The position numbers and the translations under genes were made by a program. 64,000 nucleotides of DNA from a virus. The stretch is from positions 16 to 64,015 of IMG/VR virus record IMGVR_UViG_2889676293_000002; one strand, given 5' to 3'. Below are positions 1 to 64,000 of this stretch, piece by piece. Each line of letters begins with the position of its first letter. Position 1 is the first letter of the stretch. The notes under the pieces were generated by a model, which made no database searches, was not told where the DNA came from, and saw only the letters and a list, made by a program, of their open reading frames with translations.

Positions 1-1347
1 TGGGGTTTCCCCTGGACTGCTGGCACTATCTACGCCCCTAGTTTCGGAAGTAGAGGCGTTGGTGCCCCGTTTCCAGGCGTCCATCGTTTGCGACACGACC
101 GTCGAGCTCGACACTTTGACGTACTTACCGGTTGAGGAAATTGCCACGTGTCCCATGATTTCCTGTAGCGTCCGGGTGGGCATGCCCCCGTTTGACATCA
201 GCGTAGCAAACGTCCTGCGGGCCATGTGGCTATTCGCCGCTTTGTAGAGCTCCATTGTCTCGGCAACCATGCGGCCCTTGTAAAAGCTGCCCAGCACAAC
301 CGGCCGTAACCAGCCAGCCTGTTTACCCACGTCTTTCAGACAGTAGTTATAGTTGTAGAGGTCAGGCGGTGGACCACTGGGCCGCGATTCGAGAAACCCG
401 AGCGCGTAATCATTGAGGGGTATAGGTACCCGTTTGCCGGTTTTCTGCTGCACCGCATCCAGGCAGTCGATTCCGTCAATCTGCATGAGCTTCGGGGTCT
501 GTAGCTGCCACAGATCAGAATGGCGAAGGCCTGTACTGGCTGCCATCGCGAAATACCAGCGCGTGTCTTCGTAGACGCGAAGGGGCACCGCTGACGAATG
601 CGTCAGTTGCTTATCGCGGATCGTCACGTCGCGCAGCTGGTTGAGGTCGTGCCAGTTTAGCTCCGGCAGAATCGGATCAGATGCCGAGCGGGATTCCAGC
701 CAGGTAAAGTCAGGCGGTACCGGCATTCGCTTCTGGGCCGCATACTTGAGCAGCCCCCGCAGCATGGCCACGTAGGCTTTCATCGTCGTATCAGCCAGCG
801 ACAGTTCATCCTGCAAATACACCTTGAATAAATTCAGAACGCCGATATCCAAATCGGGCCAGTCCAGATCCGGCCGGTAGGCTTTCAGGTGCTTGAGTAC
901 CGTTTCGGTGGTCGTGTCCCAGGCTTTCGACTTCTGAGCTTTCATCTCGGCGCGAAACTGCAACCCAAACGCATCGATCGACGGGTAGGGCGAAACGATA
1001 GGAGAGGGCGCTGCGGTGGGTTTTGCCTTACCCAGCAACTCGACCCGAATGCGCTCCTTTTCGGCGCGAACCATATCCTCGGTGACCACGACGCCCGCAT
1101 TTTCCTGTTGGTAGACAAAGCTGTTCAGGCCACTGGCGTAGGTGCTCAACCGCTGGTTGATGTCGGATGAGAATTTCACCCGGGTACGTACCTGCTTTTT
1201 TTCGTCATCCCATTCGGCCGGCAGCGCTTTCTCACCACTCGACAACCGCACCCGGTTCCCTGACCAGTACACGGCCAGCATGATTGCAAAACGACCAGCT
1301 TTATCGGGCTGGTCGTTGCGTAGATACCGATCAACCGTTGCGCTCAT
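1..1347 (-). CDS. int: Tyrosine integrase (3' end runs off the window)
   Basis: Hand translation from ATG 1347: MSATVDRYLRNDQPDKAGRFAIMLAVYWSGNRVRLSSG (arm-binding-like), catalytic SHMARRTFAT...MGH...GKYVK; no stop before base 1, which is probably why it is missing from the ORF track. Confidence 0.93.
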   Translation of the reverse strand, partial: MSATVDRYLRNDQPDKAGRFAIMLAVYWSGNRVRLSSGEKALPAEWDDEKKQVRTRVKFSSDINQRLSTYASGLNSFVYQQENAGVVVTEDMVRAEKERIRVELLGKAKPTAAPSPIVSPYPSIDAFGLQFRAEMKAQKSKAWDTTTETVLKHLKAYRPDLDWPDLDIGVLNLFKVYLQDELSLADTTMKAYVAMLRGLLKYAAQKRMPVPPDFTWLESRSASDPILPELNWHDLNQLRDVTIRDKQLTHSSAVPLRVYEDTRWYFAMAASTGLRHSDLWQLQTPKLMQIDGIDCLDAVQQKTGKRVPIPLNDYALGFLESRPSGPPPDLYNYNYCLKDVGKQAGWLRPVVLGSFYKGRMVAETMELYKAANSHMARRTFATLMSNGGMPTRTLQEIMGHVAISSTGKYVKVSSSTVVSQTMDAWKRGTNASTSETRGVDSASSPGETP

Positions 1348-1604
1348 TTGGCCGGGCAGGTGGTTACCAGTTTAGCGTAATAACTCCCCAGATTAACGAC
1401 CATGTTGGCGCCGTTCAGTTTGGCATCGCGGGCCCCGTCGCCGCATACGTCCGCTACTGCCGTCTGAGTGGCAGGGACGTAACCGGTTGGGTTGGCTCCT
1501 ATGGCCTGGTAACTAGTCACGGTTGTACAGGTATAGCAGATTTCGGGCTCCTTTTTCGAGCAGCCCAGCAACAGTATAAGAAGAACAGGTATCAAGTATT
1601 TCAT
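1344..1604 (-). CDS. Small lipoprotein
   Basis: MKYLIPVLLILLLG-C lipobox; ATGA overlaps with both the repressor stop and the integrase start. Confidence 0.8.
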   Translation of the reverse strand: MKYLIPVLLILLLGCSKKEPEICYTCTTVTSYQAIGANPTGYVPATQTAVADVCGDGARDAKLNGANMVVNLGSYYAKLVTTCPAK

Positions 1605-2665
1605 TTCACTTTGCCTTTCACGATTTCATCGATCTCGAAAATCTGCCGTATCTCGCTGCGTGGCACGGTAATCGAGCCGCCCAGCGGATTGTCTGAATGC
1701 AGCGTCAATCGCCCATCTTCTTCGAGCCTGTTGTCGCGAATGCGCTTGATGACAAATTCATCCCGGTACTGCACGGCTACCACACCAGTGGTATACGGCC
1801 AGTCCCCTGGATCGACTACGTAAGCGGTCACTTCATACCCTGGATGCAATAGGGGCTCCATGCTATCGCCGTCCACCTCAATGACGTATACTTTGTCTTT
1901 GCGGCTTCGCTCTGTCTCATACCCGGCTTTCAATACGTCCCGGCTGACGTAGACAACGTCTAACTCACTACCATACATCACGTGCGACTCTTCTACAATA
2001 CTCGACCGGGCAAAGCCTGCGCGCGCCCGGACGGGTATGAATGGGATAGGGATTTTTTCTTCCTGTAGCGCAACGGGTTTTACCAAGTGCGTATAACCAC
2101 CAAGAATCGCTCGCATCTCCGCCTCGTCCACCTGAAACGCCCTAGCCAGCGCCTGTTTTGTTTTGGGCTCCAGCTGCTCGGTTTCCTCATACTTACTCAC
2201 ACTTACACTAGCCGACCCCGGAGCCAGTCCCATCAATATCCCCAATGCCCGCTTCGACATTCCCCTCTTTTGCCGATACCCTGCCAGTCGTTGCCCCTCA
2301 CTTATCATCCGGTCCGGAGCAGGTGGCGGTGGCGGGTCACCCATCTGCCCCTCACCCGAAAGCAGCCATTGCGCAGATATACCTACGTATGTTGCTATTT
2401 TCAAACAAACCTCGTCGGTAATCGTCCGTTTTTTTAGAAGATGCGAAACGCCGGTTGGCTGCATACTGACGGCTGAGGCGAAGGCCGTCTGGTTGCCCTC
2501 GAAGTGCTCATCAATAACCAGTTTAAGCCGCGTACGCCTACCAGACTGGATACGTAAGGCGTCAGGAGTTTCACCCTGGCCAGCGGGCCGACCCGCCCGC
2601 TTACTACTCTCGGGTGCTAAAGGCACCCCCTTCCCCACTAAAACCATCTGCTCCTTCTTTTTCAC
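1601..2665 (-). CDS. CI-like repressor with two HTH domains and an S24 autopeptidase
   Basis: HTH1 NQTAFASAVSMQPTGVSHLL...WLLSGEG; HTH2 GQRLAGYRQKRGMSKRALG...VSKYE; A-G site RARAGF, Ser in GDSMEP, Lys in VIKRI. Confidence 0.92.
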   Translation of the reverse strand: MKKKEQMVLVGKGVPLAPESSKRAGRPAGQGETPDALRIQSGRRTRLKLVIDEHFEGNQTAFASAVSMQPTGVSHLLKKRTITDEVCLKIATYVGISAQWLLSGEGQMGDPPPPPAPDRMISEGQRLAGYRQKRGMSKRALGILMGLAPGSASVSVSKYEETEQLEPKTKQALARAFQVDEAEMRAILGGYTHLVKPVALQEEKIPIPFIPVRARAGFARSSIVEESHVMYGSELDVVYVSRDVLKAGYETERSRKDKVYVIEVDGDSMEPLLHPGYEVTAYVVDPGDWPYTTGVVAVQYRDEFVIKRIRDNRLEEDGRLTLHSDNPLGGSITVPRSEIRQIFEIDEIVKGKVK

Positions 2666-2666
2666 G

Positions 2667-2714
2667 TTGTTAATTACTTGACAAGTATTTATATTTGCTT
2701 CGATTAAGTGTCAA
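2667..2714. promoter_or_regulatory. cI/cro control region: TTG-N20-TATATTTG promoter with overlapping operator-like motif
   Basis: TTG 2667-2669, TATATTTG 2690-2697 (Bacteroidota -33/-7 consensus); TTGACAAGTATTTA 2678-2691 and inverted TGTCAA 2709-2714. Confidence 0.65.
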
Positions 2715-2773
2715 TGTTTTCCTTGAACGGTCAAATAGTGATATAAATAACCATCAATTAATGATAGCGAATT

Positions 2774-3049
2774 ATGGGAAGACACAAGGGTAGTGGGCCC
2801 GCTGTAGTGCTCACACGAAAAGAATTGAACGAATTGGCTGCTGACGTACGTAGGCTGGGAAACAACGTCATTGCCCGTCAGGCAGGCATTAGTATTAACG
2901 GCATGTCGTTGATTATCAACGGCAAGAACAACGCAAGCATCGCTACGCTTAAAAAGATACGAACGGCAATTAGCGAGCTAGAAGAGATAAAGACCGGTGG
3001 CTCAAAGCCCGAAAAAAAACCAGTTGCGCCAGTAGCAACACCAGCCTAA
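2774..3049 (+). CDS. Cro-like HTH protein
   Basis: Divergent from the repressor; HTH GNNVIARQAGISINGMSLIING...ASIATLKKI. Confidence 0.8.
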   Translation: MGRHKGSGPAVVLTRKELNELAADVRRLGNNVIARQAGISINGMSLIINGKNNASIATLKKIRTAISELEEIKTGGSKPEKKPVAPVATPA

Positions 3050-3095
3050 GCCAGCTCGTCGGCAGGGAAGGGCGTATGACAGGAAAAGGTGTCTG

Positions 3096-3160
3096 TAAAT
3101 ATTTGTCAATATTTTTTTATCTCGATACTTGACAGATATTTATATTAATGTATACCTTTG
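3096..3160 (+). promoter_or_regulatory. Early promoter/operator
   Basis: TAAATATTTGTCAA 3096-3109 (inverted motif), TTGACAGATATTTA 3129-3142, TACCTTTG 3153-3160; bases 3125-3150 are identical to 55501-55526. Confidence 0.7.
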
Positions 3161-3184
3161 GTCATCGAATTAGCAACAACGCCG

Positions 3185-3439
3185 ATGATCTGTTCTGCCA
3201 CCCAGCTTTTCCCCTTCGCCCAGCAATACGCCCTGCTGACCGGTGCCGACTTCTGCGAGGGTCTGCGGGCCGTAGCGGCCGGTTCTGACCGGGCTCAGGC
3301 GGTTGGCGGTCCGGGTGATGCCTACCTGCTCCTGACGCCAATGGGCTGGATATGGGCCACAGAGCCTAAGCCTGAGCAGGCTGACGATCAGAGTGATTGG
3401 CTTGAAACACGCAACTACCTACGTACCTGCCCTTTATGA
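3185..3439 (+). CDS. Hypothetical early protein
   Basis: ATG 3185 downstream of the promoter; overlaps the next gene by ATGA. Confidence 0.55.
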   Translation: MICSATQLFPFAQQYALLTGADFCEGLRAVAAGSDRAQAVGGPGDAYLLLTPMGWIWATEPKPEQADDQSDWLETRNYLRTCPL

Positions 3440-3741
3440 ATCAGCAAATCGTATTCACTATGTCGCCTGATGACCTTCAGGCCATGCTGACCAAAGCCAA
3501 CGAAGGCTTTGCCGCTGACCTGCGTGAGTTGCAGGCACGTACTGCGCACGTCAAACACGCCTACACCATCAAGGAAGTAGCGGAGAAAATCGGCTACTCG
3601 GTCGACACGGTGCGCACCTTCATCAAAGAAGGCCGCCGGGCCAAGGGTGGTAAGACCGCCCGACTCAAAGCCCGCGAAATCACGGCTGGCGACTACCGGA
3701 TTACGCCCGCCGATCTCGATGCATTTATCGCGCAATTCTAA
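3436..3741 (+). CDS. Excisionase-like HTH DNA-binding protein
   Basis: AYTIKEVAEKIGYSVDTVRTFIKEG...LKA...YRITPADLDAFI (MerR/Xis-like HTH). Confidence 0.8.
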   Translation: MNQQIVFTMSPDDLQAMLTKANEGFAADLRELQARTAHVKHAYTIKEVAEKIGYSVDTVRTFIKEGRRAKGGKTARLKAREITAGDYRITPADLDAFIAQF

Positions 3742-3753
3742 ACCATCTATATC

Positions 3754-3882
3754 ATGACTAAGCCCCGTTCTCTGCGTTTTCGCGAAGCCATTCTCTGCAC
3801 AGTCATTGTATTAGTCGCCGTCGGCTCATTTGCTCTCACAATCATCACGCTGTTTTCCCGCATTTACCATGCCTCACACTGA
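3754..3882 (+). CDS. 42-aa single-TM peptide
   Basis: Hand translation MTKPRSLRFREAILCTVIVLVAVGSFALTIITLFSRIYHASH; fills the gap between genes; below the ORF-track cutoff. Confidence 0.5.
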   Translation: MTKPRSLRFREAILCTVIVLVAVGSFALTIITLFSRIYHASH

Positions 3883-4168
3883 ATCAATCAATACGCTGGC
3901 TCACGACCTGAGCATGCTGACCGGACCGGCTGTTATTGGCGACCAGGCAACTGTGCAGGAACTGGCCGTGCTCGAATGCACCTACGTATATCTGCTCACC
4001 AAATGGACGTACGTGGCCAATAGCTGGCAGGTAGCCAGCAATGACATCGCTGCCAGCATTGAGCAGGTGTATCGCCTGATGAGCGGGTCACTGGCTGAGT
4101 TTCTGGATACGTTCAGCGAGTACGTCTGCCAAGCTAATCTACTGAGCATTGACTTCGCCACTAACTGA
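3869..4168 (+). CDS. Hypothetical protein
   Basis: ATG 3869 (MPHTESINTLAH...); fits the tight operon packing. Confidence 0.55.
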   Translation: MPHTESINTLAHDLSMLTGPAVIGDQATVQELAVLECTYVYLLTKWTYVANSWQVASNDIAASIEQVYRLMSGSLAEFLDTFSEYVCQANLLSIDFATN

Positions 4169-4176
4169 GATCAGCT

Positions 4177-5187
4177 ATGGCAAGGCCCGCACGATACAAC
4201 GCCGAATACTTCACGCATAATGCCGACTTCCGCAACGATCGGCGCGTGAAAGCTATTCGCTCCAACTTCGGTGCGGCTGGGTATGGCTTAACGCTGATGC
4301 TTCTTGAGATTCTGACTGATTCAGATCATACGCAGCTCTGCACTGATGACTTAGAACTCGAATTACTATCGGGCGACCTGGGGGTTTCTGTCACAGAAAT
4401 CCACAGCCTGCTACAGCTTGCCGAAAAAATAGGGTTTTTCTCACGGAATGACGCCGGACTGCTGATCTGTCCTGACTTGAACAGGGTGCTTGAGCCCGTC
4501 TTCGAAAAGCGTAACCGGGCCAGAAACTCACCGAAACCCGATTCTGCTGTAGTTTCTGTCGCAGAAACTACAGAAACGGGGGTTTCTGTGACAGAAACTA
4601 CACAGAGTAAAGTAAAGGAAAGTAAAGAAGAGGAAAGTAAAAAAAATGGATCAAGTAACGATCTAGGTAAGGATAGATCTGGTGTCGCTGACGCGACCGA
4701 TGCGCCAACTCAGGTTGTTCCCTCTTCTTATCCTTCTGCCTTACGGCAAACGCCCAGCTTTGCCAAGCCCACGACACCGGTAGTCCCAAATGAGGCACCG
4801 GCCGCGAAAAAGTCGGCCACTGTGGATAAACGCACCTACGGCGACGGGATGCTACAGGAGCAATGCCGTGACTACTACAAAGCCAACCTCGACAAGTATC
4901 CGGCTGACCTCTACAACGAATTTCTAGCCCACTGGACAGCCATTACTCAGAACGCCAAGAAGAAGGCCGACAACGGCAAAGAGCTATGGCGTACCCGCGA
5001 AACATTCGATTTGGCCGGAAGGCTGTCAACCTGGAAACAGAATCAAGAAAAATTCAGCAATGGAAACCAACCGGACAAGAGAACCCCAACGCCTGGCCGC
5101 ATTGATGCCAAGTCCACAAGTGGAGCAACGGCCAAGTGGCGAGGAAACAAGCTCATTAGACCAGGAAGCACACCTGAGTCTATCTAA
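4177..5187 (+). CDS. Replication initiator (DUF4373/Lin1244-like N-terminus)
   Basis: YFTHNADFRNDRRVKAIRSNFGAAGYG; internal iteron-like repeats; followed by a loader-type ATPase. Confidence 0.8.
   Translation: MARPARYNAEYFTHNADFRNDRRVKAIRSNFGAAGYGLTLMLLEILTDSDHTQLCTDDLELELLSGDLGVSVTEIHSLLQLAEKIGFFSRNDAGLLICPDLNRVLEPVFEKRNRARNSPKPDSAVVSVAETTETGVSVTETTQSKVKESKEEESKKNGSSNDLGKDRSGVADATDAPTQVVPSSYPSALRQTPSFAKPTTPVVPNEAPAAKKSATVDKRTYGDGMLQEQCRDYYKANLDKYPADLYNEFLAHWTAITQNAKKKADNGKELWRTRETFDLAGRLSTWKQNQEKFSNGNQPDKRTPTPGRIDAKSTSGATAKWRGNKLIRPGSTPESI
4384..4598. repeat. Palindromic iteron-like repeats (putative origin)
   Basis: GTTTCTG-N3-CAGAAA(C/T) at 4384-4400, 4552-4568 and 4582-4598, with an extra half-site CAGAAAC at 4571-4577. 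Confidence 0.65.
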
Positions 5188-5950
5188 CGTGTTCCTGACG
5201 CCTGACGAAGAGAAAGCAGCCCTCAAAGCAGCGTTGCAGGCAAAGCGCCAACGGATCGGCTACGAACGGCAACGGACGCTGGAAAAGATTGCTCAGCTTG
5301 ACATGTCAATCCGTGGACCACAAACCCCGTTCGACCTGCATCAACTGATCATGCAGCGCGGTCAGGAACTGGCTCAGCGCGAACAGTGGGAAAACCCCTT
5401 CGTCATTCCGGCCCACACGGCCCACATCTACGAAGCGCTGGTCTTCTACTTCATGGGTGACGAACGGGGAGCGATGAACGCCGGCCTGTCGCTCAGGAAA
5501 GGGCTGCTGCTGCACGGTGGCAAAGGAACCGGTAAGTCGGTGATCATGCGCCTGTTTGCCCGCAATCCATTCCAGGGCTTCGAATGGAAACCGACGGCTG
5601 ATATCGTCAACGAGTACGGCAAAAAGGATAACGCCGAGGCGACCATTGAGAAGTACTCTGAAATGGTGCTCAATGCGCACCTGGCTAACTATTACAACCA
5701 GACCCACCGCGGCTTTTGCTTCGATGACCTGGGCGCTGAAAAGGTAGCCAGCAACTTCGGAAAGGAAGAGATCATGATCACCATTCTGGAAGCCCGCTAC
5801 AACAACTGCCGTGGCCCTAAGACGCACATCACGACCAACCTGTCGCTCGATGAACTCGAAAAACGGTATTCCGAGCGGACAATGGATCGGCTGTACCAGA
5901 TGTTCAACATGGTTGAGTTTCCGGAAGATATGGAATCAATGCGCATCTAA
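5060..5950 (+). CDS. DnaC/IstB-like P-loop ATPase (helicase loader); start uncertain
   Basis: Walker A GGKGTGKS, Walker B FCFDDLG, ITTNL, RTMDRLYQMFN. Confidence 0.85.
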   Translation: METNRTREPQRLAALMPSPQVEQRPSGEETSSLDQEAHLSLSNVFLTPDEEKAALKAALQAKRQRIGYERQRTLEKIAQLDMSIRGPQTPFDLHQLIMQRGQELAQREQWENPFVIPAHTAHIYEALVFYFMGDERGAMNAGLSLRKGLLLHGGKGTGKSVIMRLFARNPFQGFEWKPTADIVNEYGKKDNAEATIEKYSEMVLNAHLANYYNQTHRGFCFDDLGAEKVASNFGKEEIMITILEARYNNCRGPKTHITTNLSLDELEKRYSERTMDRLYQMFNMVEFPEDMESMRI

Positions 5951-5980
5951 TCTCATCACCCCATCACGAAGAAAGTAGAC

Positions 5981-6592
5981 ATGGCCTACCAGACCCCCAA
6001 GCAGAAGGCAGAAGCAGGTACGTTGCCGGCCGTCGTCGCCAAGCCAAAGCGAAACACGCCTGTTCGCCAGCCTAAAAGCGATTCCGTGCTGCTGGCCGAG
6101 GCTGGCTACGTCGTGCCTACGATCAGCCGCCATGCCCGCTATATCGCAGGCATTGATCCTGACATTGACAAGTCGGGGCTTGTGATCTACGACCGGCAGG
6201 AAAACGCCTGGCTATGCACAACGGCAACGCTGCACATGCTGATACAAGGCATAACGCAGGACTTTGTACCCGACTCCATTGATTTCATCGTTGAGGCTGG
6301 CTGGGACAATAAGGGCTTTTTTCACTTTGGCGGTTTCCCGCCTGGCTTCGATAAATGGGGACAGAAAAGCCAGTTTGCCTACATCGCCAAAGTGGGCAGT
6401 CGGGTCGGCGAAAACTTTGGCATCGGCAAAACCATCGTGCATATGCTTCAGGCGATGGGCTACCGGGTCCACACCGTTAAGCCACAGTCCGGCAAATGGG
6501 ATGCCGACGAATTCATGCAAAAGACTGGCCTTACCTACGGCTATAATCCAGAAGTGCGCGACGCCTGCCGCACCATGTACCCATTCAAATAA
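5981..6592 (+). CDS. RNase H-fold nuclease (RuvC-like resolvase)
   Basis: YIAGIDPDIDKSG, IVEAGW, C-terminal EVRDA. Confidence 0.6.
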   Translation: MAYQTPKQKAEAGTLPAVVAKPKRNTPVRQPKSDSVLLAEAGYVVPTISRHARYIAGIDPDIDKSGLVIYDRQENAWLCTTATLHMLIQGITQDFVPDSIDFIVEAGWDNKGFFHFGGFPPGFDKWGQKSQFAYIAKVGSRVGENFGIGKTIVHMLQAMGYRVHTVKPQSGKWDADEFMQKTGLTYGYNPEVRDACRTMYPFK

Positions 6593-6626
6593 TCAGTTTT
6601 CAACCAGTTTAACCCCTACTAATGCC

Positions 6627-7280
6627 ATGTGGATTGAATCAAAAATCGCTTACACCATGCTCGTTGAAGGCGAGCCAAAGCCTGTTACTGAATCGTATCT
6701 GAATCAGGCTGTCTCGTTTGCTGATGCCGAAGGGCAGTTGTACGAACACCTAAAAAAGCGGATTACTGAACTGGAAGTAAAGGCGCTCAAGCGTGTACCC
6801 ATCGGTCAGACCGACGTGCTGTTTTTTGCCTTTCAGGAAGGCGACTCATTCTGGAAAGTGAAGACCAAGTACCAGACCGAAACCTTTACCGGTAAGGCCA
6901 AGACTGAATACGAAACCTTTATCGTGCCAGCGCTCAACGACCGCGAAGCATCAGACCGGGTTAAGGGTCACTTGAAAGGCTCACTGACTGAGCGCGAAAT
7001 CGTCAACATCGACGTAACGACCATTCTGGCCGTGTACATGCCCAGCAACCAGATTTGGGAAGGCGACTGGCTGAACCGGATGGATGATCTGGAAGCCCAG
7101 GGTAAGAAGTCGGCAACCAGCAATCAAACGTCGATTGAATTCCCTGATCGCAAAGCCGACGCCAACGATAGCGACATCGACGCTACCGAAAAGCCCAGAA
7201 GAGGCAAGGCGAAAGAAACGCCGGTATCGCACCGCAAGCCAGCGCCACAGGGTGGTTGGCAGACACCTGCCTCAGCGTAA
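6627..7280 (+). CDS. DUF4494-like protein
   Basis: ATG 6627 MWIESKIAY...ESYLNQAVSFADAE; duplicated half-domain FWKVKTKY...FIVPA. Confidence 0.7.
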   Translation: MWIESKIAYTMLVEGEPKPVTESYLNQAVSFADAEGQLYEHLKKRITELEVKALKRVPIGQTDVLFFAFQEGDSFWKVKTKYQTETFTGKAKTEYETFIVPALNDREASDRVKGHLKGSLTEREIVNIDVTTILAVYMPSNQIWEGDWLNRMDDLEAQGKKSATSNQTSIEFPDRKADANDSDIDATEKPRRGKAKETPVSHRKPAPQGGWQTPASA

Positions 7281-7338
7281 CCCACTCCCTCACCCACCTA
7301 CCGGCACCACTGTCGGTAGGTGCAATTCTCTCAAGCCA

Positions 7339-8211
7339 ATGGCCCTTAACAGTAATATATCGTGGACTGACCATACCTGGAACATCGCCAGAGGTTGCCA
7401 TAAAGTCTATGACACGCACCCGACCACAAAGCAGAAAGTGTCGGAATGTGAATTCTGCTACATGTACCGTGGCGCCGATGGCCTGTTTGCCTTTGATGCG
7501 CAGACCGTCGCGCAGACGTCGACTAAATCAGGTGGCGCGTTTAAGATGCCGTTACGGCTGCCTAAAGTACAGGCCAAAATATTCACCTCGTCACTGACGG
7601 ATTTCTGGCACAAAGACATTGATAGCTTTCGGCTTGAGGCATTGGCGATCATTATGCGCACCCCATATCTGACGTACCAGATTCTGACCAAACGCCCGCA
7701 GAATATCCGTAAGGCGTTAGAGTTGGCACACACGCAGGCTTGTAACTTATCGAGCAACGACAGCGGTATGCTTAATCTGGCCTACTGGCTAGGGCTGTGG
7801 CTGGAAGGCAAGCCGCCCGTCAACGTGTGGCTGGGTACGTCGGCAGGCTATCAACATACGGCCGATAAGCGCATTCCGCATCTACTGTCGGTGCCAGCCG
7901 CCAAATACTTCGTATCGGCTGAGCCGTTACTGGAATCGGTGTCACTGGCACCCTACCTGCCTAATCTGGATTGGGTAATCGTTGGTGGCGAATCAGGCAA
8001 TGAAACCGGATTCTACAAGTACCGGCCCTGCGAATTGAAGTGGATCGAGAATCTGGTCGATGAGTGCTACGTCGCTGACGTGGCCTGCTGGGTGAAGCAA
8101 ACGGGTACGTACCTGGCTAAAGCGATCGGCATCAATGACGGGCAGGATCGGCACGGTACCAACCCGAATATGTGGCCGCCAACTATCCGCTTTCAGCAGT
8201 TTCCGAAATGA
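7339..8211 (+). CDS. Phage Gp37/Gp68 (DUF5131) family protein
   Basis: SNISWTDHTWN..GC..V..CEFCYM, IFTSSLTDFWH, QILTKRP, FVSAEPLL, WVIVGGESG, VKQTG. Confidence 0.9.
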   Translation: MALNSNISWTDHTWNIARGCHKVYDTHPTTKQKVSECEFCYMYRGADGLFAFDAQTVAQTSTKSGGAFKMPLRLPKVQAKIFTSSLTDFWHKDIDSFRLEALAIIMRTPYLTYQILTKRPQNIRKALELAHTQACNLSSNDSGMLNLAYWLGLWLEGKPPVNVWLGTSAGYQHTADKRIPHLLSVPAAKYFVSAEPLLESVSLAPYLPNLDWVIVGGESGNETGFYKYRPCELKWIENLVDECYVADVACWVKQTGTYLAKAIGINDGQDRHGTNPNMWPPTIRFQQFPK

Positions 8212-8528
8212 GCGACGTTATCGTTATCGGCGCTGGCAATATCGGTAGTGAGATTCGCTTTGCCTGTTCGCTGGCTGGCTTAACGGTTTTCGAGATGCTG
8301 AGCGAAGAGATTGCGGCGATCGAGCGCCAGCGTTACTACGAACAGATTGAGCAGATAGAAATCAAGTTCGCTCAGTTAACCCGCCTTGAAAAAGAGTGCT
8401 ACGACGTAGCTGACTACTTCCGCGAACCGCCGCCCACCGCTCCCCGAAAGATGGGAAAACCAACCAGCGCCAAAGGCAAAAGCCAGTACCTGAGCCGAAA
8501 GATTCTACCCTGTAATCGTAAGAGTTAA
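8208..8528 (+). CDS. Hypothetical protein with N-terminal GxGxxG motif
   Basis: ATG 8208 overlaps the previous stop; MSDVIVIGAGNIGSEI. Confidence 0.6.
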   Translation: MSDVIVIGAGNIGSEIRFACSLAGLTVFEMLSEEIAAIERQRYYEQIEQIEIKFAQLTRLEKECYDVADYFREPPPTAPRKMGKPTSAKGKSQYLSRKILPCNRKS

Positions 8529-8529
8529 T

Positions 8530-8958
8530 ATGCACAAAGCACTACGAGGCCCAAACATGGCCATCAGCTACCTGTCTCAGATTCTATGCTTTGGCGGTGT
8601 GCCACTGCTCTGGACATCTGAAAGCGATTACCCACTGCACACCGTTGCGTTTGATCGTTACACCGTCAGCAAATGGGAAAAGGAAACGGTTGACGGTCGG
8701 CCCATTCACCCACTCTTTGAGGTTGGCGGCCAGATGCGCGGTATTGCACCCGAGCCGTTCACCATTGACGACTATGGCGGCGATAGCCTGACACTAGGCA
8801 AATACCTGCTACTCTATGATGTGTTCAATAGTACAGCGGGCTTTGAGTGTGCCGTCTTCAAGCGACCGACGGCTGAGCTCAGCATATACGACCTGTTTCT
8901 GTTGATACAGTTTTCGGGCGAATGGATTGGATTGAAAACCAAAGTTGTCGAAACCTAG
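8530..8958 (+). CDS. Hypothetical protein
   Basis: Contiguous in the early operon. Confidence 0.6.
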   Translation: MHKALRGPNMAISYLSQILCFGGVPLLWTSESDYPLHTVAFDRYTVSKWEKETVDGRPIHPLFEVGGQMRGIAPEPFTIDDYGGDSLTLGKYLLLYDVFNSTAGFECAVFKRPTAELSIYDLFLLIQFSGEWIGLKTKVVET

Positions 8959-8961
8959 ATC

Positions 8962-9228
8962 ATGCCAGTCAAACCCGCCAAGCCGCTACCCGTACCCATC
9001 GAAACGGGCTGCTACTACGAATTGCCAGTTGGCACGAATACGGCGCAAATGAAGGAGTATCGCCTGTGGGCCAAAATCTCATTCGGAAACTATGTGACCT
9101 GCGTTGGTCGCCGGTTGTTCTTCAACTTTACATGCAGCAAAGACAGAAATGACTTTCTGTCAGCAATGGAAAAGACGCTGAAAGCGAAGGGAACACCGGT
9201 TAAACGAACGTACCTGCAATCGCTATGA
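8962..9228 (+). CDS. Hypothetical protein
   Basis: Contiguous in the early operon. Confidence 0.6.
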   Translation: MPVKPAKPLPVPIETGCYYELPVGTNTAQMKEYRLWAKISFGNYVTCVGRRLFFNFTCSKDRNDFLSAMEKTLKAKGTPVKRTYLQSL

Positions 9229-9470
9229 GCTTCTACTACACACCTGAGCTGGGTACGTTCCATCTCAACGAAGCCAAGCCGCCAAGGGTAGTACCTGGCA
9301 ATGAACGCCACAAATGGGATGGCAAACCGGGCTGGGGCGAATCAGCTACCTGCGTTAAATGTGGGTGCATCAAGCGGCGCAAACGTACCCAGCCCGATTA
9401 TACCGAAACGTATCAGATGCCGGGCGCTGGCGAAGTCAGTGAGCGGCCAGCCTGTACGGGATCTACTTAG
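9225..9470 (+). CDS. Small Cys-containing protein (CxxC)
   Basis: ATGA overlap; RHKW...ATCVKCGC. Confidence 0.6.
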   Translation: MSFYYTPELGTFHLNEAKPPRVVPGNERHKWDGKPGWGESATCVKCGCIKRRKRTQPDYTETYQMPGAGEVSERPACTGST

Positions 9471-9471
9471 C

Positions 9472-9672
9472 CTACAGCGAATCCAGGTACGTTCTAAGCC
9501 GGGTCAGTACTGCCGCTGCCGTGTCGGCTCCCTGTCCTTTCGCTTTGATGCGCGCAATATTGAGCCTGACCATATTGGCCGCATCGTCGGTCGATTCAAA
9601 ACTCGAAAAGCGGATTTTGCCAGTGGGCAACTGTCTGCCCTCGAAATAAGCGATTAGTTCATCTGTATTCAT
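9472..9672 (-). CDS. Small hypothetical protein
   Basis: MNTDELIAYFEGRQLPTGKIR...; convergent with the early operon. Confidence 0.6.
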   Translation of the reverse strand: MNTDELIAYFEGRQLPTGKIRFSSFESTDDAANMVRLNIARIKAKGQGADTAAAVLTRLRTYLDSL

Positions 9673-9693
9673 ACTGCAAAGTTAACCGCCCCA

Positions 9694-9879
9694 ATGAACC
9701 ATTACCGCTATCTCGGCGATCGATACACCGATCAGGAGTTAAAAGGAGTTACCTGCACCGCTATTCGCAACGGTGCAGGTAAATGCACTCGGGGTCGTAA
9801 TGGCTCTATGCTGGTCGTGTTTGACTCCGGCCGCGTGGCCAATGTCATCGGACGACTATTTCGGAAGATTCCTGCTTAG
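9694..9879 (+). CDS. Small hypothetical protein
   Basis: YRYLGDRYTD...GKCTRGRNGSMLVVF. Confidence 0.6.
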   Translation: MNHYRYLGDRYTDQELKGVTCTAIRNGAGKCTRGRNGSMLVVFDSGRVANVIGRLFRKIPA

Positions 9880-9910
9880 CTTTGTTCCTCCACACTATAA
9901 CCACATAACA

Positions 9911-10618
9911 ATGTCTAACGAGACGTGGCAGTCTATCTGCAATTATGGTCAATATATCGCAGGTGTACTAACAGCCCTACTAGCTATCGGGAATATTTAT
10001 TTTGGCAATTTAGTCACCCTTCAGAATGATAGAGAAAAGGCGACGAACGGCCAACTTACTACTGGCAAAAAAATGTCTTCCGAGGATTGGGTTACTGTTG
10101 TTGTAGGAGGCGTGTCTATGACAAACTCGAAAAAGGCTTTTACTGACGGTGTAGACGTATCTACACTGATATCTGCCGATGGGATAGAGCCTGTGAAGCT
10201 TAGGGTTAGAGATGATAAAATTTATGTTTCAACCACTATCATTGGTTTGGACAAAAAGATAGTAGCAGAAATAGAGGATAATGAATGGTCCGTGAATCCT
10301 AACAACTATTATAAGAGAAATTACGACGATAATTCTGTTGAGGTGATTGATCAATACGGCCACGTAGTACTTTATGTTGAGCTAGTAAATCCCAATCTCG
10401 TCAAGGTTAACGGCGTGTTTATTACTCCCAGTTTTATATTTATAGCCTCGCCAGAAATGCTAACTACAATGGGGGGGTATCCGGATAAAGCCTCTTTAGG
10501 GGTTCAAGCTCAATGGCAGCAAGTATATGAGATGAGGGTTAAATCAATCCCCAAATCTTTTCGCCACACTGGATCTGATTATCTAGGCAAGAGAATTAGG
10601 CCCAAATTAGACGAATAG
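9911..10618 (+). CDS. AT-rich cargo protein: N-terminal TM helix plus beta-rich domain
   Basis: ATG 9911; YIAGVLTALLAIGNIYF TM segment; visibly more AT-rich than its neighbours. Confidence 0.7.
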   Translation: MSNETWQSICNYGQYIAGVLTALLAIGNIYFGNLVTLQNDREKATNGQLTTGKKMSSEDWVTVVVGGVSMTNSKKAFTDGVDVSTLISADGIEPVKLRVRDDKIYVSTTIIGLDKKIVAEIEDNEWSVNPNNYYKRNYDDNSVEVIDQYGHVVLYVELVNPNLVKVNGVFITPSFIFIASPEMLTTMGGYPDKASLGVQAQWQQVYEMRVKSIPKSFRHTGSDYLGKRIRPKLDE

Positions 10619-10843
10619 CCTTAATTCATATTGGTCATATATTGGTTGTTGCCCTATGAAACTGCACCCGACCTGATAAGCTGACGATTACCTGTTCGAT
10701 AATGGCTACAATCCATACCGGGCATTATAGTTGGCGTTTGTGCCCAAGTGGGTAGACCGGGTATTGCCGTGGTTGGTTGTGGCGATTGTAGTGTCAGGAA
10801 TGATCTACCGATTACTTGACTTACAACGAGAATCAGTACTGGT

Positions 10844-11518
10844 TTAAACAGGATTTCGGGTCATAAACAACTGTACCCCTTCGTGCATATTCTTTATAGT
10901 AGGCAAGTTGTATTGATCATAGTGACCATGTGCTGCATCGTTTCGAATGCCAAGCCAAGCTGTCACCTGTTTCTTGTCACTCAAATTATAGACTTCTTTT
11001 GATCCTAGCTCATTGTTGAGCGTGTCAGCTTTTTTTGGGTTTGACTTCCCATTTGGGTAAGCCTGCTCTAATTCGATGCCATTTTTTAGGCACAACTGGC
11101 GAAGGTGCTCTTCAAGGACACTCCCAATAATTACTGCAGCAGGATCTTTGTAATTTTCTACTAGTAAATGCGAAGCCATTTCCATAAAATCAGAAAAAAG
11201 TTCAGCAGAGACCAGCCCCTTCATAGTGTCGATATAACCCCTCTGAAGTTCAGTGAGAATGGCTCTCAATATTCCTAATCCGGTACTCAAGTCTCTCTCT
11301 CGATTTTCTTTACAGCCCTCTGTAAAAGCTATATAATACTGATCGTTTACGCCATAAATTGATTTTATCGCAGACAACCCTGACACTTTAAATCTCGCGA
11401 AGTCGGCGTAATTATATCGACCCTCGTCTCCATCAATTGAATTAAATGGTAGAGCATCCCAAGGTGCTGAAACAATAATATCGTGTACTCGTTGAACGAA
11501 GGCTTCTATTTTGGCCAT
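10844..11518 (-). CDS. HEPN-domain protein (DUF4145-like)
   Basis: AAVIIGSVLEEHLRQL...WLGIRNDAAHG (RxxxxH). Confidence 0.8.
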   Translation of the reverse strand: MAKIEAFVQRVHDIIVSAPWDALPFNSIDGDEGRYNYADFARFKVSGLSAIKSIYGVNDQYYIAFTEGCKENRERDLSTGLGILRAILTELQRGYIDTMKGLVSAELFSDFMEMASHLLVENYKDPAAVIIGSVLEEHLRQLCLKNGIELEQAYPNGKSNPKKADTLNNELGSKEVYNLSDKKQVTAWLGIRNDAAHGHYDQYNLPTIKNMHEGVQLFMTRNPV

Positions 11519-11589
11519 ACAGATAGGTGTTAAAGGTTGTTCGGTAAATCTACGTGTGCGCTGAGAAATATCAGTCTACCTTATAATAC

Positions 11590-11619
11590 AAAAGCCGGAT
11601 TCATCACGACCCGGCTTTT
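11590..11619. terminator. Intrinsic terminator after the lysis/GIY-YIG genes
   Basis: AAAAGCCGG-loop-CCGGCTTTT. Confidence 0.7.
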
Positions 11620-11667
11620 GCTGTTCAAACCCTTAACCTTTTACTAATTATCAATAGGCGCGACCGA

Positions 11668-12588
11668 TTACTTGGCATGTTTCCATAGGAAGCCCCCTGC
11701 ATGTCTGCTACTCCCTTTAATGTTTTTGTTAATTGAGGCTCGTGCAATTCCGGTATTCACCGATGCTTCCTTTATGCTATCCCATTGGCGAACGAACTCG
11801 CCTGTTATGGTATATTGATCAATGATGACTTTTGTTGTACAAGTTGCCCTGCTTTTTGCAATCTGTTCAGGCGTCGGCTTTACTCCTTTATTGGCGGGAG
11901 ACTTACCCATTCTAGCTAAACTCATCTTTAGCTTCGCCGACTCCGAAGCCTTGCTGCCGAGCAATCGCTGCTTCGTTTTTTCGCCAACCGATTTACGCCG
12001 TTCGGGAGTCTGAATGTAAATCCCTCGCGAATCGTACTGGGTTTCAATTATCATAGGAGGCTTCTCTTGATTAAATTTTAACCACAAAAAGCCCCCAGTA
12101 GAAAGCCCCTTACCCTGAACTCTGCAAATATTGCTATGACTCCCTCCGAAAGATTTGGCCGCTTCTTGGTATGAGGCAAAGGTCTGTATGTAGTTGCCTT
12201 GTAAGTCATATTGTGCAACCTGCTTTTGTAGTGCCTTGTTAGGCCTCCCCGCCAACACCCTTGATATTTGCGCCTTCGTTGCGACTGACAAGCGATCACT
12301 ACCAAGCCCCCCATTATCACCATTGTAAAGCTGATAGCCCCACGCCTTTATTTGGGCTATCCAGTAACATTCCCAAAACTGCCACTCATCGACTGGTACA
12401 ATATCGAGCACCTCCATAATTGGAGTTTCGCCCTTTTGAATAAGCGACCGTACCCAATTGCACTTACGTGTGCCTTCAAATTTTCGCAAGTGCAGGTTAC
12501 GCCTGTGCGTTAAATTATTAGCCTTCCCTACGTAGCGAATCTGTCCGTTTAGGGGATCTGTAAGGGTATAAATAAAGGTCGTTTCCAT
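11668..12588 (-). CDS. GIY-YIG endonuclease with NUMOD1/NUMOD3-like repeats
   Basis: ATG 12588 METTFIYTLTDP...RYVGKANNL..R..H; QYDLQGNYIQTFAS..EAA; PANKG; QYTITGEFVRQWDSIKEAS. Confidence 0.85.
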   Translation of the reverse strand: METTFIYTLTDPLNGQIRYVGKANNLTHRRNLHLRKFEGTRKCNWVRSLIQKGETPIMEVLDIVPVDEWQFWECYWIAQIKAWGYQLYNGDNGGLGSDRLSVATKAQISRVLAGRPNKALQKQVAQYDLQGNYIQTFASYQEAAKSFGGSHSNICRVQGKGLSTGGFLWLKFNQEKPPMIIETQYDSRGIYIQTPERRKSVGEKTKQRLLGSKASESAKLKMSLARMGKSPANKGVKPTPEQIAKSRATCTTKVIIDQYTITGEFVRQWDSIKEASVNTGIARASINKNIKGSSRHAGGFLWKHAK

Positions 12589-12626
12589 ACCTCCAATATA
12601 ACCAATGATACAGAATAAAGCTATTA

Positions 12627-13073
12627 TTAAGTTGCCGTAAACAGGGCTTTTCTGTTTTCTACTAAGCTCACAAAAGAAACATGCACCCATCCCGGATTGC
12701 CGTTTGCATCCGGATATTCCAAGCCAAGTTGATCGAATGACATATTGGCTTTGATGTAGGCATGCAGCGCCTTGTTGCCAATAACCTTAATGCCATCGCA
12801 GTCAATATCTATCGCAGCGCCTACCATATGCTGCGAGGTCTTGGAGCCGCCAACAGCCTTGTTTAGTTCAGCACAACGGAAAAACGAACTAACAGGCAGT
12901 TTGCCGAATCGCTTGCACAAGGGCGCATATATGTTGTCATACACGGCCTTCATTCTTGCGTATTGAGCAGCAGTGGGCACGTTGGCAATGCCTTTGCGTC
13001 GGGCTGTATCTGACCGGATTGCCTCGGCGTAGGTCAACCAGGGGCCGAAATCAGGGAATGATTGTTTGCTCAT
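12627..13073 (-). CDS. Endolysin, peptidase M15 family
   Basis: SSFFRC..LNKAVGGSKTSQHMVGAAIDI...GWVHVSF. Confidence 0.9.
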   Translation of the reverse strand: MSKQSFPDFGPWLTYAEAIRSDTARRKGIANVPTAAQYARMKAVYDNIYAPLCKRFGKLPVSSFFRCAELNKAVGGSKTSQHMVGAAIDIDCDGIKVIGNKALHAYIKANMSFDQLGLEYPDANGNPGWVHVSFVSLVENRKALFTAT

Positions 13074-13540
13074 CGCGGTATGAATTGAATGGTGCGCAGG
13101 ATAATGTCAGCCCAGCCAACCCATGCCGCCGTTTTGGCTACTTTGCGTAGCCCCTTTCCAACGATGGTACGGCCCTCGATTTTGTAGAGTCGTGCCTGCA
13201 AACTATCGGCCCGGTTGCGCTGCTGCACCTCGCCGTTAGCCAGTAGTACGTTGGCCTGCATCGTTACCGTCAGGTCGTTATCGAGCCGGGCCGAAACGGT
13301 AGTCAGGCTATCGATTTCGTGCTTCTTTTCGGCAATCACGGTTTTGCTCTCCTTTCGGGTTTCTTCGAGTGTCCACCGGCAGAAGTTGAGGTCTTTCTGA
13401 AGCTGAATGACCTGATTGATGGGGTCAGGTACGTAGGGTGGAATCTGCGCTTTAGCGGAAAAGGCCAGCAGCAAGGTGCCCACTACAAACAGGCCCAGCA
13501 GAAACCGGGCGAAGGCGAAAGGATTGAGGCGAAGTCTCAT
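13070..13540 (-). CDS. Membrane-anchored or secreted coiled-coil protein (spanin-like)
   Basis: Hydrophobic N-terminus plus coiled coil, inside the lysis cassette. Confidence 0.45.
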   Translation of the reverse strand: MRLRLNPFAFARFLLGLFVVGTLLLAFSAKAQIPPYVPDPINQVIQLQKDLNFCRWTLEETRKESKTVIAEKKHEIDSLTTVSARLDNDLTVTMQANVLLANGEVQQRNRADSLQARLYKIEGRTIVGKGLRKVAKTAAWVGWADIILRTIQFIPR

Positions 13541-14035
13541 TTACGGATTGAGTCTATTGAGCGAATCAAGTCTTGATTCCGCCCGGGTTGGTTGCGATTT
13601 CTGTGCGGGTGGCGCTGGTTTCGGGGGAAACATAAAGTGCAGGCCGATGAGCAGGGCTGCACAGCCGAGCAGCACCCAGGGCAGCGTCTTTTTGATTTCT
13701 CCCTGCGCCCGTTCGCCGACGGTGCCTGACAGGCTTTTCCAGTAGAAGACCAGCGCACTAACGCCGTGAATGACTAGCGCCAGCAGAAACAGAATCCACA
13801 GGTTTTTATAGTCATTTGGCAGGGCGTAGGACGTACCCAGTATTAGGACAGTGACCATGAGTAACAGAAACTCAGTAGTCCGATAGGCGCGTGAGCGGCC
13901 CCTGACGAAATGATGCAACAGGGCAAGCGTAACGGCAAAAATGACCAGCAGGACGCGCACGGCCTGTAGCTCAATGCCTGCGGATAGCGTGGCAGCCAAT
14001 AAAAAGGCACCCGCTGCATACACGAGGTAATTCAT
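13541..14035 (-). CDS. Multi-pass membrane protein (holin/antiholin-like)
   Basis: About five hydrophobic segments; lysis cassette. Confidence 0.5.
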   Translation of the reverse strand: MNYLVYAAGAFLLAATLSAGIELQAVRVLLVIFAVTLALLHHFVRGRSRAYRTTEFLLLMVTVLILGTSYALPNDYKNLWILFLLALVIHGVSALVFYWKSLSGTVGERAQGEIKKTLPWVLLGCAALLIGLHFMFPPKPAPPAQKSQPTRAESRLDSLNRLNP

Positions 14036-14457
14036 GATTCGTTGTCGGTTGGTTTCGTAGTCTTTGTTCCAATTCGTTTCAGGATTACGTTGAGTTGTTC
14101 AATCAGTATGTCTCTAAATTGGCTCCAGATCCAGAACCCGACCGTGAGCCTGTTCGCCCGGGCATATCGTAGTAGATCGAGGAAGGTGTCAGCCAGCAAG
14201 TGGCCAATCAAACCGCCCACCGCATAGAGTAAGGCTGACCAGATGTCGAGCGTTTGCCATTTGATGACCGACGAAGCGATCAGGAAGCCAAACACCCACC
14301 CCCCGACAATGGCCCGGCATTTGCGCCACAGGCCTACCTCGTCGTTACCCAGCGCATACGCTGCGCCCAGTAGGGATAGAAATCCGTAGAGGTAGATCAC
14401 CTCTAACTTTAGAATGGTGGCCCACAGTTGCCCGAGGGCTGACAGAGTCGGAGGCAT
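14032..14457 (-). CDS. Holin-like protein
   Basis: Three TM segments, charged C-terminus; first gene of the lysis cassette. Confidence 0.6.
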   Translation of the reverse strand: MPPTLSALGQLWATILKLEVIYLYGFLSLLGAAYALGNDEVGLWRKCRAIVGGWVFGFLIASSVIKWQTLDIWSALLYAVGGLIGHLLADTFLDLLRYARANRLTVGFWIWSQFRDILIEQLNVILKRIGTKTTKPTDNES

Positions 14458-14519
14458 GAAGTGAAGATCTCATATGGTTAGATATCCGGCATTGGGAGGC
14501 TGACCAACACCGGTACGCG

Positions 14520-16124
14520 TTACTTTTTAATGACGATCCGAACCCGCTTGCTGCCGTTTTCGGTGGCTGCGTTGAACTCAGGAAAGGCCTGTTTCTGGCC
14601 ATTCATCCACGTATCGTTGACCAGTCGTGCCCAATCCACTGTATACGTTGCCTGGTAGCTATTACTGACGGGCAGACTCAGCGATGCCACGATCGCAGGC
14701 GTCAGGATATTGGTGATCCGTGGCTTTGCCTCAGCGGCCCCTTTGCCGGGTGGGTATATCTGATGGATACAGGCCATTGAACCGCCGGCCCGGTAGAACT
14801 CTTCGATCTGGTAGATTTGCTCGCTCAGGTCGTGCCAGTTGCCGTCAACCTCTGTAGCCGCAAACCGGCGCGGGCTGTAGTCCCGTAGTGACAGCGCGAC
14901 CGACCGCCGCAGGTCGTAGTTGGGCTGATCGTTTTGTTTGATGCCATCCGCATCGATGAGTGGCGCAATGGTCATAGTGCCCCGGGCAATTGACAGCGGA
15001 TCAAACAGGCTGCCGTACTCGGTCGCCGTGTAGAGCTTGCCTGATACGGCCTTGACTGTTTTATCAAACCGGTTAGCCAGATTAGCGATTGACTGCTCTC
15101 TGTGGCTATACAAATCTTTTTGCGCGTTGCTGAAGAAGGAGATCAAATGCCCCTCACCCGATACGGCTGGAAACTGCACCTGGTCGAAATTGGCGTAGCT
15201 GGCTCCCCATGACTTGTTGAGCGAACCGACAGAGTTGTATTTGGCCCGTAACCGCTCCCGGAACACGGCTAGCGAAGCATCCGAGAAATCGTACGTTGTC
15301 TGGTAGCCTGCCCCGTTGATCTGGTTGTCCATCGGGAAGCAGCCTTCCTGCCTAACATTGGTTACCAGCGAGAAGCCCAGCACGACGTTCGCGTACGGGC
15401 TGGCCTGCACGTGGCGAACCGCTGCGGTCACGAAGCCGTCAACTTTGGACAGAAAGCCTTCAGAATCGAATGACCCCATGTAGGCGCCGGCATCGTTGCA
15501 GACCCGCCCTTGCAGGTCGCGAATCATTTCGCTCTCGTCGATGAAGGCTTTGCCCGATCGCTGCTTGTTGCTATTGTCCGAGCGTGCCATCGCGATTCTA
15601 AACCACACCTTTAGCCCGTTGGCGGCTGCCTTGGCCAGCAGATCATCGTAGAGCCGAAAGTCGTACTGTCCATCGGCCAGCGTTGCCGGTTCGGCCCGGT
15701 TCCAGTCCAGCGAGGCATGCACGTAGTTGGCCCCCTTTTGCGCCGAGTAGGTTAATAGCTCCTGATCGTCAGCTGTCATGCTGCCGTCGGCCTGCTGGTT
15801 GAACAGCATCAGACCCAAACCCAGCCAGCGCCGGGTTGGTACCTTGTGATCAGTAAAGCCCGTAGTTACCGGCTGAACGTTTAGCTCCGGCACGATAACG
15901 ACCGGTTTGGTTACGGGTTTAGTAGCCTCGACGCTGACGGCATCGACGGGCGCAACGACGGCTGCAGCTGCGTTTTCAACGCGTACAGTAATGGTCTGCG
16001 TGGGTGCGGTAATGGTAATAACCGTGGCATTGCCGTCGGCTTTGCTGCTGACAGTTTGCTGGGCAAAACTGATGCTGCTGATCAGCAGCAGGGCCAGTAA
16101 TCGGACGTGGCGAAATGGGTTCAT
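14520..16124 (-). CDS. Secreted TIM-barrel glycoside hydrolase (GH42/GH14-like)
   Basis: Signal peptide ending SFAQ; DWNRAEP...GQYDF..YD.LL..AAANGLKV; FRERLRAKYNSVGSLNKSWG. Confidence 0.7.
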   Translation of the reverse strand: MNPFRHVRLLALLLISSISFAQQTVSSKADGNATVITITAPTQTITVRVENAAAAVVAPVDAVSVEATKPVTKPVVIVPELNVQPVTTGFTDHKVPTRRWLGLGLMLFNQQADGSMTADDQELLTYSAQKGANYVHASLDWNRAEPATLADGQYDFRLYDDLLAKAAANGLKVWFRIAMARSDNSNKQRSGKAFIDESEMIRDLQGRVCNDAGAYMGSFDSEGFLSKVDGFVTAAVRHVQASPYANVVLGFSLVTNVRQEGCFPMDNQINGAGYQTTYDFSDASLAVFRERLRAKYNSVGSLNKSWGASYANFDQVQFPAVSGEGHLISFFSNAQKDLYSHREQSIANLANRFDKTVKAVSGKLYTATEYGSLFDPLSIARGTMTIAPLIDADGIKQNDQPNYDLRRSVALSLRDYSPRRFAATEVDGNWHDLSEQIYQIEEFYRAGGSMACIHQIYPPGKGAAEAKPRITNILTPAIVASLSLPVSNSYQATYTVDWARLVNDTWMNGQKQAFPEFNAATENGSKRVRIVIKK

Positions 16125-16140
16125 GTAGATGTAAGGAGAA

Positions 16141-16186
16141 AAAAAGAGCCAGCCACCGACGGTTGCGCCTGCGGCTGGCTCTTTTT
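16141..16186 (-). terminator. Terminator after the major capsid gene
   Basis: AAAAAGAGCCAGCC...GGCTGGCTCTTTTT. Confidence 0.7.
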
Positions 16187-16209
16187 AGGTGAATCAGTCA
16201 GTTTGATGC

Positions 16210-17385
16210 CTACGCCGCCGTTACCAGCTTCGCCCGGAAAATGCCGGTGTGCGTTTCCCAGCCGCCATAGTTCTTGATGAGGCCCGCAGGACGGGCAAAC
16301 ACGCCGAACTTGATCGATGGAATGATGTTCACAATTGGGTATGCCGCCGTGCTCAGAAGCTGCTCAACGCGCAAATCCATTTCCAGACCGAACGTAGGCG
16401 CCATGCTCTGCGCGATGTTCACGTCACAGTTGCCGAAGTACGTGTTGTTGTGTTCTTCCATTGGAATGACGCCGCCCTCGTTAAGCGGAGCGTGTTCCAG
16501 CCACGACTCAAAGCAGAATGCACCCGCTTCGATCACGCAGACCTGATCGGTACCAAACAACACGTCGACGCGAGGCTCGTAGTAGAATTCTACGTCGAGG
16601 TCTTCCATCATTTTCTCGTAATCGTAGCCGAGCGAGGCAGCCGAAGCAATACCCTTACGATTGAACCACGTTTGCGGCTTCAAGCCACCTACTACGATCA
16701 GACGGCCGGCGATGTTGTGAATCACCCGCAGGTTTTTCAGCCAGTCGTAAAAGTCGGTATGCAACGAACCGTCAGCCTTGAAACCGTTCACGTTAGGTAC
16801 TGCCAGGTTGGCGGGCGACGCCGCCCCAATCATGAGATTACCACCGGCAGCGGCCAGCAGTGCCGTACCGACAGCCGTATTGACTGACTGAAGCAGCGGG
16901 TCAATCTTGCGGCAGATTTCATCACCCATATTGCTGAGCAGTGAGAAGCCTTTCACTTTGGGCGTAAACTCAGACGGGTTCGTCAGGTACGTCTCAGCCG
17001 CCTTTTCCAGTCCCAGCATATCCATCACACCGTACTTGTGCTTTTGCTCCCGGTGCAGGGCATAGTTCACAAGCAGCGAGGTAGCTGCCGTGGGCGTGGT
17101 GCCACTCGATCCAGCAACGGCGCGGGTCGTGTCAACGGTCATGTCGACCATTGGCCGGTAGCTCAGGCGAACCTGCGCCGTTGGCGTAGACCCTGTCTGA
17201 TCGACCGACAACCGACCGTCATTGTTGGCATTACGGGGATTCATGTCCGTAATCAATTCGGCATTTTGGGGGCTACGCGCTGCCTGCAAAAAACCATTGG
17301 TCGAGAACCGACGACCGTTATTAATCGTGCGGGCGATAGCCGTTTCAGCAATGCGCGCCAAATTCAAGTTAATTCCGTTTGCCAC
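16210..17385 (-). CDS. Major capsid protein (putative)
   Basis: 391 aa; follows portal, head-morphogenesis and scaffold genes; terminator immediately after. Confidence 0.7.
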   Translation of the reverse strand: MANGINLNLARIAETAIARTINNGRRFSTNGFLQAARSPQNAELITDMNPRNANNDGRLSVDQTGSTPTAQVRLSYRPMVDMTVDTTRAVAGSSGTTPTAATSLLVNYALHREQKHKYGVMDMLGLEKAAETYLTNPSEFTPKVKGFSLLSNMGDEICRKIDPLLQSVNTAVGTALLAAAGGNLMIGAASPANLAVPNVNGFKADGSLHTDFYDWLKNLRVIHNIAGRLIVVGGLKPQTWFNRKGIASAASLGYDYEKMMEDLDVEFYYEPRVDVLFGTDQVCVIEAGAFCFESWLEHAPLNEGGVIPMEEHNNTYFGNCDVNIAQSMAPTFGLEMDLRVEQLLSTAAYPIVNIIPSIKFGVFARPAGLIKNYGGWETHTGIFRAKLVTAA

Positions 17386-17421
17386 GTGTGTTGCGTGTTT
17401 AAGGCATTGCTGCCGGTTGTG

Positions 17422-18255
17422 TTATTGATTCTCAGCCCGCCGTTCAGCCCGCTCCCGGGCGTTCTTTTGGGCTGGTGTTTCTTCGCCCTGCTCAGCCTTT
17501 TTGCCCGGTATCTCGACTATGGTAGTCGGTGCCGCATTGGAGACTTTCAGGTAGTTTTTTTCTTTGAGCGACTGCTCCAGTAAGTCGGCGACCGATGCTG
17601 GTTTGTTGGCGACAAACAACTCAGCCGTTGTATCATCCTTGCGCATGATCTTGCCTGTTGTTACGTCGAGAACACCGCCCACTGAATCGATCTTACGCTC
17701 AAAAGCTTTGATCGCCAGCAGGCCATCTTCTTCTTTCACGGTATCGATCACGTCGGCGCGTCCGGTAATGGTTGCCGTTAATTTGTCGTAAAAGCGGTCG
17801 CGGGCAAACTGGCCTTTCAGCGTCGTTTCCTTCGTTTCCGATTCCTGCTTAATGCGAAGAATTTCCGCATTCAGATCACTGATGGTTTTGGCCGCTTCGC
17901 CTGGTGTAGCACCCTGCGTCTTAAGCCCTTTTACTTTTTCAATCAGCTTGACCAGTTTCTTGGTCGTCATCTTGTCACCCTTCAGGGATTCGATTTCGTC
18001 CGGTTCCAGAAAGTCAGCCAGTACGGGATTCAGTAGCGAATCGATGCCGTTTAAGGCCCGAGCCGTTAGCGTTCCCTTAATTGTTGGCCGGTTCTCGGCT
18101 TCCGATTCGGTAATCAGATTGTTGTCGATGGCGTTGGCCACATCATCGTCAATGTCGATGTCAGCGACTTTTGCCAGTTCGGCAGTGAGTTTTGCGGCAT
18201 CGATGGCATTGCCAACTTTACCCGCCTGTTTTTCAAGAAAGTCCTTGAGTTTCAT
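17422..18255 (-). CDS. Capsid scaffold protein (putative)
   Basis: Charged, helical; directly upstream of the capsid gene. Confidence 0.65.
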   Translation of the reverse strand: MKLKDFLEKQAGKVGNAIDAAKLTAELAKVADIDIDDDVANAIDNNLITESEAENRPTIKGTLTARALNGIDSLLNPVLADFLEPDEIESLKGDKMTTKKLVKLIEKVKGLKTQGATPGEAAKTISDLNAEILRIKQESETKETTLKGQFARDRFYDKLTATITGRADVIDTVKEEDGLLAIKAFERKIDSVGGVLDVTTGKIMRKDDTTAELFVANKPASVADLLEQSLKEKNYLKVSNAAPTTIVEIPGKKAEQGEETPAQKNARERAERRAENQ

Positions 18256-18330
18256 TGTGTGTTTGCAGGCAATGCCTGCCAGTTATTCGTATGTAGTGGT
18301 AATGTGGTACTGTGGTGGTCGTCGGAAAGA

Positions 18331-18654
18331 CTAGGCCGCTGGCTCTTCTTCCTCTTTGATGTTGTCAGCTACAATCGCGTCACCGAGGCCAGGCACCTGA
18401 ATTGCGTTACCGAGGTCATCCTTCTCTTTGCTGTATTTCACCGTGCCTAATAGCGACACTGTGCGGCTGAGAAGTGGGCTATAGCCTTCTCCGTCAAGTT
18501 CCTTGGCGAGTTCGTCGTAAGCCGCCTTCGTCATGAAAGCTTTGCGGGCCTTTTCGTTGGTGACCACCTTGCCGTTTTGGGTGCTCGAAATCGCGCCCAA
18601 CTCTACCGTTACCTCGTCAGAGGGTTTCATTTCACTCAGCTTCTTGTTAGCCAT
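18331..18654 (-). CDS. Hypothetical head-region protein
   Basis: In the head module; overlaps the previous gene. Confidence 0.6.
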   Translation of the reverse strand: MANKKLSEMKPSDEVTVELGAISSTQNGKVVTNEKARKAFMTKAAYDELAKELDGEGYSPLLSRTVSLLGTVKYSKEKDDLGNAIQVPGLGDAIVADNIKEEEEPAA

Positions 18655-19483
18655 TGGTTTGTACTTGTTTAGTTAATAGAAAGTCGTATACCCGTTTGGT
18701 GACGGGCAACAGTCGGTGTCTGCACCGATAGCCGCCTGCGTACCAGAAAATGGTTTCTTTCGTTGTGCCGATCATCTTGCCCGACCAGGTCAAGTCAGCC
18801 CATGCTTCGACTTCGGTTTTTAGGTACGTTCGCCCTAACCGCTGCCGGCAGAAGTCGCGTGTCGTGGCGATCTGCGTACCCATGTAGTACCAGTGAGTGA
18901 GCTTCAGGCCAGTCGCTGCCGTATCCGTCCAGGCCCGTACGTAGGTCAGTACGACCTCTTCGATCGTATTGGTCACCTGACGAAACGCCGTACTTTCTCT
19001 GCCCAGAATGTCGGTACCGATACCGCGTAGGCCCGTTACGTCCAACCGGGCCAGTACGGCATTACCTAGCTGCGTTGTCAGCGACTCCCGGACGTGCAAG
19101 CCAATCTGCGCCCCAACGACGCCTGTAGCCTGTAGCTCTAGTTGCCGTTCGAGCCGCGTCAGGTTGGCTCCGGCCACATAGGGTTTGCCGATCAGCAGTG
19201 AGAAATACTTCACCAGCTTCTGGGTTGCCCCGGCCAGCGTATCAGTCACCCAGCGCGCAATGCCCTCGATGCCAAAGTCGCCCAGCCCACTTAGCCAGTT
19301 CATCAGACTGCGTAGCTTGCCCGATGGTGTAATGTCAGCGGCCAGACTATCGAGCCAGCCCAGCAGATCGGCACCCAGCAAATCCAGCCAGTTCCGCGTA
19401 CGGTCAAATAGGTCAGCCAGCGTCACGGTGATCCACGTGTCCAGTTCGTCCATTTCGGCCAGCAGTTTGTCTACCTCGTTCAT
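18647..19483 (-). CDS. Head morphogenesis / minor capsid protein (MuF/gp7-like)
   Basis: WYYMGT...TRDFC...GGYRCRHRLLPV. Confidence 0.75.
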   Translation of the reverse strand: MNEVDKLLAEMDELDTWITVTLADLFDRTRNWLDLLGADLLGWLDSLAADITPSGKLRSLMNWLSGLGDFGIEGIARWVTDTLAGATQKLVKYFSLLIGKPYVAGANLTRLERQLELQATGVVGAQIGLHVRESLTTQLGNAVLARLDVTGLRGIGTDILGRESTAFRQVTNTIEEVVLTYVRAWTDTAATGLKLTHWYYMGTQIATTRDFCRQRLGRTYLKTEVEAWADLTWSGKMIGTTKETIFWYAGGYRCRHRLLPVTKRVYDFLLTKQVQTNG

Positions 19484-21441
19484 GATAGCTGATCTGCGTT
19501 TTTCACGTCAACCAGTGGCGTAAGTGTCATGCCGCCAACCATAGGCTTACCCGTTACCGGGTCTAGCACCGGGCCGGCTATTTTGCCTACCCGCTTCCGG
19601 GCTGCTTCCAGCAATTTCGTGTACTGCACGTCCAGCTTCAGCGACCAGAATGCTTCGCCCATCGTACGCAACTGCTCGTTGAGCAGGCCATCGAACAGGA
19701 TGCTCAACCAAACCTCTTCAGTCGTCAGCTGCAACGCCTCAGAACCCGCTTCGAGCGTAATGCGCTGCGCCGATAAGATGAATAGCTTCTCTTCGTTGTT
19801 GACGCCTGGGTAGGGGTCAAGCTGCTCACGGAGTTCATAGCGCCGGTAGTAGTTCGAGTCTTCGCCCGACTGGTAGCTGATCAGCTTTTTCTCCAGTGGC
19901 TTACGCAGGTTGGAGTCAAACGACTTATCAACGGCTTCGACCAGCTCTTCGCGGGTTAGTTCGGCGTTTTCCAGCGAAAACCGGATCGGCTCAATGACAA
20001 CGGGCAGGGTAACACTGGCCCCAAACCGCTGATAACCGACCCACGAAAAAGCGAACCGCTCAATCGTGCATAGGTGCGCTGCTTCAGTATTGAGCTTTCT
20101 ATATAGCTCTTCGCGATCGTAGCGTTTGCTGGTACCACTTGCCGTCGTTGGCGTGGTTTCCAGAAACTGCATATCAATCACCGCGTACGCTTCAGCTTTT
20201 ACCCGCTCGTATTCCTTGACGAAAGCATTCAGCGCATCAATATTGCGCGGTATGAACCCGCCTGGGGGAATCGGCAAATTTGATGGCCTGCTTTCGTCGG
20301 CAAATGAGGTGGCAGATGGCGGTGTCACGCCGATTATCTCGGTGCCCGACATCGACAGGTTGTTGCTGTGGCCTTTGCAGGTTGGGCAGACAATAACGTC
20401 TTTCAGGTCGCCATTGGCATCGCGAATAACTTTGGTCCCGCCGATACACTGATCGTCGCCCCCCTTTTTCTCATCCGGGCATCCCTTAGTCGTATAGCGC
20501 CATTCCTGCGACGATACGTGCAGGTTGCGCTCAACGGCCAGGTCAGACTCGATCTGTTGCGCCGTTTCAATATGCGCCAGGGCAGGCGACAACGACGACT
20601 CATAATATTCCTCATCCGGATCAATGCCCGCCGTGTTGCTGGCAGAAACGGATTCGTAAGCACCTTTCGCGTTGATCTTTTCGGCTTCCTCTTCTTGGAG
20701 CTTGCCTAATTTCATCGCAGGCATTTTCGGGCAACCATGTAGGGCTGGTCGCCAGATCGGCTGACCTTCCTCGTTGATGCCAATGCCCGTCACCGCCCAA
20801 CTGTAGGTTGGCAGGCTGGTCGCTGGGTTTATTTCTTTTGCTACCAGCGTGGCAATCGCATAGCTGTCGTGATCAACGAATGCCAACCGTTTTGGCTCGT
20901 CTTTTCGCTGTGGCAATTCAAGCACGGCAAAGCGGCCTTTTTTGTGCTGCCATACTCCGTCGCAGGGAATTAGTACCGCCGTTGGTGCAACCCGCTCCAT
21001 ATCGGAGCCTGGCTGTTGCAACGGCAGTACCAACAATACTGCGTTAGGATCATGCACGTACAAGGGACGTACCCGGCGCCAGAACCACTCATCGAGTGTT
21101 CCGTCTGCCGAGAAACCGGATGAACAGTAATTCTCAAGTGTGTCGGTCTGCGTTTCTTCCTGAGCGGGAAACACAACCGCAAAATCGTCAGCCTGGGGAA
21201 TGTAGCCGAGCGTGTCAATGTACCGGCTCCGGAGTGAACGAAACGGGTTTTTGTAAACGACCTTCCGGTAGTTCTTACTGGCCGTCGACTCCTTCGGCCG
21301 GTTCAGGTCGAGGTATACCGGGTAGCTACGCCGAAACACCTGCCGTATCCGGTCACGGTGAGCCTTCGACGCCTCATAATAGGCGTGTCGGGGTCCAGTC
21401 CCTTCCAGATACGGCAGAATGTCGCGGGTATAGTCAAGCAT
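19480..21441 (-). CDS. Portal protein (putative)
   Basis: 653 aa upstream of the MuF-like gene; TASGTSKRYDREELY; Cys insert CP..C..CPTCKG. Confidence 0.75.
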   Translation of the reverse strand: MLDYTRDILPYLEGTGPRHAYYEASKAHRDRIRQVFRRSYPVYLDLNRPKESTASKNYRKVVYKNPFRSLRSRYIDTLGYIPQADDFAVVFPAQEETQTDTLENYCSSGFSADGTLDEWFWRRVRPLYVHDPNAVLLVLPLQQPGSDMERVAPTAVLIPCDGVWQHKKGRFAVLELPQRKDEPKRLAFVDHDSYAIATLVAKEINPATSLPTYSWAVTGIGINEEGQPIWRPALHGCPKMPAMKLGKLQEEEAEKINAKGAYESVSASNTAGIDPDEEYYESSLSPALAHIETAQQIESDLAVERNLHVSSQEWRYTTKGCPDEKKGGDDQCIGGTKVIRDANGDLKDVIVCPTCKGHSNNLSMSGTEIIGVTPPSATSFADESRPSNLPIPPGGFIPRNIDALNAFVKEYERVKAEAYAVIDMQFLETTPTTASGTSKRYDREELYRKLNTEAAHLCTIERFAFSWVGYQRFGASVTLPVVIEPIRFSLENAELTREELVEAVDKSFDSNLRKPLEKKLISYQSGEDSNYYRRYELREQLDPYPGVNNEEKLFILSAQRITLEAGSEALQLTTEEVWLSILFDGLLNEQLRTMGEAFWSLKLDVQYTKLLEAARKRVGKIAGPVLDPVTGKPMVGGMTLTPLVDVKNADQLS

Positions 21442-21457
21442 AAATCAATCGGCCTTA

Positions 21458-22402
21458 CTAGGCTTTCTGTACAGTGAAAGTGAATGAACCGGTGACGCCT
21501 GTCGTGTTTTCGACAACGAGCGTGTACCGATACGTACCTGTTGGCAGCGTGGTACCGATGTTGACCACGCCAGTCGCTGCGTTGACGGTCGTTACCTGCG
21601 CGGTTGGCACATCGTCCGAGATGTTCGAGAAGATGCTGTACTTCAACCCGCCCGCCTGCAAGGCCTGTCCCAGCGTTGGCGTCAGTACGCCCAGCGTCGT
21701 AGCAGCCAGCGTGTACGTGTTGGTGGCACCGGCTACGGCGACCAGACCCGTTACGGCTGCTGTCATCGTGAATTTCAGGTCATTGAGCAGCGTGGCTTTG
21801 CTGATACCGAACACAGGTGGGATCTCGCCTTCGCTGGTGATCATGATGCTGAACGAGCCGGGGATATCCTTTTTAACATCACCTTCGACCGTGTTTTTGA
21901 TCTCACCGTAAACGGGCGTATGATCGGCCCAGCGAATTACTTCGACACTGAAATCAGTGAAAACGAAGATGTCGTACGGCGTCTGTGCGCTCCGCAACTG
22001 GTTGAAGAACTCGACGTTGAGGTACTGGTCGCGGTTGTCAAACGAGTACGTCGTATCGCCAAAGCCTGTTGGTCGTGCCTTCGTCCGTGAGCCGTAGTTA
22101 TAGGCCTCTTGGAACTCAGAGAACGCACCCCGCTTGCCGTTGACCTGACCGTCACCCAGGAATGTGGCTTGCCCGTTGTAGCATAAGGCTTTGATGCCCG
22201 ATACCAAGTTGCCCGCCGTTAACGCGCCAGCTGTTCCACCGGGTGGCGTCCAGGACGTGCCAAAAGCAGGGATTACACCAGCCGCAACCAGTGCAACAGC
22301 GAGAAAATTGGATTTTGGGCGCTTAACGCCGGGTTGTGGCATCCGGTTAGGGCCGGGTACCAGGCCGAGGGGATCGGCAATCACGTCTTGAATCTTAGAC
22401 AT
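21458..22402 (-). CDS. Virion structural protein with Ig-like C-terminus (possible major tail protein)
   Basis: C-terminal GTYRYTLVVENTTG..GSFTFTV; late operon. Confidence 0.45.
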   Translation of the reverse strand: MSKIQDVIADPLGLVPGPNRMPQPGVKRPKSNFLAVALVAAGVIPAFGTSWTPPGGTAGALTAGNLVSGIKALCYNGQATFLGDGQVNGKRGAFSEFQEAYNYGSRTKARPTGFGDTTYSFDNRDQYLNVEFFNQLRSAQTPYDIFVFTDFSVEVIRWADHTPVYGEIKNTVEGDVKKDIPGSFSIMITSEGEIPPVFGISKATLLNDLKFTMTAAVTGLVAVAGATNTYTLAATTLGVLTPTLGQALQAGGLKYSIFSNISDDVPTAQVTTVNAATGVVNIGTTLPTGTYRYTLVVENTTGVTGSFTFTVQKA

Positions 22403-22461
22403 TTTTACTGGTTGAATTGAAAGTGTTACAGCGGCCCGTTACCCCGCCGGATACGGATTCG

Positions 22462-22698
22462 TTAGTCGGCAATAGCCTCGACGCCGACGATGTGTACCGT
22501 GTGGCCGCTGGTTCCGGTTACCCAGATTTGCCCGCCGTTTACGGTGGCCTTGATCGTTTGACCGGGTAGGCTAACGCGCACCTGGCTACCGTCGGGCCGG
22601 TCGGTTTTGATCACCACAACACCGCTGTCAGCGTTGCTTGAAATCAGCGTGTCTACGTAGACGGGCTCAGTAGCCTGTTCTTCAGCTTGCTTTTTCAT
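22462..22698 (-). CDS. Small structural/hypothetical protein
   Basis: ATG 22698 MKKQAEEQ..., coupled to the upstream stop. Confidence 0.6.
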   Translation of the reverse strand: MKKQAEEQATEPVYVDTLISSNADSGVVVIKTDRPDGSQVRVSLPGQTIKATVNGGQIWVTGTSGHTVHIVGVEAIAD

Positions 22699-23630
22699 CA
22701 GATTGTGAATACGAGTGTGTAGTAATTGGCCGGGTTGGTTTCGCCAATCACCCGAGCCGTAGCCGTGTAGGTACCCGCTGCTGTCGTGCCGGACCACGTT
22801 ACTTCCCAATAATTGGTGTCGTAGCTGGTACCGGCCTGATAGGCACCGCCTGCGAGTCCGGGAATAGCGACCTCGACCGGACTGGCCGAGTTGACAAACA
22901 GGCGAAGCAGGCCATTGGCATACCACCGGTAAGCAAGTGCCTTGATGGCACCCGAACCCGAAACGCCTGACGGCAGCACCGACACCGACAGGGTGCGCGA
23001 TGCCGTCAGGTTATCGGTATCCCGACGCACCGTTACCGATACCGTGGCACCCGTTGTAATGGTGAGTGGTGCAGCCGTTGAGGGCGTTGCTCCATTCCAG
23101 CCAACCAGTAGCACGTCGCTGCTGCGTGGTAGTACGGTGATGGTCGTCTGACCGGGCTGCTGGCTGATTTGCAGATCGAAATCAACTGTGTCGAGCGTTG
23201 GGTCTTGCTCGTAGTTGGCAGGCACCCGGGCTAAACCTGCCTCGATCGGGTCATACACATCAGCGGGTAGCTGACCGAATGCCGCCAGGTACTGCGCTGC
23301 CGTGTAATCCGTGGTGGTACCGCCCGCGTTGGTTACGCGAATGGTCGTAGGTGTCAGCCACCCTGTCGGTAATGTACTCGAGCTGAGTACCCGAACCGGG
23401 ATGCCTGAGCCTGAACCCCGCACACCAATCGATGCCTGGATAATGTCGCCCGTACCCAGTGCCAGCACCGGAATGACCAGCGCTGCGTTGAGCGTCACGA
23501 CTACCGCCGAGCCTATGATAAACTCACCGCGACAGATCAGAATCGTCGTACCGGGTGCAACGCCAGCCACATCGACGGTCACTGACGTCGAATTGTTGTA
23601 GAAGCCTGCTAGTATGATCGCTCTGAGCAT
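22698..23630 (-). CDS. Thr/Ala-rich beta-structured virion protein
   Basis: Ig-like strands; late region. Confidence 0.55.
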   Translation of the reverse strand: MLRAIILAGFYNNSTSVTVDVAGVAPGTTILICRGEFIIGSAVVVTLNAALVIPVLALGTGDIIQASIGVRGSGSGIPVRVLSSSTLPTGWLTPTTIRVTNAGGTTTDYTAAQYLAAFGQLPADVYDPIEAGLARVPANYEQDPTLDTVDFDLQISQQPGQTTITVLPRSSDVLLVGWNGATPSTAAPLTITTGATVSVTVRRDTDNLTASRTLSVSVLPSGVSGSGAIKALAYRWYANGLLRLFVNSASPVEVAIPGLAGGAYQAGTSYDTNYWEVTWSGTTAAGTYTATARVIGETNPANYYTLVFTI

Positions 23631-23734
23631 GCCCGAATTTGGCAGACTGAACAGGGGGGCGGGTAGTCATCGCGCCGAAACCAGTTGTATAATACAGGCA
23701 ATTGGCTGACAATCAGAGTAAACGCATTACCCAC

Positions 23735-23768
23735 AAAAAAGCCTGCCCGCAGGTGCAGACAGGCTTTT
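23735..23768 (-). terminator. Terminator after the tail-fibre cluster
   Basis: AAAAAAGCCTG...CAGGCTTTT. Confidence 0.6.
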
Positions 23769-23791
23769 GATACCCACCAGTACTAAAAGAA

Positions 23792-24166
23792 CTACGCCCC
23801 TGCTGTCGGTGGCAGAATCGGGGGAAATACGCCGTCATTGGTAGCTACGAGTGCCGCCTGAATGCGCGAATCGATCTGCACACCCAGCCCGATGGTCCGG
23901 TACACGTGGACGGGGGCAATATTTTCGATATGTGCCCAGCCGTAGTGTTCGCCTACGATATTGGCCTCAATGTCATCTGGGCCAAACACGTACACCCGCC
24001 TGACGGCTGCCTGACCGCTGTAGCTTGAGCCGAGTACCTGCTGCACGTTCGTCGCGTGGACTACCGAACGCAGGGTACCATCGGCCAGATAGCCCGCTAG
24101 TTGTTCCTGGCTTAGATACGGCCAAATGGCCTTGAACTGGTCTACTGTAGTTGGGGTGAATGCCAT
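23792..24166 (-). CDS. Hypothetical protein (fibre-associated)
   Basis: Last gene before the terminator. Confidence 0.55.
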   Translation of the reverse strand: MAFTPTTVDQFKAIWPYLSQEQLAGYLADGTLRSVVHATNVQQVLGSSYSGQAAVRRVYVFGPDDIEANIVGEHYGWAHIENIAPVHVYRTIGLGVQIDSRIQAALVATNDGVFPPILPPTAGA

Positions 24167-24178
24167 TGTCTGATCGAA

Positions 24179-25132
24179 TTAAACGGTGATTGATTGCAGG
24201 TACGCGTTGGGGCGACGGGTAGGCCAGTAGGCGATACGTGTATGCCAAAAACGACCACCCGACGTATTAAGGGTGAGTGTAGTGACGACAGGAGGCGGTG
24301 CCGTATTGGCCGATGGAGATAGCACGGTACCATTGACGGCTAATCGATAATCGTTTACCTTGTAGGCGATAGCGCCAGCCATCGCGCCGGTTGTCAGGCC
24401 ACTGACCCCAACCGACGAGAAGGCAATATTGACGCCCGCGCTTACCCCAAACGCTACTAACTGGTTACTGCTGTTTCGCTGAATGACCATTCGGTTGTTA
24501 TTGGTCCCGTCGTTGACCGTTAATGGTCGTATGTCGACACCTGCGGCATCGACGGTGAAGCGGCACAGAAACGTACCTTCACTGACGTTGTACCAGCCAG
24601 CGGTTGGCATCGTCAGCACATCGGCCCCGCGTACTGCCGCCGCCGTTGTGGTCGGAATGTAGGAGGTGGCGAAGCTGCCCGCTTCCAGTTGCGCACTGGT
24701 TACACTGCCCGATACCGTCAGCGTTAATGTACCGGCCGTGGGCGTGAAACTTACCGTCACCCTAGCGTTTGTGCCGCTACCCAACAACGTACCTGTACTG
24801 GTACCTGACCGGGTGATGCTGCCCGTTCCGTAGAAGCTGAGCGTATACACCTGCGCCGTAACAGTAACGTTTTGGCTGGCCAGTGTAGCTGATTGCAACA
24901 GGACGTTGGTTCTGGCTTCTTCGATCAGCAGCCCCTTCAGCTGGAGCGTAACCGGGTCGTAATCGAATCGGGGTACGTTGGCTAAAACCGTTTCCAGTAT
25001 GCCCGATGCGTTCACCCGCGTAGCCACGCCCGAACGGGTGTAGGTCATACCGGACGGCATAACCCCTTTTGTAAAATCCAGATTCAGACTTGGCGTAAAC
25101 TGACCAACCACACCCTGTATCCCCCGTATCAT
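24179..25132 (-). CDS. Phage head-spike/fibre protein with ConA/LamG-like domain
   Basis: SLNLDF...TYTRS.VATRVNASG...PRFDYDP...GLLIEEARTN...AQLEAGSFATSYIPT. Confidence 0.75.
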   Translation of the reverse strand: MIRGIQGVVGQFTPSLNLDFTKGVMPSGMTYTRSGVATRVNASGILETVLANVPRFDYDPVTLQLKGLLIEEARTNVLLQSATLASQNVTVTAQVYTLSFYGTGSITRSGTSTGTLLGSGTNARVTVSFTPTAGTLTLTVSGSVTSAQLEAGSFATSYIPTTTAAAVRGADVLTMPTAGWYNVSEGTFLCRFTVDAAGVDIRPLTVNDGTNNNRMVIQRNSSNQLVAFGVSAGVNIAFSSVGVSGLTTGAMAGAIAYKVNDYRLAVNGTVLSPSANTAPPPVVTTLTLNTSGGRFWHTRIAYWPTRRPNAYLQSITV

Positions 25133-25989
25133 ATTTTTACGCTTGTTGTGACGATGTAGGTAGCAGAAGCGCAGATCATGCTCAACAGATTGACTGTGCC
25201 GGCTGCCGTATTCCAGTCGATTGCTGCGGATCCGGGCGTTTTACAGGCCGTGGGCAGGGTCATCGTAAACCCGCCAGCACCGCCCTGCGTCAGAATGATC
25301 GTTAGTGTTTTGCCTGCCGCTGCGCCCGAAATGGTCAGCGTCGTGTTGGCCGTCAGCGTAGCGATCAGGAGTGTATTGTCAGCCAGCGACAAATCGATCG
25401 CGTATGATGTACTGATATTGCCCGCCACAACGGTTCGGTTCAACGCTGCGTTCGCTGCTATGTTGGCGCTGTTTTGGGCCGCTGTTGCACTGTTAGTCGC
25501 GTTGGTTTCACTGGTAGCGGCTGCTACCTTGCTGGCATTAGCGGCCGTGGCCGAGTTGGCTGCATTGGTAGCCGACGTGCCTGCTGCCGTGGCTGAGCTG
25601 CCTGCGTTGGTTTCCGACGTAGCCGCATTGGTCGCTGACTGAGCCGCAGCGTTTTTGCTGGCATTGGCCGAGGTCGCTGAATTGGTTGCGCTGGTCGCTG
25701 AGTCTACCGCGTTGTTTTTGGCCGTTGTGGCACTGCTCGCCGATCCACTGGCCGAGGTCGCCGCATTAACTGCTATTCCGGCCGAGGCGTTCGCACTATC
25801 GGCGTAGCCCATCGCTGCCACCGCTGCCCCGCTGGCCGCATCGGCTGACTCTGCGGCCGTCGCCGTCGCCTCGATTGCCTCACTGGCTGCCTGTTGTACC
25901 TGGCTGGCATCGATACTGACAACCCGGTCGGTAGCGACCAGTTGCAGCACCAACCCACCCTCAACGAATAATTGTAGTAGGTTGCTCAT
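25129..25989 (-). CDS. Tail fibre-like protein
   Basis: Long Ala/Ser/Thr/Asn repeat stalk plus C-terminal TLTANTTLT...LTQGGAGG beta domain. Confidence 0.7.
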   Translation of the reverse strand: MSNLLQLFVEGGLVLQLVATDRVVSIDASQVQQAASEAIEATATAAESADAASGAAVAAMGYADSANASAGIAVNAATSASGSASSATTAKNNAVDSATSATNSATSANASKNAAAQSATNAATSETNAGSSATAAGTSATNAANSATAANASKVAAATSETNATNSATAAQNSANIAANAALNRTVVAGNISTSYAIDLSLADNTLLIATLTANTTLTISGAAAGKTLTIILTQGGAGGFTMTLPTACKTPGSAAIDWNTAAGTVNLLSMICASATYIVTTSVKI

Positions 25990-26309
25990 ACCAGTAGCAG
26001 GGTTTGGATCTGTAGTTGAACAATGACTTCGATCGGCGTTTCGCCTGCCTTTTCCAGTTTGACAACCAGCCGGGTGCCGGTTGATACGTGCTGTGTCTGC
26101 TCACCGGTAAAGGTGACCAGAAAGCCCGCTTCTCCCTGGTCGTCGACAGTTCGGAGAATGCCCGAGCCAACCTGTACGGTGGCTAGTGTTGCATCAGCCA
26201 ATGAAATCAGGGCCGCCGTCAGCGTGTAGGTCGCCAGTAAGCCGTTCCACCCTTTTGAGGTAAATGCATAATTGGCGATCTGCCCCGGCGTTATTTGTAG
26301 TGTCTTCAT
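25986..26309 (-). CDS. Baseplate/fibre-associated small protein (BppU-like)
   Basis: ATG 26309 overlaps the previous stop; between tail genes. Confidence 0.45.
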   Translation of the reverse strand: MKTLQITPGQIANYAFTSKGWNGLLATYTLTAALISLADATLATVQVGSGILRTVDDQGEAGFLVTFTGEQTQHVSTGTRLVVKLEKAGETPIEVIVQLQIQTLLLV

Positions 26310-26758
26310 TTCGCTTGTTTTCGGTACGCGCTCCAATTCCAGCCGCCGAATAACCGGACTGCCGTGTAATAGATCTGGTTACGCCAGTAGCCCGGAGCAA
26401 ACCGCTCCATCAGATCGAGGTAGCAGCGGTCGGCGTATCTACGTTCTCTGCCCATTAGGTCACGATGAAGTTCAAGTATTCCTGCCTCGGACTCGTAACG
26501 CTCCCAGTGCATGTACAGGTAATCGTGTACAATCGCCGCCAGTGCCGTGCGAGTATCGTAGGCAGGCAGTAACGATTGTGTCCAGGGTGGCGTTGAGTGG
26601 CAATCCGTCACAAACCCCGCTGGTATGGCTACGATCCGGCCGTCGAACAATTCGACACGCAGCGTCTGAGCAACCCGAAACTGGTCGCGCTTTTCGGCTT
26701 TGCTCTCGATTTGAACAGCGATCGCGTACTCGCTTGCCGTGCGTGTGATGGCCAGCAT
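26306..26758 (-). CDS. DUF1353 family protein
   Basis: IPAGFVTD..S.P...AAIVHDYLY...AD..Y...YTAVRLFGG. Confidence 0.85.
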   Translation of the reverse strand: MLAITRTASEYAIAVQIESKAEKRDQFRVAQTLRVELFDGRIVAIPAGFVTDCHSTPPWTQSLLPAYDTRTALAAIVHDYLYMHWERYESEAGILELHRDLMGRERRYADRCYLDLMERFAPGYWRNQIYYTAVRLFGGWNWSAYRKQAK

Positions 26759-27213
26759 TACAATCCCCCCCTTGCGTCAATCTTTTGAATCTCACCCGCC
26801 AGCATCGTATACAGCACTTGTGCGAAGCTGCTGGCAGTCGTCGTACCCGTCATAGCCATCATCTGGGCTACCGTAATGTTCTGGAAAAACTCACGCTGCG
26901 GAACCGCACCAGGTGTCTTCTCTGCTACGATGGCCCCGGTTTGTGGGTCACAGAATGCGCCGTCGGTGGTTTTACTGACCGCCCGCGTTGGGTACTGCGC
27001 CTTGGCGAGTTCTTTTTGCTCATCGGTCAGCGACGCATCGGCATCGATGAGTTCATGTATGGGTACGCCCTGCGGGTTGACATGAATCACGTCGACCTGT
27101 TGCAGCATGTTGAGGTCGGCCGTTACCCCGAAAAACCGGTGCTTGGCTGCCCGGCCGTGCCCGGTGTAGGGAGCGGGCGAAATAGGTACCTGAATTCTGT
27201 CTGTGTTGTGCAT
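26758..27213 (-). CDS. Hypothetical tail-region protein
   Basis: Late operon, coupled stop/start. Confidence 0.6.
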   Translation of the reverse strand: MHNTDRIQVPISPAPYTGHGRAAKHRFFGVTADLNMLQQVDVIHVNPQGVPIHELIDADASLTDEQKELAKAQYPTRAVSKTTDGAFCDPQTGAIVAEKTPGAVPQREFFQNITVAQMMAMTGTTTASSFAQVLYTMLAGEIQKIDARGGL

Positions 27214-27238
27214 GGAGGTAGGTAGGCGAAGTAGGTGG

Positions 27239-28357
27239 CTAGAAAATGACGGTATAGGCGTACAGGTACGTTGAGGAAGCCGTTAGGGCCACATCTGATG
27301 AGCGGATTTCAAAACCAGTCGTGGTCAGGTTATCTACGAACACCCTGGCTACCTGCGCGGCAGATAGCGAATTCATCGGCTGCAACTGGATGGACTTGGG
27401 GGCGGCTCCCTGAACCGATGAAAAGGCAACAGTGGCCAGTATTGCCCCTGCCGTGGGTGAGGTGCCCACTACCAACTGAATGCGACCCGCCGTGTTGATA
27501 CTGCCTGCCACAAAGCCCGCCGTTCGGGTACCAGCGGACCCCAGCCCAGCGCCAATAGTCGCGGATGGGGTGCCACCTACCGTGAAGGTGCCCCGGTAGC
27601 TGAACCAGCTTGAAAACTGGCCCGTCGTAGCTACACCCGGGAACTGCTGACGGTAGGCGTACTGCCCGTCCGTGGCGAAGTATTCCTGCAACACAAACCC
27701 ATCGCGTGAGGTCGTGACCCGGACGTGGCCATAAATAGCCAAGCCGGTAATGGTAGCACCGGGGGAACCCAGTGCCAGCGACCCACTGCCCGCGTTGCCT
27801 TCGACCCAGAGTTCACAGGGGTAGGTCAGGGTGTTGAAGTTGAGCGTCGAGAGCGAGGCCGTGTACGGGGCACTGTCCGAGATCAGGTGCGTATTCTGAA
27901 CCCGTCGCCCACCCAGCACCGCCGTACCGGGTATTTCTACGTCGCCGTTCCCCCGGATGCGCATCAGTTCAACACTGGTTGCCGCGTTCAGTCCAGCATA
28001 AAAAACGTGGCTGCCGGTCGTTGAGGGTACCTGATGCCGCAACACATTGGTGTTGACGCCGAAGCCATACCACTGGTGATCATCGGTGCCGGGATACAAC
28101 TCGACACGCCTCTGTTGCACCGTAGCCGGAAACCGTACCCGGTCCGTAACGCGCACGTTGCCTACCACGTCCAGTTTTTCAGTCGGTGTCGTGGTGCCAA
28201 TTCCCACATTGCCGTTGACGTCAGGTGCCAGTGCCCCCCTGGCTTCGATGTTATCGGCCAGATCAATCAGCGCCTCGTTGATCTCCGGCCCGGTAATGTT
28301 ACCCGCCGTGGTGAAGGTGGCGGCTACCCACGTTCGGAATACGTTTAATGCTCTCAT
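27239..28357 (-). CDS. Tail fibre / receptor-binding protein
   Basis: GNVGIGTTTPTEKLDVVGN, ELMRIRGNG fibre motifs. Confidence 0.75.
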   Translation of the reverse strand: MRALNVFRTWVAATFTTAGNITGPEINEALIDLADNIEARGALAPDVNGNVGIGTTTPTEKLDVVGNVRVTDRVRFPATVQQRRVELYPGTDDHQWYGFGVNTNVLRHQVPSTTGSHVFYAGLNAATSVELMRIRGNGDVEIPGTAVLGGRRVQNTHLISDSAPYTASLSTLNFNTLTYPCELWVEGNAGSGSLALGSPGATITGLAIYGHVRVTTSRDGFVLQEYFATDGQYAYRQQFPGVATTGQFSSWFSYRGTFTVGGTPSATIGAGLGSAGTRTAGFVAGSINTAGRIQLVVGTSPTAGAILATVAFSSVQGAAPKSIQLQPMNSLSAAQVARVFVDNLTTTGFEIRSSDVALTASSTYLYAYTVIF

Positions 28358-30615
28358 TATTGGAAATCGCTGTTAAAGTCGTCGTTAAAATCAGATATGA
28401 TCACTGTCTCGGGTACGTCTAGTAGTACGGCTTCCGGTTCGCTGTAGGCTGTCGTTGCCGAGGTCGTCAGCAGCGCACTGGCGATCGTGGCAATGGCAAC
28501 GCGATTAACCCCCGGCTCAAACCGCACATTGCGCAGCCGGTTGGTCGTCTGTGGCCAGAGCGTATACAGCGCCGTTTCGCCACTAGCCCGATCAATACGC
28601 AGCGTTAGCGGATCGGCACCTGTTACGATGCGCAGTTGATACTCTCCGGCCGGAAACTGCAAGCCTTCCCGTAGTTCTCCCTCAAAGGAATACCCCTTGA
28701 CCCACAGCGACAGACCATTCGCGCCGATTAGCCATGATATACTAGCGTAATTGGTTGATGCTGAGATAGAAGTCCCTGCCCACAACGCGCGCGTTTCAGC
28801 CTGCCGGGTAGCCAGTAGCGTGCAACGCCCCTGCCCCCGGTAGTTGGGTGGCGTCCCGTCCGTAGTGCTGTACTCGCCTTGCTGTTGCCAGTCGGCGCCG
28901 TCGATGGTGATGGTGTCGGATTTCAAGAGCGCCCACATGGCCCGGTGAAACTGAGCCGACTGCGAGGCCGTGGTCAGTACGCTGCTTTTCCTGCCCGTTG
29001 CCCGGTTGCGCCGCTGAAGGCCCGAGAGATCCACGTAGCTCGTTTCACTCTGTTGCAGCCGATCGACCGACAGACAAACGGGCAGTCGAAGCTGACACGT
29101 CAGGTTGTCTTCGGCTTCGGATGTCGACCAGCGCACCAGGGAAGTGTCTGATTGAAGCACGTACGCATTGCCCACCGACAGCCGCACCGATGAGCGCACC
29201 GACCCGCAGGCCAGTTTGTAGGTGCCTGTTGTCCCCATTGGAATAACCAGTTCCGCAATCCAGGGCCCGCCGAGGGGCCGCTCTTTCTGGGTAAGAGCAA
29301 TGGGTGCTACGTGGTCGGGGCCCCGGTAGGCATTGCCCCGAAACGAGCGGGCAAAGACAACGCCGCCCGTCGCCACCTCAACGGTGAAGCTGCTACCCGA
29401 ACGGCCCAGCGCCTTGGCCACGATCGTTGCGGTGTCGCCGGCCTGCGCTGTGTAGCTACTGACTACTCCGGCAATGCTGAGCTCGTAGCGGTTGCCCGTC
29501 ACTATGTCGCTGCCTACAAACCCGGTGTAGCGGTCCAGCGTCCGGGCTGGCAGTGGTGTCAGGGCCGTAAGGGTGAGACTCGGCTGGTTGGTGTTGGTCG
29601 CCGTCTGGTAGCCCACGTCCGTCAGGGCGACCGGCGTCAGGCCAGCCGTTACCGACAGCACCCCACCCGATACCAGGGCCGTCGCGATGCTCGACACGGT
29701 CGAACTGCTGGTAGCAACTGTGATGCGATCGGCTGAACCCGGTACCTGAATCTGGTAGACGTTGCCCGCTACGATGTCGCTGCCCACAACAACCAGGTAC
29801 GTATCATTTCCACCCGACGTACCCGAATATTGCAGGGCCAAAGTCGGGTTGTTGCTGCCCACGATCCGGCCCGTTCCCGCCTCAGCCGTTGCCGTTGGGT
29901 ACGTTGCCGTTGAGCGGGAAATCGGTACGGACTCGTCGAGAGACAAGCCAAGTCCCGTCCGCACGTTGGCAACGGTATCGCCTGCCTGCGCCGTATAACT
30001 GACGCCATCGAGGCGAAACACATTGCCCGCCTCGATCGATGCGCCAATACTGACCCGATAAGGCCACGATGCTGCGTAGCTGATGGGTGTGGACTTAGTC
30101 ACCCGCAAAACAGGTACGTTGCTGTTGGGCGTAATGACTTTACCCAGCCCGACGGTTACAGTTTGCCCCGTCAGGTTGATGCGCTCCCCGTCGTAGATAC
30201 GCAGGTAGATTACGTACCCACTGCGATACACATCAACGGCAATAAAGGGCTGATTAGCCAGGTGCCGGGTAATGGCCCGCGTGTAGGCCAGCCGATCGGC
30301 GTAGCCGCTGACATCAGGATAAAACGTGGTCGTGATGGGTTGGCCGTCTACTTCGAGGGCAAACTGTCGGTAATTGGTTGGCACACTGCCCACCGCTAAC
30401 ACCAGATCGGTGTAGGATTCACCACGTGGTCGCCGCAGGGTACCGACACTCGTTTCAACGCCGGCCGAACTGATCAGCTTGAGCGAGTCACCGGGTTTAA
30501 TGCCTGGGCAGGGAGCAACCAGCCAGCGCAGCCGATCACCGGGCGCGATCAGGAGCGTATCGGTCACGGTGGCGTCACCGCAAAAAGGAATAAAGACAAA
30601 TTCGTTATCAGTCAT
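28357..30615 (-). CDS. Tail structural protein
   Basis: 752 aa, repeated YTAQAGDT / GNVYQI modules; downstream of TMP. Confidence 0.6.
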   Translation of the reverse strand: MTDNEFVFIPFCGDATVTDTLLIAPGDRLRWLVAPCPGIKPGDSLKLISSAGVETSVGTLRRPRGESYTDLVLAVGSVPTNYRQFALEVDGQPITTTFYPDVSGYADRLAYTRAITRHLANQPFIAVDVYRSGYVIYLRIYDGERINLTGQTVTVGLGKVITPNSNVPVLRVTKSTPISYAASWPYRVSIGASIEAGNVFRLDGVSYTAQAGDTVANVRTGLGLSLDESVPISRSTATYPTATAEAGTGRIVGSNNPTLALQYSGTSGGNDTYLVVVGSDIVAGNVYQIQVPGSADRITVATSSSTVSSIATALVSGGVLSVTAGLTPVALTDVGYQTATNTNQPSLTLTALTPLPARTLDRYTGFVGSDIVTGNRYELSIAGVVSSYTAQAGDTATIVAKALGRSGSSFTVEVATGGVVFARSFRGNAYRGPDHVAPIALTQKERPLGGPWIAELVIPMGTTGTYKLACGSVRSSVRLSVGNAYVLQSDTSLVRWSTSEAEDNLTCQLRLPVCLSVDRLQQSETSYVDLSGLQRRNRATGRKSSVLTTASQSAQFHRAMWALLKSDTITIDGADWQQQGEYSTTDGTPPNYRGQGRCTLLATRQAETRALWAGTSISASTNYASISWLIGANGLSLWVKGYSFEGELREGLQFPAGEYQLRIVTGADPLTLRIDRASGETALYTLWPQTTNRLRNVRFEPGVNRVAIATIASALLTTSATTAYSEPEAVLLDVPETVIISDFNDDFNSDFQ

Positions 30616-32201
30616 CGAACGAGTAGTGAAACGGTTAGCATGGAATCAAGCAGATTGTATTGCGCATCGAGCAGTAGCCCGTAGGTCGTCAGGCTGTCCG
30701 GGCCGTCGTAGCCGATCTCTTCACCCAGATTCAGGTACGTTGGCTGGTCGGTACGAATCTGAAGCGTGTGCAACTCGGGCAACGTGTCGTAATCCCACCA
30801 TTCAGCCCACTGATAGTACAGGCATTCGGCATCCAGAAAATCATTGTCAACGGTCAGGTAAAAGACTTCCCCCGTTTTGTCGGCGTTGGCCGATAACTGC
30901 CCCCTTCGTGCCTGTTCAATCCGATCGGGATCGGTTACCCACGTGGGCTTTAAGACCAATTCGTTTTTGGACAGCGTGGCCACTGTCGGGTAGGTCCGTT
31001 TCCGGAAAGAGTCGGTCAGCCGCTGCGCCGTATCGCCAGGTACGTCATAGCCTGCCGTAACGGCTCCGAATACGAAGTCAGTGGCGCGTTTAATCGCCAG
31101 CGAGGCAATCTGATCGTAGGCGAATGGCACCTGCGGTAACTCCGAGCCAGCACGTGATTCGATCGACAATGCCCCGCCTGCCGTCAGTCCCGTTTTCAGG
31201 TAATGCAGCGTGGTCAGGTTGCCCAGCAGGTCAGCCAGGCTCAGCGAGATCGTTGCTGATTTGCCCGCCAGTCCGGTAGCCGTCGACAGCATTCCAGAAC
31301 CATACGTATCGAGCCAGTCCGACGAAAGAGCCAGATCAGTCAAACCCATCGCGTCAAGTAATACCCGAACGGCTGTATCAAGCCGTATGCCATACACTTG
31401 GCTCGATGTCGTTGGCGGTAGCTGGGTAAGTGTCAGGTACGTTGCTCCGTCGTAGGCAATCGTCTGTGTGCCGCCCGTCGTGACGGTTAAGACCAGCGAA
31501 CTATTGGCCGCAACGGTCACCGCTTTGTTGATCAGCCCGGTAATTACTCCGGCCGAGGGTGTCACCTGCAGGAGTGTCGTGCCATTGGTCGCAAGGGTGT
31601 AGCTGCTGACACTGCCCACCGTAACACTGGCCTGAATGCGACCCTGCATCAGCACCGTCACCGGTTCGGCCGTGGCGTTGGCCCAGACAGTAACCGGCAT
31701 TGAGGGGTCTGCCAAGCCCGCAAACGGTAGCCCACTGCCTGTGCTGCGCTGAACAACCGTACGAAGCGAAACCGTAGGCGTCAGTTCCAGCGTGAGCGGA
31801 TCGCCAATCGAGCGGCCCGACAATGAACTGCTTTGGTCAAGTGGCAACTCGTACTTAGTGGCTGATCGGGCCGCAATGAGGTCGGCAACGCTGTTATCAA
31901 TCAGACCGACGGCAATGCCTTCCCCAATACGGCTGTAGCTGTCGTAGTCGATGGCCGCTTCGTAATCCAGCCCATCGCCCCGAATCGCAAACGTGGTCGT
32001 CGGGTTGATCTGGCCGAACCCAGCCGCCAGGATGCGCACGGCCGTCGGGTCAGTGAACCGCAGCGAACCTAGTCCGGCGACAATGCCCAGATTCCGGTGA
32101 AAGAAGCCCCAATATTGCCGGTGGCGGGATTTGGTCAACGTGAGCGAGTCAACGCCGACTGGCGGGTCGATGCCCACCCCATTCAGTTCATAGCGAATCA
32201 T
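30612..32201 (-). CDS. Tail tip / distal tail protein (putative)
   Basis: Second gene after TMP. Confidence 0.55.
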   Translation of the reverse strand: MIRYELNGVGIDPPVGVDSLTLTKSRHRQYWGFFHRNLGIVAGLGSLRFTDPTAVRILAAGFGQINPTTTFAIRGDGLDYEAAIDYDSYSRIGEGIAVGLIDNSVADLIAARSATKYELPLDQSSSLSGRSIGDPLTLELTPTVSLRTVVQRSTGSGLPFAGLADPSMPVTVWANATAEPVTVLMQGRIQASVTVGSVSSYTLATNGTTLLQVTPSAGVITGLINKAVTVAANSSLVLTVTTGGTQTIAYDGATYLTLTQLPPTTSSQVYGIRLDTAVRVLLDAMGLTDLALSSDWLDTYGSGMLSTATGLAGKSATISLSLADLLGNLTTLHYLKTGLTAGGALSIESRAGSELPQVPFAYDQIASLAIKRATDFVFGAVTAGYDVPGDTAQRLTDSFRKRTYPTVATLSKNELVLKPTWVTDPDRIEQARRGQLSANADKTGEVFYLTVDNDFLDAECLYYQWAEWWDYDTLPELHTLQIRTDQPTYLNLGEEIGYDGPDSLTTYGLLLDAQYNLLDSMLTVSLLVR

Positions 32202-32466
32202 CAGGCGCAGGCTTTACAGGACGTGACGAGTTGATTTTGTAATACTGCCGGGCGTGTTTGACTTCCTGCCGGTGCTCGAGCATCAGGGCTTTCATATCGA
32301 CATCGAGTTGATTGCGCTCATTGCTGCCCATCTTATCCCGCTGCGCCCAGCGCATGAGTAGCTCATAGGTCATCTCTACCTTAGCCAGCGACATCACCAC
32401 GACGGGTTCGCCGACGAAATACTGAGTGCGCTGTTTGGGCAGTTTGCATTTTTGTGGTCTGGGCAT
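32188..32466 (-). CDS. Small basic hypothetical protein
   Basis: Packed between TMP and the tail-tip gene. Confidence 0.55.
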   Translation of the reverse strand: MPRPQKCKLPKQRTQYFVGEPVVVMSLAKVEMTYELLMRWAQRDKMGSNERNQLDVDMKALMLEHRQEVKHARQYYKINSSRPVKPAPDDSL

Positions 32467-32468
32467 GG

Positions 32469-35400
32469 CTACGAAAACTGGAGGCGGTTTGCGTGAATGG
32501 TTGATTTTGACTGTTGATCTATCAATGCCGTTGAAAATCCTGCACTGTCTAGTGTGAGACTTAGAAGGCTCTTTGTTTCAATTGCCTGCCGCAGCGCCTG
32601 CAACTCGCTGATCACGTCACCGCCCGCCATAGCTGAGCCAGACGCAACAGGCAAATTCATACGGACTGGCATCAACGTCGGTGTTGATACACGTGGCAGC
32701 ATCAGACGGCTCACCAGTTCGCTGTTTGACATTGGCCCGATCATCCGGTTTTGCTCAACGGTCAACACACGTTCCCCTTTGCTGAGCATAGCGGGCACCG
32801 TATCGACACCGTCCGGCCGATTGGGATCATCGACGTATTCGGTACCGGTGGCGAATGGGTTAGCCATGCCTTGTAATGCTCTGACCTGATCTTCAATCGC
32901 GATAATGGCGTTTTCTAAATCGTTGTTTTTGAATAGGCCACGCGAAGCCCTCATCTTTGCTGTTTCCGTCAACATCTGCACAATAAGCAATTGTCGTTCG
33001 GCATCGAATTCGCGCCGCTTTAACTCACGAACAGAATCATTGTAGCCGATTTCAGCCGCCTTTTTCTGCTCAAGGATTTCCCGTTGTGTGTTAGCTAACT
33101 GGTTTTGCAGATCGGTGATTTTTCGGTTAAGCTCCTTTTGGGCATCTTCGAGCTTTTGGTCAGTAATCTTTTGGAGTGTGACCAATGCGTCTTTTACCTC
33201 TTGTTCCCGTTGCGCTTGAATAGCCCGTTGCGTTTCCTTCCAAGCATCAAATTCATCTTGCGATTTCCTCAACTCGGCTTTGTGGTCGGCTTCCAGTTTC
33301 TCAAGTTGGCGGGTTTCCTGCTCCTTAAGCAACTCGGCGTTGTCCTTCTCTTCCTTTTGAAGTTGCTTCGTTGCCAGCGATACACCTTTGGTCTTATCGA
33401 GTTTAGCCGCCTCAACCTCTTCATGTAGGGCTAATAATTGCCGTTCGTATTCTGCCGTAACCAATGCCCGTTCTTTCTCATCGGTCAACGTGGCTAATAT
33501 CCGGTCACGCGTTGCTGTGATGCGTTGCGTTTCCGATACTTCATAGCGGGCTAACGCTTCGTTACGCACACGATCAAGAATGGCAACCTCTTCTATGGCA
33601 TCAGCAATACTTTGTGCATTGAGTTTCGCCGATAGGTCATAAGTTGATTGAATCTGTTCACGTTGTGCCTCATATCGAGCGTTTGAGGCTTCTGTTTCAG
33701 CGTCGAATAACTCCTGATTAAGCTTTAGTTCATCAGCAAACCACGCTTTGATTTCATCCATCTCAGCGTTGAGTGCATCCCTACGGGCATCACGTTCCTT
33801 TTCGATCAGCGATTTTTTAGCGTCATAAGCATCTTTGGCCGCGTCTGTTTCGTCAGATAGTGTCTGTTTGGCCTTGTCGAGAATAGCGTCTAATGAGGCA
33901 ATCTTGGCATCGAACTCGTCTTTTAACTGCCGTTTACGTACCTCAATAGCCGCTAACTCTTGTTGTTGCTGACGAAGTGCTTGGTTAGCCTGGGCTTGAA
34001 TAATTGCCTCAATGCCTTTCTTAACATCGTCGGTCATTGCCGCCGCCGCCGCGCTCATATCCTGATAATAGCCCAACTGAGCATCGATACCATCACGCAT
34101 TTTTTGCATTTCGGTTTGCTCTCTGTAGTATTCTCGGATTTTGGCCAGCTTCTCGTTAATGGTGCCCGTAAACGAAGACATATCAGATTCATAGGAATCT
34201 TGAGCAGCCTGCTTATACCAGTCAAAGAAGTTTTTGTACGACTCCCTTATCCTGCCCATGCCATTTGCTATGGCTTCATACTGGGCTTTTACCGATGCGT
34301 TATAGGCATCAGCAATAGCAGATAGTACCTGATAAGCCATTCCCGCAAAGCCTACAACAGACTCGAATGACATAGCACTAACCTTTGACACTTCGGCCCC
34401 TGCGTTGCTGACATTGGCTTGCAGGTCAGCTAACTGACGAATACCTTTTGCTGATGTTTTGTCGCCTATTGCCTCAAATACGCTTAGGTTTGTCTGTGCC
34501 TGACTAAGTGCGTTTTGTGCCGATTCGAGCGACTTTCCGGAAAGCAGGTCTATGTTTTCCCAAACCATCTTCACGCCCCTCGCAAACATCCCACCTATGC
34601 CAGACGCTTGCGTGCCAATCTCCAGCAGCATTGATAGCGATTGCTTGTAAGATGCGTGTTCATCGGCTGTCGCTTGCTTAAATACCTGAGCCGACTCTTT
34701 ACGCGACTGTATGGCATCCTTCTCGGCATCTATCCGGTCTTTGGCGTTCTGCTTCCAGAGGTCAACCTCAACACTTGACTGGGCCGATATTGTAGAAATT
34801 GCCGTTAGTTCGGTATTGACAAATTCGCCCAATGCCGCCGAACGTACCTTGTAAGCGTCAAATGCCGCTTGGTCGCGTTTAGCCTGTGCCGCTACTTCAA
34901 TTGCTTGAATTTTTTCAGCCGCATCTTTTTCCAGTGCAACAAGTTGCGCACTAGTAATTTTCTTACTGACAACCCGCTTATTGACTGCTTCAATATCAAC
35001 TTTTTCCTGAGCGTCGATTGCTGCTATCTGTTGCTTAAGCGTATCCTCATAGCCCTTTTTTAGAATCAAGTCAATTTCAGCCGCCGATAACAACGTAACT
35101 GTTTTGACGCTTTCCGCTTTAGCCTTTACGATCTTAGGTATTTCAACGGCTTGCTTTTCCTCAATTGATTTGACGTTATCGGCGTGTCGTTTCTCTTCCG
35201 CTAGTAACTCCGCTTTATTTCCTTTTGCGGCTTCTACGGCCCCTTTATGGCGAGCCTCTTCAACTTCGGTAAGGGTCGTATTCCGGTCTTTGGTTGACGC
35301 AACCATAGCCAGATTTGTTGACTGCATTACCGTACCTACCTCCTTGATACCAGTTACAACTTCTTCCAGTGTAGTCGTAAAGCCGCCGGTTCCCTTGAAG

Positions 35401-37148
35401 CTTACAAGGTTTTTAAAGAACTCACCCGGCGCTGCATCCCACATTTGATCTGCCGCCTCTTTATTAGACTTGAGCAGTTCTAACAGTTTAGCCGAATCGC
35501 CTTTTACTTTGGCGTACACATCAGCCGACAGTGTACTTTGCGCCAAACTCATCAGCTTATCTTCCTGAGCAAAAAGGTCCTGAAGTTGATTATTTGCCTT
35601 GTCAGTTTGGTACGCCAGACGTGCTAATTCAATACGACGTTCGTAGCTGACATTGACCTTATCCAGAATTCCTTTTAGTGTGGCGTTGTTGGTTGTTTCG
35701 GCATCCAGTCCGGCGAAGTAATCAGGGTACCTACTAATCAATAGTGACAAAAGGTCTTTACGCCGTTCGTTACCATCGTTGAGATTGAGAACTTGGTTTG
35801 CCAGTAGGTTAACGTTGGCCTGTTCGATTTGAAGCTTTTCGCCCGTATCGTCCATATTGTCGTTGACCTGGGTAGTTATAGCGTCATAGCCTTGCCACGC
35901 TGCAACCAGTAGCGATACCCCGGTAAGTAAAGCCCCAATCGGGTTAGCCGCCATTACTGCCCATAGCCCGCGAAGTGTAACGGTACTAGCCCCCGCCGCC
36001 GCGGTAGCTTCTACATTGGTCAGTGTAAGTATGCGTTGCGATAAGGTCATGTCATTAGCCCGACCTGCCGCAATCAATGCTTGAGCATTGTAGAGGGATA
36101 AGGCTAATCTACCCGCTACCCAAGCTGCGGTAGCTGAGGTAATGGTTGAGATAGTCCGTGAGATTGCCGAATTGGACCCCGCTACAACCTCGATAAAGTC
36201 AGCCGTTAGCCCGATCCCCTTTGCTATTCCATTTTCCAGATAGTCGCCAATTCGCGCCTTAGCTAGAAAAAAGGTATCAGAGAGGTTCGATATTTGCCCG
36301 CCTAGAGTTTTGCTCTGTAGGGCCATTAATTGGTAATATTTACCCCCAGCCTCGGACGAATCAAGCAACGCCTTTCGTACCATATCGAAACTGATTTGGT
36401 GTGCATCGGCCATTTTCTGAACCTCATCACGCGTTTTGCCGTAGGCATCAGCAATAAGCGATATAAGCGGAATTCCTGCCTCATTGAATTGCCTTAATTC
36501 AGTGAGCATAAGCCGCCCGTTGGTCGCTACCTGACCATATGCCAATGTTAGCTGAGGTAACTTTTCCTTGCCAACCGCCGCCGCCATATTGCCCAAAGCG
36601 GTCATGGTCGGTATTAGGTCGGCAGTAGCAATGTTGTAGGCTTTTAGCTTTACAACACCTTCGGCAACCTCGTCTATGGTGAATGGGGTCGATTTGGCGA
36701 GGCGAATTACATCATCCATCAACTCCATTGACTGCCGCTTACTGCCCAGCATCACATCAAGACTGATCTTTAGGCTATCTATCTTGGTTTTAGCGTCAAT
36801 AATGTCAGATGCAAACGAATTTATTTCGTTGAGCGTAAAGGCCGCAACCAGCATTTTCTGAAAGGAATTGACCCGATCTTCTAGCCCCTTAAATTCATTA
36901 GTAGCTTGCTGTGTATTCTTCGTTGTTTCTGACCCTGCTTTTTTGAGGGAGGTCGTTTGTTCGTCAATGGCTGAATTGACGTTTTTAATCGCCGTGGCTT
37001 GGAGTAGATGCCCGCGAAGGTTAGCGTCGGATGCTGCTGCCGCCTGTTGTTGACTTAACTTGGTAAGCCGAATTATTTCTTCTAGTTGCTCGCTGATAGT
37101 GCTGAGGTTACTCACCGCCTGGACAACTACCCTGATAGGTTCTGACAC
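32469..37148 (-). CDS. Tape measure protein (full length)
   Basis: 1559 aa; tape-measure domain LAKSTPFTIDEVAEG...LTLAYGQVATNGRLMLTELRQFNEAGIP; long coiled coil; C-terminal DTVPAMLSKGERVLT. Confidence 0.92.
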   Translation of the reverse strand: MSEPIRVVVQAVSNLSTISEQLEEIIRLTKLSQQQAAAASDANLRGHLLQATAIKNVNSAIDEQTTSLKKAGSETTKNTQQATNEFKGLEDRVNSFQKMLVAAFTLNEINSFASDIIDAKTKIDSLKISLDVMLGSKRQSMELMDDVIRLAKSTPFTIDEVAEGVVKLKAYNIATADLIPTMTALGNMAAAVGKEKLPQLTLAYGQVATNGRLMLTELRQFNEAGIPLISLIADAYGKTRDEVQKMADAHQISFDMVRKALLDSSEAGGKYYQLMALQSKTLGGQISNLSDTFFLAKARIGDYLENGIAKGIGLTADFIEVVAGSNSAISRTISTITSATAAWVAGRLALSLYNAQALIAAGRANDMTLSQRILTLTNVEATAAAGASTVTLRGLWAVMAANPIGALLTGVSLLVAAWQGYDAITTQVNDNMDDTGEKLQIEQANVNLLANQVLNLNDGNERRKDLLSLLISRYPDYFAGLDAETTNNATLKGILDKVNVSYERRIELARLAYQTDKANNQLQDLFAQEDKLMSLAQSTLSADVYAKVKGDSAKLLELLKSNKEAADQMWDAAPGEFFKNLVSFKGTGGFTTTLEEVVTGIKEVGTVMQSTNLAMVASTKDRNTTLTEVEEARHKGAVEAAKGNKAELLAEEKRHADNVKSIEEKQAVEIPKIVKAKAESVKTVTLLSAAEIDLILKKGYEDTLKQQIAAIDAQEKVDIEAVNKRVVSKKITSAQLVALEKDAAEKIQAIEVAAQAKRDQAAFDAYKVRSAALGEFVNTELTAISTISAQSSVEVDLWKQNAKDRIDAEKDAIQSRKESAQVFKQATADEHASYKQSLSMLLEIGTQASGIGGMFARGVKMVWENIDLLSGKSLESAQNALSQAQTNLSVFEAIGDKTSAKGIRQLADLQANVSNAGAEVSKVSAMSFESVVGFAGMAYQVLSAIADAYNASVKAQYEAIANGMGRIRESYKNFFDWYKQAAQDSYESDMSSFTGTINEKLAKIREYYREQTEMQKMRDGIDAQLGYYQDMSAAAAAMTDDVKKGIEAIIQAQANQALRQQQQELAAIEVRKRQLKDEFDAKIASLDAILDKAKQTLSDETDAAKDAYDAKKSLIEKERDARRDALNAEMDEIKAWFADELKLNQELFDAETEASNARYEAQREQIQSTYDLSAKLNAQSIADAIEEVAILDRVRNEALARYEVSETQRITATRDRILATLTDEKERALVTAEYERQLLALHEEVEAAKLDKTKGVSLATKQLQKEEKDNAELLKEQETRQLEKLEADHKAELRKSQDEFDAWKETQRAIQAQREQEVKDALVTLQKITDQKLEDAQKELNRKITDLQNQLANTQREILEQKKAAEIGYNDSVRELKRREFDAERQLLIVQMLTETAKMRASRGLFKNNDLENAIIAIEDQVRALQGMANPFATGTEYVDDPNRPDGVDTVPAMLSKGERVLTVEQNRMIGPMSNSELVSRLMLPRVSTPTLMPVRMNLPVASGSAMAGGDVISELQALRQAIETKSLLSLTLDSAGFSTALIDQQSKSTIHANRLQFS

Positions 37149-37274
37149 GTTTTTCTATAGTTCCACGCTTTAGGTTTGGTCTGTTACCTATGTGGCAACG
37201 CTAACCCGGTACACGATTTGCCAGTGCGGGGAGCAACGGCCAGTAAGTGAATGGTGATTAGCTGTAAAAATACA

Positions 37275-37331
37275 TTGACAAGTATTTATTGTAATGCTAA
37301 ATAATCGATAATTATAGTAAATATCTGTCAA
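37275..37331. promoter_or_regulatory. Inverted pair of the operator-like motif upstream of TMP
   Basis: TTGACAAGTATTTA 37275-37288 and TAAATATCTGTCAA 37318-37331. Confidence 0.65.
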
Positions 37332-37343
37332 TGTCTAGGCCAT

Positions 37344-37375
37344 AAAAAAGCCGCCCGATTGCTCAGGCGGCTTTT
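37344..37375 (-). terminator. Terminator after the toxin gene
   Basis: On the minus strand GCCGCCTGA-GCAA-TCGGGCGGC followed by TTTTTT. Confidence 0.75.
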
Positions 37376-37392
37376 CCGTTAATGTCTAAATG

Positions 37393-37848
37393 TTATACTG
37401 TAATCTCTAACTCTTCCGAAGGGTCGATTTTAGCTAGCTTCTTATCCAGATCATGCTCAATCAACGCCCCACTCTCATGCTCCTCTACGTACTCTTCGAG
37501 TAACATCTCCTTACCACCTTCGACTAAGTTGTCACTTCGCTGCGACCCCGCTTTCGGATAAACATCTAAAAATGTAATTTCCTGCCGTTCTTTATTGATA
37601 AACGAAATCACCCGGAAACCACCACTCTTATTCTTACCGTTACTCTTACAGGGAAACCTCACCTTGATTACCAAACTGTTACTTCCAAAGGTTTCCAAAA
37701 TAGAATTATTGGATACAATCAAGTCTTCAATGTTCTTCCCCACAAGTTCACCACATATATCAGAAGGGCAAGAGCTATATCCATCTTTGGGGCGTTTGCA
37801 AAGGCGCTTCAAAGATGCCCGAAATCTGGAGGTGGAAAAGGCGCGCAA
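37393..37848 (-). CDS. RelE/HigB-like toxin
   Basis: FRASLKRL...VIKVR...NKSGGFRVISF...ITFLDVYPK. Confidence 0.75.
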   Translation of the reverse strand: MRAFSTSRFRASLKRLCKRPKDGYSSCPSDICGELVGKNIEDLIVSNNSILETFGSNSLVIKVRFPCKSNGKNKSGGFRVISFINKERQEITFLDVYPKAGSQRSDNLVEGGKEMLLEEYVEEHESGALIEHDLDKKLAKIDPSEELEITV

Positions 37849-37850
37849 CC

Positions 37851-38297
37851 TTACAAACGGCTAAGGATTGAACGTAGTTTTTCGTTGCTCTTGGCGGCAA
37901 CATGGGCTGTCTCAATATCCTGTATTGCCTCCTTCAAATGGTCAATCTCCATCTTATAGGTATTGATTGCGCTTTGAATAGCCTCAGCAAATGAGGTACG
38001 CTGGAATTTAGCAACGCTTTTATCGCAATCATTATGAAATTCTTTTAGCCTGGGCAGAAGGGCTAATAATTCTTCAACGGCAGCCTTAGATGTGCCAAGG
38101 GCGATACCGTTAGAAATATCAATAATATCCTCAACAATGGTATTGATCCCATTGATGATTATATCCAAAACGGCCTTAAAGGCAAGAGCGCGATCGAGGT
38201 GGTCATCAGACCACCGCTCAAGTGTAACAACATCCTCAGAGGTAGATTGTGTATACACGGCCACCTCATTGATTTTAGCATCAGAAACTGCGAGCAT
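37851..38297 (-). CDS. Putative antitoxin (helical, family not recognised)
   Basis: Stop lies 2 bp before the toxin start; acidic helical protein. Confidence 0.55.
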   Translation of the reverse strand: MLAVSDAKINEVAVYTQSTSEDVVTLERWSDDHLDRALAFKAVLDIIINGINTIVEDIIDISNGIALGTSKAAVEELLALLPRLKEFHNDCDKSVAKFQRTSFAEAIQSAINTYKMEIDHLKEAIQDIETAHVAAKSNEKLRSILSRL

Positions 38298-38376
38298 GAT
38301 AGGGGTGCCTATATTTTTTAAATAATAGTAATACGATAACGAATACCTGAATAGGTAATTGTCGTTTGTTGTCGCT

Positions 38377-38814
38377 CTACTTGACTAGGCTAGCGCAACG
38401 TTCACGTAACGCTTGCTTATCGACCTGTATTTGCTTATAAATAGGACTATTCAAAGCCGAGGTCGCTATTGTGCGCTTAGTGGTTTTCATAGCTGTGTCC
38501 GTAGTTGTGCGACTTGTTGTGTGGGCTACAGAATGGCTTACTGAACGGTTTACAGAATGAATAACTGTATGACCTACTTCATGACTTTCTGTACGCTTCC
38601 CGTACAATAGTACAAAATTAGTACCACTAATGTTCATACTGCTAATTCTGGTGCTACTAATTTTAGAACTACTAATATTCGTACTGCTAGTTCTAGTACT
38701 ACCAATTCCAGTGCCACTAATCCTAACACTGCTAACTCTAATGCTGCCAGAGGTAAATACGGTTATTCTAGAACTGATAGTTTCGGAAAGGCTACAGTTC
38801 AGCAGGCTTATCAC
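38377..38814 (-). CDS. Low-complexity Ser/Thr/Ile repeat protein (doubtful)
   Basis: 145 open codons; pentapeptide SS(T/V/M)(R/N)I then tetrapeptide H(S/T)V repeats. Confidence 0.35.
   Translation of the reverse strand: MISLLNCSLSETISSRITVFTSGSIRVSSVRISGTGIGSTRTSSTNISSSKISSTRISSMNISGTNFVLLYGKRTESHEVGHTVIHSVNRSVSHSVAHTTSRTTTDTAMKTTKRTIATSALNSPIYKQIQVDKQALRERCASLVK
38522..38745. repeat. Degenerate 12-bp and 15-bp tandem repeats
   Basis: Six 12-mers at 38522-38593 (e.g. TGGCTTACTGAA) and eight 15-mers at 38626-38745 (e.g. ACTAATATTCGTACT). Confidence 0.8.
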
Positions 38815-38870
38815 CGGGCTGCACAGAGGAAGACAGGTTTAAAAAAATGGGGGTTTGGGGGAGGGGGTTG
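38803..38870 (-). repeat. ~64-bp dispersed element, copy A (inverted)
   Basis: Reverse complement contains CCCCAAACCCCCATTTTTTT-AACCTGTCTTCCTCTGTGCAGCCCGGTGATAA; 30/36 identical to the core of copy B. Confidence 0.75.
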
Positions 38871-38890
38871 CTTTAGATTAAGTAGACAGC

Positions 38891-39559
38891 CTAAAAATCG
38901 TTATTGATAGCCATTGCCGACTTGAGCGAATTGAAAAGCGACTGAGCCGTTGAGTTGATAGCCACAACAACAGAGCGACTTGATTCAAGTATACGCTTAT
39001 TGGTCGCTATACCCTGTTCAAGTTCCTTCTTTTCGGACTTCTTGGTTGTTTGTTCCAGCTTCTCTTCTTGATTCTTGATATTAGCCATTATCCTGTTTTC
39101 GGCAGACAGTGTTTTGTCATCTACCATAATGTAATAAGTCTCGACCGCCCCCTTCATGCCTTGTTCTATATCTGTCATAATAACCCTATAGCGGTCATCT
39201 TTACAGTCTATCGTTATGACATATTTCAACTTTGAGAAGATACTAGCAGCATCGTTGATGTCTGAAAAACCTTTGATAACAAGTCGCCCAGCCTCTTTAT
39301 CTTCAAATTGTATAACGCTCTTATAGTCACCGAAGGACTTTGTGACCCAGGTTTGTGCGTTTTTGAAAAGGCTAGCCTTGTTGTTTTTGACTTGTATGAC
39401 TTGCTGGTATGATACACGCCCAGTAGTTGAGTCGATAGGTAGGCCCACTGATTGACCAAGCGCACAGGCACCCGTAAGCAGAAGAAAGGGAAGAGCAGCG
39501 ACAAGCAATCTTATTGCAATGGCATTTGTGGTTGCTGAGGCGATAGACAGTCTTTTCAT
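38891..39559 (-). CDS. DUF4468-domain exported protein
   Basis: Signal region; LPID..TGRVSYQQVIQV...LFKNAQTWV...KSVIQFEDKEAGRLVIKG...TIDCKDDRYRV. Confidence 0.8.
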   Translation of the reverse strand: MKRLSIASATTNAIAIRLLVAALPFLLLTGACALGQSVGLPIDSTTGRVSYQQVIQVKNNKASLFKNAQTWVTKSFGDYKSVIQFEDKEAGRLVIKGFSDINDAASIFSKLKYVITIDCKDDRYRVIMTDIEQGMKGAVETYYIMVDDKTLSAENRIMANIKNQEEKLEQTTKKSEKKELEQGIATNKRILESSRSVVVAINSTAQSLFNSLKSAMAINNDF

Positions 39560-39633
39560 TGGTTATACTTTAAAATAGTAATGTTTATTATATTAAACAG
39601 TTAATGGTAACTTGCGTAGGCAAATCACAAAAC

Positions 39634-39855
39634 ATGAATACTCCAAAGGAAATAGGCGACTACATCAAGCAGTTGCGAAAGTTGAAAAAAATGACGCAAG
39701 CTGAGGTTGCGCTTCAATTAGGCGTAAAAACAACCACTTACACGCATTTTGAAACAGGTCGAACTAATATGACGCTATCAACTCTGAACAAGATAGCTGA
39801 GGTATTAGGGTATGAACTACAGGTGTCATTTAGCCTTAAAAAGCCAGTTGAATAA
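39634..39855 (+). CDS. XRE-family HTH regulator
   Basis: IGDYIKQLRK.KKMTQAEVA..LGV....THFETGRTN.TLSTL.KIAEVLG. Confidence 0.9.
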   Translation: MNTPKEIGDYIKQLRKLKKMTQAEVALQLGVKTTTYTHFETGRTNMTLSTLNKIAEVLGYELQVSFSLKKPVE

Positions 39856-39894
39856 AAATAATTAGTTTTAATCAATCTTTTTTGCGTCTAAATA

Positions 39895-39924
39895 TTGATT
39901 ATAATAAACTATTAGCTATATTTG
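39895..39924 (+). promoter_or_regulatory. Bacteroidota-type promoter for the antirepressor operon
   Basis: TTG 39895-39897, 19-bp spacer, TATATTTG 39917-39924. Confidence 0.5.
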
Positions 39925-40088
39925 TACATACCAATTAGCCAACGGCAAAAGCGACACAGTACCTACGGGTTGCCTCGCAAAGTAGTCTACTAGCCAACTG
40001 GTATAAAAAGAAAACCCCTAACGCTGCGAGACCGGGAAGTTACTCAGCAATTAGGGGCCGTTTGTTTCACTCAAACCTTGCGGTTCTC

Positions 40089-40556
40089 ATGAACACAGCA
40101 CAAAACTACAGCGCACAGGATGCGTCTGCAACCCCTCTTGAGCAATCGGCTCAACAAAACGCGCCAACGGTCAATTCTGACCAATCAACGGCAGAAAGTC
40201 TATTTAATCAGTTGGGCTTAGGTATTGGGAACGATGGGTATAGCGACCCCTTATCAATGATTACCTACCGGGCATTGTCCGAGTATCAGGGCAAGCAAGT
40301 ACGCCAACTGATTAAGTGCATGATTGAGGGTGACGAAGATATGCTGGTTATGGCAGGGGGTTTACTGTCAGAAATCGAGCGTATCAGCGACCAACTGACC
40401 GAAATTGCCGACAATCTGGCATCGGTCGCACTGAGTAAGTACCTCGAAAATGAGGCGTTCAATAATCCCGACAATTACGAGACAGAGGCGGATTACGACA
40501 ATCGGCAACGCGACCAGTACGAAGCGACAATCAGAGGCATTGTTCTCAACAAGTAA
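40089..40556 (+). CDS. Hypothetical protein
   Basis: ATG 40089; coupled to the antirepressor gene. Confidence 0.65.
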   Translation: MNTAQNYSAQDASATPLEQSAQQNAPTVNSDQSTAESLFNQLGLGIGNDGYSDPLSMITYRALSEYQGKQVRQLIKCMIEGDEDMLVMAGGLLSEIERISDQLTEIADNLASVALSKYLENEAFNNPDNYETEADYDNRQRDQYEATIRGIVLNK

Positions 40557-41326
40557 TGGAAAGGCTACAACTGACTACCGGCGCGCAAGGCGCGCCGGTA
40601 GTGGCTGGCCTGAAAGATTACTTCCAGAAGATTCAGCAACTTGCCGCAACAGGTGAGCAATTCCCAGTTGATTTAGATGAGGTTTGGCCGTTGGTCTATT
40701 CCCAGAAAGAGAAGGCTGTTCGCGCCCTGCGTAAGACCTTTTTCGAGGGGCAGGATTTTGAGGTTTTAACCCGAAATGGCGAAAACCCAAAAGGCGGCAG
40801 ACCTGAACAGTCCTACCGACTTTCGACTAGTTGTCTGGAATACTTTATAGCCCGTAAGGTGCGCGAAGTCTTTGACGTATACCGGGCTGTTTTTCATCAG
40901 GCGACAACCGCCATTCAAGCACCTGCAATAGATCCGGCATTGCTCCAGATTTTACAGCAACAGTCTCAACTAATGTCCGGCCAGCAATCCCAGATCGACC
41001 AGCTACGAAGCGAGATTGATTCAATCCGTTCGGGCAATCGGGTCAAAAAGCAACTGCCTCGCCAATTGCCTATTCCCCTTGTCGATAACCGGCAAACCCG
41101 GCAAGTTATCAGCCGCCGAATTGCGGAGTATTGCGGCCTACGGAACTGCCAACAACGTGAGGTATATCACTACCTGTATCAACGTATGCAGTCTGTCTAC
41201 GGGCTTAACGTGTGGCAGTTGACCCGACACCCTGGCGAAAGTGTAATTGATGCCGTAGAGCGTTACGGCTACCTGGATAGGGTGCTTGCCTTGATTTCGG
41301 CTGAGTTAGCTATTCCCAATTCTTAA
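40556..41326 (+). CDS. Phage antirepressor-like protein
   Basis: GEQFPVDLDEVWPLVYSQKEKAVRAL..F.EG.DF...KGGRP...YRLSTSCLEYFIARKVREVFDVYR (Bacteroidota AntA/B-like). Confidence 0.75.
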   Translation: MERLQLTTGAQGAPVVAGLKDYFQKIQQLAATGEQFPVDLDEVWPLVYSQKEKAVRALRKTFFEGQDFEVLTRNGENPKGGRPEQSYRLSTSCLEYFIARKVREVFDVYRAVFHQATTAIQAPAIDPALLQILQQQSQLMSGQQSQIDQLRSEIDSIRSGNRVKKQLPRQLPIPLVDNRQTRQVISRRIAEYCGLRNCQQREVYHYLYQRMQSVYGLNVWQLTRHPGESVIDAVERYGYLDRVLALISAELAIPNS

Positions 41327-41386
41327 TTCTGATTCATCAACTACCCGACCTAAGCAATTAGGTCGGGCCTTAGTCATAGCCAGCAA

Positions 41387-41743
41387 ATGAACAACACCGA
41401 AGCAAATAGCGAATTGGTAGCGGTTGAACCTGCTTTGCCTATTCCACTCGACAAAGGCCCAAGCCTTATGATTCGGCTAATAAACGGCTCAATGGCCCCT
41501 AAGTTTCCGGCCAATTCTTACGCCTTGTGCATACCTCTAACTGGTAAGCAGCAAATGAAACGGGGGAGTTCTTACGTCTACCATTCCCGGCAAGGGTATT
41601 TCGTCAAAGTGTTTGAGGGCTTTGCTGATAATGCAATCTGTTTGCGGTCAATGAACCCGACTTGTAGCCCTGTTGAGACAATACCTATAGCTGACGTAAC
41701 GGGTATCTATTCGGTAGAATGGAAGATTAACAAAGCAGCCTAA
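41387..41743 (+). CDS. Stand-alone S24-like peptidase domain
   Basis: INGSMAPKF...GYFVKVF...LRSMNP; no HTH. Confidence 0.6.
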   Translation: MNNTEANSELVAVEPALPIPLDKGPSLMIRLINGSMAPKFPANSYALCIPLTGKQQMKRGSSYVYHSRQGYFVKVFEGFADNAICLRSMNPTCSPVETIPIADVTGIYSVEWKINKAA

Positions 41744-41799
41744 ACTACCTGTCTATCAATCCGGCCTGAGCAATTGGGCCGGACTTTCACAGCACCACA

Positions 41800-42705
41800 A
41801 TGCAGACCAATAAACCCAAAAGGCGATGCCTTACTATTCAGGAAAGGGAATTGATTGTTGAGGCTTACGGTAGTGGGGTATCTTCTGCCGTTCTAAGTAA
41901 GCAATACGCAGTAAGCGACAGGTGTATATGCCACGCCGTTAAACGGGCCTACGCCCCAATTAGGTATCAAAAAATAACCTCCGATCAGGAAAAAACAAAT
42001 GCTGTCAGGGCTTATGCTGAGGGGAAGTCTATGGCCGTAATAAGAAAAGAGTTCAGAATAAGCGAAAAGCTACTTCTTCGATTGCTCAAGGAATCCAACA
42101 CGCCGATACGTGGAGCTAAAAACCAAATACAAGAACACAAGGATAAGGCTGTTGAATTATACGAGTCTGGATTGACGATCAATGAAGTGGCTGACCAACT
42201 AGGGGTTAACGCTCATAATGTGTACTACTTCTTACGGGGTAAGGGTATAACTAGAAATCCTGCCACTGTCAATAAACTAACGTGGAACAAGTCTCATGTT
42301 AATGTTAATCGACGCGCCAAATTAAGGCTCCTTAACTCCCGCCAAAAAGGCAATGCTAATGCAAGTTGGAAGGGAGGCATAACCCCACTGGTCAAGGTAA
42401 TCAGGGGATCCGAAAAATCTAAACAATGGCGCAATGCCATTTTTGCGCGTGACAATTATACCTGTCAATCGTGCGGGCGTAGTTCGTCAGAACTAAAAAG
42501 CGGCTCACTACAAGCTGACCATATCTACCCGTTTTCTGCGATAATCAAGGAACACAAGATTGAAACCATTGAGCAAGCTGAGGAATGTAAACAGCTTTGG
42601 AATACCGACAATGGCCGCACGCTTTGCATACCCTGCCATAAGCAAACACCTACTTACGGATTCAAGGCTACCCGCTACCATAAACGCCATTCATCGCATG
42701 AATAA
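41800..42705 (+). CDS. HTH-repeat plus HNH endonuclease
   Basis: NASWKGG...WRNAIFARDNYTCQSCG...ADHIYP...NGRTLCIPCH. Confidence 0.85.
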   Translation: MQTNKPKRRCLTIQERELIVEAYGSGVSSAVLSKQYAVSDRCICHAVKRAYAPIRYQKITSDQEKTNAVRAYAEGKSMAVIRKEFRISEKLLLRLLKESNTPIRGAKNQIQEHKDKAVELYESGLTINEVADQLGVNAHNVYYFLRGKGITRNPATVNKLTWNKSHVNVNRRAKLRLLNSRQKGNANASWKGGITPLVKVIRGSEKSKQWRNAIFARDNYTCQSCGRSSSELKSGSLQADHIYPFSAIIKEHKIETIEQAEECKQLWNTDNGRTLCIPCHKQTPTYGFKATRYHKRHSSHE

Positions 42706-43222
42706 GCTACCAGCTACCACCAAATGGCACGTTGCCGACTCCTATCAAAGCGGCGAATCTGTGCAGGAAATAGCGGCTAGGCTGGCTATCTCAGAAGAAT
42801 TGGTACGTAGTGCCGTAGCGGTCAAAAGAAAGCCTGTCAAGCCACAAAAAGGGGCTACACATGATCCGGGTTCAGTACTTCGTGTAACGCTTGTTACCTA
42901 CGACCCCGACTTGCAAAAAGCACTATTACAAAAGATACGAACAACGCCCCTTTATGGCGACTGGCGTAAGGCTGTGTTACGGCGCGACAAGTACCGATGT
43001 TGCGAGTGTGGTAATACGAAGAAAGTGCAGGTAGACCATATCTACCCCTTAAGTGCCATTATTCACAACTACCGACTCTACAGCCTTGAGGATGCGGCAG
43101 AGTGCGAATTAATCTGGCGAGTCAGTAACGGGCGAACGCTTTGCGTTACCTGTCACCAGCGCACCGATACACACGGAGCTAAGGCAAAGCGGCTATGGAT
43201 GAGGCCCGATGAGGTTGATTAA
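42698..43222 (+). CDS. HNH endonuclease
   Basis: ATG 42698; WRKAVLRRDKYRCCECG...VDHIYP...NGRTLCVTCH. Confidence 0.85.
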   Translation: MNKLPATTKWHVADSYQSGESVQEIAARLAISEELVRSAVAVKRKPVKPQKGATHDPGSVLRVTLVTYDPDLQKALLQKIRTTPLYGDWRKAVLRRDKYRCCECGNTKKVQVDHIYPLSAIIHNYRLYSLEDAAECELIWRVSNGRTLCVTCHQRTDTHGAKAKRLWMRPDEVD

Positions 43223-43260
43223 AACAAACAGCCCCTCGTTAAGAGGGGCTGTTTGTTTTA
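43220..43260. terminator. Bidirectional terminator
   Basis: Perfect 18-bp inverted repeat TAAAACAAACAGCCCCTC-GTTAA-GAGGGGCTGTTTGTTTTA between convergent genes. Confidence 0.85.
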
Positions 43261-43272
43261 ATCTCCATAGCA

Positions 43273-43536
43273 TTAAAGAACTCTAACGTTTGTAGGTCTC
43301 GCATCGGGCTGAGTATCATCTATAATAGAAAATACCTCTGTTGTGGCTTGAGTTGTATCTTGAATTGCTTTTCGGATCTCCTTGTAAGGCGTATCCGTAG
43401 TGATATGACTATTTTCTCCACCCCCTGTGCACCTTATGATACAGCCTGCTGTAAGTGCCTTGACGTTTATAATCTGGCTAACATTAACCAGATATTTGGT
43501 CTGTCCGCGGCCCATCAATTCTAAGAATCTTGCCAT
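43273..43536 (-). CDS. Small hypothetical protein
   Basis: ATG 43536 MARFLEL...KYLVNVSQIINV...I.TDTPYKEIRKAI. Confidence 0.55.
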   Translation of the reverse strand: MARFLELMGRGQTKYLVNVSQIINVKALTAGCIIRCTGGGENSHITTDTPYKEIRKAIQDTTQATTEVFSIIDDTQPDARPTNVRVL

Positions 43537-43704
43537 TACATTAAAGGTGTTTAGATTTCTGTAATCAGAGCGAGTTCTCTGACTTACAATCAAATTAAAC
43601 TGATTGGTGCGGCAACGCAAGAATAATTGACATAAGCGCATATTACTCAACGACCTTAAAAGGTAATGCAATAGAATTATAGATTACCTCCAATACGTAG
43701 CGAG

Positions 43705-43768
43705 AACACCCCTATACCCCATTTTTAACCAGTTTTCCTCTGTGCAGTCCGGTAATAAACGTACCATT
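43705..43768 (+). repeat. ~64-bp dispersed element, copy B
   Basis: 53/64 identical and gap-free versus 47033-47096. Confidence 0.85.
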
Positions 43769-43806
43769 GCGTCTTAAACGTAATAAGTCACTATTCCCGT
43801 AACAAA

Positions 43807-44136
43807 ATGGAAACTATAAACCTGGCACCTAGCCAAGATGTATTGCTGCGCTTTATGCTTTATCCCTCCTCACCCGCTACAGAGGTTATACAGCTAGGTC
43901 TCGATCAATGGATTGATTCGCAAGATGGATTTGGTGGTAAATATGAATATGGAACCAGGCACCGATTAGTCGATAAAGGGCAATCCAACACCGAAGAAGA
44001 ATACATAGTAGCTGCGCCGCCATATATTCGCAGAGTGCCACATCCAACGAAAGAGGGTAAGATATTAATAACACTGCTTGTATGTGTCGTTGAGGTCGAT
44101 CGTTGGACCCAGTTTGCGGCAAAGCCGACGTATTGA
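43807..44136 (+). CDS. Hypothetical protein
   Basis: Starts ~40 bp after element B. Confidence 0.55.
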   Translation: METINLAPSQDVLLRFMLYPSSPATEVIQLGLDQWIDSQDGFGGKYEYGTRHRLVDKGQSNTEEEYIVAAPPYIRRVPHPTKEGKILITLLVCVVEVDRWTQFAAKPTY

Positions 44137-44274
44137 CTATGTGAATCAAAGGTGAGCCCCCTCCCTTTTTTTAAGTCCGGTTTATACTTCGTTACGACTC
44201 GCTCAATTTACCGCACATGGTAAACTTTGATGTGACTTACTCCAACATACCTTTAATACAGTACCTAGTTATTT

Positions 44275-45204
44275 ATGCAGTTATTGAGCCAAATCATAAA
44301 CGAACTTATGGATTCCAGTCGAGATCTGACTGGACCTATGTTGAAAACTAAATTCTTAGCCCACAAAATAGGTAACAGTGAGCTACTGGAATGGGTCAAC
44401 AAAGAGCTAAATGGCTATAAAAATGCGGATGATTTACCGGATTATAGAAACGTTCGAGTCACCACTACGATGAGTTTTGTTGTTGGAGACATTAAATGGA
44501 GTGGTCAACCAATTCCAACGGCAGGGATGTCAGATGCAGCCAAACGCTTATTAAGTGAAGGCTACTTTTTGGAGTCAGTTGCTACGCTTTCTACCTTTTC
44601 CTCAAATGATGCAGATGATAGGTTAGCATTTAACATACCTGCCGAATTGGTGAGGTACGTAGAGATTCATATTAAGGAGCTGGGCCATAATCCCTATTTC
44701 AATATTGTAAGCATTCGAAAAGAAGCTTCCTTTAGTGCAGCGGTGCAAACCTTAGCTGTTATAAGGAGTCGCCTTCTTGATTTTATGCTTGAGATTGAAG
44801 AGGAACTGGGCAGCGAAACAACTATCGAATCATTACGTGCTGCAAATAGACAAATTACCACGATCATGTATAATACAATCACCAATACCGGCGATGGAAA
44901 CGTTATTAACTCAGGCGATCAGGCTCAGGTGAACGCAAGTATATCTATTAATCGAGGTGACATTCAGGGCCTTGTTAATAAGTTGACGGAGTTAAAGGTT
45001 AGCGAGCCAGACCAGGCAGAACTGATTTCAGCCCTTGCGATAGAAACAACCGATCCCGATACTAACTTATTTGGGCCTAGGGTTAATGAATGGATAACTC
45101 GAATGCTTGGCAAGGCGTTAAACGGAAGTTGGCAAATTGGAGCAGGAGCCGCAGGAGGCGTGTTAACTGAACTTGTGAAGGCTTACTACGGAATAGGCAA
45201 GTGA
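44275..45204 (+). CDS. AbiTii-domain protein
   Basis: MLKTKFLAHKIGNSELLEWVNKELNGY...LPDYR; C-terminal FGPRVNEWI..ML.KA..GSWQIG.GAAGGVLT. Confidence 0.8.
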   Translation: MQLLSQIINELMDSSRDLTGPMLKTKFLAHKIGNSELLEWVNKELNGYKNADDLPDYRNVRVTTTMSFVVGDIKWSGQPIPTAGMSDAAKRLLSEGYFLESVATLSTFSSNDADDRLAFNIPAELVRYVEIHIKELGHNPYFNIVSIRKEASFSAAVQTLAVIRSRLLDFMLEIEEELGSETTIESLRAANRQITTIMYNTITNTGDGNVINSGDQAQVNASISINRGDIQGLVNKLTELKVSEPDQAELISALAIETTDPDTNLFGPRVNEWITRMLGKALNGSWQIGAGAAGGVLTELVKAYYGIGK

Positions 45205-45266
45205 ACAACTTTCTAGATGAACTTAATATTGACAACTAACTTTATTTCCTTCAAACCTTTGCAACA

Positions 45267-45449
45267 ATGGATGAAAAGAAAAAATTTACACCTGGCATGG
45301 TCGTAGAACTCATGTCAGGTAGTCCCAAAATGACCGTCTTAAGGTATAATGGCGATGGCTTAATCTGCGAATGGTACAGCGAGACAAAGGCAGAATTTCA
45401 GTGGCACGAATTTAAAGAAGTAATGCTTATTGAGGTGGGTCGAGATTAA
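45267..45449 (+). CDS. YodC/DUF2158-like small protein
   Basis: KFTPGMVVELMSGSPKMTV...ICEWY...F.E..L. Confidence 0.75.
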   Translation: MDEKKKFTPGMVVELMSGSPKMTVLRYNGDGLICEWYSETKAEFQWHEFKEVMLIEVGRD

Positions 45450-45812
45450 GATCATGGAATAGACGGCCGTTCTTGCATTCATGATGATTGCAATTTAGTC
45501 TAACTGCAAGCTACAAAAAGAGCCCGGTCACTGTGACTGGGCTCGAATATTTTAGTAGTTAATTATCGGGGATAATACCGACCTATTGTTAATCTAAAAA
45601 TCTAAAGGAGAACATACAGGTAAGCTAATTTAGGCTTTAACAATCCAAAGATATGTACGCCAAGCTCGCTACTTCGGCAAGTTTCAAATAAAATCAATTC
45701 CTGACACAAGCCATTTTTCTGTTTTTTTTATAAAGACAGATAATTTGCGGTAAGCTATTAATAGCTATACAAATTTTCAACAAAAAATATGCTCAATTAA
45801 ACAAGAGACGTC

Positions 45813-46850
45813 ATGAACCAGTTGCCAGATAACAATTCACCAGAAAAAGCACTCTTTGAACTTCGCTTTAGCTCGACTATTCCCCTAAGCAAGAAGACAA
45901 TCGTTAGCTATTTTGAAAATACAGACTTTAACCCATCTGATTTAGGTATCGAAAACTTAACCTCTGCACAGATACTATATCAAGAACAAACAGCTGAAGA
46001 TGAAATTGGACGCCCACGAACAGATAAATATTTAATACTGAACGTTAGTTTTGAAGAATTCATCAGAAAAAACAAAACTAAATATGAAGAAATCAATAAA
46101 GCAGCTATCGACCAAATAAATTTTGGCCACAATGGTGATTTCTATCTGAAGTATTTTCAGCCTTATGTAGCCAAGTTCCACCATTTGCGCTGGCACCTAA
46201 TACAATATCTTATATGGAGATACGGGTTGATTGAGGGTGATAACATATGGAAGAATATGGGAAACTCTTGTAAATGGAGTATCGATTCAAAAGAAGGGAG
46301 TAACCCACTTACGAATATATATATGTTAGGTGAAGTTACTTTTACTGTAAACATACCAGAGATAGAGCTTAAAACAGATGATTTTTCAGACTTTACTGTA
46401 TCATATAAAAGAAGTGGGAATGGAATTCCACTGCATAGGGAAATATTAGTTGAAGCAGAGTTCTTAAAGAACAAGAGTAGATTTAGAAGTGCCTTGTTAA
46501 TGATTTACACTGCGTTAGAGGTAGGTACCAAAAGTTTATTAACTTATAAAAATCCAGACGCTACATGGCTCGTTGAACATACGTCTACACCTGATATTGT
46601 TAAAATACATAAAGAATATTTGCCCGCTATTATTGAAGACCCATTGACAAGTGAAGAATTAGATTTGTTGAGAAAATTAACATCTCAAAGGAATATAATT
46701 GCTCACTCAGGGAGGGTATCTGATAAATTAGATATTGACAAGTATTTTTCTTTCGCTGAAAAGGCTCTTTACAAGATTGAGTCTAATATGGATTATAAAT
46801 GGGCAAAAGATGTGTATTCCCCGAGTAAGAATTTCCCTATAGGGGGATAA
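45813..46850 (+). CDS. HEPN-domain protein
   Basis: RSALLMIYTALEVGTK...LRKLTSQRNIIAHSG (RxxxxH); AT-rich. Confidence 0.75.
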   Translation: MNQLPDNNSPEKALFELRFSSTIPLSKKTIVSYFENTDFNPSDLGIENLTSAQILYQEQTAEDEIGRPRTDKYLILNVSFEEFIRKNKTKYEEINKAAIDQINFGHNGDFYLKYFQPYVAKFHHLRWHLIQYLIWRYGLIEGDNIWKNMGNSCKWSIDSKEGSNPLTNIYMLGEVTFTVNIPEIELKTDDFSDFTVSYKRSGNGIPLHREILVEAEFLKNKSRFRSALLMIYTALEVGTKSLLTYKNPDATWLVEHTSTPDIVKIHKEYLPAIIEDPLTSEELDLLRKLTSQRNIIAHSGRVSDKLDIDKYFSFAEKALYKIESNMDYKWAKDVYSPSKNFPIGG

Positions 46851-47032
46851 GCTTGCATGTTGGCGTAGGGCTTCACTGTCAGTCTGAGAGAGCTTTGTGA
46901 GGCGAAGGAGTTCGAGAGGTTATTCTTATAAGATATTGAGATTTCGCCTAAACGATTTACACGCAGTTCGTCCCGTAACAGTCTCTCAAATTCCCTCTTA
47001 ATGTATATAATTACTTGCAATTCGCTAAGTCA

Positions 47033-47096
47033 AACACCCCCAAACCCCATTTTTTACTCATTTCCCCCTGTGCAATCCAGTGATAAACGTACCATT
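47033..47096 (+). repeat. ~64-bp dispersed element, copy C
   Basis: Direct repeat of 43705-43768. Confidence 0.85.
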
Positions 47097-47184
47097 ATAG
47101 CTCCTAATAGCCGTTCTTACGTCGTATCTTAGGGTAGCTTTCGTAAATTAGTTAATAATCACAAATTTAATAAAAGTAGACATT

Positions 47185-48231
47185 ATGAGCTTCGTCATGC
47201 TTGAATCTCCAGATAGAAATAAGCTACATAAGTATCTTCAAAACAGCAATAAGCCCCTAGAAGGCAGAATACCTTTTGCGAGTTTATTACTTGCGGAGCA
47301 ATACCTGTCCAAAAAAAACAAAACTATTAAGCAATGGAAAGAAGATAAGGTTCCAGCAGTAGTGAACTGGGAAAATAAAATTGAAAAACGTACTGTAACC
47401 TCGAAAGGAATTAATTACGTAATTATCTTAAATCACATTAAGAAGTACGGATATTTTAATCCGAAACAATTTGATTTATACTCTATAAGGGAAGATTTTT
47501 TAGACTTAAAGACTGAAGTAGGAGTAGCTTTACACACTAAAGATAAACGGACAAGTATAGAATTGTGGAATTCTTCTAATTATTTAGGAGAGAACTTCCC
47601 TATTACGCCTAATTTGGGTCGAGAGGGTATAATAATTAGTTGTTTTTTAGATCAATTATTACACAGAGTAGCTAAAAATAGAGAATTAATTGTATTGAAT
47701 TCGAATGATGTATTCTCAATTGATTGGCTTTTTTCGTTTAAGGACTTGATTAATGACGTAATATCAACATTAGAAATTTTTTTGCATTTGATTTATAATA
47801 AAGCTCAGTTCGATCCGCTTAATGGCTGGGTATTTGACAAAGATATACTTGGATCGAGTCACGGGAGAAGATTAACGGATAAGTTAAAATGGATCTATCA
47901 AATCTCTGGAAAACATCTTGGCATTGAAAGTTATAAGAATTCGTTACTATTTGTAAAAGAACTGAGAAACCATTTAAATCATTTTGATCCACCAGTGTTT
48001 TGCATAGCTATAGAAGAGATTGCAGATGTGCTTAATTACATTGTAGATATTGGCATGATTCATATTGAGATCAGAAAAGTACTAAATTTAAAAATATCAA
48101 GTACTTTGATTAATTTCATTTTACAACCTCAAATAGTCTTCGTTCCTGAGAAAATGTTTAGTCATAGAAAACCTCTGGATTATAATTCGGAGGGGTATAA
48201 TTCATGTAGGTGGCCAAAAGGTGTAGATTAA
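47185..48231 (+). CDS. HEPN-like protein
   Basis: LINDVISTLEIFLH...VKELRNHLNHFD (RxxxxH); very AT-rich. Confidence 0.65.
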   Translation: MSFVMLESPDRNKLHKYLQNSNKPLEGRIPFASLLLAEQYLSKKNKTIKQWKEDKVPAVVNWENKIEKRTVTSKGINYVIILNHIKKYGYFNPKQFDLYSIREDFLDLKTEVGVALHTKDKRTSIELWNSSNYLGENFPITPNLGREGIIISCFLDQLLHRVAKNRELIVLNSNDVFSIDWLFSFKDLINDVISTLEIFLHLIYNKAQFDPLNGWVFDKDILGSSHGRRLTDKLKWIYQISGKHLGIESYKNSLLFVKELRNHLNHFDPPVFCIAIEEIADVLNYIVDIGMIHIEIRKVLNLKISSTLINFILQPQIVFVPEKMFSHRKPLDYNSEGYNSCRWPKGVD

Positions 48232-48758
48232 TTAATGCAATGTAGCTGATTAACTCTGCTGCGCCAGTCTCGTGTGACAAGGACTACTCGACTATATAAT
48301 GTCTTAGCCAGCTTGACCATGTCGGCCATGAGCTCCATTGACTGGCGCTTACTGCCCAGCATCACGTCGAGCGAAATTTTCAGACTGTCGAGCTTGGTCT
48401 TTGCGTCGAGTACGTCGGTCGCAAACGACTTGAATTCTGACAGCGTGAAGGCCGCAATCAGCAGCTTTTGAAAGTTGCTGACTCTGCTTTCGAGATCCTT
48501 AAAATCGTTGCCCGTCTGCTGGGTGGTCTGCGAAGCGGTGGCTGCTGACTTTTTGAGCGAGGCGGTCTGCTCATCGATGGCATCGGTTACCTGACGAGAA
48601 GCCGCCACGACACGGATCATGCCGCGTTGCTGCTCATCGGCAAAAGTCGCCGCCTGCTGTTGGGCTTGTTTAGTGAGCTTGATGAGCTCAGCCACTTGAT
48701 CGTTAAGTGTTGGCAGGTCACTGACCGCCTGGACAACAACGCGAATAGGTTCGGACAC
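48228..48758 (-). pseudogene. Truncated tape-measure N-terminal fragment
   Basis: 95 of the first 152 aa identical (no gaps) to TMP at 37148; homology stops at ~48300, then 23 unrelated codons to a stop. Confidence 0.9.
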
Positions 48759-48822
48759 GTCTAGTGCATATGTGTGAGAGTGGGGTTTGGCCCGTCAGGT
48801 ACGTTCCTGATCTACTGCCCGG

Positions 48823-49107
48823 TTACTTGCTTTGCTGGGATTCCAGCCGGTCAATCTCTGCCCTGGTGTGGCGTATGTAGCCCGCTACGTATTCGAAGTA
48901 GGGCTCAACGGTACACTCAGTAAGCCATCGTAACCGTACAGGGTCTCCCTGCGCGATTCGATAGTGGTCGTCGTAGCGGGCATCAGCCCAAGCGATTCCT
49001 TCAGTAAGAGGATGCGCGTCAAATCCCAGATTTCCTCCTGATTCATGGCCCTCAAAGCAGACTGGGTAGCGCCCTCGTATAGCTGCTGTAAGGGCACGAA
49101 CTTTCCC
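48823..49107 (-). other. Putative -1 frameshift extension (GT-like)
   Basis: GGGAAAG at 49107-49101; the -1 frame stays open to TAA at 48825-48823. Confidence 0.65.
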
Positions 49108-49574
49108 AGCGGATCAGACGCAAACCGCCCATACAGCGAGGCATCACGTACCCAACTGGCTACTTTCTTTCGGTTGATGTCGGGGTCGTAGTCGAGTGGG
49201 TCTTCATCTTCACTCATGTACCAGAGTGACGCCAGTTCATACACCATCTGCACATCGATACCCAGCGACTGACGACTCTGCAACCGGCGAATGATGGCGT
49301 TGACTTCCAGCGACGGGGCGATATCGTCCGAGCCCGTTGCAATCAGCTTGATTTGTTGCTGGTTGAGATCGGCCATCAGCTTAAACGATGAGGTCAGCAC
49401 GTCATCAGTTAGCCGCAGCTCGTCGTGGCGCCGCATCAGATCGCCGATGGCTGCGTACCGTTTGATGCCGAGGTTTGCCCCTGAGTTGGTCGCACAGTAG
49501 TACGTTACGTCTTCGTGGGTAAAGGCTTCTTCGAGCAGGCCAGCGTCAAGCGCTTCTTCAAAGTTGGGGTGCAT
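48885..49574 (-). CDS. Tail assembly chaperone (G-like)
   Basis: Directly upstream of the first TMP start; contains in-frame G GGA AAG. Confidence 0.7.
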   Translation of the reverse strand: MHPNFEEALDAGLLEEAFTHEDVTYYCATNSGANLGIKRYAAIGDLMRRHDELRLTDDVLTSSFKLMADLNQQQIKLIATGSDDIAPSLEVNAIIRRLQSRQSLGIDVQMVYELASLWYMSEDEDPLDYDPDINRKKVASWVRDASLYGRFASDPLGKFVPLQQLYEGATQSALRAMNQEEIWDLTRILLLKESLGLMPATTTTIESRRETLYGYDGLLSVPLSPTSNT

Positions 49575-50112
49575 ACCGGCGATCTTGTGGTTTCAATTCC
49601 TGATAAAAGGCCGTCAAATCTTCGTGCGACACGCCTTCAATGGCGTACTGCATCGAATAGGCGTACAAACCCGGATCAAGCGACTTGGCCTTATCAGCAG
49701 GCCAGCCCAGAAACCGGCGCATGACGTCGGATGCATTGTCATCGATGCGACCAACGACCCGCACGTCGCGCACCGTCGGCAGTACCAGCATGAGCCGACC
49801 CATCACGCTAGGATCACGCGATAGCAGAATGATGCGCATGATGTAATCGTAGTAGGGGCGCTGAAAGGAACCGAACTGCTCGTAGCTGGTCACGTTGGCC
49901 CCCTGCGTGGTGTGGCACGACAGCCAGCCGAGCGAATCGTCATCGGTTACGGTTTCGCCCTCACTGGTGATCAGCGTCGTGCGGTTTTCCTCCTGACTGA
50001 AGACAGGGCGACACAGACCGAGCAGGCGCGACGGTCTGCCGTCCAGATTGTGCAGCGGACCGGGATAGTTGTCGAGGGCTGCGTTGATAGCGGTGATGGT
50101 TTCGGTAATCAT
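49558..50112 (-). CDS. Tail terminator/completion-like protein
   Basis: Position between neck genes and the chaperone. Confidence 0.45.
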   Translation of the reverse strand: MITETITAINAALDNYPGPLHNLDGRPSRLLGLCRPVFSQEENRTTLITSEGETVTDDDSLGWLSCHTTQGANVTSYEQFGSFQRPYYDYIMRIILLSRDPSVMGRLMLVLPTVRDVRVVGRIDDNASDVMRRFLGWPADKAKSLDPGLYAYSMQYAIEGVSHEDLTAFYQELKPQDRRYAPQL

Positions 50113-50363
50113 GATTTGAGCTTAAACTGTTTATAGAAGCCAAATAAGACAATCATGATCGTCTGACGACGCACCTCAAAAGCAATCAGCGATCGATAGA
50201 ATCGGCCACATTCGAGAAGAGAAAATCCATAGTGGCGTTTATGCTTAGGCTTTACCCGGTCGCGCCTGCTTTTCCAGATAGAGAAGAGGCGAAACGCGCC
50301 TATGTATGGCGCAAAGGCCCAGTATCCGTTCTCCCGCGTCCCCGCCTGATTACCTATTTCCAT
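50109..50363 (-). CDS. Small hypothetical protein
   Basis: Fills the operon gap with overlapping ends. Confidence 0.45.
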   Translation of the reverse strand: MEIGNQAGTRENGYWAFAPYIGAFRLFSIWKSRRDRVKPKHKRHYGFSLLECGRFYRSLIAFEVRRQTIMIVLFGFYKQFKLKS

Positions 50364-50368
50364 TGGTT

Positions 50369-50839
50369 TTACTGCTTTAGTTTTACGTGTAATCGATCTT
50401 TAAACCCATCCGTCACGGCCTCCCGCTCGTCGTTTGACGGCCCAAACGAAGGCCCGAAATAGGCTTCGAGGTATTCGGCTCGGTCGGCTGCCTCCTGCGT
50501 GGCAAAGCCGCCCGTTGCCTGCCGTGGCTCCGACGACAATACCTTCCACTCGTTGAACATGTCGCCGCTATTGGTAAAGTCGACCCGATCAGTCTGCCGA
50601 CCCCGTTCAGTGCGCTTCTTACCGTAGCCCCGCGAATAGGCACCGAGCCGCTTGGCTGATTTGGTGCGCAATGCCTGGCCGTTCTGTCCTTTGCCGTTCT
50701 GCTGAATCCGGTGTGCGATCAACGCCAACGCGTCGTGTGCTGCTTCAGCCAGGTTCTCCTGCAAGTCGTTTTCAGCGCCTGAGATAGTAGCCATCAGCCG
50801 TTGCAGCACACGTTCCGCGTTGGTTTCGATCTTGTACAT
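50369..50839 (-). CDS. Neck / virion morphogenesis protein
   Basis: RIQQNG...AYSRGY.KKR..RGRQTDRVDFTNSGDM...FG.S..E. Confidence 0.6.
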   Translation of the reverse strand: MYKIETNAERVLQRLMATISGAENDLQENLAEAAHDALALIAHRIQQNGKGQNGQALRTKSAKRLGAYSRGYGKKRTERGRQTDRVDFTNSGDMFNEWKVLSSEPRQATGGFATQEAADRAEYLEAYFGPSFGPSNDEREAVTDGFKDRLHVKLKQ

Positions 50840-50848
50840 GGGGCAGTT

Positions 50849-51073
50849 TTAGTCCTTCCAGGTAAGCGCCTTTACAGCCCACATCTGCGCGGTCTGCAAT
50901 TCAGTAATTGCCACACTACAGAGTCGCTTTTGCTCACCGCTCGTTGATGAGTTGCGGAGATTGTTCATCTCGTCAATCCGGTCAGCAAAGCCCTGCTTAC
51001 ACTGGCCGACAGCATCTGAATTTGAAGGGTTGAATGAGAGGCCTACTGCCTTTTGTCCGAACGTCTGTTCCAT
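50849..51073 (-). CDS. Acb2/Tad1-like helical-hairpin protein
   Basis: TFGQKAVGLSFNPS...KQGFADRID...RLCSVAITELQTAQMWAVKALTW. Confidence 0.6.
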   Translation of the reverse strand: MEQTFGQKAVGLSFNPSNSDAVGQCKQGFADRIDEMNNLRNSSTSGEQKRLCSVAITELQTAQMWAVKALTWKD

Positions 51074-51152
51074 GTCTGATTATGTGCGGCGAAAACCGCG
51101 GTTAGATTGAATTGTAAGGGGTTTGCTGACTATTCATAGTCAGGTATGAATA

Positions 51153-51578
51153 TTATCCGATCTCTTCCAGGTGGATATTTAGCTCTTTCAGATCGAGCCG
51201 TAGTTGCAGGGCTTGAATAGGAGCGCTGCCGTACACCACTGCCAGCATGCCATCATACAGGAATTGGAGCCGATGCATGAAGCTGGTCGTACGCCACACC
51301 GCTACAGGGCTACCGTTAGCGTCGTAGGTTTCCACATTGCCAACATCGCCCTCGCCCCGCCAAACGGTGTGCGGCTGAACCAACGGCATAGGTTCCAGAA
51401 ACGGGTGACAGTCATCAGCGGCACAGGACAGGTAGCCGCGCATGATTCCGATCAACAGGTTTTTGGCTGCTTCATCGTTGGCCAAGCTGGCTAAACGCTC
51501 CAACTCCTGCGCCGTGTTGGCCATTGCTGGGTTGATCTTAGCCAGTTCAATTAATTCGTTTGTCTGTTGCTCTGTCAT
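51153..51578 (-). CDS. Hypothetical protein
   Basis: Late operon. Confidence 0.55.
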   Translation of the reverse strand: MTEQQTNELIELAKINPAMANTAQELERLASLANDEAAKNLLIGIMRGYLSCAADDCHPFLEPMPLVQPHTVWRGEGDVGNVETYDANGSPVAVWRTTSFMHRLQFLYDGMLAVVYGSAPIQALQLRLDLKELNIHLEEIG

Positions 51579-51589
51579 ACGGGTAATTG

Positions 51590-52576
51590 TTACACTAATG
51601 AAATCGGGTAGTACCCCGGTTGATCGTCTGGATCAGGCACCACGATAGAGGCAGGCGCTGCGTTGATCTCGGTCACGATGCGACGGGCCAGCGGTTTGAG
51701 CAGCACGGTTGCCTCGTCGATAAATTCGACCTCCTTCTCCCTGGCGAATTCCAGATTGGTGTTGGTGTACAGGTTGATTCGATTCGACCCCCGCTTATCA
51801 GCCATCAGCAAACTGCCGAGTATGTGATTGTAGCAGTCAGCCAGATCAGCGGCAAAGCCTTCGATGACGCTGTCGAGCGAATGGCTGACGGTCGCCGCAA
51901 TCCAGACAAAGGCGCTTCTGGCCGCAAACCCTGACGCATCCAACGTATTTGGCACCAACGCGCCCGTTGTCATCGTGACACCCGAGTCGCCCGTCATGGC
52001 GTTCGCTGATGCACCAAGTTCCTTGAGCGATAACGCCGAGGCGTCAATGCCGACAAACACGTCAAGCCCGTACATATCGACAGGTAGCTTGATGTTGCCC
52101 AGTGACGAGTAAGGCCCGCGCCCACCACTGCGCGCAATGGTTTTCTCAGTGACCGTCTTTTGGTTGAGGTCAACGATCTTGACGGGCAGGTTGAAGGCAC
52201 CCACTTCGGCGATCTCGACAATCAGCGACTGAATCACCAACTGACGATAGGGCGAATACGGTACCGTAAACCGGCAACCGTACCAATCAAAGGGCTCTAG
52301 TAAGGTTGCAATCATCGTGTCTTTGAGTTTCCAGACCGATGTTTGCGCGACGGTGTGCTGAAACTCACCGGTTTTGTTAAACTCGTTTTCCAGCATCGAC
52401 CGCAGCTTAGTCAGGGCCAGCCGGTTGATGCGTTCCCACGTTTCGGCTGCTGACTGATCGTCTTTGCGCACCGCGTTGACCAGTTGGGTACTCATGCCGG
52501 GCAGGTCGTTGACCCAGACAGGGACGTCGGTGGCGATGCCACGCAGACCGACGTAGGAAGCAAAGGGATTAGTCAT
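51590..52576 (-). CDS. Structural protein (head-tail adaptor-like, putative)
   Basis: YVGLRG...VWVNDLPGMS; precedes the neck genes. Confidence 0.5.
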   Translation of the reverse strand: MTNPFASYVGLRGIATDVPVWVNDLPGMSTQLVNAVRKDDQSAAETWERINRLALTKLRSMLENEFNKTGEFQHTVAQTSVWKLKDTMIATLLEPFDWYGCRFTVPYSPYRQLVIQSLIVEIAEVGAFNLPVKIVDLNQKTVTEKTIARSGGRGPYSSLGNIKLPVDMYGLDVFVGIDASALSLKELGASANAMTGDSGVTMTTGALVPNTLDASGFAARSAFVWIAATVSHSLDSVIEGFAADLADCYNHILGSLLMADKRGSNRINLYTNTNLEFAREKEVEFIDEATVLLKPLARRIVTEINAAPASIVVPDPDDQPGYYPISLV

Positions 52577-52579
52577 TGA

Positions 52580-53497
52580 TTAGGCCTTAGCGGCTGCTTG
52601 GTATTCTTGAGCTTTGTTGAGCAGTGCTACCGCTTTGCTGTGCGCTTCGTCTGCTTTGGCTTTATAGTCATCAGCCTCTTTGACCCACTCAGCAGCCTGG
52701 GCCGCTACATGATCCGATAGATCAAGGGCACGTACCTGTATTTGTCGTTTAACCTCAGAGGCTATACTGATGCCTACCATCAGATCCTCGCCATAATGGC
52801 CAGTGAGCAGATCAACGCAGTAGCTAACTGCATCTTCGTCATTGGCGAATGTTGGCATAGCAGGCTCTTTCCAGGCATCGGCTATTTTATCGACACAGCC
52901 GAACTCGGTGCAAGCCACATGGCCGCAATCGCCTTTGCATTCGCTTTGCACTTCCTTTGCAGTTTCTGGCTGTTTTGCAAAGAGATTGGCAAAGGGATTC
53001 GGGCTGTCGATCGCCTGATCACTCGCCACTGGCATAGGTTTAGCCAACTCTTTAGCCAACGTACCGTCAGCGTCCATCTCGGCCATTTCCTCGCCAAACG
53101 TCTGTTCCGTCACCTTGATAGGTTTCGGTATTGGCTTGCTAGATTCTGGTACCGACTTGATAGGTTCGGGCGCTACTTCCTTAGTGGCTGGCTGCTCATC
53201 CTTTGGCGTGAAGAACTGAATGCCTGGCTTCTTATTCTTGGCCCGCTTTTCCTGCTGCAACACCTCGATTGGCGTAATGGTCAACAGCTTGGCCGTACGG
53301 GTAAACTGATCACCATCGGCCAGTAGATTCTTCTCAATGCATTCCAGATCGCGCAATGCATCGAAGAAGCCAGCATTGACTTTGTAGGAATTGGTGAAGG
53401 CAACCACGTCAATCGGCACCTGTTTTGCTTCTTTCAGCGTACCTACTAGCTCGAATAGGGCTTTGGTGTAGCGTTCTTCCTGTGTAGTCGTTTTCAT
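52580..53497 (-). CDS. Hypothetical protein
   Basis: Pro/Lys/Glu linker, Cys cluster, coiled-coil end. Confidence 0.6.
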   Translation of the reverse strand: MKTTTQEERYTKALFELVGTLKEAKQVPIDVVAFTNSYKVNAGFFDALRDLECIEKNLLADGDQFTRTAKLLTITPIEVLQQEKRAKNKKPGIQFFTPKDEQPATKEVAPEPIKSVPESSKPIPKPIKVTEQTFGEEMAEMDADGTLAKELAKPMPVASDQAIDSPNPFANLFAKQPETAKEVQSECKGDCGHVACTEFGCVDKIADAWKEPAMPTFANDEDAVSYCVDLLTGHYGEDLMVGISIASEVKRQIQVRALDLSDHVAAQAAEWVKEADDYKAKADEAHSKAVALLNKAQEYQAAAKA

Positions 53498-53559
53498 TAT
53501 TCAGGGATTATGTGCCGGATTATGGCGGGTTTGATAAAGAATCGTAGGACAAAAAGCAG

Positions 53560-54912
53560 TTAGCCCGTTTTCTGGATGCGCTGAAAGGTGCTGTATTCGA
53601 AGTTGCAGAGTGCGTAGCGGAACGTATCGCCCATGTGGCCGTAGTTCTTCTTGTCACAGTCTTTCTTATCCAGGCTACCGTCAGACAGGCGACGCATGCG
53701 CTTGACGTCAGAGGCCAGTACCGGGCATTTGGTGCTGTCGATGGTCAGCTTGCTGTTATAGTGGGAAATCAGCGCATTCGATACGAAGCAGCTGGAGTCG
53801 GTGCCGATGTTACTGGTTGGTACCTGGTCGTAGTTGCAGAACCTGGCCCCGTACTGGCTCATGTAGCCGCGAATCAGTTGCCACGCCGACTTATTGCCCT
53901 TCGTGTAAGCCGATGCATTGTTACCCGACGCATCACCCGTAAAGTGCAGGAAGTTGCGGCCGTAGCGCTGGGCCAGTTCCTTACAAACACCTTCCAGGTC
54001 CAGCCCCTCGATGTGTAGCTCTTCGATAAACTGCAACCCGCCGCCCTGCTTTTGCATGACCAGGACCGAGTTGGTGACGTTAAAGTCAAAGCTGAGGTAG
54101 ATGGGCACCTTTGGATCGTAGGTGCAGGTACCGAAGTAGTTGGCGCCTTTGACCAGCAACCGGTGGAAGTAGGGGTTTTCGGGCCGTGGCACCCCCCATT
54201 TGCCGAGCGCGTCAATCTCGAACTTGTCGGGGTCAACGGTTTCGAGCCAGGCAAAGAACTCGTAGGCTGACTGCGGACAAAAGGGGTTGTCGCCATAATT
54301 GGCCAGCACCCGATTACTAGGTATCGTCTTCTTATCGAAGATGTCTTTGTAGATCCAGCTATCAATCGAAATCGGGTTAAACGTGAAGTGAAACCGGGGA
54401 GGAATGCCCTGGCTATTCCGCAGCGAACCGAACATGCTCAAAAAGTCCTTCTGGCCGATCTCGCCTTTATCGGTAATCGGTTCCTCAACCCAGATGTCAG
54501 TCGGGTCAGCAATCGACATAATCTTCTGCGGATTGTCGAAGGAACCGGCCAGCATGATATTACCGGTGCGGGTGTTGAGAATCGTGTAATCCGAATCCCG
54601 GCACACGAACTGATCAGATAGCCACTTCTGCCCGTTGATAATATCCTTGAATAGCTGGTACTGGCTGTTCTTGACGTCCGTCTGATTCTGACGGGCATAA
54701 ATCACCCGGCAATATTTAGCCTCAGCAGACCGGGCCAGTAGCTCCCTGGCTTTGGTAGCTGATTTAGCCGAGAAGCGCGACCCGTACCAGATTTGAACGG
54801 GTGCCTCGTCAAAGAGATGCGGTATGAAGACGTCAGGCACCACAAAACAGCCATCCGGTACCGGGCGACCAATGAAACGCGACGCTGGCAGGAAGTTAAT
54901 TACCTGACCCAT
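53560..54912 (-). CDS. Terminase large subunit (PBSX-like)
   Basis: YGSRFSAKS Walker A variant, IWVEE Walker B, TFNP, nuclease SFDFN...GDASG...HMGDTFRY. Confidence 0.9.
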   Translation of the reverse strand: MGQVINFLPASRFIGRPVPDGCFVVPDVFIPHLFDEAPVQIWYGSRFSAKSATKARELLARSAEAKYCRVIYARQNQTDVKNSQYQLFKDIINGQKWLSDQFVCRDSDYTILNTRTGNIMLAGSFDNPQKIMSIADPTDIWVEEPITDKGEIGQKDFLSMFGSLRNSQGIPPRFHFTFNPISIDSWIYKDIFDKKTIPSNRVLANYGDNPFCPQSAYEFFAWLETVDPDKFEIDALGKWGVPRPENPYFHRLLVKGANYFGTCTYDPKVPIYLSFDFNVTNSVLVMQKQGGGLQFIEELHIEGLDLEGVCKELAQRYGRNFLHFTGDASGNNASAYTKGNKSAWQLIRGYMSQYGARFCNYDQVPTSNIGTDSSCFVSNALISHYNSKLTIDSTKCPVLASDVKRMRRLSDGSLDKKDCDKKNYGHMGDTFRYALCNFEYSTFQRIQKTG

Positions 54913-55399
54913 CGCCGCCCTGTTTCTGGAATGCTTCGAAGGCGTCGATCTCTTCAGCCGTCCAGGCTTTGAGTTTAGCGCCGCCTTTATCGTCGACTAC
55001 GATCTCTTTGGAGTCGCGCCACTTCTTGGGTTGCCGGTTGCGCAGCCACAGCGACGCCGCCTGCGTGTCAGGTGGGTAATGCTTGACCGTGTCGGTCGCC
55101 GTGACTTCCCCCTCGTAGGTGCTGAAATGCGTGTCGGGATGCGAGTAGCCTTTTGCCCGGTTGTACAGCGATTCAGCGATCTCGGCGTCAGCTATAATCT
55201 TCCCGCGTTGAATGGAGTCCGAAAAACTTGGATGCTCATTTTTCCACTTATACAGGGTTGACTCCGCTATCTGGAAAAAGTCGGCTAACTCTTCATCGGT
55301 AGCCCCCAGTAAACACAGCTTTCGAGCCTGCTCATCAAAGGCAGGCTGATAGTCTGACGAACGGCCAGGCGAATAACTATTCCCCGCAGGTGCAGGCAT
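54896..55399 (-). CDS. Terminase small subunit
   Basis: LCLLGATDEELADFF....STLYKWK..HPSF...ESLYNRAKGY...HYPPDTQAA..WLRNRQP.KWRD. Confidence 0.9.
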   Translation of the reverse strand: MPAPAGNSYSPGRSSDYQPAFDEQARKLCLLGATDEELADFFQIAESTLYKWKNEHPSFSDSIQRGKIIADAEIAESLYNRAKGYSHPDTHFSTYEGEVTATDTVKHYPPDTQAASLWLRNRQPKKWRDSKEIVVDDKGGAKLKAWTAEEIDAFEAFQKQGGDGSGN

Positions 55400-55418
55400 A
55401 ACGTATGTAGTTGAATGG

Positions 55419-55535
55419 TTGACAAATATAATTATCTGTCAATATGATTCAAGCCGTTTATACACCGTTTAGCGACCATTTACATTATTTGTCAATCTTT
55501 ATACTTGACAGATATTTATATTAATGCTATATTTG
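55419..55535. promoter_or_regulatory. Divergent late/early promoters with operator-like motifs
   Basis: TTGACAAATATAATTATCTGTCAA 55419-55442 (TTGACA/TGTCAA arms; contains minus-strand TATATTTG); TTGACAGATATTTA 55505-55518; TATATTTG 55528-55535. Confidence 0.7.
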
Positions 55536-55565
55536 TTCATCGAATAACAGCAACACATACACACT

Positions 55566-55844
55566 ATGAAATCACACGTTTTCACCCTCGCCGCCGCCCT
55601 TCGCCGCAAAGGTCTTTCCCTCTCCGAGTCACTGCGTAAGGCATGGGCTACCGTTAAGCTCCGCGCCTCAATGGCCGTTAAGCCGACCACATTCTTCTAC
55701 ACGAAAGGCGACGGTACAATGCGCTGGGCCGTGGGTTCGCTCGAATTCCCCGCTACGGATGCCCCCGGTGCCGTAGTCCGCTACTACGATATGCTGGCGC
55801 GTGACTACCGTTCATTCCGCGCCGACCGCCTGATTGTCGATTAG
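55566..55844 (+). CDS. SH3-barrel WYL_2/DUF2693-like protein
   Basis: FFYTKGDGTMRWAVGSL...YYDM...DYRSFRADRL. Confidence 0.7.
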   Translation: MKSHVFTLAAALRRKGLSLSESLRKAWATVKLRASMAVKPTTFFYTKGDGTMRWAVGSLEFPATDAPGAVVRYYDMLARDYRSFRADRLIVD

Positions 55845-55905
55845 TCTTTACCCGGCCGGGTAGGTTGCCCGGCCCTTTTTTCACTCTCTTACTTTCTCCC
55901 TTACT

Positions 55906-56571
55906 ATGTCTAAGACAGACACCCCAATTGCCGCCATCCCTACCGATGCCGCCCCATTCGTAAAACCGTACCAAATGATTCACGAGGGTACAGGTGAGGT
56001 TATCAGCAAATACAAATACCTCGAAGGCCACCCCCGCCAATATCGGTTTGATGCCAAAGAGGGCGTATTCAATATCAACGGTCTGGAAAAGCTGGGCCGG
56101 ACGCTTACGTTTCAGCCGATCGCGTGGCGAATCTTCACCGACAATATCCTGAACATGGGTGTCAAGAACTGGGCTGAGGTCTTCTTCATCGACGAAAAAG
56201 GCTGTGTCTCTGCCGTTCTGTTTCATGGCTTTTCTGTCGATAATATCTTTCGGTTGATCGAGCCGCTGTACTACGACGATCTGACCCTTGCCGATGTCGT
56301 GATTACGGCTGTGGCTGAGAAGAAGGAGAACAATAAAATCCAGCCTAAAGGGATTTACTACATCGCCGACTTTTCGTACAAGATGGCCGAACCTGAAAAG
56401 TCGAAGGAGTTGAAGCTGTTCGCTCAGGATTACAAGGTCTTTCGTCAGGAAACGTTGACTGACATCGCCAACATCAAAACGGCTTTCAACTACTACAATC
56501 CGTTCGCCCACGCGATTGATGAGCCGCAACAGCCCGCTCAACTGCCAACCGGCGAAGCTCTTACTCAGTAA
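55906..56571 (+). CDS. Hypothetical protein (possible ssDNA-binding)
   Basis: Beta-rich; position in the recombination operon. Confidence 0.55.
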   Translation: MSKTDTPIAAIPTDAAPFVKPYQMIHEGTGEVISKYKYLEGHPRQYRFDAKEGVFNINGLEKLGRTLTFQPIAWRIFTDNILNMGVKNWAEVFFIDEKGCVSAVLFHGFSVDNIFRLIEPLYYDDLTLADVVITAVAEKKENNKIQPKGIYYIADFSYKMAEPEKSKELKLFAQDYKVFRQETLTDIANIKTAFNYYNPFAHAIDEPQQPAQLPTGEALTQ

Positions 56572-56651
56572 AATTTGGTGTGGATAAGCAGTAAAGGGCC
56601 GAGCTACTTGGTTCGGCCCTTTCTTCTCAGTCCACGTAATCAAGCCCCAAT

Positions 56652-57116
56652 ATGCTACTAGGATTCAAGACCCAAATCAAGGGCAGACCAACGGGATTTG
56701 TCAACAAGATTTTAGCCTGTTCAGAAGTTGCGCGTGGCATCACACACGCTATGCCTATGCCGCCAATTGACACCCCTCGTCCCAAAGTTCACACTATACG
56801 CGAAGATCAGCACAAGCGATGGAAGCCCGGCATGACGGTTCACTTCGCTACTGGCATACGCACAAAGCAGTATTGTCAGTTTGGAGTCGGCATCTGCAAA
56901 TCGGTACAGAAGATTGTGATTCACGCTAACCCGATGGGCATTTTCATGATCCAGGTCGACGGCCGCGTACTGAGCAATATCGAATGTATGAAACTGTCTC
57001 TTGACGATGGGTTTGACCAGTTCAGCGATTTTGAAAGCTGGTTTGCTAATGATGCCATCGAAGCAGGAGGTTCCAAAACCTACCGGCTCATTCACTGGAC
57101 TGACTTAAAATATTAA
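56652..57116 (+). CDS. ASCH/PUA-like protein
   Basis: KVHTIRE...WKPG..VHFATGIRTK...DDGF..F..WF...IHWTDLKY. Confidence 0.65.
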   Translation: MLLGFKTQIKGRPTGFVNKILACSEVARGITHAMPMPPIDTPRPKVHTIREDQHKRWKPGMTVHFATGIRTKQYCQFGVGICKSVQKIVIHANPMGIFMIQVDGRVLSNIECMKLSLDDGFDQFSDFESWFANDAIEAGGSKTYRLIHWTDLKY

Positions 57117-57149
57117 TCATACCCCCACACTTACCCCCAACATACCCCA

Positions 57150-58559
57150 ATGACTACCGAAGTAGAAGCCCCGATCGACGCCGTTGTTGTCGAGATTATC
57201 CCCACCGCTAAACTGGCCGAAATCCAGCCAGATACCGACGAACTGGCGACCGTCAACGCCACTGATGCCGGGCTGGCTGTATTGCTGGCCAAGGCCGAGG
57301 AACTGGCCGCCATCGGTGCGCCCGACAAAGCCAGTTACGATCATATCCATGCCGTCACAATGGTAGCCGTTAAGGTGCGGACTGGGGCCAAAAAGCTGGC
57401 CAAGGAACTGGCCGCTCCCCATAAGGACGAGTATGACAAGATTATCGGCGAAGGTGAGCGAATCGGAGCCGAAGCCAAGAAAGCGGAAGACCTGCTGCGG
57501 CCGATCAAAGAAGACTACGAAGAATCGGAGAAACGGCGCAAAATAGCCGAGGCCAAAGCCGAAGCCGATAAGATTCAAAGCCGCATTTCGTCGCTGATTC
57601 GGCAGGGCGCTACCTACGAAGCAGGCAGCTACCTGCTTGGCGACGTGGTAATCGATAACATCGAAGTGCAGGCCGCGACCGATGAGGTATGGCAAACCCT
57701 ATTCACGTCAGTCGTTGTCGAGGCTGAGAAGATTGCCGTAGCTCAGCGCGAAGCCGAAGCAAAGAAACAGGCTGAAGCCGAGGCGCTGGAAAAGCAACGT
57801 CAGGAGCAGGAAAGGCAGCAACAGCTACTTGATGCGCAGGCCAAGAAGCAGCGGGAAGAGGCAGAGGCGCAACGTGTAGCGATGGAAAAGCAACAGGCTG
57901 AACTACGTCAACAGGTGCTGGATATGCGGCTCGAGAAGCTGACAGGGCTGGGCTGGGAGACTAACGGAAAACGGGTTTGGTATAGCGAATATGCATCTTA
58001 CCCACACACCGACATAGTTAATTGGTCGGCAACTGCCTTCTCTGAGATGGTTGACCAATTCTGGGCGTGGGAAAACGAACGGATTGGCAAAGCCGCCGCC
58101 GCCCAACGCGAACAGGAAGAAATCGCCGAACGCGAACGGCAACTATCGACCCGATTCCGTGAGCGGTCGGCGTTGCTGGTTGCTGAAGGTTGGCAGTGGG
58201 ATGAAGAAGGCGACGTGTGCAGCAATGGTCAGGCTTGGAGCATCACACTGGAAGACCTGCGCGACATTGATGACGAAGGTTTTAACAACCTGCTGGCCGG
58301 TTTCCGTCAGTGGGTACTCAATCAGGCCGAAGCCGCCAAACAGGCCGAAGCTGATGCCAAAGCAAAGCAGAAAGCCGATAAGGAACGGGCAAAGCGGTTG
58401 AAGCCTGATAAAGACCGCTTGAGCAAATGGTCGGCCAATCTGGCCAGCTATACCCTTGCTGTCACGAATCAACCCGAAACGACGGAGTTGCAAAATCAAT
58501 TCATCGTTCGACTGGCGGCACTGGCTCAGGAATTCATCGAAGAAGTCGAAGCCCTGTAG
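57150..58559 (+). CDS. Long coiled-coil protein
   Basis: E/Q/A/K heptads; PIKEDYEE; small Trp-containing repeats. Confidence 0.65.
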   Translation: MTTEVEAPIDAVVVEIIPTAKLAEIQPDTDELATVNATDAGLAVLLAKAEELAAIGAPDKASYDHIHAVTMVAVKVRTGAKKLAKELAAPHKDEYDKIIGEGERIGAEAKKAEDLLRPIKEDYEESEKRRKIAEAKAEADKIQSRISSLIRQGATYEAGSYLLGDVVIDNIEVQAATDEVWQTLFTSVVVEAEKIAVAQREAEAKKQAEAEALEKQRQEQERQQQLLDAQAKKQREEAEAQRVAMEKQQAELRQQVLDMRLEKLTGLGWETNGKRVWYSEYASYPHTDIVNWSATAFSEMVDQFWAWENERIGKAAAAQREQEEIAERERQLSTRFRERSALLVAEGWQWDEEGDVCSNGQAWSITLEDLRDIDDEGFNNLLAGFRQWVLNQAEAAKQAEADAKAKQKADKERAKRLKPDKDRLSKWSANLASYTLAVTNQPETTELQNQFIVRLAALAQEFIEEVEAL

Positions 58560-58562
58560 ACT

Positions 58563-59012
58563 ATGGCCAGAGAGGTAATTACCTATGGCAACGTCACAAA
58601 AGGCAAACTGTCAATTGTCGAGCGGGCTCAGTTTCTGGACTCGCTTGGCAATTGGCAGGACTGCGAAGTAGAGCTGATTGTCAAGAAGATCGAGCCGCAC
58701 CGCTCGAATCCCGCCAACCGCTACTACTGGGGCGTTGTCGTCAAGATTGCCCGTCAGGTCATCAACCTGGAACTGGGCGAATACTACAGCCGCGACAAGA
58801 TCCACGAGATGCTCAAGGCTGAGTGCAACACCGTCGAACATGATACCCAATCCGGCCGCATGGTCATGGTCGTGCGCGATACCCACGACATGCCGCATTC
58901 TGAATTCTGCGAGTACGTTGAACGCTGCCGGTTCTGGCTGCTCAACTTCTGGGGTGCCGATACACCTGACCCTGTTAAGATACTGACCACAAAAGACGCA
59001 CTACCGATATGA
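58563..59012 (+). CDS. NinB-like protein
   Basis: RSNPANRYYWGVV...IHEMLK...THDM..SEFCEYVERC. Confidence 0.65.
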   Translation: MAREVITYGNVTKGKLSIVERAQFLDSLGNWQDCEVELIVKKIEPHRSNPANRYYWGVVVKIARQVINLELGEYYSRDKIHEMLKAECNTVEHDTQSGRMVMVVRDTHDMPHSEFCEYVERCRFWLLNFWGADTPDPVKILTTKDALPI

Positions 59013-60070
59013 CCACCATTAACAGCATATCGGGTGGCAAAACTTCGTGCATGATGTCTCTTGAATTTCCCGCCAACGTTGATTTGTTCGCACTCGTTGA
59101 GCAGCAATCTAGCATCTACAAGCCCGAATCAAGGTGGTGGAAATCGGAGGCCCAGCAGCAAGCATTTGCCTGGGTACGGCAATTCAGGTCAGGATTTTGG
59201 TGCACGGCTGAAGATGACAATACGCTGATTTGCCTTCACGAGGTAAGCAAGCTGCTGCACTCTCGCAGTACACATATTAACTATGGCGGCGACAGTTGTG
59301 GGCTTGTGATTACAGCGGCCGGTAACTTCTCGGGCCTTACTAACCCACACGGCAAAAAAGCCAGTCTATTCGATGACTTCGATACCTTAATTTCTCAGCG
59401 CAACTACCTGCCTAATGCCAGAAAGCGGCTATGTACGCAGTTCCTGAAGGTAGAAAACATCTACCATTGGTGCGCCTGGAATTATCCCAGCGAACATATA
59501 CAGATGCGGATAGGCTTTCGGGCTGATGAAATTGAGCGAACGATTAGACTCTATTTTAAGCAGGTGCCGATTAAGCACAGAAAGCCGAACCCTGACTATG
59601 ACTTGACAACCTCATTTAAGCGGTGGCGATTGCCGACGTACCTAGTCCGTTGGTGGGAAATATTCGACGTTGAGGACATGGTTCGACAGGGCATACTGAT
59701 TGAGAAGCCGACGCCCTTCAACGTGGTTTGCGGCATAGATTACCGAACGCCCGAGTTTCCCTTCATTGAACACGGCATAACGCAAAGCGAAGTTGTACGC
59801 TATTGGCGTGGCCGATACGATCGGTTCCCGTTCCCTGAAATCAGTAATTGCGTTGGCTGCTTTCACCACCGGGTTGAGCAATTACAAAAGCAGTGGACAA
59901 ACCCTGAGAATTGGGGCAAAATGGAATGGTACGCCAGGGAGGAAGAGCGAACTGGTAAGCTATTTGGCAAAAATCACAGCTATCGGGAAATATCAAAGAT
60001 GCCCGTTCAGCAAGCAATTGATTTCAACTCATCATGGACCTCCTGCGATAGTGGAGGTTGCACCGACTAA
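59009..60070 (+). CDS. PAPS-reductase-like (PP-loop) protein
   Basis: SISGGKTS PP-loop; IGFRADE; SNCVGCFH; terminal SCDSGGCTD. Confidence 0.75.
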   Translation: MTTINSISGGKTSCMMSLEFPANVDLFALVEQQSSIYKPESRWWKSEAQQQAFAWVRQFRSGFWCTAEDDNTLICLHEVSKLLHSRSTHINYGGDSCGLVITAAGNFSGLTNPHGKKASLFDDFDTLISQRNYLPNARKRLCTQFLKVENIYHWCAWNYPSEHIQMRIGFRADEIERTIRLYFKQVPIKHRKPNPDYDLTTSFKRWRLPTYLVRWWEIFDVEDMVRQGILIEKPTPFNVVCGIDYRTPEFPFIEHGITQSEVVRYWRGRYDRFPFPEISNCVGCFHHRVEQLQKQWTNPENWGKMEWYAREEERTGKLFGKNHSYREISKMPVQQAIDFNSSWTSCDSGGCTD

Positions 60071-60075
60071 ACAGC

Positions 60076-60741
60076 ATGACCTACACCGAACACCAATACA
60101 GGACCGAACTCAAACGCTACGCCAACAGCGACCTGAGCGAATTATCAGGCAAGCCACGATTCAACGTCAAGCCTGAAACGATGGCATTCGGCACGGCCTT
60201 TCACACGATGACTCTCGAGCCTGACAAACCTGTTGAGGGCTGGGATTTGCTGACCGCTCCACAGCAGTGGCAACTATGCAGTATGTGGGGTCAGGTGATG
60301 AATGATGAAAGTATTGCACCACTACTGGCCAAATCAGAACACGAACAGGTACGTTGCTGGGACGACCCGATTACTGGCCTACCGCTCAAGGCAAAGATCG
60401 ACGGCTGGCTGGATCGTGGGCGATATGTACATGTAATCGACTTGAAGACCACCTCATGTCGATCTGAAGACGAATTCATAAAGACGTGCCAGGATTACAA
60501 CTACGACCGGCAGGGCGCATTCTACCTGTCGAGCGATCAGCGGGCAGCGTACTTCTCGATCGTCGGTGTGCAGAAGCAGCCGCCGTATCAGGTATGGCAC
60601 CACCGCTACCACATCGACAGTGACTTCATTCAAACTGGCATGAAGAAAATGCGCTACCTGCTGGCGCTAGCCAAGGAAGAGGCAGACAAACCGAACGGAT
60701 GGCGCCCGAGCAGCTGGAGCCGAATTGAACAACAAGCCTAA
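60076..60741 (+). CDS. PD-(D/E)XK RecE-like exonuclease (DUF3799-like)
   Basis: AFGTAFH...LKAKIDG...IDLKTT...YDRQGAFY. Confidence 0.8.
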   Translation: MTYTEHQYRTELKRYANSDLSELSGKPRFNVKPETMAFGTAFHTMTLEPDKPVEGWDLLTAPQQWQLCSMWGQVMNDESIAPLLAKSEHEQVRCWDDPITGLPLKAKIDGWLDRGRYVHVIDLKTTSCRSEDEFIKTCQDYNYDRQGAFYLSSDQRAAYFSIVGVQKQPPYQVWHHRYHIDSDFIQTGMKKMRYLLALAKEEADKPNGWRPSSWSRIEQQA

Positions 60742-60753
60742 TCACACCAATCT

Positions 60754-62337
60754 ATGTTACATCCATCAGACATAACTCTGACCGACGACTTTTGTGGTTG
60801 CGGCGGGTCGACCCAGGGCGCAAAACACGTACCTGGCGTCAAAGTAAAATACGCCCGTAATCACTGGCCGTTGGCGATCGAGAGTCACAATACCAACCAT
60901 CCTGACACCGAACACGACTGCGTTAATCTAAGTGAGACGCATCCTGGCCGCTACGAACGGACGACTATCTACATTGCCTCTCCGGAGTGTACCAAACACT
61001 CACGCGCCGGCGGCCGTAAGCGGAAGAATCTGGGACAAACCGACTTATTTAAAAAGGGCTCACTGGATCCGGCCGCTATCAAAAGCCGGGCTACGATGTG
61101 GGACGTGGTAACGTTTGCCGAATACCACCGGCATGAGGTCGTTATCGTTGAGAATGTGGCCGAAATACGGGACTGGGAATGTTACGGCCCTTGGATTCAG
61201 TCAATGCACAATCTTGGTTACCTGCACGAATGCGTATACCTGAATGCTATGTTTGCTCACTCGGAGGAAATGCTGCATTTCGCCCCTCAGAGCCGAAACC
61301 GCATCTACGTCGTATTCTGGAAAAAGGGCAACCGGAAACCTAACCTCGACATTCGCCCAAAGGCACCCTGTTTGCGTTGTGGCGAGGTAGAGGCCATACA
61401 GACCTGGAAGCGTGGCTGTATCTCGAAGGACTACGGTAAGAATGGTGGTTACTTCTACCGCTGTCCGAACTGTCACGCAGAGGTATTGCCCTATTACTAT
61501 GCGGCCGTGAACTGCATTGATTTTAGTTTGCCGATGATTAAGATCGGCGACCGGGCCGCTAATGGCATGTCAAAACTATCAGCGAACACTCTGGCCAGAA
61601 TCGAATACGGGCTAAAGAAATTTGGACTCCGGCCGACCATCCTCGATCAGCGCAACCCATCGGGCAACCGCATTGCCACGCCTGCCGACCCGCTGCATAC
61701 TCAGACCACGCAGAAAGCCTCTTACCTGTTTTCGCCTTTTTTGCTGGCTAACCGGGAAGGTTCGACGCCCCGAACGATGGCCGACGCTACCCATACGATC
61801 ACGACGGGCAATCATGAAATGCTGATAGACATCGACCGGACATTTATTCCCATTCATCGGAACAATAGCTGGGCGGCTCACGCAACGGACCCATTATTGA
61901 CTGTTTCGGCGGGAGGCATACATAGTAGCTTAGTGATACCGCCGTCGGCAATCTTAACGAGTCGAGGGACTCGCCACTTTGGCGGACAAACGGACCCGAT
62001 GCCCACGCAGACCACATCTATACAGAATTGGCTAATGGGTACCGCGCCGTTTTTGCAGGCGTACCATAAGTCGCATCAGGCGGCACTGGCTACCGACCCG
62101 GTTTCGACCATTCCGACCCGTGACAGTGTAACGCTTGTCGAGTCGTACAATCAGCCCAATGTTGAGGACTGTTACTGGCGCATGTTCCAACCACATGAAA
62201 CTGCAGCGGCTCAGGGCTTTCCTACTGACTATATAATTCTAGGGTCGAAAGACAAACAGCAGATCCAGATCGGTAACGCCAACCCACCGCCCACGATGGA
62301 ACTGCTGGTACGGCGTTGCGTGGAATCGCTGGTATAG
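60754..62337 (+). CDS. DNA cytosine-5 methyltransferase
   Basis: Motif I DFCGCGGSTQG, motif IV SPEC, motif VI ENV, motif VIII QSRNR, motif X QIGNANPP. Confidence 0.92.
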   Translation: MLHPSDITLTDDFCGCGGSTQGAKHVPGVKVKYARNHWPLAIESHNTNHPDTEHDCVNLSETHPGRYERTTIYIASPECTKHSRAGGRKRKNLGQTDLFKKGSLDPAAIKSRATMWDVVTFAEYHRHEVVIVENVAEIRDWECYGPWIQSMHNLGYLHECVYLNAMFAHSEEMLHFAPQSRNRIYVVFWKKGNRKPNLDIRPKAPCLRCGEVEAIQTWKRGCISKDYGKNGGYFYRCPNCHAEVLPYYYAAVNCIDFSLPMIKIGDRAANGMSKLSANTLARIEYGLKKFGLRPTILDQRNPSGNRIATPADPLHTQTTQKASYLFSPFLLANREGSTPRTMADATHTITTGNHEMLIDIDRTFIPIHRNNSWAAHATDPLLTVSAGGIHSSLVIPPSAILTSRGTRHFGGQTDPMPTQTTSIQNWLMGTAPFLQAYHKSHQAALATDPVSTIPTRDSVTLVESYNQPNVEDCYWRMFQPHETAAAQGFPTDYIILGSKDKQQIQIGNANPPPTMELLVRRCVESLV

Positions 62338-62574
62338 TAATTCAGATTTTGCGCTATATTTATGCAGGGAACATTATAACCAATTCCCGCGAACTCTAAA
62401 GGAGACGAATACCCGACTGGCTCACGAGCCCAACGAAGGCAGCCGCCATCTATCTGCTTTCAAAACTCACCCCTGTATTCTGGTACAAATTGCCCGACAG
62501 GCTTGAGCTAGTATTAAGTCTAATGGACTTTGTTGAATTCATCTCACGATATCAGCAGTTCTTTAGACCATAAG

Positions 62575-62610
62575 AAAAAGCCCGCTACAATTAATTGTAG
62601 CGGGCTTTTT
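62575..62610. terminator. Terminator at the end of the right early operon
   Basis: AAAAAGCCCGCTACAAT-TA-ATTGTAGCGGGCTTTTT. Confidence 0.85.
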
Positions 62611-62701
62611 GTGCCCCGTTAAGCCCAGATTAAATAACTGTAAAGTATGTTTTGACTGCCCGCAATTGAGTATTTTTATAACTCAACAGTACACAGATAC
62701 A

Positions 62702-63070
62702 ATGACTGAATTGCAAGATGAAGTAACGATGTTAAAGCCTGAAGCGCTGCTAAAATTCAGGCTTTACGAATCGGTAGACCGGAGCCAGTCCAGGGAATTC
62801 GGGGAGCCGGTTTGGGTCGATCAGATGACGGCCCTCAGTTCATCCTATGGCTACGGTACCAAACACACCATCGAGTTTCCAAGAGGGGAGGAACAGTCAG
62901 GTACGTACATCTCAGCAATGCTGCCACACCTGCGCCGCATTGATCACGAAGCCAGGCCCGGCGTAAAGACGATCGAATTGACCGTTTTTCTGGCTCCGCT
63001 CGACCTGTTTGCCTTCATGACGCCGCTCGATGACAACCAGGTCAACATTGCTTACAGCAACCCGATTTAG
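62702..63070 (+). CDS. Hypothetical protein (last prophage gene or host gene)
   Basis: ATG 62702; isolated between two terminators. Confidence 0.6.
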   Translation: MTELQDEVTMLKPEALLKFRLYESVDRSQSREFGEPVWVDQMTALSSSYGYGTKHTIEFPRGEEQSGTYISAMLPHLRRIDHEARPGVKTIELTVFLAPLDLFAFMTPLDDNQVNIAYSNPI

Positions 63071-63105
63071 CAGGCTGTCGCCTCTACGTACGCCCCTAAA
63101 AAACA

Positions 63106-63138
63106 AATACCCCGTTTCTAGGCCAGAAACGGGGTATT
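63106..63138. terminator. Terminator between the last ORF and parB
   Basis: AATACCCCGTTTCT-AGGCC-AGAAACGGGGTATT. Confidence 0.8.
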
Positions 63139-63151
63139 CTATTAATGAATC

Positions 63152-64000
63152 TTAAGCCGAATAATTCAGGACGTTTAGAATGCGATCCAGGTCTTCCTGC
63201 GAGGTAAACGGTATCTTGATTTCACCCGTGTGCTTCTCATCGGCCTTGATAACCACTTTGCTGCCAAACATTGATGAAAGCTTGAATTGCAGGCTCCGCA
63301 TCTCTTGTTTGGGAAGCGTTGTTTTCCGGGCAGGGCCATTGTCGTCGGCCATCGAGAGATTCCGTACGGCTTCTTCTACTTTGCGCACCGACCAATCTTC
63401 TTCAATGATCTTGTTGAAGAGTTTGATCTGCGTTTCCGGGTTTTCAATGTTGATAATTGCCCGGGCGTGCCCCATCGAAATGCGGGTATCGCGCAACGAA
63501 GCCTGAATAGCAGGAGGAAGCTTCAGCAGCCGAATGTAATTGTTTACTGTGGTGCGGTTCTTACCCACGCGCTCGCCCAACTCCTCCTGTTTCAGACTGC
63601 ACTCGGTGATTAGCCGCTGATAAGAGAGGGCAATTTCGATCGAGTTCAGGTTTTCACGCTGAATGTTCTCAATCAGGGCCATTTCCAGCATCTGCTGGTC
63701 GTTGGCTGTGCGTACGTAGGCCGGAATATGCAGCATGCCAATCAACTTGGAGGCCTGCAGACGGCGTTCGCCCGAAATAAGCTGGTAATGGTCTTTACCG
63801 AGCTGCCGAACGGTGATGGGCTGAATAATGCCCTGAACGCGGATCGAATCGGCCAGTTCGTTAAGGGCTTCCTCATCAAACCGGGTACGTGGCTGAAAAG
63901 GGTTCGTTTCGATCTGATCGAGACTAATCTCGGTCATGGTACTGATCGATTCATACGGCGATGGCTTGGTTTGCTGCCGCCCGTCGCTGTCTTGCAGCAA
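63152..64000 (-). CDS. parB: Host chromosome partitioning protein ParB (5' end off the window)
   Basis: NPFQPRTRF..EAL.ELADSI...GIIQPITVR...ISGERR..A; ALIENIQRENL; HTH KNRTTVNNYIRLL. Confidence 0.95.
   Translation of the reverse strand: MLQDSDGRQQTKPSPYESISTMTEISLDQIETNPFQPRTRFDEEALNELADSIRVQGIIQPITVRQLGKDHYQLISGERRLQASKLIGMLHIPAYVRTANDQQMLEMALIENIQRENLNSIEIALSYQRLITECSLKQEELGERVGKNRTTVNNYIRLLKLPPAIQASLRDTRISMGHARAIINIENPETQIKLFNKIIEEDWSVRKVEEAVRNLSMADDNGPARKTTLPKQEMRSLQFKLSSMFGSKVVIKADEKHTGEIKIPFTSQEDLDRILNVLNYSA

What the first reader, a model, noticed from the sequence alone, without database searches (positions are those of the whole stretch)
32469..48758. Tape-measure gene start is duplicated around an 11-kb defence-rich island that supplies a replacement TMP
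Right after the tail chaperone, TMP begins (GTG 48758), breaks at codon 153 (~48300) and stops 23 foreign codons later. About 11 kb further on, a second GTG-started TMP (37148) repeats the N-terminus (95/152 aa identical, no gaps; shared DSLKISLDVMLGSKRQSMELM) and runs 1559 aa. The sequences upstream of the two starts are also loosely similar. The long copy looks AT-richer over most of its length and returns to late-gene composition only near its C-terminus (~32.5-32.9 kb). The inference is that a ~15-kb block from a related phage (cargo plus most of a TMP) replaced the middle of the native gene and restored it as a chimera. Cargo would then be hard to lose without losing the tail. The island has no integrase. 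The orphan 176-aa product could also affect tail assembly.
Basis: partly seen in the sequence, partly recalled or inferred. Interest (0 to 1): 0.8.

Follow-up and report, generated by a model that had tools for sequence, protein, structure and literature searches.

The report
Tape-measure gene swapped, stub left behind
In a Fibrella prophage, a foreign tail tape-measure gene arrived together with an 11-kb block of accessory genes and replaced the resident gene, leaving its first 153 codons as a dead stub; this is a clear recombination scar at a recurrent insertion hot spot, not a new kind of system.

Summary
A 176-aa ORF (48228-48758, minus strand) repeats the first 153 residues of the 1559-aa tape-measure protein (TMP, 32469-37148) at 62% identity without gaps. 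About 11.1 kb of low-GC cargo lies between them.

The copies are old xenologues, not a fresh duplication: third codon positions are only 38% identical. The stub has backbone composition (GC3 0.67). The long TMP (GC3 0.48) and the island (0.29-0.55) do not.

The closest backbone relative, a Fibrella sp. ES10-3-2-2 prophage, has its TMP directly after the same upstream gene. Other relatives carry antirepressor-like and HNH genes between that gene and an intact TMP, so this is an insertion hot spot (over 400 bp inserted in 13 of 22 prophages).

Fibrella forsythiae shows the mirror image in an unrelated phage: full TMP, 18-kb island, then a C-terminal TMP stub.

The best reading is one homologous and one illegitimate crossover with a related phage.

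- The "chimeric C-terminus" is unresolved.
- "Defence-rich" is overstated, since only AbiTii is solid.
- "Cargo cannot be lost" is overstated.

No reads were available. The scan had no comparable earlier finding on other DNA.

The parts
48885..49574 (-). Conserved 229-aa gene immediately upstream of the TMP. It is a tail assembly chaperone by position only.
   Evidence: Syntenic homologues precede the TMP in L030 (56%), G002, L032 and L033. No Pfam or PHROG hit. The AlphaFold model has pLDDT 64 and was not searched further. GC3 is 0.67.
48300..48758 (-). Stub of the native TMP gene: GTG start plus codons 1-153.
   Evidence: 62% aa identity to the long TMP residues 1-153. GC3 is 0.667, like the backbone. 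Spacing to the upstream gene is 126 bp, against 108 bp in L030. The break lies inside the Pfam TMP_3 domain, and the stub gives no TMP_3 hit.
48228..48299 (-). 23 unrelated codons plus the stop that close the stub ORF. This is the 3' flank of the convergent 348-aa island gene.
   Evidence: Homology to the long copy ends at 48300/48301. GC3 is 0.35.
43700..48231 (+). AT-rich right part of the island. It holds a 109-aa ORF (43807-44136), AbiTii (44275-45204), DUF2158 (45267-45449), a 345-aa ORF with a weak HEPN match (45813-46850) and a 348-aa unknown (47185-48231).
   Evidence: AbiTii: Pfam 4.9e-38, PADLOC 1.8e-37. HEPN_RiboL-PSP scores E 0.0019, below the cutoff. GC is 31-43%.
38891..43671 (.). 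Regulatory and HNH module, flanked by an inverted pair of the 64-bp element. Contents: DUF4468 (38891-39559, -), XRE HTH (39604-39855, +), 164-aa ORF (40062-40556), antirepressor-like gene (40556-41326), lone S24 domain (41387-41743), two HNH endonuclease genes (41800-42705 and 42560-43222) and a 132-aa ORF (43273-43671, -).
   Evidence: Homologous modules lie next to TMP genes in G002, G008, L046, L040 and L053. The inverted repeat is 38808-38844 / 43722-43758.
37393..38814 (-). Three small co-oriented ORFs (145, 148 and 151 aa) just upstream of the long TMP.
   Evidence: ORF list. There is no significant Pfam or PADLOC family; one weak PHROG of unknown function matches.
37149..37392 (-). Leader of the long TMP: a terminator hairpin with a T-run, then TTGACA, then TATTTTTACA at -124, then the lineage-wide CCAAAC box.
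   Evidence: G002 has the same layout upstream of its TMP, with TATTTTTACA at -126. A copy at about 75-80% identity lies on own-genome contig C4. Promoter function is inferred, not shown.
32469..37148 (-). Full-length tape-measure gene (1559 aa) of foreign composition. It is presumed to be the working TMP.
   Evidence: Pfam TMP_3 3.1e-28 at residues 116-299. It is a full-length member of a family of 1500-1900-aa TMPs from Spirosomataceae. GC3 is 0.48 against 0.66 for the backbone.
32398..32988 (.). Interval that holds the left compositional boundary of the foreign block.
   Evidence: Two-segment likelihood on third codon positions. The best point is 32487, with a 2-lnL interval of 32398-32988.
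30612..32466 (-). Backbone genes downstream of the TMP: a 92-aa gene and a 529-aa tail-tip-region gene.
   Evidence: 59% and 77% aa identity to L030. GC3 is 0.63 and 0.66.

Best explanation
This is a scar of phage-phage recombination at a hot spot.

The resident prophage is about 63 kb, belongs to a Fibrella-type backbone, and has an integrase, a CI-like repressor and candidate att repeats. It originally had its TMP gene directly after the 229-aa upstream gene, as its closest relative still has.

A related phage of lower GC carried the common alternative layout: upstream gene, then an accessory island (XRE, antirepressor-like, HNH, Abi-type cargo), then the TMP. It recombined with the resident.

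One crossover was illegitimate. It joined codon 153 of the resident TMP (48300/48301) to the far end of the donor island. The other crossover lay at or within about 90 codons of the TMP stop (32.40-32.99 kb) and was probably homologous.

The result is a resident stub, then 11.1 kb of donor cargo, then a complete donor TMP with its own leader, then the resident tail-tip genes. The long gene is the working tape measure. The 176-aa ORF is a relic that may still be translated.

Shown: the duplication, the composition, the old divergence of the copies, the synteny in relatives, the hot spot, and an independent mirror-image case.

Inferred: the order of events, the nature of the junctions, the function of the long TMP, and the promoter in its leader.
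For: Duplication and sharp break:
- 95/153 identical with no gaps, and homology ends at 48300.

The copies come from different lineages:
- 288/459 nt identical; third positions 38% identical; only 44 of 95 conserved residues use the same codon.

The stub is native:
- GC3 is 0.667.
- It is contiguous with a backbone that matches L030 (Fibrella sp. ES10-3-2-2): TerS 98%, TerL 89%, the 184-aa gene 89%, the 529-aa gene 77%, the 752-aa gene 78%.
- In L030 the TMP follows the upstream gene after 108 bp.
- The last 150 nt of the upstream gene are 85% identical to L030.

The long TMP and island are foreign:
- GC3 is 0.48 along the whole gene and 0.29-0.55 in the island.
- TMPs of relatives are not intrinsically low: L032 0.72, L033 0.66, L030 0.59.
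- The long TMP is only 37% identical to L030's TMP, and its middle is closer to L032, L033 and G002.

The donor-type layout exists:
- G002 has an 8.6-kb island with homologous HNH (62%) and antirepressor-like genes between the upstream gene and an intact TMP.
- L046, L040 and L053 also carry these genes just upstream of the TMP.
- The upstream-gene-to-TMP gap exceeds 400 bp in 13 of 22 prophages and is at least 2.8 kb in 5.
- The long TMP leader and G002's share the terminator/TTGACA/TATTTTTACA layout.

Independent mirror image in Fibrella forsythiae (G008), in an unrelated phage:
- A full 974-aa TMP (GC3 0.46), then an 18-kb low-GC island with the same module (antirepressor-like 72%, HNH 59%) plus Abi_alpha, then a 93-aa ORF that is 73% identical to the last 101 TMP residues.

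No second phage of this type in the assembly:
- TMP matches twice and the 529-aa gene once.
Against: - No donor or near-identical relative was found in phage, viral, genome or metagenome collections. The donor layout is therefore inferred from relatives at 30-60% identity.
- The island is heterogeneous in GC (31-50%). Its XRE-to-HNH module is inverted relative to G002, so more than one event is likely.
- L030 carries an antirepressor/HTH island after its TMP in the same relative orientation, which also fits a two-step history.
- G002's TMP is also lower in GC3 than its flanks (0.57 against 0.70-0.76). That weakens composition as a stand-alone argument.
- No reads or long reads were available for the junctions.
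Confidence: 0.7

Rival explanations
1. The left crossover lies inside the TMP gene, so the working TMP is a chimera with a donor body and a native C-terminus that fits the resident tail tip.
For: GC3 rises to 0.62-0.68 in codons 1441-1520. Identity to L030's TMP peaks at 72% in residues 1481-1520, near backbone level. The 2-lnL interval for the boundary, 32398-32988, includes the last 170 codons or so.
Against: The best change point is codon 1553, at the gene end. The last 39 codons fall back to GC3 0.40 and 41% identity. All relatives conserve this C-terminal region (45-54%), so similarity there does not discriminate between the two readings.
Confidence: 0.35
2. Two-step accretion. An L030-like ancestor had the native TMP followed by an antirepressor/XRE island. 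A second TMP was then acquired downstream of that island. Later the native TMP was truncated when AT-rich cargo (AbiTii, the HEPN-like gene, the 348-aa gene) replaced codons 154 to the end.
For: In L030 the island lies after the TMP, with the antirepressor and a homologue of the 164-aa gene convergent on the TMP. The stub and the module have the same relative order and orientation here. The GC steps inside the island (31-36% against 42-50%) suggest separate arrivals.
Against: It needs an intermediate with two full TMP genes and two independent illegitimate events. The common layout in relatives (island directly upstream of the TMP, with the same HNH and antirepressor-like genes) explains the structure with fewer steps.
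Confidence: 0.15
3. A site-specific integrative island inserted into the TMP gene and brought a replacement 5' end, in the way some islands restore the gene end they interrupt.
For: The direct repeats flank the island. A 20-nt exact run (33 nt with one mismatch) lies 30 nt before the break and could pass for an att core.
Against: No integrase, recombinase or transposase family appears in the island. This model predicts native composition for long-TMP codons 144-1559, yet they have GC3 0.40-0.55 against 0.667 for the native stub. No other truncated N-terminal copy turned up among about 75 TMP N-termini in 400 family genomes, apart from two cut by contig ends.
Confidence: 0.05
4. Assembly artefact, or a recent in-place duplication.
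For: None beyond the fact that the junctions were not checked with reads.
Against: The repeats share at most 20 identical bases, too few to mislead an assembler, and the break at 48300 lies in unique sequence. The assembly holds no leftover second phage. The window lies inside a 1.28-Mb contig. Saturated synonymous sites exclude a recent duplication.
Confidence: 0.03

Closest known systems
Mosaic joints from illegitimate recombination between phages (the Hendrix / Pedulla / Hatfull model of phage mosaicism; from my own knowledge)
   Same: There is a sharp novel joint inside a gene and a module of foreign composition. Function is kept because a complete replacement gene came along.
   Different: Here the scar survives as a 153-codon in-frame stub that keeps its start codon. 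The exchanged module is a TMP gene together with an adjacent 11-kb cargo island. A mirror-image case exists in a second phage of the same host genus.
Morons and accessory-gene hot spots in prophage late operons, for example the P2/P4 defence hot spots (from my own knowledge)
   Same: Cargo of deviant composition, partly in the opposite orientation and with its own terminators, sits at a fixed position between conserved virion genes. It includes an abortive-infection gene.
   Different: The hot spot is the junction between the gene upstream of the TMP and the TMP itself, in prophages of Spirosomataceae. The recurrent cargo is an XRE / antirepressor-like / HNH module. In this phage the insertion cut into the TMP gene instead of falling between genes.
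Free-standing HNH endonuclease genes interrupting virion operons beside the tape-measure gene in Cluster J mycobacteriophages (PMC3706429)
   Same: HNH genes unlinked to terminase or methylase lie next to the TMP gene inside the structural operon.
   Different: Those are single-gene insertions downstream of an intact TMP. No gene-start duplication or large island is described in the passages I read.
Integrative islands that duplicate the end of the gene they insert into, such as tRNA or tmRNA gene targets (from my own knowledge)
   Same: Direct repeats of a gene end flank an island, and a complete gene copy is retained.
   Different: There is no integrase. The repeats are only 63% identical at the DNA level. 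The complete copy, not just its end, has foreign composition.

Membership tests
Phage tail tape-measure protein (Pfam PF20155 TMP_3) | TMP_3 domain above the Pfam gathering score | tested here: met
   Long copy: 99.3 bits against a cutoff of 41, E 3.1e-28, residues 116-299. The database's precomputed Pfam annotation of the same protein lists the same domain.
Phage tail tape-measure protein (Pfam PF20155 TMP_3) | The short 176-aa ORF holds a complete TMP domain | tested here: not met
   No TMP_3 hit even at E 0.1. The break at residue 153 leaves only about 38 of the 192 domain positions.
Phage tail tape-measure protein (Pfam PF20155 TMP_3) | Conserved position between the head-proximal tail genes and the tail-tip genes, and a length typical of relatives | tested here: met
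   Gene order is collinear with L030, G002, L032 and L033. Relatives are 1500-1900 aa.
Phage tail tape-measure protein (Pfam PF20155 TMP_3) | Present in virions and sets tail length | not testable with these tools
   This needs induction, electron microscopy and virion proteomics.
AbiTii abortive-infection protein (PF18864 / PADLOC PDLC02334) | Domain hit above the cutoff | tested here: met
   ORF 44275-45204: Pfam 131.7 bits against a cutoff of 27.6; PADLOC E 1.8e-37.
AbiTii abortive-infection protein (PF18864 / PADLOC PDLC02334) | Partner gene AbiTi and a phage-resistance phenotype | not tested
   The neighbouring ORFs have no PADLOC hit.
HNH (homing-type) endonuclease | HNH nuclease domain | tested here: inconclusive
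   ORFs 41800-42705 and 42560-43222 match PHROG HNH families (6.6e-20 and 6.8e-11). Pfam HNH and HNH_2 stay below their gathering scores. Catalytic residues and cleavage were not examined.
Site-specific integrative island | Integrase or recombinase gene inside the element | tested here: not met
   None of the island ORFs scanned hits an integrase, recombinase or transposase catalytic family. The prophage integrase lies at 1-1347, far from the island.
Site-specific integrative island | The gene part beyond the att core keeps native composition | tested here: not met
   Long-TMP codons 151-1559 have GC3 0.40-0.55 against 0.667 in the native stub.
Tail assembly chaperone (label given to 48885-49574) | Family or fold match, or a programmed frameshift pair | tested here: inconclusive
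   No Pfam or PHROG hit. The model has pLDDT 64 and is too weak for a fold search. In L030 the 184-aa and 239-aa genes are separated by a 78-aa gene, so a G/GT-type frameshift pair is not evident. The label rests on position only.

The most novel reading that the evidence does not exclude
In prophages of Spirosomataceae, the tape-measure gene and the neighbouring XRE / antirepressor-like / HNH / Abi island travel together as one exchangeable cassette. Breaks made by the island's HNH endonucleases in or near resident TMP genes drive its copying into related phages. TMP stubs, an N-terminal one here and a C-terminal one in Fibrella forsythiae, would be the scars of imprecise repair. That would tie the spread of defence cargo to an essential virion gene.
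Probability: 0.2. Interest if true: 0.65.

Novelty: new variant of a known kind. Interest (0 to 1): 0.42.

Why it matters
Illegitimate recombination followed by selection for function is the accepted origin of phage mosaicism, but surviving scars are seldom seen. This locus shows one: an essential virion gene replaced along with its neighbouring cargo.

It also defines an accessory-gene hot spot beside the tape-measure gene in prophages of Spirosomataceae. As far as I know this hot spot has not been described. It recurs across genera and carries a repeated antirepressor-like/HNH module and abortive-infection genes.

For annotation, the 176-aa ORF should be read as a TMP remnant. For experiments, the locus offers a natural test of whether a TMP from another phage lineage works with a resident tail tip, and of whether a leftover N-terminal fragment interferes with tail assembly.

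Tried and rejected
- Read support. Only one public run shared words with the junction region. Laid on 31000-50900, it gave a 237-bp identical contig at 48846-49082 and two poor short pieces, none bridging a junction. This says nothing either way.
- Close relatives or a donor. Nothing was found by megablast against phages, by protein-seeded scans of viral contigs with two flanking genes, by scans of genome and metagenome contigs with the 184-aa gene, or by BLAST of the whole 15.9-kb block against 400 family genomes (best 70-77% over under 0.9 kb).
- Discordant best hits for the two N-termini. The stub, the long copy and L030's TMP are roughly equidistant (59-62% aa), so this test does not discriminate.
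- Mapping the left junction by similarity to L030 in 40-residue windows. Not resolvable.
- Other stubs in this TMP lineage. N-terminal and C-terminal profiles against 400 family genomes gave no second N-terminal stub away from contig ends. They gave one degraded C-terminal fragment (G282) and one apparent contig-end duplicate (G195).
- Rfam scan of the island and the TMP leader. Only sub-threshold chance-level matches.
- Sigma-70 promoter scan. The count is no higher than in shuffled sequence, and the model does not suit Bacteroidota.
- Structure of the 229-aa upstream gene. pLDDT 64, so no fold search was made.
- The 64-bp element and the TMP leader were not found in the G002, G008, L030, L032 or L033 loci.
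- Literature. Two full-text searches found no description of a TMP gene-start duplication around an island.
- Earlier notes of this scan held only TMP stubs in decayed satellites or stubs cut by an IS element.
Full report
**Observation**

The ORF map shows a 176-aa GTG-started ORF at 48228-48758 and a 1559-aa GTG-started ORF at 32469-37148, both on the minus strand. The two proteins match over residues 1-153 with 95 identities, 124 positives and no gaps (E 2e-62). At the DNA level the match ends after codon 153, at window 48300/48301. The short frame then runs through 23 unrelated codons to a stop, 4 nt into the end of a convergent 348-aa gene. The window's genome holds only these two copies.

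Pfam places the TMP_3 domain at residues 116-299 of the long protein. The break therefore falls inside the domain, and the short ORF gives no TMP hit.

**Context**

The window is a prophage inside a 1.28-Mb contig.
- The integrase is at 1-1347 and a CI-like HTH/S24 repressor at 1601-2665.
- Small and large terminase subunits are at 54896-55399 and 53560-54912.
- The virion genes form a long minus-strand block.
- A 15-bp exact direct repeat lies just outside the integrase and at the 3' end of parB (63142-63156). This suggests an element of about 63.2 kb.
- Named homologues of the TMP come from Fibrella, Spirosoma, Larkinella and allied genera.

**Composition**

GC3 of the flanking late genes is 0.61-0.71. 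The stub's 153 codons have 0.667. The long TMP has 0.48, never above 0.55 in any 150-codon window. The sixteen island ORFs have 0.29-0.55.

TMP genes of relatives are not intrinsically low: 0.72 in L032, 0.66 in L033, 0.59 in L030 and 0.57 in G002.

A two-segment likelihood on third positions puts the left boundary of the low-GC3 block at codon 1553 (32487), with a 2-lnL interval of 32398-32988. The foreign block is thus 15.3-15.9 kb. Its right edge is sharp at 48300. Its left edge cannot be separated from the TMP stop codon.

**Age of the repeat**

The two copies share 288 of 459 coding bases. Identity is 69%, 81% and 38% at codon positions 1, 2 and 3. Only 44 of the 95 identical residues use the same codon. 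Synonymous sites are near saturation, so the copies come from two phage lineages and not from a recent duplication.

The longest exact run is 20 nt (33 nt with one mismatch), at the conserved motif in codons 132-143.

**Relatives**

The closest backbone relative found is a prophage of Fibrella sp. ES10-3-2-2 (locus L030). Identities to it are:

| Gene | Identity to L030 |
|---|---|
| TerS | 98% |
| TerL | 89% |
| 184-aa gene | 89% |
| 529-aa gene | 77% |
| 752-aa gene | 78% |
| Gene upstream of the TMP | 56% |
| TMP stub | 60% |
| Long TMP | 37% |

The middle of the long TMP is closer to the TMPs of L032, L033 and G002 than to L030's. In L030 the TMP starts 108 bp after the upstream gene, as the stub does here (126 bp). 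The last 150 nt of the upstream gene are 85% identical between the two phages. L030 carries a small antirepressor/HTH island after its TMP.

A same-genus genome, G002, holds a collinear prophage at about 50% identity. There, 8.6 kb lie between the upstream gene and an intact 1697-aa TMP. That stretch holds homologues of the window's HNH genes (62%), its antirepressor-like gene and its 164-aa gene, all co-oriented with the late genes.

I fetched the region upstream of the TMP in 20 further family prophages. In 17 of them a homologue of the upstream gene was detected. Together with the loci already in hand (G002, L030, L032, L033 and the window), the gap between that gene and the TMP is:
- at most 200 bp in 9 prophages;
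- 0.4-1.5 kb in 8 prophages;
- at least 2.8 kb in 5 of the 22 prophages.

Antirepressor-like and/or HNH homologues lie directly upstream of the TMP in at least three more of them (L046, L040, L053). The junction is therefore a recurrent insertion hot spot, and the layout expected of the donor (upstream gene, island, TMP) is common.

The leader of the long TMP and that of G002 share a terminator hairpin, then TTGACA, then TATTTTTACA at -124/-126. I read this as a candidate restart promoter; that is an inference.

A profile of TMP N-termini gave about 75 matches in 400 family genomes. Only the window's stub lies in a short ORF away from a contig end.

**An independent mirror image**

In Fibrella forsythiae (G008), a different phage carries the following in order:
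- a 974-aa TMP (TMP_3 domain 1.3e-27, GC3 0.46);
- about 18 kb of low-GC cargo, with the same module (XRE 38%, the 164-aa homologue 33%, antirepressor-like gene 72%, HNH 59%) plus an Abi_alpha gene;
- a 93-aa ORF that is 73% identical to the last 101 residues of that TMP and ends at the same residue.

Here a C-terminal stub of a displaced TMP survives downstream of an incoming TMP and island. This is the same process with the illegitimate joint on the other side.

**Interpretation**

The simplest history is recombination between an L030-like resident and a lower-GC relative with the island-before-TMP layout. One illegitimate joint fell at resident codon 153. The second, probably homologous, crossover fell at or near the TMP 3' end. 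I give this 0.7.

GC3 rises to 0.62-0.68 and identity to L030 peaks at 72% in codons 1441-1520. But the last 39 codons fall back, and the region is conserved in all relatives. I give it 0.35 as a sub-variant of the same history.

A two-step history is a real alternative (0.15), for three reasons:
- L030 has its island after the TMP in the same relative orientation.
- The island's GC is stepped.
- The XRE-to-HNH module is inverted relative to G002, and is flanked by a 37-nt inverted pair of an island-specific 64-bp element.

The remaining alternatives are unlikely.
- A site-specific island carrying a replacement 5' end would need an integrase and native composition beyond the core. Neither is found.
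- Misassembly is unlikely because the repeats share at most 20 identical bases, the break lies in unique sequence, and no leftover second phage exists.

**Claims that do not hold as written**

- "Defence-rich". AbiTii is the only solid defence-family hit. The HEPN match is below threshold. The three small ORFs next to the TMP have no significant Pfam or PADLOC family. The rest is regulatory (XRE, antirepressor-like, S24), two HNH genes, DUF4468, DUF2158 and unknowns.
- "Cargo hard to lose". Recombination between the direct repeats would delete the island in frame and leave a hybrid TMP. At 63% identity and a 20-nt identical run this would be rare, but the cargo is not locked in.
- "Tail chaperone". 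This is a positional label only.

**Limits**

No reads bridged the junctions. No donor or near-identical relative was found. Nothing here tests expression, virion content or tail length.

**Verdict**

This is a real and well-delimited recombination scar at a recurrent hot spot. It is a new variant of known phage mosaicism and moron accretion, of moderate interest. The more novel idea, a TMP-linked cassette driven by HNH endonucleases, is not excluded but is unsupported beyond co-occurrence.

Noticed in passing
window 38803-38866 (reverse), 43705-43768, 47033-47096: There are three copies of a ~64-bp element (81-83% identical), each ahead of an island ORF. In the own genome they occur only inside this island. 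The inverted pair 38808-38844 / 43722-43758 brackets the XRE-to-HNH module, which is inverted relative to G002.
   Followed up: partly
window 37149-37400, and L036:9560-9860 (G000:C4, about 28560-28860): The noncoding leader of the long TMP (terminator, TTGACA, a conserved 50-nt stretch) has a copy at about 75-80% identity over about 190 nt on another contig of the same genome. No homologous genes lie around that copy, and there is no Rfam match.
   Followed up: partly
G008:C1:558000-617999 (L037, L035, L038); stub at G008:C1:576540-576821: Fibrella forsythiae carries a full 974-aa TMP, an 18-kb low-GC island with Abi_alpha and the same antirepressor-like/HNH module, then a 93-aa C-terminal TMP stub (73% over 101 aa). 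A weaker 30-residue fragment lies just after the TMP stop.
   Followed up: partly
L031:731-1234 (metagenome scaffold, 1257 bp): A 167-aa ORF is a truncated N-terminus of a TMP of this family. It ends about 11 codons beyond the window's break point, still inside the TMP_3 domain. The contig ends 23 nt later, so its context is unknown.
   Followed up: partly
L034:3837-15396 (JGI metagenome contig): A 1657-aa TMP of this family (36% identical to the long TMP) sits right after an integrase, an HTH_17 gene, a Lin1244_N gene and a DnaB-type helicase, with no other tail genes nearby. It could be a satellite-like element or a heavily rearranged prophage.
   Followed up: no
window 10844-12690: A second low-GC patch (41-46% GC) lies at the far end of the minus-strand virion-gene block. 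It holds a GIY-YIG/NUMOD homing-type endonuclease (11668-12690) and an ORF with a weak HEPN match (10844-11518).
   Followed up: no
window 63142-63156, and G000:C1:1014705-1014719 (95-81 bp before the window start): A 15-bp exact direct repeat lies just outside the integrase gene and at the 3' end of parB. These are candidate attL/attR sites, giving a prophage of about 63.2 kb.
   Followed up: partly
G138:C37:225841-255500 (partly L059): A related prophage has about 5 kb between the upstream gene and its TMP, and about 10.8 kb between the TMP and the homologue of the 529-aa gene. Both flanks of its TMP carry large inserts.
   Followed up: no
G282:C23:176262-177555: A degraded C-terminal TMP fragment of this family lies in two short frames with an internal TGA, in a genome that is 80% complete.
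   Followed up: no
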